Shown in pieces: positions 1 to 64,000 of a stretch of DNA of 64,000 nucleotides. The notes under the pieces were generated by a model that searched no databases, was not told the origin of the DNA, and was given only the letters and a program-made list of their open reading frames with translations. Source of the stretch: Chrysomallon squamiferum (lineage: Eukaryota > Animalia > Mollusca); the NCBI GenBank assembly GCA_012295275.1, contig CM022665.1, forward strand, positions 13,454,001-13,518,000, given 5' to 3'. Position 1 is the first letter of the stretch. Each line of letters opens with the position of its first letter. The position numbers and the translations under genes were made by a program.

Positions 1-347
1 TCATTTTTTCTTTTTCTTTTTCTTGGATTCTGTTTATTTTCAAAATTAAACGTTAATTGTTAATCAAGTTATTGACTCAAAGACAGTGAATATAGTGAAT
101 TGTAACGCTAATCCAACAAAATACAAGGAAAATTCTGACCATAAGTAATAGAATCTTGTATTTAGATTTAAAGTGTACAAATTCATTGGACATTTTTAAA
201 TCAAATTAACTACCTTAGCAACAATCAAAACAACAGTCTGCAAACCTTTGGTTTAGTGACTAATTAAACTGGTACATAAAAATAGTGAGGTTGACTAAAT
301 AAATTTGCTTTTAAAAATAATTATTTTACTGTATTCATTCATTATTG

Positions 348-379
<32 letters not shown>

Positions 380-768
380 TGAGTTTGGACTCAGCTTGAT
401 TTCCTTGAATACAGAAATAAAAGAGGAAAGTTTGGATATATATTTCTAAAATGTAACAAATAGGCTATAGCTAGCTTTTGACAGCCATAGTAATAATAAC
501 TGTGTGACATTGTATCACTAAATTAATTATAAGAATGAACATTCATTTTAAAACTGTAGTTTAAGTCTGATTTTAAAATGCCATTTACTTTCCTGCTTCA
601 CTGTCAAATTAATATTCTAATGTATACCATATTACAGTATAAAGTTGTCTGTTTACTGTAAGTTCTGTTACATAGTACATATTTCATTAATTGTGATAAA
701 TATTTTTCATATAAATTAACAAGTGTTGTTTTTGTAGTATATTAAATTACTTTTGATTTGTTTTAAAG

Positions 769-1026
769 GCTGCAGATTCCAAGAGAGAAGAGTTCAGAAA
801 ATATCTAGAAAAAGCTGGTGTGCTTGATGCATTGACAAAAGGTATCCATTTGAAGGCGATAAGAATATAAATTACTACACTACAAAAATATTTAAATAAT
901 CATATAATGCTAATAATAATTGTAAATTGTTTTACATATATATAATTTGGTGACTAAATTAATGATCTGATAGTGTCCTGACAGTGACAATCACTGGAAT
1001 AACTGCAATGTTGTATATGAAACTTT

Positions 1027-1120
<94 letters not shown>

Positions 1121-2306
1121 TTTTGATTTGCCTAAATGCATATTACATTACAGAATTAGTTTTTCTTCTGCTTCTTTGTTTCCTAGATAAAACAAACAGT
1201 ATTTACATAAACAGAAATAAATCATTAAATAAATAATTATCATTAATAAAAAGAAGAAATATCAGGAAAAACAATTTTAGAAATATTAATGAGTTTATGG
1301 CTAATGAGTTTACAAGATGTTACACAAAATGAGAAAATATAATTTGATCTTTTTTTTATGTTTGTTTCAGTATTGGTAGGACTGTATGAAGAACCAGAAA
1401 AGCCAAATAATGCATTGGAGTATCCTTTGTTACCATCTGTTGCAATATGTGATATTTTAATACTTATCAGTGCATCAGTGTTCTTTTTCCATTAGTTGGT
1501 TGAATCTGTTTACTGCTAATTATAACAAAAGTATTAAATGATTATAAATAGTTTCTCTAATATCATTTCAAAAATTCATTGTGTATATTTCATTAACTGA
1601 TAAAGTTTTTTAAAGCAACATTTGGGAGCTTCAGGTCCTGACACTGCTGATGTTGAGGCTCTTAAGCTGGAAGTTACAGAACTTCGACAGAAAGTGGAAC
1701 AACTTACAGAGGAAAATAATGATCTGAAAATGAAGGTACACATTTCCTGCTTGTTGTGTGTGTGTGTGTGTGTTTTATTACAAAGTAAAGATATTTTAAA
1801 TTATACCTTTAATACAAATACATCATACATTAAAATACATGTTAATCCATTTTGCCTACATCAACGTTACTGTTTTATTTGTAACTGATGAACAATCTTC
1901 AGTAATGTGTGGCAATTAGAAAATAAATTCTTGATGCGTGTTTTGGGTGTGACAATAGACTGAATATGGTTTAATATTATAAGCCATGATAAGTTTTACA
2001 TCGAACTTTTTTCTCTTTAATATTATTGTTATTGTAGAAATCAGTGAATAAAATTGGGATAATTTTGAGCATTTTTTAAAAGTTTATATATGACCACAAC
2101 ACCTAAACTGAAAAAAAACAATAATAGTAAAAAAAAAAAATTAAAAAAAATCTGATTTGTATTGTTTTATTTTGAATATCAAAATGCCAATTAAAAAAGA
2201 AAAATATTAATATTAATTATCCCCACAAGAAATCTGAAAATTTGTATTTAAAAATAACTGGGAGAAACAAAATCAAGATTGGTCTTGCTTTGTATGTTGT
2301 ATGTTT

Positions 2307-2353
<47 letters not shown>

Positions 2354-2522
2354 GCTTTTACTCTTCAATAGTAATTTTATGTTGAAACCTAAGACAATAT
2401 TTATTAGTTTACTATTAATACTGTTACTGTTACAATTCTGTTTCTTCTTCTTCCAATTATAATTATTATTTCAGCTGCAGCAGTTTGAGCCTCCTTCGGA
2501 ACAAGAAGTTCCTGAGAACTAA
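769..2522 (+). CDS. MYCBP: c-Myc-binding protein (MYCBP/AMY-1), coding exons 769-841, 1371-1419, 1606-1735, 2475-2522; first exon lies upstream of the window
   Basis: Spliced translation AADSKREEFRKYLEKAGVLDALTK/VLVGLYEEPEKPNNALD/FLKQHLGASGPDTADVEALKLEVTELRQKVEQLTEENNDLKMK/LQQFEPPSEQEVPEN* closely matches the MYCBP family (human AADSKREQFRRYLEKSGVLDTLTKVLVALYEEPEKPNSALDFLKHHLG, from memory). AG/GT boundaries and phases are all consistent. Confidence 0.96.
1420..1605 (+). other. U12-type (minor spliceosome) GT-AG intron of MYCBP
   Basis: 5' site GTATCCTTT; branch-like TTTCATTAAC at 1588-1597 just before the AAG acceptor (1603-1605); no polypyrimidine tract. Confidence 0.85.
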
Positions 2523-4292
2523 ATGACAGCTGTCATAGCACATACCATCAATATATTATTGACTTTGCACATTCCATAGATGTTTTCTAATCATTTAAGT
2601 TAATAAAATCACTAGGTTTGTGATAATGGTAAAACTGTATGTTGTGTGGATTGTTATCAGTGTTGAATTTGGGAGAGGAGTGGGTGTAAATATTTAATGT
2701 TTAAATTATATTGGTCTTAAACAAGCTTTCTTTTACATCATTATTAATTTTTCAGGAAAAATACAAAACGAACAGACTGTCTAATTTGAGAATTAAAAAA
2801 AATAACTGAAAAAATCCTTAAACATTTATAATTAATTATTTTCAGTTTGTTTTCTGACCTAAAAGAATTGAAAAAGAAAAAAGTTATTATGAAATTTTAG
2901 TGTGAAGGTTATAACTACAAAAATTCTGTACACACATTACAAAAATCTTTTCTGTTTTCTTATCTGTAATGTAAAAACCTTAACTTATTTTTGATTTGTT
3001 ACTGAAGAGTCATGTACATATTTGTTGCTGTAAAGATTTATAGATTTATTTAACATCTTAAATAACAGGCTGGTACCACATCTTTCAATAAATGTCTGTT
3101 AGTTTTGATAAGTCAGTTATTATACACTGATTTTTATTATGAAGCAAGAGTCTTCTGCTTTTTGTATTCATAACATGACATCTTTGTCGATTTATTCCTT
3201 TCATTTCTTCAGTTACCAAATGCATTTTAAAAATGCATTATTATACTCATTTACTGAGATCTGCCCCACACAACTGTTTTGATAAATAAATAAAAACAGG
3301 TCCATTGATTTAGAAATAAAACTTTTGTATTTTTCTGTTCTGTATCTTTGTTTACATAATTAAAAATGTTTATCATCTACTGGTTGTTTTGTCTTATCTT
3401 TTTTAAGTTTGATAAAATTCTTTCTGCAGCATGGGAATTGTGTAAAAGATGAAATTATACACAAATTTAATTTCCACAATCGGAAATGTCTTTGCTATGT
3501 TTTACTAATATTTAACTACTAGATCAGTTTTATTAAAACATACAGCAGATTTAGTCTCAAATTTTTCTAAATTTCTATCACTGATTGTGATTCACTACAC
3601 ATGTTGAAGAAATCGTGGATAAATGTAAACAAGTTAAGGAATTATGAAGTAGCTGCTATCCATTAGCAACTGCAACTCGTATGCATCTTATCAGACAGAA
3701 AAACAAATACACTGATAAAACACTTATTCAGAGTAAAACATGAAATAACAATTGTTATCTGATGATGTTTATAAGAATTCTAAATCTTTTATTTTTATTT
3801 TGAATTCATAGTTTGTTTTAATGATATTTTTTTTTTTATACAGACTATTTAACAGTTAAAAGTAACATTTCACTATCCTACTTCCATGTTGCTAGACTAA
3901 ACAATATTCCTGCCCAAAGCCAGATCTATTATGAAACATAAAGCTTTAGCTTCAGGGCCCCAGAAGTGACTATAGTCCACAGTACTTACAAACTGGTATC
4001 AGAATCCAAGATGATGTGGCTAAATTTTAAAAATCTGTGACGGAACAATCTCACTGAAGAAGATAACAATAGTTACCAAGACTTTATTGCTGGTTGCTAA
4101 GGACCACTATTCATGCCTTATATATTTAAACAATAAAAAGTTATTTATTAATTTCCTGTTAATATTCAGACTAATATTAAGTGTTCTTGTAATACAGAGA
4201 ATCATGACTAAGTCTGGTTTTATTTCTTTTTACAGTTTATATATAGTTCAATTATTTCTGATGAACAGCAAATTTTTTCTATCCAGAAACAA

Positions 4293-4315
4293 ATGGAAGT
4301 TAAATTGCCAAGATG
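4293..4315 (+). CDS. Weak candidate alternative first coding exon (MEVKLPR/W), phase 2
   Basis: ATG GAA GTT AAA TTG CCA AGA TG|GTAATT. RFX-like half sites GTTACCAAG and GTTGCTAAG lie ~200 bp upstream. Short enough to be chance. Confidence 0.3.
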
Positions 4316-5075
4316 GTAATTTAAGAACAGAAAATAATACTAAAAATAAAATTGTGCTTTTTAACCAAATTTCTGTTTAACAACAGATTTGGCACAAGGA
4401 ATTAATATTCATGGCAATTTTTTGTGATGGCCATGAATTTTTTACACCAGAAAATGTTTTATGAAAACTTGGGTGTACTTTCTTCCATATGTTTTGTTAA
4501 TATAAACCATTAGTGATATTTATTTCACCAAAAAACAAAAAACAAAACATTAATTAATTGCAGGCCCTAGTTGCATTTTTTGAATAATTCACATATTAAT
4601 GAGTGTGTGTGAATGAGGCAATTTACAAGGATGAAATATTTGCATAAGTTGAACTTAAAAACTTAGCTCTATTTTATCTTCTGTGTGAAATCCCAACAAT
4701 TGTTTTGTTACAACTCTTGGGTGATCTGCAGTGACAGGCAAAACAAAATGTACAGTTAATATTATAATTAGTAATGGTACCTTGATGGATAGGACTTTGC
4801 AGTTATCAACTGTAGCTCACAAAATACAAGAAATACTGACACAATACATCTGATTAAATCTAATGTAAAAAACAAAGAAAACTACCAAAATCCAATACAT
4901 AACCCTATCTATATATTAAACATAATTATAACTTAGGCAAGTTCTGACTTGATGGTGGACTAATAGCTATAATTTTTATTCTCTTTTTTCTGACGACATT
5001 AAAGAGTAAAAGTTGAATAAACTGGCCACCTCGCCCCAACTATAGAAAAATGGCAGCATCAACATATGTTAAACA

Positions 5076-5921
5076 GGGGTGTAGGATATAATGGCTATGG
5101 AAAAAATGACACAGGAAAATATGGCACTGCAAATTTGGAACAAAATGGCATATTATTTTTTTTTTCTGTATAGCTGCTTAAAAAAAAGCACTTAAAGTAC
5201 TTTTGAAAACACAATTTATTCATGCAATATTGCTACATACATGTATATTAATATATAGCATCACTCATCCACTTGGTTTTGCTTAACAAAGTATAGCATT
5301 ATATCAGATTATTACAATTATCACATTATTATCACATTTAAAAATACAATATACATAGCATCACTCAACACTTCTTCAGAGGTTCAATTATGAATTGTTT
5401 TCGTAAGCAGGACTTAATTATGTTATCATGATCAAACAAGGGAATTTGTGTGTGTGTACACATACATAAACATAAGCATATACACATACACACATACATA
5501 CATACACATTCATACATATATGTATGCTTACATGCGCACATAGATGCATGAGTATATTCATACAGATGTACATATTGTTAAAATACATATAGTTAAAATA
5601 TCCTTCAGAATGATATCATTCTGTCAAATCAAACACAGCATAAGATATATATATATGTATGTATGTATGTATTTGGGGTCAACAACTGCTAAATATGACA
5701 TTAGCTGCAGATTATATTATTTCTGACATTAAATCATTATCTCAAATATTATTCATGCACTGGTTTTTTATATGTTTCTTATGTCAATTATGAATTGTTT
5801 TTGTAAGCAGGACTTCACCTACTACCAATAACTAAATGTCAATAAACAATAACATTTTTTTTCCAGCATAGTGCCATTTTTTCCAGGTGCATTTTTTTGA
5901 GGTGCCTTTTTTTCCATACCC
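5076..5921. mobile_element. Non-autonomous DNA transposon, Mutator/MULE-like
   Basis: Identical 9-bp flanks TGTTAAACA (5067-5075 and 5922-5930); GGG...CCC termini; imperfect inverted subterminal repeats (GGAAAA(T)ATGGCAC versus GTGCCATTTTTTCC); no ORF. Confidence 0.8.
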
Positions 5922-6829
5922 TGTTAAACAGTACTTCTTTGTTGTTACATTTCATTATTAATTACAAGTGAAGGTGAAAAAAGTAAAACATAAAATGGAA
6001 GTGTGCGTAATTTATTTAGACTAGCAATTTCTTCATATCAGCATAGGTACACTTTGATAAAAATTACAACAAACAAAATAAGATATATAATTAATGCTTC
6101 TGTCAGCATAATTATGTTCATTGGACAAAACTAAACAAAATACAGAGAAGCAAATCAAGCATTTCAGAAAATATTATTTTTAAGATGAATTAGTTTTTCA
6201 TTATCAGTCAAACACAACTGGGTTGAGTGATTTCGCAAATGTGCTCAGTCAGTATAACATCGGTCACAAAACAAAGAAGAAGAAATATCTGAAACTTTAT
6301 GTGAGAAGAAAATCTGAAGGAATATAATCATTTTCTAACTAATTCTTTTGATACTAGCCAAGGCAAAGTCTAAAAATATGTCAGTCAGTCTTGAAATTTG
6401 AGAGGGGAAAGAAAACTGTAACACAGATGAATAGGGGTGCCATAACATCAGTCACATTTGTCAAAGTCAAGAAAAGATTGTACCACTGTCTTAGTCATTC
6501 ACCATCTTTAGCACAAAATGTGATTTCACTAATTACGACTAGATGACAGTTGCAGAATGATGATATTTTACACAGTTCTTCAGTATTTTCTTAGATGTTT
6601 TCAAGAAAAATCAGTTTTTATTCATGAAGCAACATCCTCAAAAATAAAGATATGTATACAGTTTTTCCTGCAGTTCTGAATCAGTATTATTTCCAGATCC
6701 AAGAAAAATATTGTTCATTCAGTGGTTATCGTTTCTAGCGGAATAGAGAATTATATTTTATATTTTTTAAATAAAATGGTGTATTAAAAAAAAAAAAAAA
6801 AAAAAGTTATTAGCCTCATTTGTCTCACA

Positions 6830-7315
6830 GAAGTTACGGCCTTGAAGTGGACACTGCTACTGGCAATGTAGAAGAAGTGCCAGTCCATTGTAACGGCTGA
6901 CGAATTATTCACTACGATAATGAACTCTTTCCTGAAGAGGTAAAGCAGATTCAGGATGGGAATTACAAAATATACAGACCTGGTACCACCTGGAAATGAC
7001 TGTCAAACGAGAACAAAATATTCTATATGAAAAGGATCGCTGCCACCCACCATTATCAGTGAAAGGTATCCCTGGGGTGGAGACAAGCTTTCCTAATTTC
7101 GATTAACCATATATTTCGATACAAAGCTTCAGTGTGATAGAATATGATAGAAAATCGTATATTAAAACCATGATGGAAAAACATCTGTTCATTTTGAATG
7201 AATAAATACCACATGAAATCATCTACTATTTTACTTGTATGAAAGCTGTCAATGCCATAGTTACCAAAAAAATCAGGATAAGATTTCTGGCAGTAAGACT
7301 GTAAGGGAATCAAGG
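6830..7315 (+). pseudogene. Possible decayed coding fragment of unknown origin
   Basis: Non-repetitive ~480 bp with protein-like reading (SYGLEVDTATGNVEEVPVHCNG*RIIHYDNELFPEEVKQIQDGNYKIYRPGTTWK*...; VKGIPGVETSFPNFD*PYISIQ...IYYFTCMKAVNAIVTKKIRIRF) broken by scattered stops. Family not recognised. Confidence 0.25.
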
Positions 7316-7880
7316 TACTTGCAATTTCCCACTATTATATAACAAAAAATAACTATACTCAGTATGCCTATATACATAAATACAGTCATTTAACTGTCTT
7401 ATGCAGTGATTAGCAATAATTTAAATAATAATAATAATAAATAAATAAATAATAAAAAATAATAATAATAATGACAACAGAGAAACAACAACAAAAAAAT
7501 AAATAATAAAAAGCAACAGACTATATAACAGTGGGCAGTACGCTTTTCGGAGAACAAAAAAGAAGAAGAAAAAATATTATGTATTACATTGCTGCGTACT
7601 ATACTGTGTGACTTAGTTAAACAATTATGGGAAATTGCATGGATTCTCACGAACGCGTTGTTTTATTGTTATAATTTATTATTATTATTGTCAAAGGTCT
7701 TCATGAGTAATGCTATTTATTGTAGGTATGAAATTAAAATGTTGGTATCAGTTAAAATGATTTATAAAGCAAAGACATTTATAATTACATAAGTGAAGTA
7801 AGTACAAGAGAACTTAAAACAAACTTTCCGTTTTTCTAGCTTAATACAAGCTCCCGTGATAATACAGTTTCTAATTTTTT

Positions 7881-8018
7881 TTTTTTTTTATGTGATAAAA
7901 AAATTGTGATATTTATTTTATTTTATTTTATTTTATTTTTAATATATATGTGTGTATATATATTTAAAATAAAATAAAATAAAATAAATATCACATTTTT
8001 TTATCACATAAAAAAAAA
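7881..8018. repeat. AT-rich inverted repeat (hairpin)
   Basis: TTTTTATGTGATAAAAAAATTGTGATATTTATTTTATTTT... is mirrored by ...AAAATAAAATAAATATCACATTTTTTATCACATAAAAA around a short (TA/TG) loop. Confidence 0.85.
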
Positions 8019-8495
8019 TATATATATAGTTTAATTTATTTATTTCAAATATATATATATATAGTTTAATTTATTTTTTATTTATTTTATTCTGTTATAT
8101 TTTTATATTTTTATTTTTATTTATTTATTTATTTTACCTTTTTAATTTCTTTCTTTAATCGTTTTGCAGTAAATCTACTCCATGACATTTTCAATCGTTT
8201 TGAAAGCTTCTTAAATTTTTAATATCACTTGTTGCTCATCAATAATACTAACACGACCCGGGTTTCAAGTCTCATATTATTGTCATACAGTAACTGTGAC
8301 TCGACACACGGGATAACTAGTTCCCGACACTATACACTGTGACCTGGTGACACTAAACGACAAAAATCAAATAATCATTAATATTAATATGTCTTCATGC
8401 TGTTGCCGTTAAACCAACGTTTATAAATATTGTTGATGTGTTTATGACTGGACACGCTTGGTATTATGAAGTATTACAGTTTTGTCTTAGCATCA

Positions 8496-8526
<31 letters not shown>

Positions 8527-9119
8527 AACAATAATCCACTAGAACACTGACAATAATATTCACCATGGCAATAATAATGTCTAATCATATGCACTTAATT
8601 GCCAGTGTATGTTCTTTGGACTGCTCCGTTCTATTGAATAGCCAACGTTTATTCGTTGTCAAGAGATTTGTCCTCTGCTTTGAGAGGACCATATTACAAT
8701 CAGTATAATCTGTCACAACAAGCATATATGGTAGAAAAAATTGAAGGTGACACTAAAATGGTGGTTTGGGGCATATGAATAACATATACCCGAAAGGTAT
8801 TCGAGTCATACATTATTAATTAATATAGTTATTATTCTTTCGGTTCTTTTCTTCTTCTTTCTTTTTTCATTTTTTCATTTTTTTTTTATGTTGTTTTTCT
8901 TTTTTAAAAGATCACCTTACTATATTTTTTAAAAGGATATGATCCAAATTCAATAAATTTTTAAATTTCATTTTATACTTTTTTTTTTTCATTTTTTTTT
9001 TTTTTAATTCGCTAGCAACACCTTTTTGTCATGGAGGTAAGTAAGAGAGAGACATATAAATTATATACAGCCTGTGAAAGCTTTATAAATTTCTTCCTGT
9101 GGAACGTGATTTATTTATT

Positions 9120-9153
<34 letters not shown>

Positions 9154-9670
9154 CTTTAGTGAATTTCTAAGCTTATTGTTATGTAGGCGTTTCCTTTACA
9201 AAGGGGAGGATTCCTAGTTACCAAGCGAAAGGGTTTTGACAATAGAGACAGTATTCTGCTGTCCATTCGGTGTCCGTGTTTTTGTATATTTCTTTTCGTT
9301 CGTATCTATCGCACAAAAGAAACAGTCAATGGATAAAATAAATAGCTCCTTTTTTTAATGGTAAATAAAAACATGTTTGGCTTTTTTTTATTGGCTTTAA
9401 ACTTACAACTGTTAGTAATCCACAACTGTTCAGACGGTATATAGGATTATCCGTACTGCGTGGTTTTCGCGACTCGTCTCTCTTCGTTTGTTTTTCAGCC
9501 AAATCAAATCAATTTTACAGGAACAAATTTTACATTTTAAAGAAAATGATTGTAAATTAAGTTTTGATTATTGAATTATTTCAGACACAGTGTTAACAGT
9601 AGAGGATATTCATTGTTAAATGATTTACTGAAATGTTTATGGATATTGAATTGGTTCGCTAGGATAGAAG

Positions 9671-9801
9671 ATGAGCGACGAAAAGGGTAAAACAGCGTCC
9701 CCGAAAGGACGTCACAGAAAACTCGATCAGTCAAGCAGACGACAGAGTGTTGTTAAAGGTCTTGGAGAAGCCAGTTTAATTAGAAGAAGATCATCAGTTT
9801 C
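9671..9801 (+). CDS. Candidate variable first exon V1 (inferred to splice to ADGB exon 2): MSDEKGKTASPKGRHRKLDQSSRRQSVVKGLGEASLIRRRSSV(S)
   Basis: In-frame TAG just upstream of ATG; 43 open codons + 2 nt; donor TC|GTAAGT (phase 2); followed by intron-like microsatellites; RRQS and RRRSS motifs. Confidence 0.7.
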
Positions 9802-9835
9802 GTAAGTAATACTTTATTATTATTATTATTATTAT

Positions 9836-9870
<35 letters not shown>

Positions 9871-12143
9871 TTATCATCATCATCATTTAATTGTTGTTAT
9901 CATTACCAAAATTGTTACAGTCATCATTATCATCATCATAATCACATTCTTTTTCTATTAAAATATAAAAAAATGGATGATAATAAAACAAAAAAGAATT
10001 TAGTTAAAGAAATCTTTTAATCTGAAATAACTGAAAAATAATCTCTCAGTCTATGATTTCTAAATCTGAAACATTTTTGCGTAATCATATAATTATATAA
10101 CCTGCAAACTAAACCTATCTTTATAGCTTTTCTATGTTAATATAAAAGTAAAGAAGTAATCATAAAATGAATATCAGTTTCAATATTCAGGTATTATCAA
10201 TATGAGATCACCTCTGTCGTTTGTTCTCGGTTTCTCATTCTGGTAACCAAACCTTTTGATTGTATAATTTTATTTTATTTTTTTTTTATTATTTTTTTTT
10301 ATTTACTGCTAACCAGAGAAACTGATAAATAGCTTCTCTCTAACAAAAAATTCGAACTGATGACAGTTGTTTTGTTACATTCATGTATGCATGTACGTGT
10401 GTATGTACACGTGTTAACCCTCCATCTGTATGTGTTTTGTGAGTTACCTTCTTTTATTTTTATTTTTCTATTAGCTTGCTTGTTTAATAATGAACAGCAC
10501 GTTCAGACCAAAGCGACCGAGTAGCTGTGTATAAATTAAACCAAACTTTCTTTATCGCAGTTTGTCTCACTTTCACAGAAACAAAGACGCATACTTTGTT
10601 CGAGATAAAGCAGACTGTACAAGTGAATGACTCAAAGATTTGTACGAAAAATTCTAAGGTGTAAAAAATAGTGTTATTTATGTATAATTATATGATAAAT
10701 ATAAACCGATCCAGCTATTCCATGAATTATAAATTATAAACAAAGGATATTTAATACAGAAAGTACAAACCCTATGGCCTTTTGATAATGGGAACTTGTC
10801 CAACAGGTTCGCCAAGAAGAGTTACTGTAAGCTGAATAAATTACTCTGTGTTTCTCGTTTGCATTTTTAATGGATTCAGGGTATTTTCTCAAAGGCGTAT
10901 AGCTGTATTTTTTGTATTTTTTATTTATTTATTTATTTATTTATTTTTTTTTATATAATTATTATTATTATATTTTTTTAGCGCTTAGATCGCGAAAAAT
11001 GTTTTTTTAATTATATTTTCATTATTTTTTTATTATTATTTTTTATTTTATTATTATTTTGTTGTTGTTACTGTTTATTTTATTTTTTAAATTAAATAAT
11101 TTACTTATTATTATTATTATTACTATTATTATTATGATTATTTTAACATTATCTATTTACTATGTTACCAAATTGTATATTGTAATCCATTATATGATGT
11201 ATATGTTGTTTTCTGTGTTTTGTTTTGTGTGTGTGTGTATTACGTATATGTTTCTCTCTCTCTCTCTCTCTGCGAGTATATGTGTTTGTGTTTCTGTGTT
11301 TCTTTTTCATTGTGAGTCTCTGGGTGTGTACGTCTGTGTGTGTGTGTGTATGCATGTTTCAGTTGACGACTAAGTATAATGCTGTGCTCTAGGTACTTTT
11401 CTTACAGGAAAATCACAATGAAATTGACATACCTTTTACTTAAATCTGAAATAAAGAAAGTTCCTTTGAATATCTCTACCTGACGAAAACCGAGAACACG
11501 TGGTATTTCACTTAACTGCACATATCAGACGTTACAGTTTTAACCAGTGGTCACTGAATATATTCCTACTGGACAGGCGGGTGTTAATTTTGGCGACAAA
11601 AGCCAAATTGTGTTCTTGAAATACCAGTCGCTGTGTAAAATTATTTCCCACTGGAACATGATAATGAGGCTTACGTTGACTGACGAAAGTCTGAAAATAA
11701 CATCACCTTTATTCCTGTGGCTGTTCTGAAAGCTGTTTATGGTAAGCGCATCCGGGGTCAGGGGAAAGAAATGTTTTCATAAATTTTCTTTAAATGGCGG
11801 AAAAGTAAACGGCCAAGCAATTTTTCAGCGAAGTTGGAACTGGATTTATCGGACGGTTTCTGTGATAATGATGTGAGATGATTTTCTCTTGCAGCTAAGA
11901 AGGCTCCAATGCTGCATTAGTCAATGTCACTTATAACATCACAATTAAATGTATTTTTAACGTCAATATCGTTTGCCATTACGTATGAATCGGAATTATT
12001 TTCAGACTGTTCTGATTATAACAGTTGAATTCGCCATAATTCTGTAAAAGATAGATGTGCTTGTAAATATATGTGAGCGCACGTACCGGTTGATCTACTA
12101 TTTCTACATCAGTGTATGTTCTCTCCGAGCCATGATTTTGTTG

Positions 12144-12179
<36 letters not shown>

Positions 12180-12606
12180 GTACATATACAACACACACAC
12201 ACACACACGCACACACACATACACACACACATGTATGTACCAGTACGTAAATAAATAAATAAATAAATATGCATTTTACTTACTTAAGCTTGAAAACATG
12301 ACACCAAAGCCAATTAATTTCATATTAAACTTGGTTGAACTTTTTCTTTTTCAGTGTAAAATAAAAGTACATATTAATTTAAGCCCCAACCTGCTTTCAG
12401 AAAGTCCACTATCTTAATAGTTTGTATTCAGAAATGTCTAGTTCCATATGCCTTATGTTAAGCGGCGTTTGTAAAGAACAAATTACATTTTCGTGTTTAA
12501 CCGAGATACAGTAACAAATCAATGAAAAAATAAAAGCGAAATTGAAAGCCTTTGTTCATCTATTGTCTGTAAACGATGGATGAATTATTATATTTAAAAA
12601 CTTTTT

Positions 12607-12637
<31 letters not shown>

Positions 12638-12820
12638 TTTTACTTACTGTTCAAATGTTGAATTCGTGTTTTCATCGTTGCCTGTAGGTGAAATCATTTT
12701 ACATGGTTTTAGGAGTAATCGCAGTCTAGTTGATATTCTGTCAGTGACGTTAATAATAATTACTCTTACGTCACACTACATTTGATCACATTCTTACCAA
12801 CACTAAAGAAGTAGAAGACG

Positions 12821-12840
12821 ATGGTGGTCCCGAAGCGAAC
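12821..12840 (+). CDS. Weak candidate variable first exon (MVVPKR/T), phase 2
   Basis: ACGATGG start, AC|GTACGT donor, then poly-T intron-like sequence; CRE-like TTACGTCA at 12766-12773 and TGACGT ~20 bp further upstream. Confidence 0.4.
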
Positions 12841-13645
12841 GTACGTAAAATCTGTTTTCTTTTCCTTCTTTTTTTTTTTCTTAGGTTTTTTAAATTTTCA
12901 TTTAATTTTTTTTTTTTTAATTTATTTTTTTTTTTTTTTTTTTTTCACTCAGTTACGATTATTATTTTACAGCGAGTATTACTTTTGTTTATTGTTTTTA
13001 CTTTCACACGGTAAGTTAACATCATAAATGGGTTTTATAATATGGCTTTTAGGAACAAACGGACACACTAAACCTGAGATTCGAAAGATGTGGGAAACAG
13101 AAGCTAAACGCCGAATATTTTAATTGTCGTTTATGACTTATTTTTATACTGGTACACTATTCTGAAATTTCGCTCCCCTGTTTACACTTCTATTTCCATC
13201 ACTGTCAAAAATAATGTGTAAAATGTTATAATTTTTATTCAGAATTATAGAGGATTATTACTACGTTAAGACACTTGACTACTTAATTCGGTCTTAAAAA
13301 TACTGTATCATTTTTACATCTGCAATTGTTTTGTTTATAGAAGAACGAAACTCTTTAAATAATTAACAACTGTGTGTAAAATTGATGTATATATTTTGTT
13401 TAAATAAGATACTTTTGCTAGATTATATATCTAAAAACAAACTACATATAAAAAAAGTAACCTGATGTTGTTGCAAAACAACATGCCTCCCATAAAAATA
13501 AAGTGGTGAAAATTAATAACATTGCTATTAAAGTATTAAAAACAACAAAAACAGTATTTTAAAAGTTATTAATAAATTAATTGTCTTTTTATGAAAAATT
13601 AGACCAGATTTCTTAGATATTTTCTAAATTCTATATTTCATAAAC

Positions 13646-13681
<36 letters not shown>

Positions 13682-14204
13682 AAACAACAACAAAAAAAGT
13701 AATTAAAATCCCTCACAAATAAACAAACGTATGTGCATCTTCATCAAGCCATAACAAAAGACAGAGATTTTTAAAATTTATTTATTTATTTATTTATCAT
13801 TAGCTTCACCATCCAGATAAATCTGATTTCAAATACAACATTATTTACAAATACTGATGACACGAAAAAGCTCATCATGGGAATATTTTGAAATATGACT
13901 CGAGAACTATTGGATATTACTAGCAGAAAATTGCGAAAGTGACATTTAAACCAAATGATGAATACCGATAAAATAAAATAAATAGATAAACAATTTAATT
14001 TTACAGTTTAACAAAGATTGCATTATGTAATGACATCATTTCCTCACTGTTACAAATGGCGCGAACAACCATCTTATTATTTTTTGAAAAGCGAAACCGA
14101 TGGACAAAAATAATTATTATATTGTTATTCTGTTATGGAACAGTACTAGAAATAAAATAAAATATTTTTTTTTAATACTAATTCTAGTAGCTAATGCTTT
14201 CTCC

Positions 14205-14370
14205 ACGTAATCACAAATCTCTGTCAAGATACATCCGCTAGTGCTGCAAACATCAGAATATTTGCAAGGGCAACATTCACAGATATCATCATAAAAGTGA
14301 CTCATGTATTCGCGTACCCCTCTTATACAGAAAAACCTTTCAGCACATTAAAAGTGATCAAAAGGCGGGT
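14205..14370 (+). mobile_element. hAT-type transposase remnant (C-terminal dimerisation motif)
   Basis: Translation ...YPSYTEKPFSTLKVIKR resembles the hAT consensus (S/A)ERSFSxLKxIK. Confidence 0.4.
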
Positions 14371-15597
14371 GGCCGTGAGCATAGAACTCAGGGGAGGAAC
14401 TGCCTCCCAAATTCGGTCAAAACTTTTCCTAAACAGATCTAGCCACTCCCATTTAGTTTTATTTTATTTTATTTTATTTTATTTTTTGTGGGGGTTAGTT
14501 CAAAATGTAGCTTAATGGCCACGAGATACTGAATATAAAAAAAAAAAAAAAAAAAAAGATTAAAATTCCAGTGAAGAATTGATGATAGACATTTCTGTAA
14601 GTGACATTTTGTGAAAGTCAGCAGTAGCTTAAAAGTAAAAAAAAAAAAAAAATTACCAAACTGATTAATACCTGTATTTAAAGTAAGTGAGAAAATCCAA
14701 CGCAGTAATTTAGCACGCAGCTTAGGTAGGTTTCTATTACAGGACTACTTTTTGTCTTTGTAAAAAGCGGTGTGTGTGTGTGTGTGTGTCGGTATTATAT
14801 TCAGAGATATACTGGGATTGGATTATGGGTTTGGTGTTCAGTTTAGAACGATATATTTCCATGCTTAAAATATGTTCAAATTACGTTGAACAGATTTGAC
14901 CGAGGAGGTCAATATATACAGAATTAATGTCATCGGCCTTACTCGGTTCTGTTAATAGACAAAACGTGATTGCGATAGCTATACCCCTTGTTCTTGACAA
15001 ACTTATGGTAGTAAACATGAATTTTATCAATATTTAAAACATCTAACAATGTAACGATAAGAGATATATGGCGATATTTTCCAAGAAAATTACATTATTA
15101 TAAATATAATCATCTTGTGATTCGCCACTGCAGTGGAACAAACTTTTTCAGGGGAGACAACACTTCTTGTCTTCATCTGGAAATTGCGTGTACGTCAACT
15201 TACTTAAATAAGTTTTATATGAACAGTGTCCCTTGCACAGTTTATCATTCATGACAGACTGACATGAGGAATGGGAGGAATTTAAAGCGTACTTGAATCT
15301 TTCGACAGACTGGTAAAATATATTTTCATTAATTCTTTTTTAAAACACCCTCACAGATATTATTTTGGTGTATATAATCCAGTAATTCTGCGTTGAAATG
15401 GAAATTACTTATTGTTGATAAGACTGTCAATTTTGCATATAAAAAAAGGTTAAGTGTCGGTTGGTGGGGACGTTGTTTGAACTAGTCTGACAACTACACA
15501 ACAACGCTGTATTAATTTAAAATTATTTATACTTAGCTGAATTATTACTGATCAGTTTTATCATAATCTATACAGTTTGATAATTTCATTTATATAT

Positions 15598-15629
<32 letters not shown>

Positions 15630-18142
15630 AGTACTACTGCTGCTGCTGCTACTACCTTCTGAATCAAAAGATATTCTTTGTTATTTTATTTACAAGAATT
15701 AGATATGGTTTATAAAACATATATGTAGTTAAGCTAAGCCGAGCAGTAAAGCTTTACTCGATATAGCAGTAATTTTCTTCTGAATGTAATGCAGTTGACT
15801 GTTGTTCCCTTACATCTTCAAAAATGGATTTAATGCATTTGAAAAAAAGACTATACTTATGCATTTATATATATCAGTAGTTTTCATGGAAATTCGAGAC
15901 AGGTACTTTGACTACTTTTGTTGTCTATACAGATGGAACACGGGATGGAAATTATATGGCTTGTGCTGCGGTTAACCCTGTAGGCGGTGCAGGAAGGACG
16001 AAATTATTGTGTTGTGTCGTACCCGCATCGGTCATTAATATTTTATTCATTCATATATCTTAAATAGAGATCCTTCATCTCAGTGTGAGTACTATCTGTG
16101 TGCTTTGGCAGTTCGCTACAGTTTAGTGGAATGCAGTCACTTTGATCAGACAACGAATGATATGTTTGGTAGATATGATGTGTTGGAATTATTTAGCTTC
16201 CACTCGAACCCTTTGCTAACTTTCTTTTAAAAAGTTCCTTTTATAGTAAATTTTACTGTTTAATTTTATATCGGTCATTTTCATACCTCTGTCTGATACC
16301 CAATGGCCCATCCGTTTTCGTGCTGGGGTTAAACATTCATTTATTCACTGATTCATTTTTCAAAAATGTCCTCAAACAAACTGCAAGAAATAACGATTGC
16401 AAGAAGTATCGATATAACGCAGCAGGAATTTGTTCATGGTCTCGTTTAATCGTGTGACAACATCTGACTTGGATGCGTATATTATTATTTCAAAATGTAT
16501 GTGCACATCACACACACACACACACGCGCGCACGCACACGCAACGCGCACACACAGAGATAATTAATTGGGTTTATTATATACTTAAGAAGACAAAAAGT
16601 AAAAAGTATAGTTATCTAATCTCCTTTCAGTTAATGAAAAGAAAAAATTATAATATGATGTATAGTGTAATTTATACCTTCACTGTTTTGATAGAATTTT
16701 TGAACAGGATGTGTTCTAAAACTTAAATTAGATTGACGGTTTATGTCAGTTTTTACTGTAGGAAATGTGATTATTACTCAGTTCTTCTTTATAATTGTGA
16801 AGCCTTTTGCAATCCCATACTTAAATTGTTCGAGGAATTCAAAATATTAAAATTTAAAACCAAACAATTTTTTTTTTTTTTTTTTTTAATTTATGAAAAT
16901 AATTTAATCGTGTAGGACGGCAATACATTAAGGTACAAACAGTAATACATAAAAACGATTTACACAATGTACGCAGTAAGTGGTCGTGTTAGGACTGAAC
17001 TATAATGACGACGACAGAATACTGACGTTAATTTCCACAACGAAAAAGAGTGCAATTATTTTGCTATCATATATTTTGTCGCTCTGATTTGACTGATCCT
17101 CGTAAGCATTTCTTGAAAGTGGATCATGGAAATATCTTGTATCTGTAATGCAACCGTGTGTAACATAGATTGCCATCGGAGACAGTGATTGTGTTTTAAA
17201 CTTCTCTGCTAAATTTAAATACAGCAACAAAGAATAAAATAAAATAAGAAAACAATAGGCTGTGTTGTTAAACTGTCATTATTATTAATTATCATTTATA
17301 ATTTCATGTGCGTGTGTGTTTATATGCATTTATTTTATTTATTTATTTATTTATTTATTTATTTTATTTTATTTGTTTGTTTTTATTTTTCAAACTGTAA
17401 GCAGAACTGTTCTTTGCGGGAAATTATCTGTATCGCCTGAACAGAGTAAATCCACCCATGAATGGACTAAATCCGGATATCGCATTGGCCATCTTTATCG
17501 AATGGGGTCCTCGAACAGATATTGTTTAAAATACTTTAAACATAACTGTTTTATTGCCCACTCGAGCATAAAACAATTAAGCTTGAACAAGAAAGAAGAC
17601 AGTCCTGCGATCATATTTATTGTTTGTCGTATCATAGAAAAATAGGCTGCTCATCGTGTTTCGGCCGGAACATGATCTTCGTTTTATGGGGCCAATAGCA
17701 TATAATGTAGTGGCATACAATCCAACAGCGATACAATTTAACTTGTAATAGGTGCTTATTAAAGTAGCCACTGACGCATGCAGTAGATAATGTTATCGGA
17801 AACTAATACTAAACTAATATATACAAAAAGTTATGATTAAATATCTTGCAACTGTTATGAATGTCATTTTGTAAAGTTTGTTAAAATAGAAATCAATAAC
17901 AAGACAAGGAATCAGATTTCGAATTAAAAAAAGACTGGCTGATTTATTGTCTAGGCGTGTACTTATTACTAATAATCTAGGCCAAATTGAGTTTTTGTTT
18001 AAGTAAAAGGTTATAAACGTCTGCCTGGCTGTTCAAGTATCAGATGTCCATCCTGTCAGTTGTTACTATGGTGTTTATTTAACTGAACTTGTTACATGGT
18101 GAACTACTGTAGAACGAGATACATGGTGGTTACGGAGGAAAC

Positions 18143-18222
18143 ATGGGAGAATCGAGCTCAGCAAAATCATGGCAAAAACCATTAAAGTTGATCAAAACAG
18201 CAGCTTGTTTCAGTCCTACCAA
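18143..18222 (+). CDS. Candidate variable first exon V2: MGESSSAKSWQKPLKLIKTAACFSPT(K)
   Basis: AACATGG start with an upstream in-frame TAG; 26 codons + 2 nt; donor AA|GTAAGT (phase 2); X-box-like GTTACTATGG and GTTACATGGTGAAC 40-80 bp upstream. Confidence 0.6.
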
Positions 18223-18407
18223 GTAAGTTTGTTACTAACACTATTACTGCTATCTCAATAACCCAACATTAACTCCTAATAGGTTGTTTTTAAGAAATAT
18301 GTATTTTGAATGGCTGTATGTCTGTAAGTCTGAATGTATGTGTTTATGTACACATATATCTTTATTGTTGTAGTTCAGTTTTAACCATTTTATAATAAAA
18401 ACAAAAA

Positions 18408-18450
<43 letters not shown>

Positions 18451-21400
18451 GTTTGACTTCTTCAAATATGTACCCCAACCCCCCCCCCCATTTCAAGAAC
18501 ACGAGTGCAGTAAACTTAATTTCTAAATATAGTTTTATAGGTATATACTATATATAGGTATGCAACCAGTATATATTTTCATATATTTTTGTGTATGTAT
18601 GTGTCTTTTTACCCCTTCTTGTTCTTTTTTTTTTCATTCCTCTTTATTTTTGGCCTACCTGAAGTTTTAATTATTCCAGTCCTTGCCAACCGGCTCTGCA
18701 AACGTAAACATTTTACGTATGACGTGCAATATTTAATTTATTAAGTTCGCCTGCTTGTCCGGTTTCCCACTATTTAATTACTATTGTGCAACCAATAAGG
18801 CATGACCTTAAAATCACTCCGCTCATTAAAATAGTGCTATTACTATAGTAATTAAATAAACTAAAGAACATACGTCAGTGGTTTGCCTCGGCCTTTAATC
18901 GGCCACAGTTAACCGATACTCATCAATCAATCAGTCAGCCAATCAATTACCACCCTCCCTCTCTCTCTGCTATACATAACGCTGTATTACGCAAAACATT
19001 CAAGATAACGACTTGCATATTCCAGACAGGCGTGCTTTTCTCTTGTTTTATCTAACATACTGATAAGTTCCCAGTGTGGCTAATTTTGAATACGGTTATT
19101 ATTGAAACACGGAACAATATAATATTTGAATTTCAAGATCCGTATATCAGAGTCATGAAACTACTGATGTAAAATACTATTATTGGCTGCATTTTCAAAA
19201 TATCATATAATAAACTGCCATAAAATTACCTCACGGTCCACTTCGAGTTTCCAAAAAGTCTTACGATTGGAGAAAACAAAGTATATACTATAATTATATG
19301 TACTGAAAAAGCGAACTATAATGAAGTTGAAGTGGTTAAGGGCACGTCTTACCTACTAACAAGGATTGATTAACAAGGCGCAGTGAAGCATTTTTTTTTT
19401 TTTTTATGAGACTGTGAGGCATCAGTCGCGGCTTCAAACTTTTGAAAATTTGAAAGTTCAAAGCTATGAAAGAGATCACAGACTTATTCATTAATTCTGA
19501 ATCCTCATCACCACCAAAATATTGCCATGCCCCACCTATTATACCCTTTAGGCTAGGAAAGATATTTGGAATCAATTATGATATCATCTGAATAGCATTT
19601 CCTATTATTATTTTATTTTCGACAACAATAAATCTGGGGTTTAATTGCAAGTACTCGTGAATCTGTAATATAACGTAAGTTATTTATAATAACTATTATG
19701 CTGAATAACGGGGTATCAAACTGTTGAACAGAGTCCAGCTATATTTTAATTGTTACAACTCGATCGACAGTCACTAAATATTGAATGATGACAGAGCAAA
19801 GATAGAAGCTCGGTCTAACAACATTTTTAGTTTTAAAATGTTCGATATAATTGTTGTGAAAAATACAATATGTGCGAGAAGATTACTTTATTAATACTTG
19901 TATGGAACAAATATCTGACCGATGACTGAAGTGCTAAAAAATTGTACCACTGTACGACGATTTAAAACAGTCACTTATATTCTGAGTAATACAGTAGAAT
20001 ATAGGTCAACGTAATCGTTAAAAATCATTACAACTTCACGACTACTGGTATCTAAGAAATCTATTTGATTTTTATCGAGCTTATTTGGATCAAAAACACA
20101 GTTGTATAAATAGCAGCAGATTCAGCTTTCGGGGTGGGGGTAACTTTCTGGCGAAATGTTTTTATAATCATCACAGAGACCAATAAAAAAAAAATATATA
20201 TATTGCCCATCGACAAGACCGGATCCAAAAATCTAAGTTTAAAGACACAGAGGTACAAAGGACTGATATCTAGAGGATCGGGATCAATACTTAAAAATAA
20301 AGGGACGAATCTTTCTCTTTACAACGCTGTCTCCACCTCTTCTGTATTATTTTTGTTTTAGTCTTCTTTTTTTTTCTACAATTTTAGCCCTTTATATAAG
20401 ATCATACATATCCCGCTGTGACAGGTATGATGCAAGCTGTTTATTCTTTCCACAAGATAGGTTTATATGTCTCTGTGTCTTTGTAATCAACATACTTGAA
20501 CTATTATTTTAGCTCCGTTATCTCTCTATGATCGCCATTGCCTTGTCGGCTTTATTTTGTTGACTTGTGTGTTAAACTACGGACATAGACTGGATCCAGA
20601 ACTACTTGTTGGAATAATGGATTATTTTTAATGACACCGACACAAAACCGCATACAACTACCATTCTGAATTATTCACAATTTTAGAGATTTTGCCAAGC
20701 TAAAAACAGTTTTCACAGTAACAACAATAGTAACAATTAATTTTTGTGTTCAGTTTTCTTTTCTTATTAATTTTTTTCTTAATTTTTATTATTATTATTA
20801 ATTTTTTATTAATTTTTTATTTTATTTTAAATTTGTACAAAATGATCCAAAAAGTTAATATAAAATGTCACATTTTTTATTCTTAAGAAAAAAAAATGCT
20901 TTGACAATTTCGTCATTTATACTTGTTTAGACATGTTCTTCATTTTCTTTTTCTTTCGCCCTCAGAAGTTCTTCGTATGCAATTAAGGAGCAATAAGCCA
21001 TGCGCGAGAAAATAATACGGTAGTAAAGATTTCATATGGGTTGTGTTCACATTTTATATTTAAGATACTGAAATCATAGAGGGTCCAGTGTAGAGGTTTC
21101 TTTCATACGTATAATAATCTTCACACACGAAACACACGTTAAGAACGCATGTCTTTTAAACACGTTCAAACAGATTATCCGCTCTGTTAGCATCAGGCTA
21201 ATGGGAGTGTGTTAGTCAATGTAAATTATAGTTTTAAACACGGACAAATATATTATGTCAGTTTGTGTGTGAATGTGGTGTGTATGTTGGTCTGTTTGTG
21301 TGTATGGGTTAGTGTCTGTTATATTCACAGAGATAGCATGTGTTCATAAATGTGAATGAGTGAGTGTATATAGATAAACGTTCATTCGTGACATTTAATG

Positions 21401-21462
21401 TTTGTTCTGTTGTGACCTAGCCGTATCAATATTTGTATTTTCACACACACACAGACAGACAG

Positions 21463-21544
<82 letters not shown>

Positions 21545-23415
21545 GCATGCATGATTATAGTATGAACCATTTGAGAAAGGTATCACAACTATAAGCCACG
21601 TTTCAAATGGTTGATTGATTGCTCGTGTTTTGACAAAGCAGAGTAATTAGTGGCAGCCAGGTATAATTGAACAAATTGATCGATGCAGGTTGAACAAGAT
21701 TATTTTGTTTAGATCATGTACATGTTAACATGAAAGTCAAATTGGCAGTATTTTTTTTTATATATATATATATTATCGAAAATAAGTTATGTATGAAATT
21801 AAATCAAGATCAACTGAGCTTCACGTTTAGTTTTTCAAAAGCAACGGTTCGTGCTTTACCATCTGTAGAAACGTGTAGATAAAAGATATATTGCTGCTAA
21901 ACGATAAAAGTAGACCCTGAGTGTTTCCTCATTCACGTCCTTATGCACACTATATATACATATACTGACACCTAAGATACTATTAATAAATGTTTTTGTT
22001 AAATCTAATATCCATTGACTGTTTCGTTTTAAATAAAACTGAAATAGAGCAAACTGCTTGATAACAGAAATATTTTGCTTCCTTTTGTTGATTTTTAAGG
22101 AATCTTGATCAGTCAGTTTTATATTTGTTTTGATATTGCTAACTCTCTCTCTCTCTCTGAACCTCTGTATCTCTATATCTGTCTCACTGTCCGTTTGTCT
22201 CTCTTTAACACGCACAGAAGCACGAAACTGTTTTCCCAACCTACAGCAAATATCAGAAAGACTCTCAAAAAAAAAAAAAAAAAAAAAATGTTCGTTGCTC
22301 CTGACAACACTCAGCAATGTTTCCTAAGAAAAAAGATTGATTTGTATCTGGGTATAGTTTACAAGATATCGTACCCTCTTTCCTTTCTTATCATGCGCGA
22401 GTATATTGATGTTTTTGTTATTTTCGACGTTCATGTATCGTTTTTCCTTGATCTTTTTGTTGATTGCATCCACACTTTGCTCCGACTGCAGAAAATTATG
22501 GTCTGAAGTTCCGTCGCACTTCAGTGGCGGGTCCAAAGAGTAATAAGGAGATGAAAACAAATCTTGTACAAAACTGTTAGCATTTGCTAACGTACTTTTT
22601 GTTGTTTTTTCTTCTTCTTTGTTTCCATCATTATCTTCTACTTCGTTGTTTTATTATCACATTATGTATTACGTTTATGATTTTATAACGTTATATATAT
22701 TTGGTTATGATCGCAGATTCCTGGCTTGACAAACGTACACCACACGTGACTAATGTGCATTTTATTAGACAGGCCAGTGACATGAACTGTCACCATGTTG
22801 TGTTGTGCGCTAATTAACCGTGTGCTTTCCTTCCTTGCTCAACCTCATCACCAAGTGGCCATAATTACCAAGCGACACAAAGGATTTTCTATTGATGTGT
22901 TAATTATTGATGCTTGTTGTCCGAAACAGTTTGCATTTTTATTCACTCCACTCTTTATAGATCACAGCTTTGGCGTGTCCGACGAGTTTGTTATTATGTT
23001 GTTTTATTGTGAAAAACAAAAATACATTTTAAAAAATTACTCTTCTTTGAATCAGAAAAATAAAAAGAGAGAGGAAAAAAAGGAAAATTATAACATTTTG
23101 TAATTATGGTGAAAACTTAACAGGTGCATATTTGTTCGACCATAATAACAACACTGGATCTGAAAGAAGTATCTCAGTAAATTGTTTTCTGTTAATTATT
23201 AACTTTTGACAAAAATACTGGTTTTATCTTATGTTGCACCGATGTTTTGGATTACAATATGCGTTTTTCGCCGTAGTTTTCACTTTAATCACACGTTTTG
23301 ATATTCTACCTGTCACGGATTCACGGAGGTTTGATTTTTGGTTGAGATAATTTGCGAAAGTATATCTTCTGTAAGTATTCTGGAATTCAATTTATGTCCA
23401 TACTTCCACTGCAAA

Positions 23416-23507
23416 ATGTTAAGTCGACGAAAGCTTGCTTCAGGTCTTTTCACTATAGAAGAACGTCCAAGATCTCGTTTTTCTGACAGCAGTCCAAAGA
23501 AAGATTC
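23416..23507 (+). CDS. Candidate variable first exon V3: MLSRRKLASGLFTIEERPRSRFSDSSPKKD(S)
   Basis: CAAAATG start; 30 codons + 2 nt; donor TC|GTGAGT (phase 2); Arg/Ser-rich. Confidence 0.68.
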
Positions 23508-23536
23508 GTGAGTACATATCAGATATAATTAGTATT

Positions 23537-23890
23537 ATAGCCTGGTGGTATCGTGTTCTGGAACATGTCTGGGGCAAGCTCAGTTTTCTTTGGTGATTGT
23601 ATTGCTTAGAGCGCTTACATTAGAATATAACTGTCGCAGAATCAACTTACCTCTACCCACTAACCGCTGTTTCCCGGTCCAGCCAGTGCCCTATGACTAG
23701 TGTATCAAATGACGTTATACGCCTTTTTTGTTCATGTTTTTCTTCTCTTCTGCTAAAGGAGTAAAAATACTGTTGCCTGTGTGTGTGTGTGTTTTGTTTT
23801 GTTTTTTATATCTAGAATCAAAGTAATTACTTTTATATTATTATTTCTGACATGATGAGATTTCCTTAAACAAGCATTCATTAACCACTT
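23537..23890 (+). mobile_element. Degenerate tRNA-derived SINE
   Basis: A-box-like head TAGCCTGGTGGTA; body TTCCCGGTCCAGCCAGTGCCCTATGACTAGTGTATCAAA resembles a mollusc SINE core as recalled. Boundaries approximate. Confidence 0.45.
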
Positions 23891-24787
23891 CCTCAAAATC
23901 AGATTTTCAATAATTTCATAGGATTTGTTTTTAATAATTTAATGTTTTATATATATATATATGTATGTATGTATGTATGTATATAATGATTTTTCATATA
24001 TGACTAAAACATTTATATTTTTATTTATCGCCATGTACATATATATTTATCCATACTTTTCCCTGTACCACAGATAATAATGTAAATGTAATAACTGTAT
24101 GCATAAGATCGGACAGTAATGTTCCGGAATGTCTTTTCGACCACTTAATATTAGGACGGGTTTTTGAAATTCATTCAATTTACATGTAATGTTTTATTAA
24201 CTTAATATTTTAAAATTACTGATTCAGGCCATACTAATAAACACACACTGTTTATATTAATATGTTTCATTTAATCTTTTAATTTACATACCATTGATTT
24301 TCCAGCGGTGCATGGTATTTTATAGATATATATTTAGTGTTCAGAGATATATTGTTGAATTATTATTATGTGACCTGTTTTGATATGGATAAATTGATGA
24401 TCCGGAAAGCTTTGGAACCAAATCGAGGCTGTACGTGTATTTCTAAACCTATAATAGCGTGGAAAGAGCAACCACTGACGACTCAGTCATTGTAGTTAAT
24501 TTGCTTATGCCTTTTACTTCCCCCTTTTCAATCTTATAATGTTTTAATGTAGTTAGTCTGTTATATGCGCATGTGTGCAAGTGTGTCTCTGTGTGTATGT
24601 ATGTATGTATGTATTATGTATTTATGTATATGTGTGCATGTGTGTATGTATGCATTTATGTATGTATGTATATTATTTATACAGTTTCTCACTACTCCAG
24701 TGACATAACTTATATAATTGTTTGTGTTTGTTTACACTGAAGCCGTTTTTTCTACCTTAATATTTTATAATTTATATATTTATAGCC

Positions 24788-24859
<72 letters not shown>

Positions 24860-24861
24860 TA

Positions 24862-24893
<32 letters not shown>

Positions 24894-26363
24894 ATACAGT
24901 TGTATATAAATGCCAGTTAATAATATCAAATATGAAAACAATGTAACTGCCGCAGTACGAACTCAAATTATAGCGTTTTCTTCTCAGTAAATTAAAACAG
25001 CCTTACGAGATTCTACTAGCTGTAATTTGACCATAAGACAAATCTTAAGTATTAGCCGCTAAATTTTAAGATTTATGAATACCTGAAGGGTTCACCTATA
25101 AATACCGTTATTTTCTAAGCAACTCGCTGCCCTGGATCAATAAACTAATAAAAGGCGTTGTTTAGAAATTCATTGCGGTACTTCTAAGGCCACAGATATT
25201 TTTTATTTGTTGTCTGAAATTTGACTGCTCATTTTGGGTAGTAGTTAACTGGAAGCTATAGTATGTAATTTGTGTGTGTGTCTGTATGCATGTGTCTATA
25301 TACATGCGCAGTCTTGAGTGATCTTTAATACCTTATTTATATTTATGTATATATTAATATGACTATGAGTATATAATTTAAGTCTATATATAGATGTATG
25401 TATGTATGTATATAAGTATGTATGTATGTATGAATGTGTGTACATATATGAATATATGTATGAATGTATGTACATATATGTGTATATGAATGCATGTGCA
25501 CAGGTACACAAATATCCATGCATACACAGACTAATACCAAAAGCAACAGTACTTTATTTACAAAGAAATGAAATATAGAACAACCTCTTAATGTTACTAA
25601 TTTCAAGTTAATCCTGCGAACAAACACTTCACTACATACATAGAACTGTCCACAAATACATTATGTAATGTCAACATACCATACAAAAATTCGTAACATA
25701 TCCATTTTTACGTGCATGTCGTCATAATACTTGAAATATAAAGGTATTGATTGCTTTTATTTATTAATTTATTTATTTTTTAAATTAAGAAAGAATAAAA
25801 GAAAAGAATGAAAAAAAAAAAAAGGATGTATTATTTTAAAAGAAGGAAATTAATTTCAGAAAGTTTTAATTCACCTTCATAAATTAGAGATAACAGATTA
25901 AGACTGTCTGTCGTTTAATTTATTACAACGGTAAACTGGTGTTAGATAAATTTACAGTCGTCTTTGACCTTCGAGCTGTGTCAGTTTTTGACATGGACGT
26001 GTAATACTTTTTACACTTTGATACAGCATTTCACAGCGGGGATCTCTCATGTTTCAGTAAATCATGTCTCCTTGCAATTTGTTGCTTTATCGCGAGCATT
26101 TCAACTGGATCGCTGGATCAAGCCTTTTACCTGTAATCTTTAAACTATTCCCCATTCTAGACATTTTTCCACTACCAATGTATTTATGACTGTGAATTGT
26201 TCTTTCAATTATTATTAATATTATTATTATTATTACATCATCATCATCATCATCAATAGAATCACATTTCAGTAAAATACAGTATTTATCCTTATAACTA
26301 AATATGCATATCTACCATACCAAACCCATAATCCAATCCCAGTATATCTCTGAATATCATACC

Positions 26364-26409
<46 letters not shown>

Positions 26410-26875
26410 CATACACACACAGTAAAGTTTACTTTAAAAGTCAAACATCGGTATATTAGCTAGCTATGATTCGAGCTTTTTATTATTTATTATATTTTAT
26501 TTTGTTTTGTTTTGTTTTATTTTATTTTATTTTATTTTATTTTATTTTATTTTATTTTATTTTATTATTACACGTGCAAATGGAATTTGAATATTTAATA
26601 AGCCTGTTGGAAAATGCATATTTTAAGATAACAGTATCAATGGCCAAGTAAAAATGAAAAAGACAGTGACACACTGACCATAAACAGACTAATTTTAGCA
26701 TTACTTTTAAATGGCCTAAGGAAGTCTTACAGAAAAGGAATAAACACAGATTGAAGACACTTCAGCTACGACAAAACTCGGTACTTAGTGTGGATGTGTT
26801 GAATTTAGTTAACCTGAACAACTGATTTCTACACCGCCAGTGGTTGTATAAAATGCTTACAAAATTACTTTCAAA

Positions 26876-27006
26876 ATGTCTGATTCTGAGATAAGAAAAC
26901 GGAAATACAGCGACACAGTCAGTAAAGAAATCGAATCTTCTTCAGATAAAAGGGTGATTTTAACGAGATCGCCTATTTCGCGACGCAAGGGCTCTTTTCG
27001 ACAAAG
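26876..27006 (+). CDS. Candidate variable first exon V4: MSDSEIRKRKYSDTVSKEIESSSDKRVILTRSPISRRKGSFRQ(R)
   Basis: CAAAATGTCT start; 43 codons + 2 nt; donor AG|GTAATT (phase 2); RKYS and RKGS motifs, basic RKRK cluster. Confidence 0.7.
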
Positions 27007-27938
27007 GTAATTCTGTTAGATTAGCTGTATAAAGTATATCGTGAAGATGAATGAAATTATAGGCTGAAATACATTTTGTATACTACCAAGTGATGATGTT
27101 AACTCTTAGAGTGAATAACTATTTTTTATGTTAAAATATAAATCTGCTTCATTTATGGAGGTACTATTTTCCGTTCTGCCTTGGACAGCTGTGACATCAT
27201 AACTTGTATAGGAATGTAAATAACAGTAACAGCGACAACAACAACAATAATAATAGTAATAATAATAATAAAGGTATAATTTAAGGGATTCTTTTCAACG
27301 ATAATAATAATGTACAACAGATATATAGTTAGCTGCATAATATTTTATTCTTAACTGTTATCTATATTATCAATAAGTGAGTGTTAAAACTGCTATTTCT
27401 ATCATCTAAATATTTATTTGTTTGTTTTTAAGATGTGATATTAACATTAAGTATCGTTCACGATGATATTTTTCTGTGTTGGCATTACCAAATGCTGATG
27501 TCAATATTTTGAAAACAAACCTTATTATTTGGACTATTTCTTCAAAACTTTAGTTACTTCTTGAAATTATTTCTTTCCATGATATTTAACTTCCACAGAA
27601 AATACAGAATGTGTCATGAACATGCTTATGGTTTTCATTATGATGACAATAATTTGGTAGAAAAGGCAAGGCAAATCTTCTTAACCGCGTATATTAATAC
27701 ATTTCTTTTACTATTAATTCAGTAATATCTACATGCGTAAACTATTGCTATGACGTTCATTGTTAATGCTATGACGTAATAACAATGACTGTCACATGGC
27801 TAAAAATAATGGTGTAAGGCGCCGAAAGCGTGGTGTTTTTCTACAGTGGATAAGATATTTTGATACACGGACTGAAAACTTGACAAGAAGACTGACAGTT
27901 CTTCTCAAGAAGAAACTCTCTACGCAAAATACATTCTA

Positions 27939-27970
27939 ATGACGAGTTTGAAGCCGCCCGCTGCACTCAA
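27939..27970 (+). CDS. Weak candidate variable first exon (MTSLKPPAAL/K), phase 2
   Basis: Strong donor AA|GTAAGT at 27971 ends a CpG-containing exon-like stretch; duplicated GCTATGACGT (CRE-like) at ~27747 and ~27769. The correct reading frame is uncertain. Confidence 0.4.
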
Positions 27971-28399
27971 GTAAGTGTAGTTTTGAAAACAGTTCTCTGA
28001 TCATTAGATTTTCGATTTGGATGTGTGATTTTTAGCATATTAAATTACATTAAAGAATGCCCCTCTGGGATGCATAGTTCAGTGTAGGAGTGTATTTATA
28101 GTTTACTGTCTTTGACAGGATTAGAGGATTTATTATTACAGAGAACTTGTGTAATGGCTTTCATGTTTCCATTTTTCTAGCTATGTGTAAGAGATAGTAA
28201 CCAACATTGACATTATGGAGTAGAATTCAGTTAAATAGTGACCCAGGTGTTAGCGCCATTTGAATCATCACTTCCCACTCCACCTAGAAACGTAGACCTT
28301 GGTTTATATGCAAATGTTATAAGTCAAACACAAAAATATCATCTGCTACGTTACTGACATTATACAGATGAATAATACAAGTCACTGTTATGTGTTTGT

Positions 28400-28945
28400 A
28401 GACTAAATAATCACTTACATGAACATTGTCATTATCTAGGTGCAAAATATTATGTAAAAAATCACTAATATGAATGTTGTCATAATTTAGATTTAGAATA
28501 CAATGTAAACTATCACTAACATCAATGGTTATTATCTAGATTCAAAATACAATGTAAACAACCACCAACATCACCATAGTGATTATTTAGATGTAAAATA
28601 CAATGTAAACTATCAATAACATCAACGTTTATAATCTAGATTTAAAATATAATGTAAACAACCACCAATATCAAAATAGTGATTATTTAGATGTAAAATA
28701 CAACGTAAACAATTACTAACATCAACAGTTATTATCTAGTTGCACAATACAGTGTAAATAATCACTAATATCAACAGTCATTGTCTAAATGCAAAATACA
28801 TTATAAATTATCACTAACATAACATTATTACCTAGATTCAAAATACAATGAAAATAGTCATTAGCATAATATTCTCACTCCATACCAGGTGCAAAATACA
28901 ATATAAGTAATAACTCTCATAACAGTATCATTATCTAAGTGCAAA
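28400..28945. repeat. Minisatellite, ~49-51 bp unit, ~10-11 copies
   Basis: Unit approx. TTATCTAGATTCAAAATACAATGTAAACAATCACTAACATCAACAGTGA, with alternating 49/51-bp variants in the middle. Confidence 0.9.
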
Positions 28946-29070
28946 TCTGTGTCCGTAATATACTTTCATACTTATTGTCGTTATTTTAACCATCCTTATT
29001 GACTGATATTTGTGAAGATTATTACAAATTAATCCTAGCCATGTCATACACATTTAAGAATGTTAAACCA

Positions 29071-29099
29071 CGGAAGTTTGCCGTTCGTTGCTAGGCAAC
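29071..29099 (+). promoter_or_regulatory. ETS site plus RFX X-box
   Basis: CGGAAGT (29071-29077) and palindromic GTTGCTAGGCAAC (29087-29099), ~1.4 kb upstream of V5. Confidence 0.6.
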
Positions 29100-30472
29100 G
29101 CAAGCTTAAAAGTTTCTAGCTCATCTTGAATATACACTTCTGTGGCCCCTCCTACGACACGCAAACCAAATGAAATATGCTAACGGTAATGTCCACAAAT
29201 TATTAACACGCCGTCATTCGACAAAGGCCAAACAATTTCCTTTCACGGCTTACCTTTGTTTGTAATGAAGTAATATCTCAAATTTCAATGTACTGGGTGG
29301 GCAGCTCCATCGACAGAGACTAGACGATAAAAGCTTTTCTTTCTTTTTTTTTCCTTTTTGTCCAGTTTCATCATAGGTAACAGGTAAATATTAAGGAGAG
29401 TACAAAAAAGACCTGGTACTGTAAAAGATTAAAAATCCAACTACATGTATATTTATAAATAGGTTTTTAATTATCTCCGTTCATTCGGCGGGGTGTTCCG
29501 TGGCCTCTGGATTGAGTTTCTCTTTTAAATAATTCACATAAATTGACTAGGTATGGAATGTACGTTTTTCATGATGTTTCTCTCTGGATGTCAGTCGGTA
29601 ACAAAGACGGCTGCTTTGTAATTACACGTAAATGTTCATGTTTTTTTTTTGCCCATTGACAGGTGGGCAAGTTCGTTATTGTAAGTGCAAGGATTAAATA
29701 ACATCCGATGGAATTAATAGAAATCTTTTTTCGACCAATTTTCAACACGATGGGATACATTAACATTTAATTTTCATTGCCGTGAAACGGATACCATTGA
29801 GTGAAGTCTTCCTGTATCTTGGCGTTTCTCGTACAGTGCTAAATTATTCATTACGCTGATCAAGTCTGTTGTATTTTGTTATTAAAAAAAAGAGAGAGAG
29901 AGAGAGTGAAGTCAAAATGTGGTGTTACACAGCTTTAGGTATTAGAAAAATGAACAGTTTTCTGTTGAAAGAGTCACTGTTACGGGAATAGTGGATTATT
30001 TCAGGTTTGCCTATCTTTTTTACTTGAAACAATTTTTTCAGCTGTCTGAGGAATCACCTGGACTCATATTTTTCTTCTTAGTAAATTCCATTAATTTGTC
30101 TTCACTCAGACGAAATCCTTCTGAATACTTTTCCTGTATTCATGATTCCTTTTAACAGCGATCTGGAGATAACTGCGATTGCTTTGTACATGTATTTCAC
30201 TTTGCTTATAATGAAGCTACATTTAATGCAGCATTGTGTGACCGTTAAACATTGTTGCCAAAACCAAGAATACTAATAAAAGAAGTTCCTAATAATATTC
30301 ATAGGGATTTGCTAGCTGTAATTCTGAAGAAAGAAGACCAAAATGAAGATACAAAATGTTCTGCTATGCTTTAAAAGGCCAATGACGTAATACTGTTTAT
30401 TATAACAAGATAATAAATGAGTCAGATTTTTTTTAATTTTACAAATCTTCATAAATTAACTCAAAGATTAAA

Positions 30473-30672
30473 ATGTCTGCTCGATCACGAGCTCAAAAGA
30501 TACGACATGTTACGAGTGCATCTCGCGCTGGAAGGGGTGCGAAGGGAGTTTCCGCCGATGATTGGAATTCAGTTAGAAGGGGTTCGAAAGGAGATGAATT
30601 CAGTTGTTCACGTTCATCCTCTAGGTCATCTGCTGTTACAAGGCCGCCATCGGTCACTCGACCCGTATCCAG
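30473..30672 (+). CDS. Candidate variable first exon V5: MSARSRAQKIRHVTSASRAGRGAKGVSADDWNSVRRGSKGDEFSCSRSSSRSSAVTRPPSVTRPVS(R)
   Basis: AAAATGTCT start; 66 codons + 2 nt; perfect donor CAG|GTAAGT (phase 2); GC-rich relative to flanks; CCAAT overlapping TGACGTAA at 30379-30390. Confidence 0.75.
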
Positions 30673-31987
30673 GTAAGTGTGACATATAGTCGCCACTGGA
30701 AATAAAATGTAGCTGAGAACGTTAATGCTGCTTTAATTTGGAAGACGTAATTAGGGCCTATATAAAATATGTACTTTACTATCAATAAACACACACATGT
30801 AACGGTATTCTAAAAAAAAAAAAAAACCCCACCATATTTGGAGCTTTTATTCATTTGTTTGTTTGTTATAATTAAACTTACATTATTTTGCAAATGCTGA
30901 TGAAATTTTCTTTTAGTTACATTTTTTTATCAACATATTGCACATGGAGTTTGGTTAAAAGTCAGGCCGTATCTTGGTATATTTAAAAAGATTTTAAATT
31001 AGCAAACTTAAAGAAAAATCCGTAATGTTAAGTTAATTATGTTGAATCAGCAGATATATTATTATTATTATGAGTTGATTTAAATCCAAAATTTTATATA
31101 TATTAGAGAGGATATATTATTCAATATAGCATTGCTTTTTGACACTTAAAGTATATACCATGCACAAACACAGCAGTTTAAACCCTGTCTCTCTTTCCAC
31201 ACACACACGCGTACACACACGCATACATTACAGTTCTTTACAAATGCTGCTTTTTACTTTTTTCCCCACTTAATAATGATATATTGGTATTTCACAAATT
31301 CAGTTGTAGTGTAATAATGGGTGCTATATTTATGTACGTGAACGAAAAAAGAAAAGCTTTTAGAAGACATTAGAGTCTGTAAAATAAGTAAAAATAACAT
31401 AAATCATCAGAATGACGTCGCTGTTTGTTATGAAGGCGGTACAAACGAATAATTTACGTGACTTCGTCGATTTACGCTCGTGTATGTAATTTGGCATCTG
31501 TCATTTAGAAAATATAATTTACAAATGGCGGTTAAAATATTTCATTATCTTAACCTAGTACCACGGCCTCTCTTGATCAAAACTCTCTGGAGAAGTTATA
31601 CTCGGCTATGCCCATGAAAAAACATTCTCGATCAGTTCTCTAGTACTATTTAAACTTTTTATTAGACAGAAGTAGTTAAATTTTAGCAAATTTTCTAATA
31701 CTGAAAGCCTAGCTCAGAAGTCTTCCCCCCTCCCGATAACGTATTACCCAACAACTTTTTTCCTTTTTCTTTCAGTCTATCTTCTTCTTCTATATTTTAT
31801 TTATTTATTTATCATTTTTTAAAACTAGTCTAATATTCGTAATCACGTTCTGCTATTAAACAAGTAGAAATAAGAAAATCTGTTTTCTAAATCTAAACAT
31901 TCCAAGGTCAAATTAATTATTTTGTAATTTTATAACTTTGATTCGATCTTGTAACAGCAGTTTTAGGTCCATATTTGATTCCATTTA

Positions 31988-32027
<40 letters not shown>

Positions 32028-33101
32028 TCATTTTAATGTGCAATATTAATGTGGAAAGTAGGTATTCGGTTAATATAAAAACCAAAATTTACATTACGTC
32101 AGAATCTAAACTATTGATTAAATTTCATTAATTCAAATTCGTTTGGGTCTTAATTTTTATTAACGTTCATTCATAAATTAATCACAGTTATCGTTAATAA
32201 ATGAAACAAATTTCTGATAATGTTTGTTTAAAATTAATGAGTATCGGGGATGAGCACAAAACCTACAGTTCCTGGGTTACCACTGACATTAAACGAGTAC
32301 GTCTTAATGTTGACCTACCAAACAAAATCAAATTTTATATACATTATTATAATTTATATGTATCTTGCAACCATTGTATGTAGTGGCAAGAAAAATTTCT
32401 GCATTTTCACACACTGACCAAAAATATAGCTTTTTGAGACTGAGCCTTAATGACAAAAACAAATTATGCTATTTGCATATATTATATTGCTAAAAATTAT
32501 TTCTTCAGTGTTTAATTGCTAGTTTTGATCTTAAAAGACGATTCTTGATTAGAGTTTTCATTATATATATATATAATAACTGATAAATTGTTGTTATATG
32601 AGAACTGTTTTGTTTTGATGTCCTGTTACTGTTGAGAGCGGTTGAACTGATAATTAAAACAGTTATTTTCATTGAATTGTTGGACTGCAGTATGTAAGGA
32701 ATAAATGATTACTGTGTTATGACATCAGCTTTATCCTGCACACGTCGAATGGTCATGTGAAACTCATAATAGCCTCGTTGCAAATTGTCATTCTTACCTT
32801 GGCAGGCTAAAGCTGATGTCTTAAGATAGTAACCAGTTATTCCCTCTTTATAATAATATTATTTAAAACAGAAGAAATGCCAGTAGCATATTGCTATCGA
32901 GAAGAGTTTGCATTAACGCTCATGGAATGTTCACCTTGAACTACAAGACATAGGCCCGTACTGTATTGTAAATCCGAGGGACTGGAGAATAAATGATCAC
33001 ACCACCATATAGTTTTTCTTTTCTCTGATCGATATGTGTTTTTGTGTCCTTTCTTTCATTTTTATATATATATATATATAGCTAATGAAACTACCACCAT
33101 A

Positions 33102-33235
33102 ATGGCGTCCGCGTTCCTTTTCGAAAAACGTTCATTTTGTCGTATAAGTAATATTTTATACACTTCCATCAGATCAGTTAGTCCGAATTTCGGAACACAA
33201 TCTAAGTTTTCACTAGAGAGTTCTGACAAAGGTCG
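33102..33235 (+). CDS. Candidate variable first exon V6: MASAFLFEKRSFCRISNILYTSIRSVSPNFGTQSKFSLESSDKG(R)
   Basis: ATAATGGCG start; donor CG|GTACAT gives phase 2 (the alternative AG|GTCGGT 4 nt earlier would be phase 1); followed by (CA)n/(CAT)n intron-like repeats. Confidence 0.5.
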
Positions 33236-35832
33236 GTACATTTTACACACACACACACATCATCATCATCATCATCCGACAGAAAACATTGATTTTCTGA
33301 CCATTGTGCTGAGAATTACAAAGACTGGATTAATCTGGATATATTTACCATATTCTGTCGGATATAATTCCTACTATGGAACTGATAAAAGCATTATTAA
33401 AGTGTATCTGTGTTTGCGCAAACATAAGTTTTATTATAAGCATGTGTGTGTCCACTGTTACAGTTATATTTATCAGAACAGAACAAAAATTAATAGATTT
33501 ATTAGTTTCTTTCTCTTTGATTTTGTTCTTCATGTCGTTATTATTATCATTATTGTTGGTCTTCTTATTATTATTATTGTTGTTGTTGTTGTTGTTGTTA
33601 TTTCACATCTGCTTGCACATACGAAATTATGTTATTTCCTTCCCGGTATAAATTAATATTTTTATTTGGGTTTGTTTGTCAAACGGTTTTAAAGAAGTCT
33701 ATATTACTGTGTCTCTTTGTATATGAATTATAATGTACTGCTGAATGTACTTTGAAGCCATTCTGCATCTTATCGTCTATCCGTTAGTCCATACAGAAGT
33801 ACGTACAATCATATTAGTATGTATACCGTGTGTCAGTTTAGTGAAACATTTTATTTATTTATGTATTTGCTTATTTTATATTTTAGTTTGTTGTTGTTGT
33901 TTTTTTAAATATCAGTTGCTACACGCAAGTGTGTCAGTGGAGCAGTAATAAGACAAGTCTTCTGAAATGCTTCATCAGCTGCCATTTTCCTTTCTTTGAT
34001 ATAGACAAATAGAAAAAGAAAACAAAAACCCATTCATATCATCATTGTTGCAAATGAATATATATGACATTTAAAATGTAGCTTCACTAGTCATCTACCC
34101 GTATTCTTTCTCTTTCACTAACTTACTAACTCTATCTAGAAAAGTCCCAGTATTTGTTTCTGTTTTATACAGCAATTCAAAGTCAACCTGAAATAGATTG
34201 ATAAAAGTATAGCTGCGCGGCCATTTCGACCTAATGTACAATCGATATAGGTTATTATAACAAAAGAAAAAAGATTTAATTTAAAAATAAAACATGCATG
34301 TTAAAAATTGTCAACACAATATCAAACAATTTCCACTGTAATCAAGTCTCTTGGAACATTAGACCCATCTGGTATAAACTGCCTCGAGGTAAAAAAAAAT
34401 AATAATTGTAATGAAAATGTTGCCAATAATCTGGGATAATGACAAAATATGACGTTAATAAATGGGGACAATTATACACACTTTTGGTACAATCGAATGA
34501 GAACCCGCCATCGTTGCTATGACAATCACTCACCTGTCAGGTGCGATAAGGTCATTAACTCTGATGAGGTTTCATTTCACGTCTTTTATCAGATGAAATT
34601 AGCCTTGCATCCGTTTCCTGTAAACAGAAAACAGCGTTTCTTCCTGTTATTACCAAATTAAAATATCTCCTGTCTCACTGAATCTAACGTTAATTGTATA
34701 CTATTATAACTGCTAATTTTATATTTATTTACTTATAAAACACACACACACACACGTAAACATACATATAAATTACACATGAGTACATACATCATATGCA
34801 GAAAAATCTCACTTCTGTAATGTGATAAAATCGAAAAAAAAAATTTCAACTTTTCCCTCCTTTCGTTAAATAAATAAATAAACCATCAAAAACAACAAAA
34901 CATTAACTCTTTTACAATAATCTTTTTTCTTCTTTTGGGTTATTTATAGTTGTTTTTTTCTTTCTTTCTTTCCCTTTTTTTTTCTGGTTTTTTTTTTTTT
35001 TTTTTTTTTTGTCATTCTTTATTCATAATCGGATAAATAGTTTTTGTTGTACCTGTCCTTTTTTAAGCCGTATAAATCACATCGCTTCATCTTTGATCGC
35101 CGAGTGGGTACTTGCAAAAAAGAGCTTATTTCTATTTTGTTTTCGTTTAATAGAGCATTAACGAATTTCTGTCAGAGGTAAATTCCCTTTCAGATAGTAT
35201 GCCCATATGCTACAAAAAAAGTAATAATAATCTTCTTCGTATAAAAGACGGTTTCCATCCTCTCGGTGGCTCATTTTAACTTTCTGGAAACAGAGCCATA
35301 ACCGTATATTCCAGGAAAAAACCTTCAGGAGATTCAAAAGGGAAAAAAATCTCAGTTGATCATCTGTAATATATAAGTTAAAATAAAAATTAAAAAAAAA
35401 GAAAGAAAATGGAAACAAAAGGAAGATTGTGATAGAAAATAATGTTTAAAACAAAAGAAAGAAAATATGACTAAGGATTTTTAATATATTTTGGGGGTTT
35501 CCTTTCAACGGTTAAGTATCTCTTAGGTATAACTTACTTACGGATGAACATATATTCAAAACCAATTTCGTAGAAAAAAAACAAGTACCGACAACAACAA
35601 CAAAAGTTGCAGTCGTCACACAGATTTGAACGTAAATTCTTGGAGATCGATCATTAACATTTGCAACGTTTTGTACACTGTTTTGCCAATAAATATTACT
35701 TTCACGTATGTCGATAAATCAAATGGAGAACAACAGAAACTGTTAAATAGACTGCACATAATTGTTTGTGTAGAGTTACGGGTTCTGGTTATAGCATTAG
35801 CATCAGTTGCATTATATTTTTGGACTGAAAAC

Positions 35833-36014
35833 ATGAAACGCCATTCCAAGAAGGAGCCAGAAGATGGCGGCCATATTACAAGCGGTTTCCATGGCAACGT
35901 TGGTGGAGGTAGGAGGGTGTCACTTGGACAAGTTCACGAAATGTACTTGAAACAGCGGGGATCTATATGTGGATCCCCATGGGACAAAGAAGGCAAATTT
36001 GATTTTGGCGCAAT
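35833..36014 (+). CDS. Candidate variable first exon V7: MKRHSKKEPEDGGHITSGFHGNVGGGRRVSLGQVHEMYLKQRGSICGSPWDKEGKFDFGA(M); in-frame alternative start at 35941
   Basis: AACATG start; 60 codons + 2 nt; donor AT|GTAAGT (phase 2); KRHS and RRVS motifs. Confidence 0.7.
35861..35898 (+). promoter_or_regulatory. YY1-like motif and perfect RFX X-box inside V7
   Basis: AAGATGGCGGC (35861-35871); GTTTCCATGGCAAC (35885-35898). Confidence 0.55.
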
Positions 36015-36599
36015 GTAAGTTAATATGCTCGACGATTATTTTGTCTGTGGCTTGGAATAATGATGATGATAAGGATGACGATGATGATGTTGATGATGAT
36101 GATGATGATGTTGATGATTATAATAATAATAATATTAAATGACAGTTGATTAATAAAGGAATAAAAGAAACTAAGAACATTAAGCAAACATTAATGTAAC
36201 TGAATATTCTTTAAATTAAAATATGTTTATATGTATTATTACAAGGACATCATCATAATATTATTATCATCATTTTATCACTATTTTTATTAATCAGTTT
36301 TATGAAATAATTAACCTTTTATAATCGTAAAAATCGAAAAAAAAAACCGAAAAAAAAGAAATTTGCTCTTATTATTTCAGCACTGACAATCAATTTTATG
36401 TTATTTGATAGTATTTTATGTTACAATTGCTCATGATTAGACTTGCCAGACATTTTTATATATACGAGAATTCCGGTATGTACCAAACAAAAATGTCTAT
36501 TATGGGAGTTTTATACTAAAACCCTAAGTAAAATGGACAGTTCTGTACATGTTGGATAGCCTTATATTTCAGACTTTTAAAAACATTTTCTCCGACTTC

Positions 36600-36660
<61 letters not shown>

Positions 36661-36952
36661 GTAATAGTAATAATAATAATGTTTTACATATCAACAAACG
36701 AATATCAAATATGATTGGAACTAGTTAATACATATAGATAGACATATATAAACTGAGTATTATTTGTATTACTTTATTTTATTTATTTATTTATTTTTAT
36801 ATTTTATTATTATTATTATTATTTTATTATTTTTATTATTAATTTTTTTTTAAACAAAACCATGAAGCACAACATTTATAATAAGAGGAACAAAATGTAG
36901 TGTGTTTTTTTTGTTGTTTTTGTTTTGTTGTTTTTTCATTTCTGTTTTCTAG

Positions 36953-36976
36953 CACACCTGAATCTCATTTTGTAAG
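36953..36976 (+). CDS. Candidate 24-nt phase-2/phase-2 microexon (TPESHFV/R)
   Basis: Long T-rich tract ending TTTTCTAG, then C ACA CCT GAA TCT CAT TTT GTA AG|GTAAAA; frame-preserving between V7 and ADGB exon 2. Confidence 0.45.
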
Positions 36977-39900
36977 GTAAAAATCGTCTGTGTTCCGTGT
37001 TGCGGCGGCTGCGCGCAACGAAATGAAAACGATCTGTTATTGATAATTACTGATTGTCGTGTGTACAGACACTAACGCTTCGTATGAATTAATATGTGCG
37101 CACGTGCGTATACGGATGCGCTTAAATGTAATATACATTATGGTCATCGTCATCATTATGACTGTGTAATATTTATCACATATTATTATTATCAGTTACC
37201 TGAACATTAAAATGGTGTGAATCATTATGATTATCCTTTGGTTTAAAATGAACCTTATACCTCCAGGGTAACATCCATCTTTTGAACATGAAAGCTGTGA
37301 AGATAAAGAACAATGGATATGTATATGAACACCGAAAGAAAATGACACCGGTATTGATAATAAACTGATAATCTGACCAAAATGATGATGCTTTCTATAA
37401 TTATATATTTATGCGTCTAGAATTGATTTTTGGGTGTGCGTCATTGTTTCATAATTCAGAGTGGTGTATGTAACAATATCGTGGAGGTAGTGATTTCACG
37501 AGGAAAGGCTATAGTTTATAATATTAACATTATTTTGGTTTTGCTATAGTTAGATTCGAAACTTACAGAGATAATCTATTTTCGAGAGAAATGTTTATCA
37601 TCTTGTACTAAATTTTAAAGAATTAAATTACTCCCTATCTTCTTTTTCTAGTTTTGAATAATTATAGTTTAACACTATGCTACATAATAATTTTATAGCC
37701 ATGGATTTTCTAATAACCAAAGGTGAAATAAGTTGGAAAAAAACAGGTATCTTGTAATGTCTGTCATCATTACCTCCACAGTCGTCATTATCATACTGCC
37801 ATCATCACAACGATCGCCACCAGCATCAACATCATCACCGTCATTTTTGTTTTTATTATTATCGACAGTACAGATCCTAATACTAATGAACAATTATTTC
37901 TTCTTTTTTTTCAGCCTTATGATCTGCATGATTTCCCACTTTATCCTTTTTTCACCATGTCATTTCTACAAGCCTCAATTAGAAAATATACTGCTTTTAT
38001 CTGTTTTTGCATTATGTGATCTCATTTAAGAATATTGATTTTTTTCTTTCCTTTTATTTTGTCTTTCCTTTTTATTTTTACTCTTCTTTCTTTCTCTCGT
38101 TCTTTCATACTTTTTTTTTTTTTTTTTAATCCAAACTAATTGCCTGCTTCATGAAGTCAGTTAGTTGGGTTCTCAGAATAATTGTTTTCGTGGCATCATT
38201 GTTCTTTTGAACTCGAAGTATTGGTAGTTCAGTTGTGTGTAGCATCTGCATATTTCTATATTAGAAAATATATAACTTGCTCCTACCCTTATTTCCTTTT
38301 GTATTATTACTACGACTATGGCTACCACTACTACTATTATTATTAATACATATATTATTGCTACGTCCCAAGAATATTATTCCTAATATTCAGATATACA
38401 TATCTAGTTAGTATACATTTTTAGTAACCACGAAAGAAAATAAAAAAATAAAAATAAAGAAAAACAACAACAACAAAGAACAACAAAAGAAAAGAAAAAA
38501 GAAAAATGTTACAGAAAATATAGGGGAAAATCTATAGCAGGCTAAGAATGACTTATACCATTCTGTAAATTTAAATTTGTTGTTAATATATTACTTATTT
38601 ATTTATTTAATTAAATCGCTGATTGAAACAGTCACGAGAAACGTTCTGATATGAATTCAAGTACTAAAATTTGCATGTATTAACAGACACATAAAGATTA
38701 TTTAGATTATTTCTGCATGACTAGGCCAGTAAGCCTTTATCCGTACTTCTCCTGTACCCTTTCCATTACGTCTGTTTTAAAATCCGTTCTAGTTGTGCGT
38801 CTGTATTTGTCTTAGTCGTTGTTGAAAATTATCTCGTTTTAAATATTTTTGTTTGTACGTTTTATACATGGTTATGTGTGTTTATCTGTACACACACACA
38901 CATTACAGACACATATATATTAAACAATATATGCACGCATACACACACGTTGATTTTTGTATTTATTTTAAACGGGCGAATGAGGTATCCTTGGAGTGGA
39001 TCATTAGATCTATTAATTAATACTGAGAACTTATTTCCTCGTGTAATTACATTGTTCTGAACTAAAAGGCAGTTTAAATTGAAGAAATACAAATCTGTGA
39101 TACAACAACAAAAAGCAAGTTTGAACTTGAATGTTTTCACGTGAAAGCGGTTTTAATTTACTGTGTTCAGCGACGCTACATCAATCAAGAGACCATTAAA
39201 GTATTTATCCATGACAAAGCAACCATACCAAGCCAGGTGTATCTACTTTTTAAGTTGATATGAACGGGCAAAAACTCAATATCAAAACTTTGCCGCCCGG
39301 GGTACAGTAGATTCAAGGATCAATACGCCTCTCGGGATTCTGTTAGAATGTTTTCATTTCTAGTTTTAGTTTAATGAATTCTAACACAGCGGAATCATTT
39401 TGTTTGTTTTATTTCTACCATTAAATAACAGTTTTGAAACGGAATATTAAATTAATTCTATATCATTGAGAATAACTGTTTCTATTAATACCTATACTAA
39501 AACCATTACATCTGTTTGAAGTATGATATAATAATAATAATAAAAATTAAAAATATAAAATAAAATAAAATAAAATAAATAACAACAACAACGACAACAA
39601 TAAATAAATAAATAAATAAATAAATAAATTATTAATAAAGACGTTGTTCTTTTGTTAAATTTGCTTTTGCTAAAGAAAATCTGGCGAATGAAAACAAAAT
39701 CTTAAATAACAGGAAAAACTACGTAATAAAGATTTTATTTGTAGAAACACTTACTCTACCTGTTTACCTTAAAGATATATGATATAAAGTGTATACATCC
39801 GTTCTGTGACTGTAAACACTGCAGAATTAGTCACACCATGGTCCATTTAGTAATGCTTTCACGTGGAATATAATTATTACAGATGCCGAGCAACAAGGCC

Positions 39901-40913
39901 GGGAAACAATAAAATTCTAAAGATGTTTGAGTTACATAAATTCCAACAGGGTCTGACAAACAATGCTTTTAAGAGTGTTTGTTAAGCGAGATACAGCCAG
40001 TATGATCGTTTCCATGAAAGTGAGCGGAGGAAATCAATTTTCGTTTCTGAGATCAGAGTAGAATTTTGATTAACTCGTCTGTTTAGTACATCAGTTTAAT
40101 GATTTTGTAATGAAGAAGACACATATCCTCTAGACAATAAATAAGACTGAAATAAATCAAAGTCGTATGAAAACCTATTTCGTTTTTGCAAGAAAATTAC
40201 TTTAACCGGTAACTGATTTCTTTTTCTTTTTAAAATGTTTTTCCTGCGGGTTTTTTCCGTCTCCGTGCTGTGTTGCTGTCATGGGCTCCAAAACAAATTT
40301 GCCATTAAAAAGAACATACATCTGAGTCACTAAAAAAATAAAATAAAATAAAATAATTTAGAATAAACATCTTTGTTTAGAATTTTTCTCATATAACATG
40401 ATAATGATACATCTCATATTTACGTGAAGTTAATATGTAGGAATATAAGTGCATAATCAATTAAAATTAATGCTGATAGGTATTTATATGTTGTATTATA
40501 TCTAATGCATGCAGGCATATGTGTGTGTGTGTGTGTGCATATATAGGAAGGTGGGCAACACATGTATGTATAAAATTTATGAATAGATTTTGTATTATTA
40601 TTATTTTAATATTTTGGGCTTCGAACTTTATTAAAACTTGTGACACGATGTCATTCAGAATTCTTAAAATATATATTTATGGCACTGAGACTATTGAATT
40701 TTCTTTATTTTTTCTTTAAGAAAACCCACTGCAAAATAAATTTATTGTGTGTATTTAAAATATATTTATATAACATATTTTCAAACTATATAAATAATTA
40801 TTCAGTATATATATATTTAAGTTCGATGTAATCCGAATTCATTTGTGTACAAATTAAATTAATCATATTGGCTATTCCTTAGCTGCAGATTAAAATAGCA
40901 TCGAAAGTGTATT

Positions 40914-40947
<34 letters not shown>

Positions 40948-40968
40948 AATAATTACACAAAAATGTAC

Positions 40969-40999
<31 letters not shown>

Positions 41000-41637
41000 T
41001 GTGAAATCAAATTAATTAAACAAAGGACTTTCATTCCAGTTTTTTGTTATTATTTATTTTCTGTTTCTGAATGCGCTTAGACCATATATTGCAATTCTTC
41101 AATGTACAATTACAAAAGGCCTATCTGTATTTACGTGTTACTTTAAACATTATTGTGTTTCGTTTTAATGGAATCTATAGTACTCTGTGGGATACGTGAA
41201 CATGCAGTATCGTGTTGTTCTACGTACTGTTTATTTTATGTCTCAAACGGCTAAATCAACTTTCGCGAATTCCTTACAACGTTCTTAAATCGGAGTCATA
41301 AGAATAGCCACTGGACCAAGACAATGTGGGGTGCTTCGCTTTAATACGATATCACTTCATTTCGTTGTTGGAGGTGTCTCGAAAAACCTCCAGTAAGATT
41401 AACTGACTGTTGAAAGATAACAAATTATTTATTTATTTTACATTTGAATTATATATTGTGCGTGGAACAGTATGTTCGTTTTCGCTTAAAAGGAAAGAAA
41501 TGTTATCATTCCAGTTACAGGTGAAGTAATGGAATAAAACATTGGAAAATAGATACTAATAAAGATGCAAACCTATGCTGATTAGTGAATCAAAATTTTC
41601 AGACAAAAAAAAAGGTGGGGGTAAAAAAGTAGTGATT

Positions 41638-41984
41638 ATGAGTAGGAGGACATCCTTGTTACCAACTGGCGGGAAAAGACTGGCTGCCAAACGACAGTCT
41701 ATAAAAGATGGGCAACAGGCACTGCACAGAGGATCATTTTGTCTGTTCGATATTCAAGAAAAATATTTATACATTACGATTCGCACTTATCCTTCCCACC
41801 CGGACACAGAGACAGAAATTATTATCGCTCAGGGACCGATATATCATGTAGACAGCAGACGTGGCTCTTTGCTACCATCTGACAGAAGACAGTCTCTATT
41901 TCCGGTTGATAGGCGACCGTCTGTTTTCCCAGCTGACCACAGAGATGAGGTGATTACACCCGACAGTGACCGCAGAGATCATAG
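41638..41984 (+). CDS. Candidate variable first exon V8: MSRRTSLLPTGGKRLAAKRQS...DSRRGSLLPSDRRQSLFPVDRRPSVFPADHRDEVITPDSDRRDH(R); possible earlier ATG at 41575
   Basis: 115 codons + 2 nt open in AT-rich DNA; donor AG|GTAAAA (phase 2); five (R/K)RxS motifs. Confidence 0.75.
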
Positions 41985-42082
41985 GTAAAAGACGGGCAGA
42001 AATTAATATTTATGATAAAAATATATAATGAACAGTATATATGTATGTATTTATTAATGTGCATTATATAAAGGTAACTTCA

Positions 42083-42152
<70 letters not shown>

Positions 42153-42543
42153 AACATTGTGAATAAGAAGCCACCAACTTGCAGACATGCCAAGGCTTGT
42201 CAGAGTAACTTTATTTTATTACTATTAGTTTTTTAACATTATTAATTTAATTTCCATTGCGTTTTTCGGATTGAGCACTAGCAAAAAGCTTTAACCACAC
42301 ACGAGGTATCAGTTTTCTTTTACAAACAACAATTAATTATAACAAAATCAAACACTGCTTACATTCATATAACATGCAGTGTTGTAATTTGTATAAAAGG
42401 TATTACATGTAACAAATAAGAATGTAAAAAATTATATATCTATATTGGCAACAAACAAAAAAAAATAAAAAAATAAAAAAATAAATAAAAAAATAAAAAC
42501 ATAAAATAAAAATTTTAAATATAATTAATTAATTAATTAGCTA

Positions 42544-42598
<55 letters not shown>

Positions 42599-43677
42599 AT
42601 AGTAGTGTTAGTATTAGTACTGGTATTAGCATTAGTATTAATATTAGTCATTTTATCATTTATTTTTTTTTATTTTTTTTTTTTTTAATGACGCGGTGAG
42701 CTTGTAACACAAACATGTCAATAATAATAAATAAATAAAATAAAATAAAATAAAATAAAAATTAATAAAATGCATAAATAAATGAAAAATCTTATTAACA
42801 ACAGTTTTTGCCAGTGATTTACAAACGTTTGCAGGTTTACATTATCACGGGTTTACACGAACACACACACATTTTTTTTTTTATATCAGTATTTCATGGT
42901 TTACTTACATTTGTGTATGCGAAGTAAAGCTGGCAATCAGTGTGCATCCTCAGTAACCCTGAAATACTTAATTATTAACAAGACTTTTGTGTAAAAAAAC
43001 AACAACAATTTCTTTTTTTTTAAATTAATAGTAATAATAATTTCTTTAAAGTATAATTATTTCATTTGTTTCTTTTAATCAACAATAACAATAAAGTATG
43101 TTCCTTCAGCCTAAATTCAAAGACAATAAATGAATAAATAAAATTCGTTTTTACAGTCATTCCATCAGGCTAGTTTTTTTCTAACTCTCAAAGATACATT
43201 TCAGTGAGTGTTTTCTTCTAGTCCGTTTATTTTATCTTCAGCTTTACAAAATGTCACAATTGTCGAAGCTGATTAACTTTGATTTAACACATAATTTAGT
43301 TTTATGAGAAGCATTATAAAAATGAACAGGTTATTAAAACCAGAAACATGCTCAAACACAGATCTGAATTTCGATAATTTATGTATCAGTCTAACAAATC
43401 TCCATTTATCTCTATATCTGGGTTATGCAGTCATAAATTGTATTAAACTGTTTTCAATACCTTGTTATTTATTTATTTTCTAACCGTTATTATTCGACCG
43501 TTGATATATTATTGCAGGTAAAACGTAAAAATCAGTGGGGAATAAATAGAGGCAATATTTGATTTATGAATATTTATGTGATATATAAATGAATTATTAC
43601 AATAGTTAATCGACCGAAGTAAAACATTGGGCTATCCTGTCATTACTACCCTCGCCCTTTTCTCGCAAGTACCACAT

Positions 43678-43775
<98 letters not shown>

Positions 43776-44184
43776 ATCATACGGTTTTCTTAAAATCGAT
43801 ATTTTTACATTTTATTATTATCGCAATAAACTGTCTAGCTGTGAGATTAGAGCAGTAACTAATGAAGCTATAGAGAAAGTAAACAAAAATTATCCCTCTC
43901 GAAAAATAACAAAACAAAATAATAATAATAATAATAATAATATTAATAATAATAAAATAATAATAATAAATTTAAAAAAAAAAGAAGAAAAAAAAAAGAA
44001 AGAAAATAAATAAATAAATAGACAAAGTTCTTTTGATACTACTAAAATGTTTAATTACATTTATTTTTACATGTAAACATAATTTATCAATTTTTCATCG
44101 CATTAATGTGCAATAAATAAAATATTTACTCTTGCCGACACTTTCTTAATTCCAGTTTTTGACATATCCAGTAATCGAGAAAGC

Positions 44185-44223
44185 TGCGCATGCACAGCGG
44201 CATTAGTGATTGGACATGGCAAC
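44185..44223 (+). promoter_or_regulatory. Proximal promoter of canonical ADGB exon 1
   Basis: NRF1-like TGCGCATGCAC (44185-44195), inverted CCAAT box ATTGG (44209-44213) and RFX half site CATGGCAAC (44215-44223), 70-110 bp before the ATG. Fits the known RFX/FOXJ1 control of androglobin in ciliated cells. Confidence 0.6.
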
Positions 44224-44294
44224 AAGAGCGACGAACGATACTTGATAAGTTTTCTCAATTGTTGTCAATGAAATTTCAGTAATTGTTTAATGTC

Positions 44295-47200
44295 ATGGCT
44301 TCAAAGGGCACTAAAAAGGGTTCAACTTTCAATCGTGTGAATTCTGCAACACCAAGAGAGTAAGAACCTTTGAATAAGTGCTCATTTTTAAAGTTATTTT
44401 TGTTCCTTGGATACAATATGGCTGCTACCATATAGCCTGTCAACTCCAGAAACCTCTTAGCGCACTTGTTAAGGTCCATGAAAGCTTGTTATAATAGTCC
44501 TAGTTTAACGACTTTTTAAAAGTCCATTTAATCTTTGACATATTTATATAGCTCTTTGTTAAAATACTGTTCACTGAGTCGAGATTTATTTCATATGATA
44601 ACATTTATATATTTTAACAATTATTATTTTTTATGTTTATCAGTTCATTTATGATATTCAGGTGAATAATATAATTCTGAATTTTATAGTAAAATATAAT
44701 TGAATTACATTTTGTAATTAAATGTGATCTCTACATTTTTTTTTTTATCATGGTACTGTCTCTGATTATTACTATAAAAAAAGTATTATTAATCGGTAAC
44801 TATGCTAAATCATTAAACTGATTTTAATATCAAATCTGATAAACAGATATAAACAAATACTTCATATATTAATGTATTTATTATAATTTTATAACTACAT
44901 TATATCAATTTTTCTTAAATGTCTATTAATTATTCAAATAATGTTTTGTACACAGAACGTTAATTCTTTATCATCCATACAGCATAGTTATTCCTTGATG
45001 CCATAAAATAATTTTATTAATTTGTTTACCACTTTCATATTATTTATTTATTTCATATTTCATTATATATATATACACACACACATCACCCCCCGTTAAA
45101 CATATTTTTCTTTATATATATCAAATTTCAGAAAATAATTTTTTTAATTTTCATGTTTTGCAGGAAATTTTGCTGATATATCTTATTGAAAGTATCAGTA
45201 TATAAAATGTGGTATTTGGCATAAATTGATTAGTTACATTTGAATACATCTGGTATTTGTATTTTTCAAGAAACTGACATTGTATTGGTGTTCATTAGAT
45301 AAGTGTACGAGTGAATGAATATGTTTGTGTACACTTATTTTTTGTGTGTTTAGATACGTGTCTTTCATATGTGATTTCACTGCAATGCTTACTACTTCTA
45401 ACAAAATAGTGATTTAAAAAGCAGAAAGAAAAAAGATTATTTCAAATAATGAAATTTTTGTATGTATGTTTAAATTGTGGCTATATTTGTTTATATACAT
45501 GTGTGTTAGTGAATGTGGATCCATATTTATCATAAATTTAATATATATACACAGGTGTTTTGCATAAAATAAATGTGCTTGTGTGTGTGTTACTGAATGT
45601 GGATTTACTTTTTTTTTATGTTATCATATATATAAAAAGAAACATAACAGAAAAAATATATATATACAAATATGTTTGTATACTAAATATAACTATTATT
45701 ATTACAATTCTCAGAATATTCATTTATTACATTATGTGGACAGATAACAAATACATATATTTATTGTACATTATCTCTCTCTCTATAACTTGACATTAAT
45801 ATTAGTTTCATTATCATCTGCATCAAATTCATCATTACCATCTGGATATTTGTAAATGTTTTATTTACTGTTTCAGAAAAAAAAAGATATATATATATAT
45901 ATGTATGATCTATATTTAAACATAACATTATCATTTAGTGTGGATCAATTAGGACATGACATCCTACTCCAGATTTTTTGTCTATTTGTTTGTTGTTGTT
46001 TATTTGTTTTTTTATAATATCCACTACTCTGAGTGTGTGCCTATCTTTTCTGAAAATGGGATCATTCATTGTATAATTTCTGTATCACTATTTAAAAACA
46101 CTGTATTTTCACACGAGTTCAATTTCTAAATAGGAATGTTTCCTTTCTTTTATCTCATTAAGTTTTCAAATTAGATTTGAATGAAGACTGATGCAGTTAG
46201 TTAGTTTCAACCAATCAGTGTAAATTGCTTTTAATGGCTTCAGTTAGGATTGGTCTTGAAAACTATTTTGAAAATCTGTTTTTTTTTTTTTGGAAAAAAG
46301 TAATACTATTTAAAAAAAATATAATTATATATAGACTTAAGAGTATTTTGTTTATAATTAACACTGAAATATAAATATTTTATTATTATGATTATTATTA
46401 TCATCATTGTTATTATTTATATATTTTGTAATTAAAAAAAGTATATCATTTATTCATTATAACAGGTTTTTTACAATTAATATTTAAAAAATAAAATGTT
46501 TCTTCTATTTTCCATTTCTACATATAGAAAGTTCTTGAAAATATTAATCTTCAGAAAAAATAGAATCATAATAATTATTTATTTTTATTTACTTAATCAA
46601 GAATAGCCATATTAAATGTCTGTCTAAAACTACTAAACTCATTTACTGTGATCTGTCATATTGTTAGATTATTACATGTGTCATCATCATTAGCAGTAAT
46701 AATACAACTAGTAACATTGACGTTATCATCAAATTCAAAAATCTTTATACATCTGTCATTAATAGGCTGAATTTAAACAGCTAATTACTGGGATCAAGTA
46801 AGACAAATACTGTGATACCATTACTAATAGACTTTATTTTTATTTTATTTGACTATCAGATAATAGTATTATTTAATCAGTTTGTTCTCTCTATATCAAA
46901 GATCATCTTAAGAATAATGAAAATAAAATGGTATGATAGACAAAAACATGTAATTTGGATAGCCAAGATAATTTTTCATCATTTCTATCATTTGTTTATC
47001 TTTTCTTTTTTTGAAATTATTTTGTTTGTTTTGGTTTATTTTTTCTCTTGTTTGGGGGTGGTAATTGTCAGTTGTTTATATATACATTTAAAACATTTAT
47101 GCATCTCATTTAGAAAAAGTATTTTAATTAATTTTTATTTAAAAAATAAAAATGTGAATTAAAACACATCTGAAATAGATTTTTCCTTCTTTGTGCATTG

Positions 47201-48094
47201 TATGAAATGCAAGGAAGTTATGAAGAATGGTTTGAAAAATTAAAGTTAAATTTCTGAAACTCTATCTTTGACAGTATTTGAAATTAATTCTGTCAGCTGA
47301 ATGTCATCAAGATTCTGTGAAGTCTACATGGGCAGTTGTGTCACAGGCAGTCACTACAAATGTCATTATGTTACTTGACTGATTTATGTTTACAGTATTT
47401 TCTTGACAAATGATGCTTGAAACATAATACTTCTTATCTGCAGCTAGATGCAAATAGATCTTGGTGAGAAGTTGTTTAAGAATATTGTTTCAACTTCAAC
47501 CAGGTGATATATTCATAAGTTTACAGAAATGGAATGAATAATATTTCTATGTCCATAGTATTGATTTTAATACTTTTTATTTCTGTTTTGTTGTTTGTTT
47601 TGTAAATTGTTTAATAGGAAGTAGAATATTTTTATACAGTAACCTTTTGAATGAAAGAAAATCAAAATTCCTAAACTTTAGGATGTAAATACTAATATTA
47701 TAATAACTTTGTTGCATCAGAATTAAAAACACTGTGTTTTTCTAAACTCATTATTTAAATGGCTGCAAACAATACAACAACAAAATGATGCTAAACACTG
47801 GGGATTTTTAAATCAATATTTGTGACTGACAACACAGATCAAACAGCGCTTGGTTATTGATTCCACATGACAAAGAGAAAAACCTCCCTCCCTTCGTTCA
47901 TTACCACTCAACAAGTTTTACCTGCACAGGTTAATGGACTGTTCAAGCCACAGGTTTAAGGACAATGGGGTTTTCAACGAAAGTGGGATTTAATCATCTT
48001 TTCCCCTGACCTCAGGTAAAGCAGTGTTTTGTGGCTATGGTCACGTTAGCATGGGTTTGGTTACCTGTTTAATCAATGTAACTATTTTACATGG

Positions 48095-48135
<41 letters not shown>

Positions 48136-51100
48136 TTGATGTAACTTGCAGTAATAATGGAGTTGTTTGAGGTATGTTTTATTATTATTTAAAGAAAGAT
48201 GCTTTTTTTTTTTGTAAGTATAGAACAAATGTTTTCTCTTTGTTCTTATTTTACTTTTTGTATTTTATCTTTGTAGTTTTATCTTCAATTGTATATAACC
48301 CTTGCTTAAGAAATAATGATGGTTTTAACAGAATTCTTTGTACATCAGAAATATTAAAATATTGGATATGATCATTTTTAAAGATGGGAGGATTTTTCTA
48401 TTGATAAATATTCATTTATTTATTATTTTATTTGTCATCTTTTGTTTTATATGTATGTGTGATTTTGCATTTTCATTTATTTTTGATTTTCTTACATTTT
48501 AAAGTATTAAATTCTTTATTCTTTAGTGAAGAAATTTTGATAATACTTGTTTTCAGAAGTTAAGACAAATTCTTGTTAATGTATCTCAAAAAAAAAAAAA
48601 ATTCATTAATTATAATTTAAAGGTTCTGGGTTATAAAATAACAAAATAATGTTCTTGATATTCTTTTTCAGGTAATTTTACTAATTAAATGTTTTCTTAA
48701 ATGTTCTAAACATTTGAAAATATATTAAATACATTTTGCAAATAACAAATGTGTTTGGAATAAACTAAGAATAAAGTAACGTACTATTATTTACTAGAAA
48801 TAAAATTATAAATTAAAATGAGGATGCCTTTAAATATGATTAGAAAACTAAATTGTTACAGTATGAAATATCTGAAATAAATTTATAGCTGTATAAAATA
48901 AATACAATTTAAACAAAATCATGGCAGTATAAAATATCTGAAATACATTTACAGCAATATAAAATAACTGAAATTTACTGAAATTTACAAAAGTTAGAAT
49001 TATCTGACATTTTTTTTTTTATAGCAATGTAAAATATACAATTTACACAAAAGTAGAACAGTATAAAATATCTGAAATAAATTTATTACAGTATAAATTT
49101 AATCTACAATTTACACAAAATTATAGCAATATAAAATATCTGAAATAGATTTAAAGCAGTATAAAATAAATCTTCAGTTTACGCAATTATTACAGTATGG
49201 CTACCGATACATACAACATAGCAAATTATAGCACTGTTTTCTACTCAAGATTTCTTTGTTCACTTGCTATTGAATCAATAAAGTTTCAGTACTTTTATTA
49301 TTTATTGGAGCAGAAACCTTTAATTTGAAGTACATTAAAAATTAAATTTAGTTGCAATTCTTGTTACAATTTTCTTGCTACCTAGTTATAATGATGTGTG
49401 TGTAGATAATTATTGGTATGTATGAATGTTTTTTTTAAAATGCCAATTGTAAATAACCTCTTTCTTTGTCTTAGTTCTATATGTTCAAGTTAGGATATTT
49501 CTGCATGCAAAATATTCATAAATTAAATTTTATTTTATTTTTAATTTTATTATTTTTTTCTATCTTATTTGAATATTTTTGTTTTAGTTTGTTATTTTAT
49601 AGTATTATTTTATTTTATTTTATTTTATTTCATTTTTTATTTAATTATGCTTTATTTCATTTTGTTTTCTATTCATTTCATTTCTTTTTCATTTGTATTT
49701 CTGAATAATGTATCTAGAAATTACATTAAAATAAAACATGTAACTTTATAAAGTGATTGTGATTTTATAATTAATTTACTGACACCTCGTAATCAGTGTT
49801 AATTATTAACTGATTAATTAATTATACTTTAATTTATTTCATTTTATTTCAGGGCTGCATCTGTTGCTGCTAGTGCAGGAGGTCAGGACTCAAAACGTCC
49901 CAAAATTATAATCTGGCCTGAGTGGAATGATGCTGATATTAATGCTGAGAAATGGGTAAGAATTTTTAGAATATTAATAATAAAGATGATCATGATGATT
50001 CTTTCTCAAAAACAATTACAAATAAAATGAAATACTTTAAAAACAAACAAACAAACAAGTAAATAAATAAGTAAATAAATATAAAAATAAATAAATAAGT
50101 AAGTGTAAATAAATAAATATATAAATAAATAAATAAAGTATAATAAAGTAAAACAAAACTTTGGAGTACAGTTGAGTAGTAATGATATTAATATATTATT
50201 AATTAATAAAGTGCCAGTGATAAAAATGAAGCTGTTGATGGTAGTCCTGCAGCTTTAATTAAACTCCAGAAAATTATTAGGTTCAAATTGTTGATGTTTA
50301 CCAATTAAACTATTTCTATTATTAATTAATATTACTTTTATTTTTGTTTTTGTTGTTATAATTATTCTTATTGTTGTTGTTGTTTTATTATTGCATTTTA
50401 ATTTATTTTGTTTTTCATGTTCTTCCAGGAAACAGCCAGAAAAGATGACAGGAAAGGAAAATCTCCAGTTGTGGTTAGAAATTTTAAAATATATTTACAC
50501 ATTTACAAAATATGACAGTGCCAAGCCATTATTCTAATAATACTCCCTTATATAAGACAAATTTTATATTTATTTCTTTTATTTTTATAATCAAAATGAG
50601 AGATATTGTAGAAGTTTGAAATATATAATCTGTTTATTAAACAGAAACATTTTCCTTGAATGCAAAACTTTTTTTTTCATCTTAACATATATTTTATTCT
50701 ATAATTAATATTAATGTTTCATTTTTCTTTTTGTTATTCTTTCCAGTTTTATTCAGTATATTCATTTACTTTCATTTTAAAATATGTAATTTTATTTTGT
50801 TATTTGAATTCTATGTAAAATAAAACAGAAGAAGCATTATATTTTTTTTATTTTCTGAATATATGTATTAAATAAGAGAAAAGCAATTTCCCTTACTATT
50901 TATTCATTTTGCAATTTAGGTTCAGCATTATTTTGATGATCCAGATGGAAAAATTGAAATGCCCCCATCGCTAAAAGTAGACCACTGGAAACGTCCTCAA
51001 GAGTACATGCCTGATAGGGTATAAATAGAAACTCTTTTAAATAATAACTAAAATTATAAATGTTTTGCTTGAGAAACAAATGAGTGAATGTTTAATGATA

Positions 51101-54100
51101 CCACAGCACAAATTAACAGATGGGTGCATACACTTGAGAAACATCAACACTTAGTATCAGATGGTGTAATATAATAAAATATAATAATTTTTGCTAACTG
51201 TATATAAATATAAACAAAATTTCATTAGAAAGTTTTACAGTATAATATGCCTAGGAAAATGATTTGTATTTGAATTTTGTAGGATACATAACTGATGTAT
51301 TAAAACATTGTTTTTATAGGTAATATGGAAGGAGATAATACTTTTAATTAGATAAACTGTCTGAAATATATTAATTATAAATAATTTTGTTTTCAGACAC
51401 TTGTTGTATTTGACCCCGAACAAATTGGTAATGGATTTGATCTTGTTTCTAACAATGAACATATCCATGACAGTGAGGTATGTTTTCTTTTCCAGTTTTA
51501 ATTTGAAAATTTTTTAAATCTAATTCTGTTATCATATGTGCATAAATAAAAATAAAATTTGTTTTAAATTAAATAATGTGACATACGTGTCTATCTATAC
51601 ATAAAGTATGTAACTGTATTCATGTACATACTTATGAATAATATATTAACAGATTAGGTAACTATACTGAAAATAAAATGGTATCATTCAAATGGTAGGG
51701 ATTTTCAAAGTTCTCTGTGAAGATTTAATACAGTTTAGGTGGGGAGGGAATCTATGAATATTTTGAGGTGTGAAATGTCTGAGTCCATTCATTATCATCC
51801 CTAATCTGCCTTTGATTTAACTTCATGAAAAGAATGATCTGTCACTTGTAAATACTTTCTCTGCATGTGTAACCCATGCCTGACACCTGCTCTCACTCCT
51901 GGTTCCAGCTTATGCTTCAGATAACTTATTGATTTTCACCTGCTTTACAGTGGGAGGCTGGTCTAGATTACCCACAGTTTAATCAGTTTTCACTAAACTG
52001 AATATTTACACAACACGTGGGAACAAAGGCTTGCTGTATTTGTTTTCCGTAGTTTTATCTCCACAACTTTACTAATAGCTTCTGCTGAGCCATTTATCAT
52101 GCAGCAAATAACCAAGCTGTACTTGATGCAACATGAAATATGAATGTACTGTTATTAATCTGTTCTCCATCTGCTGGTATATTAACTTTTTCTTACTTAT
52201 GAAAGTCAGATTGATTATCTTCCTTTGAATCTTGCTATAGCTCATAGGTTAAAAGTGCAGTTTATTATATTCCTTTGAATCAAGTCATAGCTTGGTGATT
52301 GAAAGTCAAATTTTTTCGCTACCTTTGACTCAGGCTACAGCTCATGTTGAATGGCAGATTTATCTTCTTTTGAATCAAGTTAAAGCTCATAGGTAGAATG
52401 TCAAATTTATTATCTTACTTTCAATTAGGCTACAGTCTGTAGGTTAATTTAGGCCTGAGGAATTGTAGATCTGTTCTTGGTAATGCACTGTGCATTTTTT
52501 TTTTTTTTAATAAGGCCTATTACCAGTTTATTAAATGCTGTGATTTTTTTTCTGTCTGTGGGAAGGTATATAAAAATATTGTCTTTTTTTTTTTTTTATC
52601 ATCATTACAAACAACAATGACAAAAAAAAAACAAAAAAAAAATCACCCACTATGATATTTAGTTATTCATTGATTCCATCAATTCATATTTCAAACACTA
52701 TTTACTTTTTTATTTTGAATTTTTTTCATTACTTTTTTCCATGAATTGTTTCATCCACCTCCCTTTCTTCAGTATAGTGTTTTGTATCTGAATGTGCCAC
52801 AAGATGTCATAGACAAACTGATGAATATTTTACATACAATTATTATGGATTACCTTGAAATTTTAAAAAATACTCTTTATATATTTATATAGTTAGTGTA
52901 TTTTCAGTTAATATTTGATACATTTTCAGTGTTAATAATCTATATATTTTCAGTTAATATTTTATATTGTTTCACTTAATATTATGTATGTTTTCTGTTA
53001 ATATTTTGAACATTTTGAGTTAATATATTGTATGTTTCAAGTTAATATTTTATACCTTTTCACTTAAAATTTTGTATATTTTCAGTTAATGCGATACATC
53101 ATTAGTCAGATAACAGCACTATGGGAAATTAACACAGTGAAGCTTCCTGAAAAAAACGACCCAAATGCAGCAGCAGTACCAGGAGAGGATAACTCACATA
53201 CTTGGAAACCCTGGGAGCACATTTATTCCTTGTGTAAAGCTGGAAAAGGACCACATATGCCACTTTACAATGCACATGGTAAATACGTGGTGCGATTGTA
53301 CTGGCTGGTAAGTACAGAAATGTTATATTTTTTATTTTGTTTACATATTCTTCTTATATCAAACTGTTTTGGTAGCCATAAGCATAGTATGATTCATACA
53401 GAAAAAAGGCAGTAAAACCATTATACTGGGTATGATTTATACAGAAGGAAAAAAATACAATAAAACAATGTCTTCATGTCTGTTGTTATTATTTAGAGCT
53501 GAGGTTGCACTTGTTTGTCTTTGGTTGTTAATCCATTCACATCTCCAGAGCATCTGGAGTGAATAAATGTCAATATGGTTTTAATTAATTTACAAGTGTT
53601 TTAGTAGTTGTGATCATAATATCTCGCTCCTGTAGTACTTAGTTTACTGCTGCAATCTTATTAACATAGATTACCAGCACTCACTGAAAAGATCCACGTG
53701 ATGTTCCTCAAAGCTTTTCGTAACTCTGTCATCCCATTACTATCACCTTACTTTACTATAGATATAACCACATAAATCATACAACTGCAGCCAGATAAAT
53801 GGATTTTTAGTTTACAGTATTTGTTATTTTAAATTAAACTATAATTTGACACATCAATCTTCACAGAATCACACATATCTTCAGAAGGCAATCTGTTTTT
53901 CAACCAAGCAGTTTTGTATGGCCTGTTTCAGACAGGATATTTTATTTACCTATGATTTATCAGTCACTGACACAGACTAAACAGAAAAATGCAAAATAAG
54001 CTAATGAAATGGATTAGTCTTGGATAATTATATATAACAATAAACACTTTACCACTAGGCTTCATCATGCCCTTTCAATAATTCATTTTACCTTACAGAA

Positions 54101-57058
54101 TTCTTAAATTTTAGCAAGAAAATACAGATTGTCTTATGGTTCTTTTGTTGATTTATTCCATTTTGTCTTATTTATATTACATAATAATTAGCTGTTTATT
54201 TGACTGATTATTTAGGGTTGCTGGCGAAAGATCTATGTAGATGATAGTCTTCCTTTTGATGAAGAAAACAGACTGTTGTTACCATGTTCACACATTGTTG
54301 AGGAACTCTGGCCCATGTTGTTAACAAAAGCTCTAATTAAAATAGCTTCTTTGGAGTGAGTTCCATCTTCATTTCATATCTTTTTTTTCTTTTTCTTTCA
54401 TTCTTTCCATTACTAAAGCAACCACTTTTTTCTTTCTTACTCTCATTCTCTTTTCTATTGTTTGTTGTTACATTTTCTGTATACTGTATTATTATATTTT
54501 TTTTTAAGTGATATTCCAAAAATAATAAGAATAAAGGAACTAACCATCATTTATTGTGAAAACTTTTTCATTTTTATTCTAAGTTAACAAGGGTAAATAT
54601 ATTATTTATGCTTAATTTTTTTAAATTATCATTATTATTTTTAATCATTAATATCATTTTCATTTTTATTATTATTACTATTATCATTATCATTATCATC
54701 ATCATTATTATTATAGCTACAATGGAGGCAGGAGTTATTGTGAGTTTGGTGACTGCAGTATCATTCAGTGTTTGACTGGCTGGCTTCCTGAGACTATCCC
54801 GATGCAGTGAGTTTTTAGCACAGTCAACCAGGATTAAAATTTTACCCACCACTTACTAGCTGTCTCTAATAATGTCACTCAGCTTTATAACACTGGTGTG
54901 GGATTTTACATATATCTGTGTGGATTTTGTATAATAATACTAATTACATACCAATGTTATTGGCAGCAAAATATTTATTTTTCAATTTAATGTTAATTTA
55001 AAATAGCATATGTAGTAATTTTCCTTATTTTTTTTTTATTATTATTATTTTTTTTTTTAAATCCTTGTTTTAATAATTCCAAAACAAACAGAATGTTATT
55101 CAACTCTGAAGAAAGGTATTAATAAATTGTACTAATAATACTTACCTGTCAGTTTAAATAAAAAAAATAAAAAACACAAACTACCCGCCCCAAAAACCCC
55201 AACATTTCCCAAACAGGTGCATTATGTATGTATCAAAGAAAGGTTTTGATTATTTACAGTAATTTCCTCAGTATTTGTCATATTGCTAAAAGTATGGATG
55301 GTTTATTTTGATGTTTAATAATATCCCTGAATTTCCTAATCGGTATCAAAACACATCAGTAATTTATTGCTGCTGTAAATAGTATAAATATATTTAATAT
55401 AATCAGTAAATAGCATTAGTTTTTAAATACATGATGTTATACAGACATTTTTGAAATAGCACTTTGCAGGATTTACTAAGATATATGAAACAACTTTTAT
55501 TTTGAAGTTTATTTTTAGGCTGGTAGTAACACTCTAGTTTGTATAAAATTTACAGAGTAGTAATGTTACAGCTTTTATATAGAATATATAGAATTTTGCA
55601 TAGTTCTATAGAAGTTTGCAGTAGTTTTCTTTTTTTTTTTTTTTTTTTTTATATATAGATGTTTTTTGAGTAATGTAGTTTTTATATAGAAAACCTTTAA
55701 TACAGAAAGACCAGTCTTAAAAAAAATAAATTCTTGTTTGTTTTCTTTTACCATAAATATATATGTATAGAAGTGTGTGTGTTTCTGTGTGTATGCGTGT
55801 GTGTGTGTGTGCGTGTGCGTGTGTGTGTGTGTGTGCGTGTGTGCGTGCGTGCATGTGTAAAGCCATGGACATGTAGGTGTAGGTGGATACTTGCATATTT
55901 GCATCACTTTAAGTATTGTTGATTATTTTTATTAAAAATTTATGTTTTGAAAACAAAAGAGTGACTAAAATTACATTTAACTAGATTACATATACCAAAT
56001 TTGTACCTTTCTTGTTTAGTTTTTCTTTTTTTCAAGACTGGCCTACTGAAGTGTGCAGTTGTTTTTATTAACACTGTACTAACATCACCCTCATTTTCTT
56101 TCGTGCACCATTCCTTACAGATGCTTTATCTCTGAACACATCTATGACCACAGCTTCTTCCCTTCCACCGGGGGATCACCATTAATTTCCTCTAATGTCA
56201 TTCTTCATAAATTCTTTGACTTGAGTGCTCAACGTAGCAGTGTCTTCGTGTCTGTTTCAAATGGAAGTTACGAGGCTGTAAGGCAAGAAAGTTAATATGC
56301 ACATAATACATACACAACAGTTGATATACTTGTCTAATTTGTAAGTGTGTGTACATTGCATTCAGAAAGCAGTGTCTGCACATATCACACATCTGTTATT
56401 CTAAAGATAATAATGAATTATTTTAAATATATATTATTTGAAACTTAAAGGTTATTAGTGAATTTTTCATAATACATAATATATTATTTATTTATTTATT
56501 TATTTATGTATTTATTATTTTTTTTTTTTTAATTATTTTTTTTTATTTATTTATTCATTTGTTCTCCCATGCATTATTACTTATTCTTTCTGTGATTGTA
56601 ATAGCAATATTATATGTGGCATATTGAAAACAGTTCAGTAACCAAATTTAGCACATTTATAATTAACTTAAAATTGATGACTGATTTAATTTGATCAATC
56701 TGGGATGCTGCAACCAAATTTTAGAATCTTGTCTAATACATTATTTTAACAATTCATTAAACTGGTGACTTGAATTAAACTATATTAACTTGGGAAGCTG
56801 GAACCAACTTTCCTTCATTTATATATTTTTTCTTTATAATTATTTTAATTGGATGTGATGTTTGCACACTAATATGTATCTGGTTTTTTTTCATGTTTTT
56901 TTTTTTATTACTAATTTGAAAATCATGGAACATTTTATATTTAGAAATAAATTCTTTGGATAAACTTTGGTTTTTATGCAACAAATCTAATCTTATATTG
57001 TAATAATGCATTGTTTGAATTTATTAAGCATTAATTAGCCAGAATATAAATAACTAAT

Positions 57059-57091
<33 letters not shown>

Positions 57092-57096
57092 TTTTA

Positions 57097-57127
<31 letters not shown>

Positions 57128-58032
57128 TTTTTTTTTTTAAGAACAAAAGAAAATGAGCCAACAAAACTACATCTAGAAAAGTAGCACAAATTTTCAGCAG
57201 AAAATAAACATACATGCAAATTGAAACATCTACATCATGCTGTCACATAAATCATATAAAAACTGACATAAAATAGAACTTCTGAAGCCTAAAATAAGTT
57301 TTTCTCTTCCTTTTGAATCTAGGTACTGCCACATTTCAGAGATCTGGAGCCTACTCAAGAATGTGTTGCCTTCCTGGCAGTTGCCTGTCCAAGAACCTGA
57401 AAAAACTGAAGCAGTTGATGTTGCAAAGAAGGAGTTAAATAATTCCCAGGTATGCAATCAACTTTATCAGGATTTCCTCATGCTGAGGTTCTGTGTATGG
57501 CAGTCTATGGTTCTCAGTTGCTAACTACTACTCAGCTAGCACATTCAGCATATTTAAAAATTTTCCATAGAGAAACAGGACCATGAAATTAGCATGTCTT
57601 CATGACTACATGTCTAAAGTAATGAAACTAAATATGTTTTTTTATTTTTCCTTCTTGACAGGATTCTCAAAAAGAAGAGAAATCAGAAAAGGAAATAACA
57701 AAAGAAAGCAAACCAGAAGGTAAAGAAAAGTCTAAAGAAGGTGGCAAGGAGAAACCTGCTAAAGATTCCAAGGAAAAAGGTAAAATAAACAAATAAACAA
57801 TAATAATAATATATATATATATATATATGTGTTTGTATGTATCTATGTATGTGTGTATTATATAATCAGTAAATAGCATTAGTTTTTAAATATGCGATGT
57901 TATACAGACATTTTTAAAATAGCACTTTGCAGGGTTTACTAAGATATATGAAACAACTTGTATTTTGAAGTTTATTTTTAGGCTAAAGATGCCAAGGAAA
58001 AAGGTAAAATAAAAAAATAAATAATAATACTA

Positions 58033-58063
<31 letters not shown>

Positions 58064-61000
58064 CTATGTGTGTGTGTGTGTATTATTTATTCACACTTTA
58101 TTGAATTATTTACTCAAGTTTTTTAAAATTATATTTACTTAATCATTATTGTATACATCCAAAATATTATAGAAAGCATGTTAATCTTTATGAAGCAAGT
58201 AGTCACAAGAAATTTCATTACTGTTAGAAAACTAATCTTTATCTGATAACTGATAATTTAAACAGGATGAGTGACAGTGAAAAATATTATTGTTGTTTTT
58301 ATTTATTTATTTAATTGTTTTTTTTAATTACAAGATGGAAAACAGTGTCATCAAATTATGGTACAAAAGAGAAGATGATAATACACTTTTATTTAGTATA
58401 AAATACATAAAAAAGACTAATAAGTGTGTAAGCATTTTATTTAAAAAACCCAACATTAACTGATATTTCATGGGAATTATATGATATAAACAAACTATAG
58501 TAGTCAAAACAGTAAACATTATGGTTTAAAAATAATATCTGTATATTAAATGAATTATTAAAATCTCTTTTGTAATTTTAATTCAGAGAAAGGAAAGGAT
58601 GGTAAGGAGGAAAAGAAAGAAAAGAAGGATAAAGAAAAAGGTGAAAAAGACAAAGACAAAGATAAGCACAGTAAGTAAATATACTTTAAAAAAAAATCAT
58701 ATTCATTATGCATGTTATAATTTACTATTTTTATACATTAATGTATATTATTATGTTAATATTGTGTTTTGGAATAATATTCTGTTAAAAACCCCATCTA
58801 TTTTCTTTATTATTGTTATTACTACAACTGCTACTATGACTATTTCTGTAACTTTTACTACTGTTACTACTACTACCACCACCACTATTACTGCCATCGC
58901 TACTACTATTATTACTGCTACAACAATCATTACCACTATTACCACTACTAATATGAACAAACACACTGTTACTGCTACTACTCCTGTACTGTTATTATAA
59001 TTGCTACTACTACTATTATTTTTGCACAGAAGATAAGTCAGTTGCTGAAGAAATGGTCATCCCAGAAAATCCTGAAGTTGTTGTCTTTGCCACTTACCAT
59101 TCTACTCCAAAATATCCTGTCTCAGTGTCTGTGCTTGGAGAACATGTAAGATATTTTTAATGACACAACAATTTTATAACCATACAAAAATTAGACACAT
59201 CTGAACAGTATTATCAATGTATCATCCCTCCCACATAGGGTGTATAAAGTAATTTTAGAAAATTGTTGTTGTTTTCTTTTTATGAAAATTTAAACTGAAT
59301 TAAAAGTATTAATTTTAATGGATTATTTAAATTTAAATTTTATTGTTTTTAATTGATTGTTTGCTATACAAGTTGAACATTATATCTAATAAGCATATTT
59401 GTGTTTGTTTACTAATCAGAACTATTTAGACTTTAAAAAAAAAAAATACAGGTGATTAAGAAAATAACAGGAATTTATGTTATTTCCCTCTGTCATTTGC
59501 ATTAATGATGGATGATTTTGTTTTATGCAGGCTAATACCAGTGAGCATCTTCGACAGATAGGTCTCTCCCACCTATTCCCACATCCAGTGTGGATCACCC
59601 AAACCAGAGACATCCCTCTTGAGCCCCCTCCTCCCCCTGAAGTCATTCCAGCATGGAAACTTATCCGTCCTAGAATAAAAAAACAACCACCATCTGATGA
59701 ACCCAGAGGTTTGATACATTTTTCTATTAAATCTCCATTATTAGTTTGTTTTATGTATTATTAATTTCATTATTTTCCGTAGTATTATCATTACTGGTAT
59801 TATTGTTACTCTCACTATATTATTATTATTACTTGTATTACTGTTGTTATCATTATATTATCATCACTGTCATCATCATTATTACATTTATTTTATTATT
59901 ACTAGTATTATATTGTTGTTATTGTTTATTATTATTATTATTATTATTATTTATTATTATTATTATTATTTCTATTATAGTGTACAGAATTGTATAATAA
60001 TTTTCATTTCATTTTCTTCAGTTCCCCCAGAACCACCAAAGCCTATTCAGTGTCTTGAGATAACATCTCCATTTGTCAACTACAAAGTGAGCCCCATACC
60101 AATACCAAGTGAAACGTATGTACATATAAATCTATTTCTGTTTTCTTGCTTTTAAACTCCTCAATAGTTTTACTTAAACTAGTCATCTGTAGTAAGATCA
60201 CATAATAAAATGAACTGTTATGTTTTGCAGTTTCAGTTTTTTATATTTTTTTATTATTAAATACTGAATTTTCTAGCAACAGAAACATATATTTATGTTT
60301 AATTTTATTTCATTTTTATTGAAAATTATTTGTACTTCTTTCTTTGTTTTTAGTTTAATTTTATTGTTTTTATTCAGAATGTTCAAAACTTTGTTATTTA
60401 AAATTTTATTTATTTCTGATGTATTATGAATATAATATGATGATTTTATTTACTATTACTATATAAATTACTTATTTACTTCCATACTAACAGACTTACT
60501 TATTTATTCACTTACTTTATTTATAAATTATTTATTTATTTACAGACATAGATCAAGTTTTAGTTTAGAGCGTGGATCAACAAGATCAAGACCAACCACT
60601 GCCACATCTGTGTCAGCCATTGTAGAGAAAGATGAATCTGGTCCTGAAGATGATGAGATGTTATTCCCACCCATCCCCGACGATTTAGGAAAACATGAGG
60701 TAAAACAATATTGTATGAACCCATAACTACAGTGTGGGGACAATATGAAACAAATAATATAAAAATTAATGTTATGAATGTTACATAGATATGATTGTGT
60801 GTAACATCATTGATTAAGCATGTAAAGCATATGTACAATAAGACGTTAGAATCTGTAGAAACCCAGCTAAGTAAATGGTTAAATCCATTCATTACATCTG
60901 AGAAAGAAAAGAGTTTTTGAATAATCTTATCAATTGCCAGTGATGGATCTTTTAAATGGATCATTTGGACAAAATTTCACTATATAACCCTGGCTTATGA

Positions 61001-63054
61001 TGAACATAATTTGAATTTTATTGCTTTATTATATTAAGTTTATGCATCTCTTTCTTGAATAATGTTTTTGTATAGGTTTTGTAAGTATGGACTTTTGTTT
61101 TGCTGTTTCACAGTTGTTATCTGAAGTTGCTATAGAGAATACTCCAGCCTCATCTAAGACTCATCCAAGTTCTGCAGGAAAGAAGAAACAACTAGGGAAA
61201 AAAGATGCCAAAGAATTACCTGATGTGAGACACACATTTTAATCTCAATTATGTAGAGAGAGGTTTTTTATTTTGTTGTATGCATGTGTGTTCCTGTACC
61301 TTCTTACCAAAAATACATTTAAATAACTATTGTGAAAATAAAAAGAATAAATAAGTTTTTGTAGATGGTTAGGATTTTCAGAGTTCTCCGTGAAGATTTA
61401 ATAAAATATGTTGGTACAATATTAATCATTATGAGTGCCATACAAAACTTCTGTAAAATAAATATATAAATATCTTTATACATCTGACTGTAATATCATT
61501 AACATAATGGAATTATTGTTTTTATCTAAAAAATTATTTCATAAAAAGAATAAAAATATTTTTGTTTTCATTATTTTAATAAAACAACTTTGAGATTTGA
61601 TTTGATTTTTTAAAACAATCACTGAAATTATTTTACATTATTCAAAAATTATTTTAAAAATATGCATATACAAGTCCTGAAACTTATGTTGCTGTAATAC
61701 ACTTAAAAATTACATTATAATAGGTACTGTATTAAAATTTCTTTTATATTAAAATATAGATTATAAAATTAGAAATATTTATCTTTCTACCTGTTTAAAA
61801 AATTATTCTATCATTGTGTATGTGTGTGTGTTTGTGTGTATATATATATATTTTATTTTTATTACCAGTCACCAAAAGCTGAAAGACGATCATCCAAATC
61901 TCCAGGAAAGGATAAGAATAAAAATCACAAATCTGACTCAGTGGGATCAAAAGAAGAAGATAAGAAAGAAAAAGAAAAACCAAAAGAAAAATGTATTTAT
62001 AATTTTTATAATGTTTTATAATATTTAAAATGTATTGTAATGCTAAATAATTATGATTGTGTGGTCCATTAAAATAAAGTATAATATGGTGTTTAATTGC
62101 TAGAGACTTCCTTTTTTAAATTTATTTATATTTTTTTATTCTTTTTTTTCTTTTTTTGTGATGTTTCTTACAGAGTAATGTTGGCAAACAAACCAACAAC
62201 ATCTCACCATCATGGGAATTTTGCCAGTTATTTACTCATTCTTTTTTGTTTACCTTCATCTTGCAGTAAATTGCAAGAAAAATATAGAATAGGCTAAATG
62301 AATTACTACAGAATTATTGTGTTATTGTTATCTTTTATTATAGCCTGGCACATCTACAATCATATAAGACACTTAGAAATGATTACAATTTTTTTTTTAG
62401 CACAACTACATTAAAATGGAAATATAATTATCATTTTACTCTTCAAACTGTATTTATTAATGGGCTTTCAAAAATAAATTGCCTTGTACACAATTTTAAC
62501 AATTAAAATACTTAAATTTATGTAAAAATTTATGATTAACTATTATTTTTGTTTCTTTTTTAATGACATTTATCATATTGTTTTTCTTTTGTAAATATTC
62601 AGCGGATAAAAAAGAAAGTTTTGTGAAATCTGCACATACAGACCATGCAACATCAGATACTCATGAAAGTATTATTCTACATGACAACGCTGAAGAAGCT
62701 GATGAACACAAACCTGAGGCAGAGGTGGCCTGTGTTGAGGATACTGAAAGTCAAAAACCTAAAAAGATTTGGGTGGATTTTGACCATTTCACAATATGTT
62801 TTAAGTAAGTGAAACCTTTATTCTGATTTGTATTATAATGTTCTCATATATTATTGCTGGAAATAATAATAAAATATATTAGTAGTTATCACAACTACTA
62901 TGTCAACAACAATAATATTCATAGTGGTATTCATAATTATAATTAAGTAAACAAATAATAGACATATTATTAAGAATAATGTTAGAAAAACATGAATGAT
63001 AAATACACTGGTGTGCATGGTGGGAGAACTGGTGGGTAGGTGTGTCAGTGTTGT

Positions 63055-63113
<59 letters not shown>

Positions 63114-63274
63114 TTTCTGTCTGTATGGATGGGTGTATGAAAAGGTATTTTTATATGTAATACATAGTTTATGATTATTATTATTATTATTAATATTTTT
63201 TAAAAAACAGGACTATCTTCATTTTCCATAAGCCAAACACATACTTGTGTAATCAGAAATATTCAGATCTCAGA
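44295..63274 (+). CDS. ADGB: Androglobin, 5' part (calpain-like N-terminal region). Exons: 44295-44359, 49853-49955, 50429-50473, 50926(or 50920)-51018, 51397-51477, 53086-53307, 54216-54355, 54717-54806, 57323-57449, 57662-57779, 58587-58670, 59030-59145, 59531-59708, 60022-60115, 60546-60699, 61114-61224, 61869-61992, 62603-62804, 63211-63274; continues beyond the window
   Basis: Spliced translation [22 protein letters not shown]...[15 protein letters not shown]...[26 protein letters not shown]...[11 protein letters not shown]...[58 protein letters not shown]...[15 protein letters not shown]...LTGWLPE...[20 protein letters not shown] matches human ADGB as recalled ([51 protein letters not shown]). 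All 18 introns are GT-AG with consistent phases. Confidence 0.95.
47448..47503 (+). CDS. Weak candidate alternative first exon within ADGB intron 1 ([19 protein letters not shown]), phase 2
   Basis: TAG-ATG start; 18 codons + 2 nt; donor CAG|GTGATA. Confidence 0.35.
48855..49190. repeat. Degenerate ~30-bp tandem repeat in ADGB intron 1
   Basis: Recurring CAGTATAAAATATCTGAAATAAATTTATAG alternating with ...AAATACAATTTACACAAAA. Confidence 0.8.
52196..52445. repeat. ~49-bp tandem repeat, ~5 degenerate copies
   Basis: Unit approx. GAAAGTCAGATTTATTATCTTCCTTTGAATCAAGCTATAGCTCATAGGTT. Confidence 0.75.
52897..53090 (+). repeat. ~23-bp tandem repeat overlapping the ADGB exon 6 acceptor
   Basis: About 8-9 copies of TATATTTTCAGTTAATATTTT; the last copy contains the real ag|TTAATG junction. 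Confidence 0.85.
53865..54072 (-). mobile_element. Degenerate tRNA-derived SINE (minus strand)
   Basis: Reverse complement begins GGGCATGATGAAGCCTAGTGGTAAAG (tRNA-like A-box head); the body contains CCTGTCTG, shared with other remnants (e.g. ~52550). Confidence 0.5.
57861..58086 (+). repeat. Composite duplication: copy of 55398-55521 fused to a copy of 57758-~57860
   Basis: A ~124-bp near-identical copy of upstream intron sequence joins at GCT to a duplicate of the exon-10 3' end, its donor and downstream intron. Confidence 0.9.
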
Positions 63275-63410
63275 GTAAGTAGCATTTTTGTATTTGTTGT
63301 TAGTTACTATTTTAATTCTGTTTCCTTGGATTTGTTCTGACATACTATCTTTATATTAATAGTAGAAATATATGCACTTATTTTGTTTGATTCATTTTAT
63401 TCATTCACAA

Positions 63411-63448
<38 letters not shown>

Positions 63449-63612
63449 AAAATGAGGAGGGAAGGGAGAAAATGTTTTGATTCAGAGTAGAATCAATTAC
63501 TTTTTATATCTATATATATATATACAAATGTAAAAGGTTCATGTAGTGGGTTTATTATTATTATTTTTTTATTTTTTTTATTTCATTAATAACCTAAACT
63601 ATTCTTAGCCAG

Positions 63613-63901
63613 TTTATGGATAAAAATACTCTTGGTTCCCACAGGTTTTCAGGGCTCCTCCTTGTTAATGAAAAATCTCATGCTGTATGTCAAAAGTACC
63701 TGTTTAAATGGCACTAAATATTTGTTGATTGTACTGGAACTCGTAGACTTAGGTTTACCTTTTGGATTATTCAGTCAAGTTTATGGAGGGAGTAAGAACT
63801 TATTTAGACAGTTATTTTGTTTATTAGTAAAGTTAGAATAGAAATTAATTTTTTTGTTTGTTTCTGTTTCTATAAAACAGGAAAATGCATCAAGCCCTCA
63901 G
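63613..63901 (+). CDS. Possible further small ADGB exons 63613-63684 (FMDKNTLGSHRFSGLLLVNEKSHA) and 63881-63901 (ENASSPQ)
   Basis: AG/GT-bounded, phase 0 and open, but in a region with no recognisable homology. Confidence 0.4.
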
Positions 63902-64000
63902 GTTTGTTTATCTGTATATTCTGTAGATGCATAAAACATCACAAAGTTGCTATATAATATGAGTTTTCACCAATTTTTTTTTTTTTTTTTCTTTTTTTTT

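What the first reader, a model, noticed from the sequence alone, without database searches (positions are those of the whole stretch)
9671..49955. Array of variable first exons upstream of androglobin (protocadherin/UGT1-like variable + constant architecture)
Seen: across ~35 kb with no other gene body there are at least 8 isolated ATG-initiated open segments on the + strand (9671, 18143, 23416, 26876, 30473, 33102, 35833, 41638). Each ends at a GT donor two nucleotides into a codon, as does the canonical ADGB exon 1 (44295-44359). ADGB exon 2 (49853, G GCT GCA...) needs exactly phase 2, and every junction gives a sense codon (S,K,S,R,R,R,M,R). Seven have unambiguous donors; seven independent phase matches by chance would be about (1/3)^7, though I partly searched with phase in mind. 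The peptides are not homologous to each other, so this looks like independent exon/promoter recruitment rather than tandem duplication. Established: variable-first-exon arrays are known for clustered protocadherins, UGT1A and plectin; I know of none for androglobin. Inference: promoter choice generates 9 or more androglobin isoforms with different N-terminal tails, perhaps specific to ciliated cell type or spermatogenic stage.
Basis: partly seen in the sequence, partly recalled or inferred. Interest (0 to 1): 0.93.

Follow-up and report, generated by a model that had tools for sequence, protein, structure and literature searches.

The report
Androglobin's ancient swappable first exons
In this gastropod the cilia gene androglobin is preceded by a row of seven or more likely alternative start exons (one seen spliced on in RNA, seven matched by androglobin starts of other molluscs) that code unrelated tails rich in predicted kinase sites, which would let different ciliated cells and sperm tune the same protein.

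Summary
Real and, as far as I could find, undescribed. All nine segments are open, ATG-initiated and end in phase 2, as androglobin (ADGB) exon 2 needs. RNA contigs join segment 30473-30672 to exon 2. 22 of 33 invertebrate species sampled (molluscs, ribbon worm, echinoderms, amphioxus, tunicate) have two to eight such N-termini; 0 of 14 vertebrates do. The tails are unrelated to each other but carry 9 RRx[ST] motifs against 1.5 expected, and these are the invariant residues across species. Best reading: promoter choice fits one central-pair (C1b) protein with different phosphorylatable tails for different cilia. Cell-type specificity and phosphorylation are untested. It is plectin-like, not protocadherin-like. 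Public gene models already hold the isoforms; no paper I found describes them. The scan noted a similar array at another gene in an annelid (e1-7275784, unchecked), none at ADGB.

The parts
9671..9801 (+). V1 coding part of alternative first exon (43 aa + S), donor GTAAGT; RRQS and RRRSS motifs
   Evidence: Haliotis rufescens isoform X14: z 17.9, tblastn E 6e-11; Patella vulgata z 5.5; both motifs invariant in 8 aligned tails picked by the end motif
18143..18222 (+). V2 alternative first exon (26 aa + K), donor GTAAGT; basic/hydrophobic stretch, no RRxS
   Evidence: Crassostrea virginica X21 and Magallana angulata X25: 11 of 23 identical, 0 of 2000 shuffles reach the score
23416..23507 (+). 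V3 alternative first exon (30 aa + S), donor GTGAGT
   Evidence: H. rufescens X16 z 9.6; H. rubra z 11.4
26876..27006 (+). V4 probable alternative first exon (43 aa + R), donor GTAATT; RKYS, RKGS motifs
   Evidence: no homologue among 109 annotated tails or 136 further N-termini; its AG end fits the contig branch point, but so does V8
27939..27970 (+).
   Evidence: no homologue; untested in RNA
29087..29099 (.). palindromic RFX X-box-like site between V4b and V5
   Evidence: 1 of 100 shuffles reach 2 matches; pattern written after seeing the site; consensus recalled
30473..30672 (+). V5 alternative first exon (66 aa + R), donor CAG/GTAAGT; transcribed 5' part reaches at least 30342
   Evidence: X1 contig 30380-30673 with 27 loose letters equal to 49854-49880; X2 contig 30342-30673 with 27 letters left over; H. 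cracherodii z 6-7, low complexity
33102..33235 (+). V6 doubtful: weak donor GTACAT, no kinase motif, no homologue
   Evidence: contigs 33151-33432 (X2) and 33227-33508 (X3) cross the donor unspliced
35833..36014 (+). V7 alternative first exon, donor GTAAGT; conserved part begins at the second in-frame ATG (35941); X-box-like site at 35885-35898
   Evidence: Gigantopelta aegis X2 z 16.9, tblastn E 5.5e-8 over 35947-36015; 7 of 100 shuffles hold such a site
41638..41984 (+). V8 alternative first exon (115 aa + R), donor GTAAAA; four RRxS motifs and a predicted beta-hairpin (residues 43-66) in a disordered tail
   Evidence: Pecten z 21.4; oyster, mussel, zebra mussel z 11-15; pLDDT 78-84 at residues 41-60, 43-53 in the blocks outside 41-70
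44295..44359 (+). canonical exon 1 (21 aa + E), donor GTAAGA
   Evidence: 91% to G. aegis X1; same family in 23 other tails including annelid, ribbon worm, starfish, amphioxus, tunicate
49853..49955 (+). constant exon 2, common phase-2 acceptor (TTTCAG/G)
50429..63274 (+). further constant ADGB exons (about 15 matches, residues 55-809 of the closest relative); gene runs off the window
   Evidence: identity of the gene
6500..44400 (.). CpG-undepleted domain that covers the whole array (o/e 0.87-0.91) against 0.17-0.24 in the flanking gene bodies

Best explanation
The window holds the 5' half of a gastropod androglobin gene whose exon 2 is joined in RNA to an upstream segment 19 kb away and likely to six or more other alternative first exons, each likely under its own promoter, giving one ciliary protein unrelated basic tails whose conserved RRxS motifs are predicted kinase sites that would tune it differently in different ciliated cells and sperm. 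Steps: (1) shown: phase-2 geometry of all segments; V5-to-exon-2 junction. (2) Strongly inferred: V1, V2, V3, V7, V8 and canonical exon 1 are used the same way, because relatives' isoforms carry the same tails at the same junction. (3) Inferred: each has its own promoter, since none has a strong acceptor within 150 nt upstream, all have an in-frame stop upstream, and the region is CpG-undepleted with X-box-like sites. (4) From the literature: ADGB sits in the distal C1b projection of the central apparatus with SPEF2, calmodulin and MYCBP. (5) Predicted, untested: cAMP/PKA-type phosphorylation of the tails (V1, V5, V7, V8, V4) or a helix-type contact (V2) changes charge or partner binding at C1b and so the beat. 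My odds: array real 0.95; own promoters 0.85; cell-type-restricted use 0.65; tails act through basophilic-kinase phosphorylation 0.55.
For:: X1 contig covers 30380-30673 and continues with 27 letters identical to exon 2; X2 contig has the same end and 27 letters left over; stopping 28 letters into exon 2 is what a 31-mer graph gives if another donor ending in AG (V4, V8 or an unknown one) also joins; of 1099 ATG..GT candidates on both strands scored blind against 109 relatives' tails, the top loci are V8 (115), V1 (105), exon 1 (94), V7 (79), V5 (76), V3 (64), V2 (49); best minus-strand score 42; 22 of 33 invertebrate species have 2-8 N-termini switching at the start of exon 2; 20 of 33 unnamed gene calls with sequence before the AAS start look like intron read-through (F/Y-rich, then R or S), so that position is an exon boundary in many animals; only 5 of 109 junction residues cannot be an NNG codon (17% expected). 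RRx[ST] 9 vs 1.5 (0 of 5000 shuffles) in window tails, 83 vs 14.8 (0 of 1000) in 99 relatives' tails, 0-2 per 1800 aa in four constant regions; these motifs are the invariant columns of V1, V7 and V8. CpG step at exon 1, no acceptors. Papers: PMC8175508, bioRxiv 10.1101/2025.11.10.687652 (C1b), PMC7949040 (RFX2/FOXJ1), PMC8913902 and PMC9865615 (serotonin/cAMP control of mollusc cilia and sperm).
Against: Only one junction of eight is seen in this species, in assembled contigs of one study (2 of 4 runs cover V5); six segments and exon 1 were never laid. Intron sequence is also covered widely in X1 and X2 (21 of 30 bins), so DNA or unspliced RNA is present and 5' ends cannot be read. V6 is crossed unspliced; V4 and V4b have no homologue. 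Relatives' isoforms are automatic models, not cloned cDNAs; 2 of 109 tails look like intron read-through. V5's match is low-complexity and fell below the z 6 cut. V2, V3, V6 and exon 1 have no RRx[ST], so phosphorylation cannot be the role of every tail. RRxS also fits other basophilic kinases (recalled). No non-canonical tail aligns convincingly between molluscs and deuterostomes (z at most 3.1 for V8-type tails; two short motif-driven links at z 3-6). X-box half sites are not enriched (17 vs 12.7). Loss of Adgb caused only minor changes in Tetrahymena (abstract of PMC8175508).
Confidence: 0.72

Rival explanations
1. The array is real but its purpose is transcriptional: many promoters give expression in many ciliated tissues, and the tails are tolerated filler that only has to be in frame.
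For: Tails are mostly low-complexity and predicted disordered; most of 109 tails have no partner outside close kin (36 of 51 clusters are singletons); sampled vertebrates manage with one first exon.
Against: V2, V8 and the V1 end motif are kept between gastropods and bivalves; RRx[ST] is sixfold enriched over composition and is the invariant part; V8 keeps a hairpin with invariant Y, T, P. Non-coding first exons would do the transcriptional job.
Confidence: 0.1
2. The tails matter, but as docking or targeting elements rather than PKA switches: basic stretches that bind tubulin tails or membranes, a calmodulin-type helix (V2), a hairpin that adds to a partner's sheet (V8), or leaders removed by calcium-dependent proteolysis.
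For: Net charge +46 over nine tails; V2 is conserved without any RRxS; human ADGB has a minor calcium-dependent N-terminal cleavage (PMC13696810, passage); alternative N-termini of Aplysia calpain CCal1 change autolysis (PMC5650170, passages).
Against: Charge alone does not explain the fixed R-R-x-S spacing (shuffles keep charge). V2's hydrophobic moment (0.68) is not higher than that of other tails, so the helix reading has no support from my test.
Confidence: 0.15
3. The segments are chance frames in a long intergenic or 5' region, or exons of another gene or spliced to each other.
For: Phase excess disappears with loose donors; V4, V4b and V6 have no outside support.
Against: Direct V5-exon 2 junction; six segments match ADGB N-termini of other species end to end; no acceptors before the ATGs.
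Confidence: 0.03

Closest known systems
Plectin (PLEC1), NOS1 and glucocorticoid receptor: genes with multiple variable first exons (listed in PMC1885805)
   Same: One gene, a row of alternative first exons, each spliced to common downstream exons; in plectin short unrelated coding exons give different N-termini (plectin detail recalled; search listing PMC4664173 only).
   Different: Here an invertebrate ciliary central-pair protein; several exons individually conserved between gastropods and bivalves; tails converge on RRxS motifs; not seen in the vertebrates sampled.
Clustered protocadherin alpha/gamma, UGT1A, GCNT2 (PMC1885805)
   Same: Tandem variable first exons plus constant exons; all variable exons share one splice phase.
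   Different: Their variable exons are paralogues made by duplication and code large folded domains; here they are unrelated (z at most 1.7) and 10-115 aa of mostly disordered tail on a protein of about 1800 aa. No sign of stochastic promoter choice was tested.
Androglobin of mammals and Tetrahymena; FAP42 of Chlamydomonas
   Same: Same gene: calpain-like N-terminal domain and androglobin domains in the closest relative; canonical exon 1 conserved; RFX/FOXJ1-type regulation plausible.
   Different: Mammalian papers treat one promoter and one start site (PMC7949040, PMC11119863, passages); 14 vertebrate species sampled show one first exon each.
RefSeq/GenBank androglobin-like isoform models of molluscs, Lineus, echinoderms, Branchiostoma, Clavelina
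   Same: They already encode alternative N-termini at this junction, six of them orthologous to window segments.
   Different: Automatic models without description; a 2026 phylogeny set same-species ADGB sequences aside as possibly 'isoforms or annotation artifacts' (PMC13331133, passage).

Membership tests
Androglobin (ADGB) gene | Orthology to ADGB, with N-terminal calpain-like domain | tested here: met
   39 of 44 candidates pass; top hit G. aegis androglobin-like, 83%; 17 collinear exon matches
Androglobin (ADGB) gene | Circularly permuted globin with IQ motif | not testable with these tools
   lies beyond the window end (matches stop at residue 809); IQ hit at 1177-1193 seen only in the relative P0040; no whole genome held
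Gene with multiple variable coding first exons (plectin type) | Several upstream exons, each with its own start codon, in a phase that fits one common acceptor | tested here: met
Gene with multiple variable coding first exons (plectin type) | Each variable exon is spliced directly to the constant exon | tested here: inconclusive
Gene with multiple variable coding first exons (plectin type) | Each variable exon has its own promoter and start site | not testable with these tools
   contigs cannot show starts; indirect: no acceptors, upstream stops, CpG domain, two X-box-like sites
Gene with multiple variable coding first exons (plectin type) | Tissue- or cell-type-specific use | not testable with these tools
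   four small runs of one study, tissues not given
Clustered protocadherin / UGT1A type cluster | Variable exons are paralogous, born by tandem duplication | tested here: not met
   pairwise z at most 1.7 among nine tails
Clustered protocadherin / UGT1A type cluster | Variable exon codes a large folded specificity domain | tested here: not met
   10-115 aa; no Pfam family for the six tails scanned; the longest is predicted disordered except one hairpin
Clustered protocadherin / UGT1A type cluster | Stochastic, CTCF/enhancer-driven promoter choice (protocadherins) | not tested
   needs single-cell and chromatin data
PKA substrate | R-R-x-S/T consensus (recalled) above chance and conserved | tested here: met
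PKA substrate | Phosphorylated by PKA | not testable with these tools
   needs biochemistry

The most novel reading that the evidence does not exclude
Marine invertebrates run a 'ciliary tail code': the single-copy central-pair protein androglobin carries an ancestral bilaterian array of promoter-linked first exons, so each kind of cilium (sperm, gill lateral and frontal, larval bands, epidermis) builds its C1b projection with a different number of cAMP-kinase sites or a calcium-type helix, and vertebrates collapsed the array to one exon. If other ciliary genes do the same, promoter-selected phospho-tails would be a general way to give one axoneme many responses to serotonin and dopamine.
Probability: 0.3. 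Interest if true: 0.85.

Novelty: new member of a known kind. Interest (0 to 1): 0.64.

Why it matters
Androglobin is described as a single-copy gene that did not diversify like other globins (PMC13331133, abstract). This locus shows hidden diversification at the N-terminus by promoter choice, widespread in marine invertebrates and not seen in the vertebrates sampled. Molluscs run several kinds of cilia that answer differently to serotonin, dopamine and acetylcholine (PMC9865615, PMC8913902, passages); exon-specific probes, phosphosite antibodies and single-exon knockouts at this locus make 'how does one axoneme get cell-type-specific control' directly testable, and give androglobin's unknown function a regulatory handle.

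Tried and rejected
No whole genome is held, so the rest of the gene and its neighbours were not read. Only 30201-33800 was laid against RNA; the other donors and the acceptor itself were not, which leaves V1-V4b, V7, V8 and exon 1 without direct RNA evidence. X3 and X4 show no cover of V5: no evidence either way. A generic donor matrix (approximate, from memory) scored true donors of this locus poorly (exon 1 only 0.9), so I switched to intron-side patterns. Two extra strict-donor phase-2 frames (7239-7300, 11739-11872) did not reach the top 45 and are not counted. The score of 54 for read-through of 33102 comes from a His/Thr microsatellite and was rejected. Search for short proteins with exon 2 found nothing (2 candidates, 0 pass). 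The 50% library (150 of 183 listed) gave mostly intron read-through gene calls and no homologue of V4, V4b or V6 (best V6 score z 5.2 against a canonical-type tail, best of 136, rejected). ESM Atlas gave no usable hit for V8; Pfam none for six tails. A profile of five bivalve tails that look like V5 did not find V5. Cross-phylum orthology of non-canonical tails was not supported. A calmodulin-binding or AKAP-type helix in V2 was considered from recalled motifs; the hydrophobic-moment test did not single it out. X-box half sites are not enriched. No complex prediction was run.
Full report
SETTING. The window is 29% GC animal DNA. It holds the 3' part of a MYCBP gene at 769-2523 (third seen exon matches human c-Myc-binding protein, PDB 2yy0, E 5e-9) and the 5' half of androglobin, whose exons from 44295 to 63274 match residues 1-809 of the Gigantopelta aegis protein in 17 collinear pieces. 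The best hit of one exon is G. aegis (83%), then limpet and abalone, so the source is a gastropod. No whole genome is held.

OBSERVATION. All eight segments (V1-V8) and canonical exon 1 start with ATG, are open, and end at GT two bases into a codon; exon 2 at 49853 needs that phase. With looser donors the excess disappears (GT[AG]A: 14/13/17 and 7/10/16). So geometry is suggestive, not decisive. The nine peptides do not resemble one another (highest z 1.7). None has a strong acceptor within 150 nt upstream and all have an upstream in-frame stop (6-288 nt), as first exons should.

RNA. Four small RNA runs of one study hold the ADGB exons. Only 30201-33800 was laid. In X1 a 321-nt contig covers 30380-30673 and goes on with 27 letters identical to 49854-49880: V5 spliced to exon 2 across 19.2 kb, skipping V6, V7, V8 and exon 1. 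X3 and X4 do not cover V5. Both contigs stop 28 letters into exon 2; if these are 31-mer graph contigs (recalled), that is the expected end when a second donor ending in AG but not CAG also joins, which fits V4 or V8 and not exon 1 (30) or the unspliced intron (27); this is inference. V6 is crossed unspliced by contigs of X2 and X3, with no junction among the rows shown (23 pieces hidden). Intron cover is wide (21 of 30 bins in X1 and X2), so starts and levels cannot be read.

RELATIVES. Three cluster look-ups and two searches gave 420 ADGB proteins; 280 had a recognisable invertebrate-type exon-2 start and yield 109 distinct tails (one search used 99 tails from 254 of 337). V1 matches H. rufescens X14 (z 17.9) and Patella vulgata (5.5); V3 H. 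rufescens X16 and H. rubra (9.6, 11.4); V5 H. cracherodii (6.9; 6.1 on repeat, low complexity; below the cut); V7's 3' part G. aegis X2 (16.9); V8 scallop, oyster, mussel, zebra mussel (11-21); exon 1 many species; V2 two oysters, 11 of 23 identical, 0 of 2000 shuffles. The abalone, limpet and G. aegis matches run to the junction residue. As a blind control, 1099 ATG..GT candidates of both strands were scored against the 109 tails: the top loci are V8, V1, exon 1, V7, V5, V3 and V2, with one microsatellite artefact between; the best minus-strand score is 42. V4, V6 and the new candidate 27939-27970 have no match there or among 136 further N-termini.

BREADTH. 22 of 33 invertebrate species sampled have two or more N-termini that switch at the start of exon 2: for example C. 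virginica 7, O. edulis 6, M. angulata 6, H. rufescens 5, Branchiostoma belcheri 8 (7 if one is a truncation), Lineus 3, Asterias rubens 2, Clavelina 2; 11 show one, three of them with a single protein. Littorina adds a shared extra exon behind four starts. None of 14 vertebrate species shows more than one first exon (52 proteins scored; 9 lacking the exon-2 motif were dropped). Listings are capped at 15 members per cluster, I chose the clusters, and all are automatic models, so invertebrate counts are minima and the vertebrate absence is weak evidence. That the switch point is an exon boundary in other animals is backed by 20 of 33 unnamed gene calls that run from F/Y-rich intron-like sequence through R or S into AAS and by junction residues fitting an NNG codon in 104 of 109 tails (83% expected); 2 of 109 annotated tails may themselves be read-through. 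Apart from exon 1, no tail aligns convincingly between molluscs and deuterostomes: the layout is shared, deep orthology of single exons is not shown.

WHAT THE TAILS CARRY. RRx[ST], the PKA consensus (recalled), occurs 9 times in the nine window tails against 1.5 in shuffles (0 of 5000), 83 times in 99 relatives' tails against 14.8 (0 of 1000; 40 of 99 tails have one), and 0-2 times in four constant regions of about 1800 aa. In alignments the invariant columns are these motifs: RRxS and RRRSS in V1 (rows chosen by the end motif, so only the first motif is a free result), RxS and R-GS in V8, KQRGS in V7. V8 is predicted disordered except a beta-hairpin at residues 43-66 (11 sequences, C-terminal rows misaligned). 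V2, V3, V6 and exon 1 lack RRx[ST].

PROMOTER SIGNS. CpG observed/expected is 0.87-0.91 from 6500 to 44400 and drops to 0.24 and 0.17 just after exon 1 and 0.17 in MYCBP. In invertebrates CpG loss marks germ-line gene-body methylation (recalled), so methylation likely starts at exon 1 and the 38-kb array stays unmethylated, as expected if exon 1 is the broadly used start and the others are restricted. Two full X-box-like sites lie at 29087 and 35885 (patterns written after seeing them); half sites are not enriched. RFX2 and FOXJ1 drive mammalian ADGB (PMC7949040).

MECHANISM. ADGB belongs to the C1b/C1f region of the central apparatus in Tetrahymena, where Cfap174/MYCBP co-precipitates with it (PMC8175508), and is modelled in distal C1b of mouse sperm with SPEF2 and calmodulin (bioRxiv 10.1101/2025.11.10.687652). 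Serotonin and cAMP speed molluscan cilia and sperm (PMC9865615, PMC8913902). I infer that promoter choice equips C1b with tails of different kinase-site content in different ciliated cells. Phosphorylation, the kinase, and cell-type use are untested; rivals are neutral tails and docking or cleavage roles.

COMPARISON AND NOVELTY. The layout is that of genes with multiple variable first exons (PMC1885805). It fails two defining features of protocadherin/UGT1 clusters (paralogy, folded variable domain) and works like plectin. Searches: 'androglobin' 143 papers, 40 listed; with 'isoform' or 'first exon' 25 listed, 4 holding androglobin, none on this by title; with 'alternative promoter' 0; 'Adgb, invertebrate, N-terminal isoforms' 0; alternative first exons with cilia and PKA terms 0. 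Seen of each paper: PMC13331133 abstract, outline and one passage; PMC7949040, PMC8175508, PMC13696810, PMC5650170, PMC1885805, PMC11119863, PMC10650076, PMC9865615, PMC8913902 and the bioRxiv preprint: keyword passages only. No supplements were read, and most subscription papers, perhaps including the first description of androglobin, are not searched; either could mention these isoforms. The isoforms are already in public gene models, so what is new is the recognition of a conserved array and its motif content.

VERDICT. Observation confirmed; interpretation supported with 7 backed starts, 1 probable, 1 doubtful, 1 new candidate. New member of a known kind. Interest 0.64.

Noticed in passing
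window 769-2523, + strand: The upstream neighbour is MYCBP (AMY-1, FAP174 orthologue), a reported C1b partner of androglobin; two partners lie head to tail about 7 kb apart. Synteny in other species not checked.
   Followed up: partly
window 6500-44400: Sharp CpG step: o/e about 0.9 over the array, 0.1-0.25 in both gene bodies, with the fall just after canonical exon 1.
   Followed up: partly
   Followed up: partly
window 9031-9036, 13010, 16975, 19674, 29680: Further GTAAGT donors without a fitting ATG frame; could close non-coding leader exons (9036 follows an X-box half site at 9011).
   Followed up: no
window 30417-30672: An upstream out-of-frame ATG (30417) lies inside the transcribed 5' part of V5 and stays open to the same donor; could damp translation. 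X1 differs from the window at 30436-30437.
   Followed up: no
   Followed up: partly
window 28404-28854, 48850-49171, 52899-53090: Degenerate tandem repeats of period 49, 68 and 22/44 nt in introns.
   Followed up: no
window 32808-32842: A 35-nt element hit by many unrelated RNA contigs in all four runs; likely a dispersed repeat fragment.
   Followed up: no
P0235, P0236, P0238, P0239 (Littorina saxatilis): Four different starts share an extra 19-aa exon before exon 2, a two-tier version of the array.
   Followed up: no
P0016, P0152, P0156, P0163-P0165, P0357: Echinoderms and a hemichordate share their own conserved long tail family, not alignable to the mollusc V8 family.
   Followed up: partly
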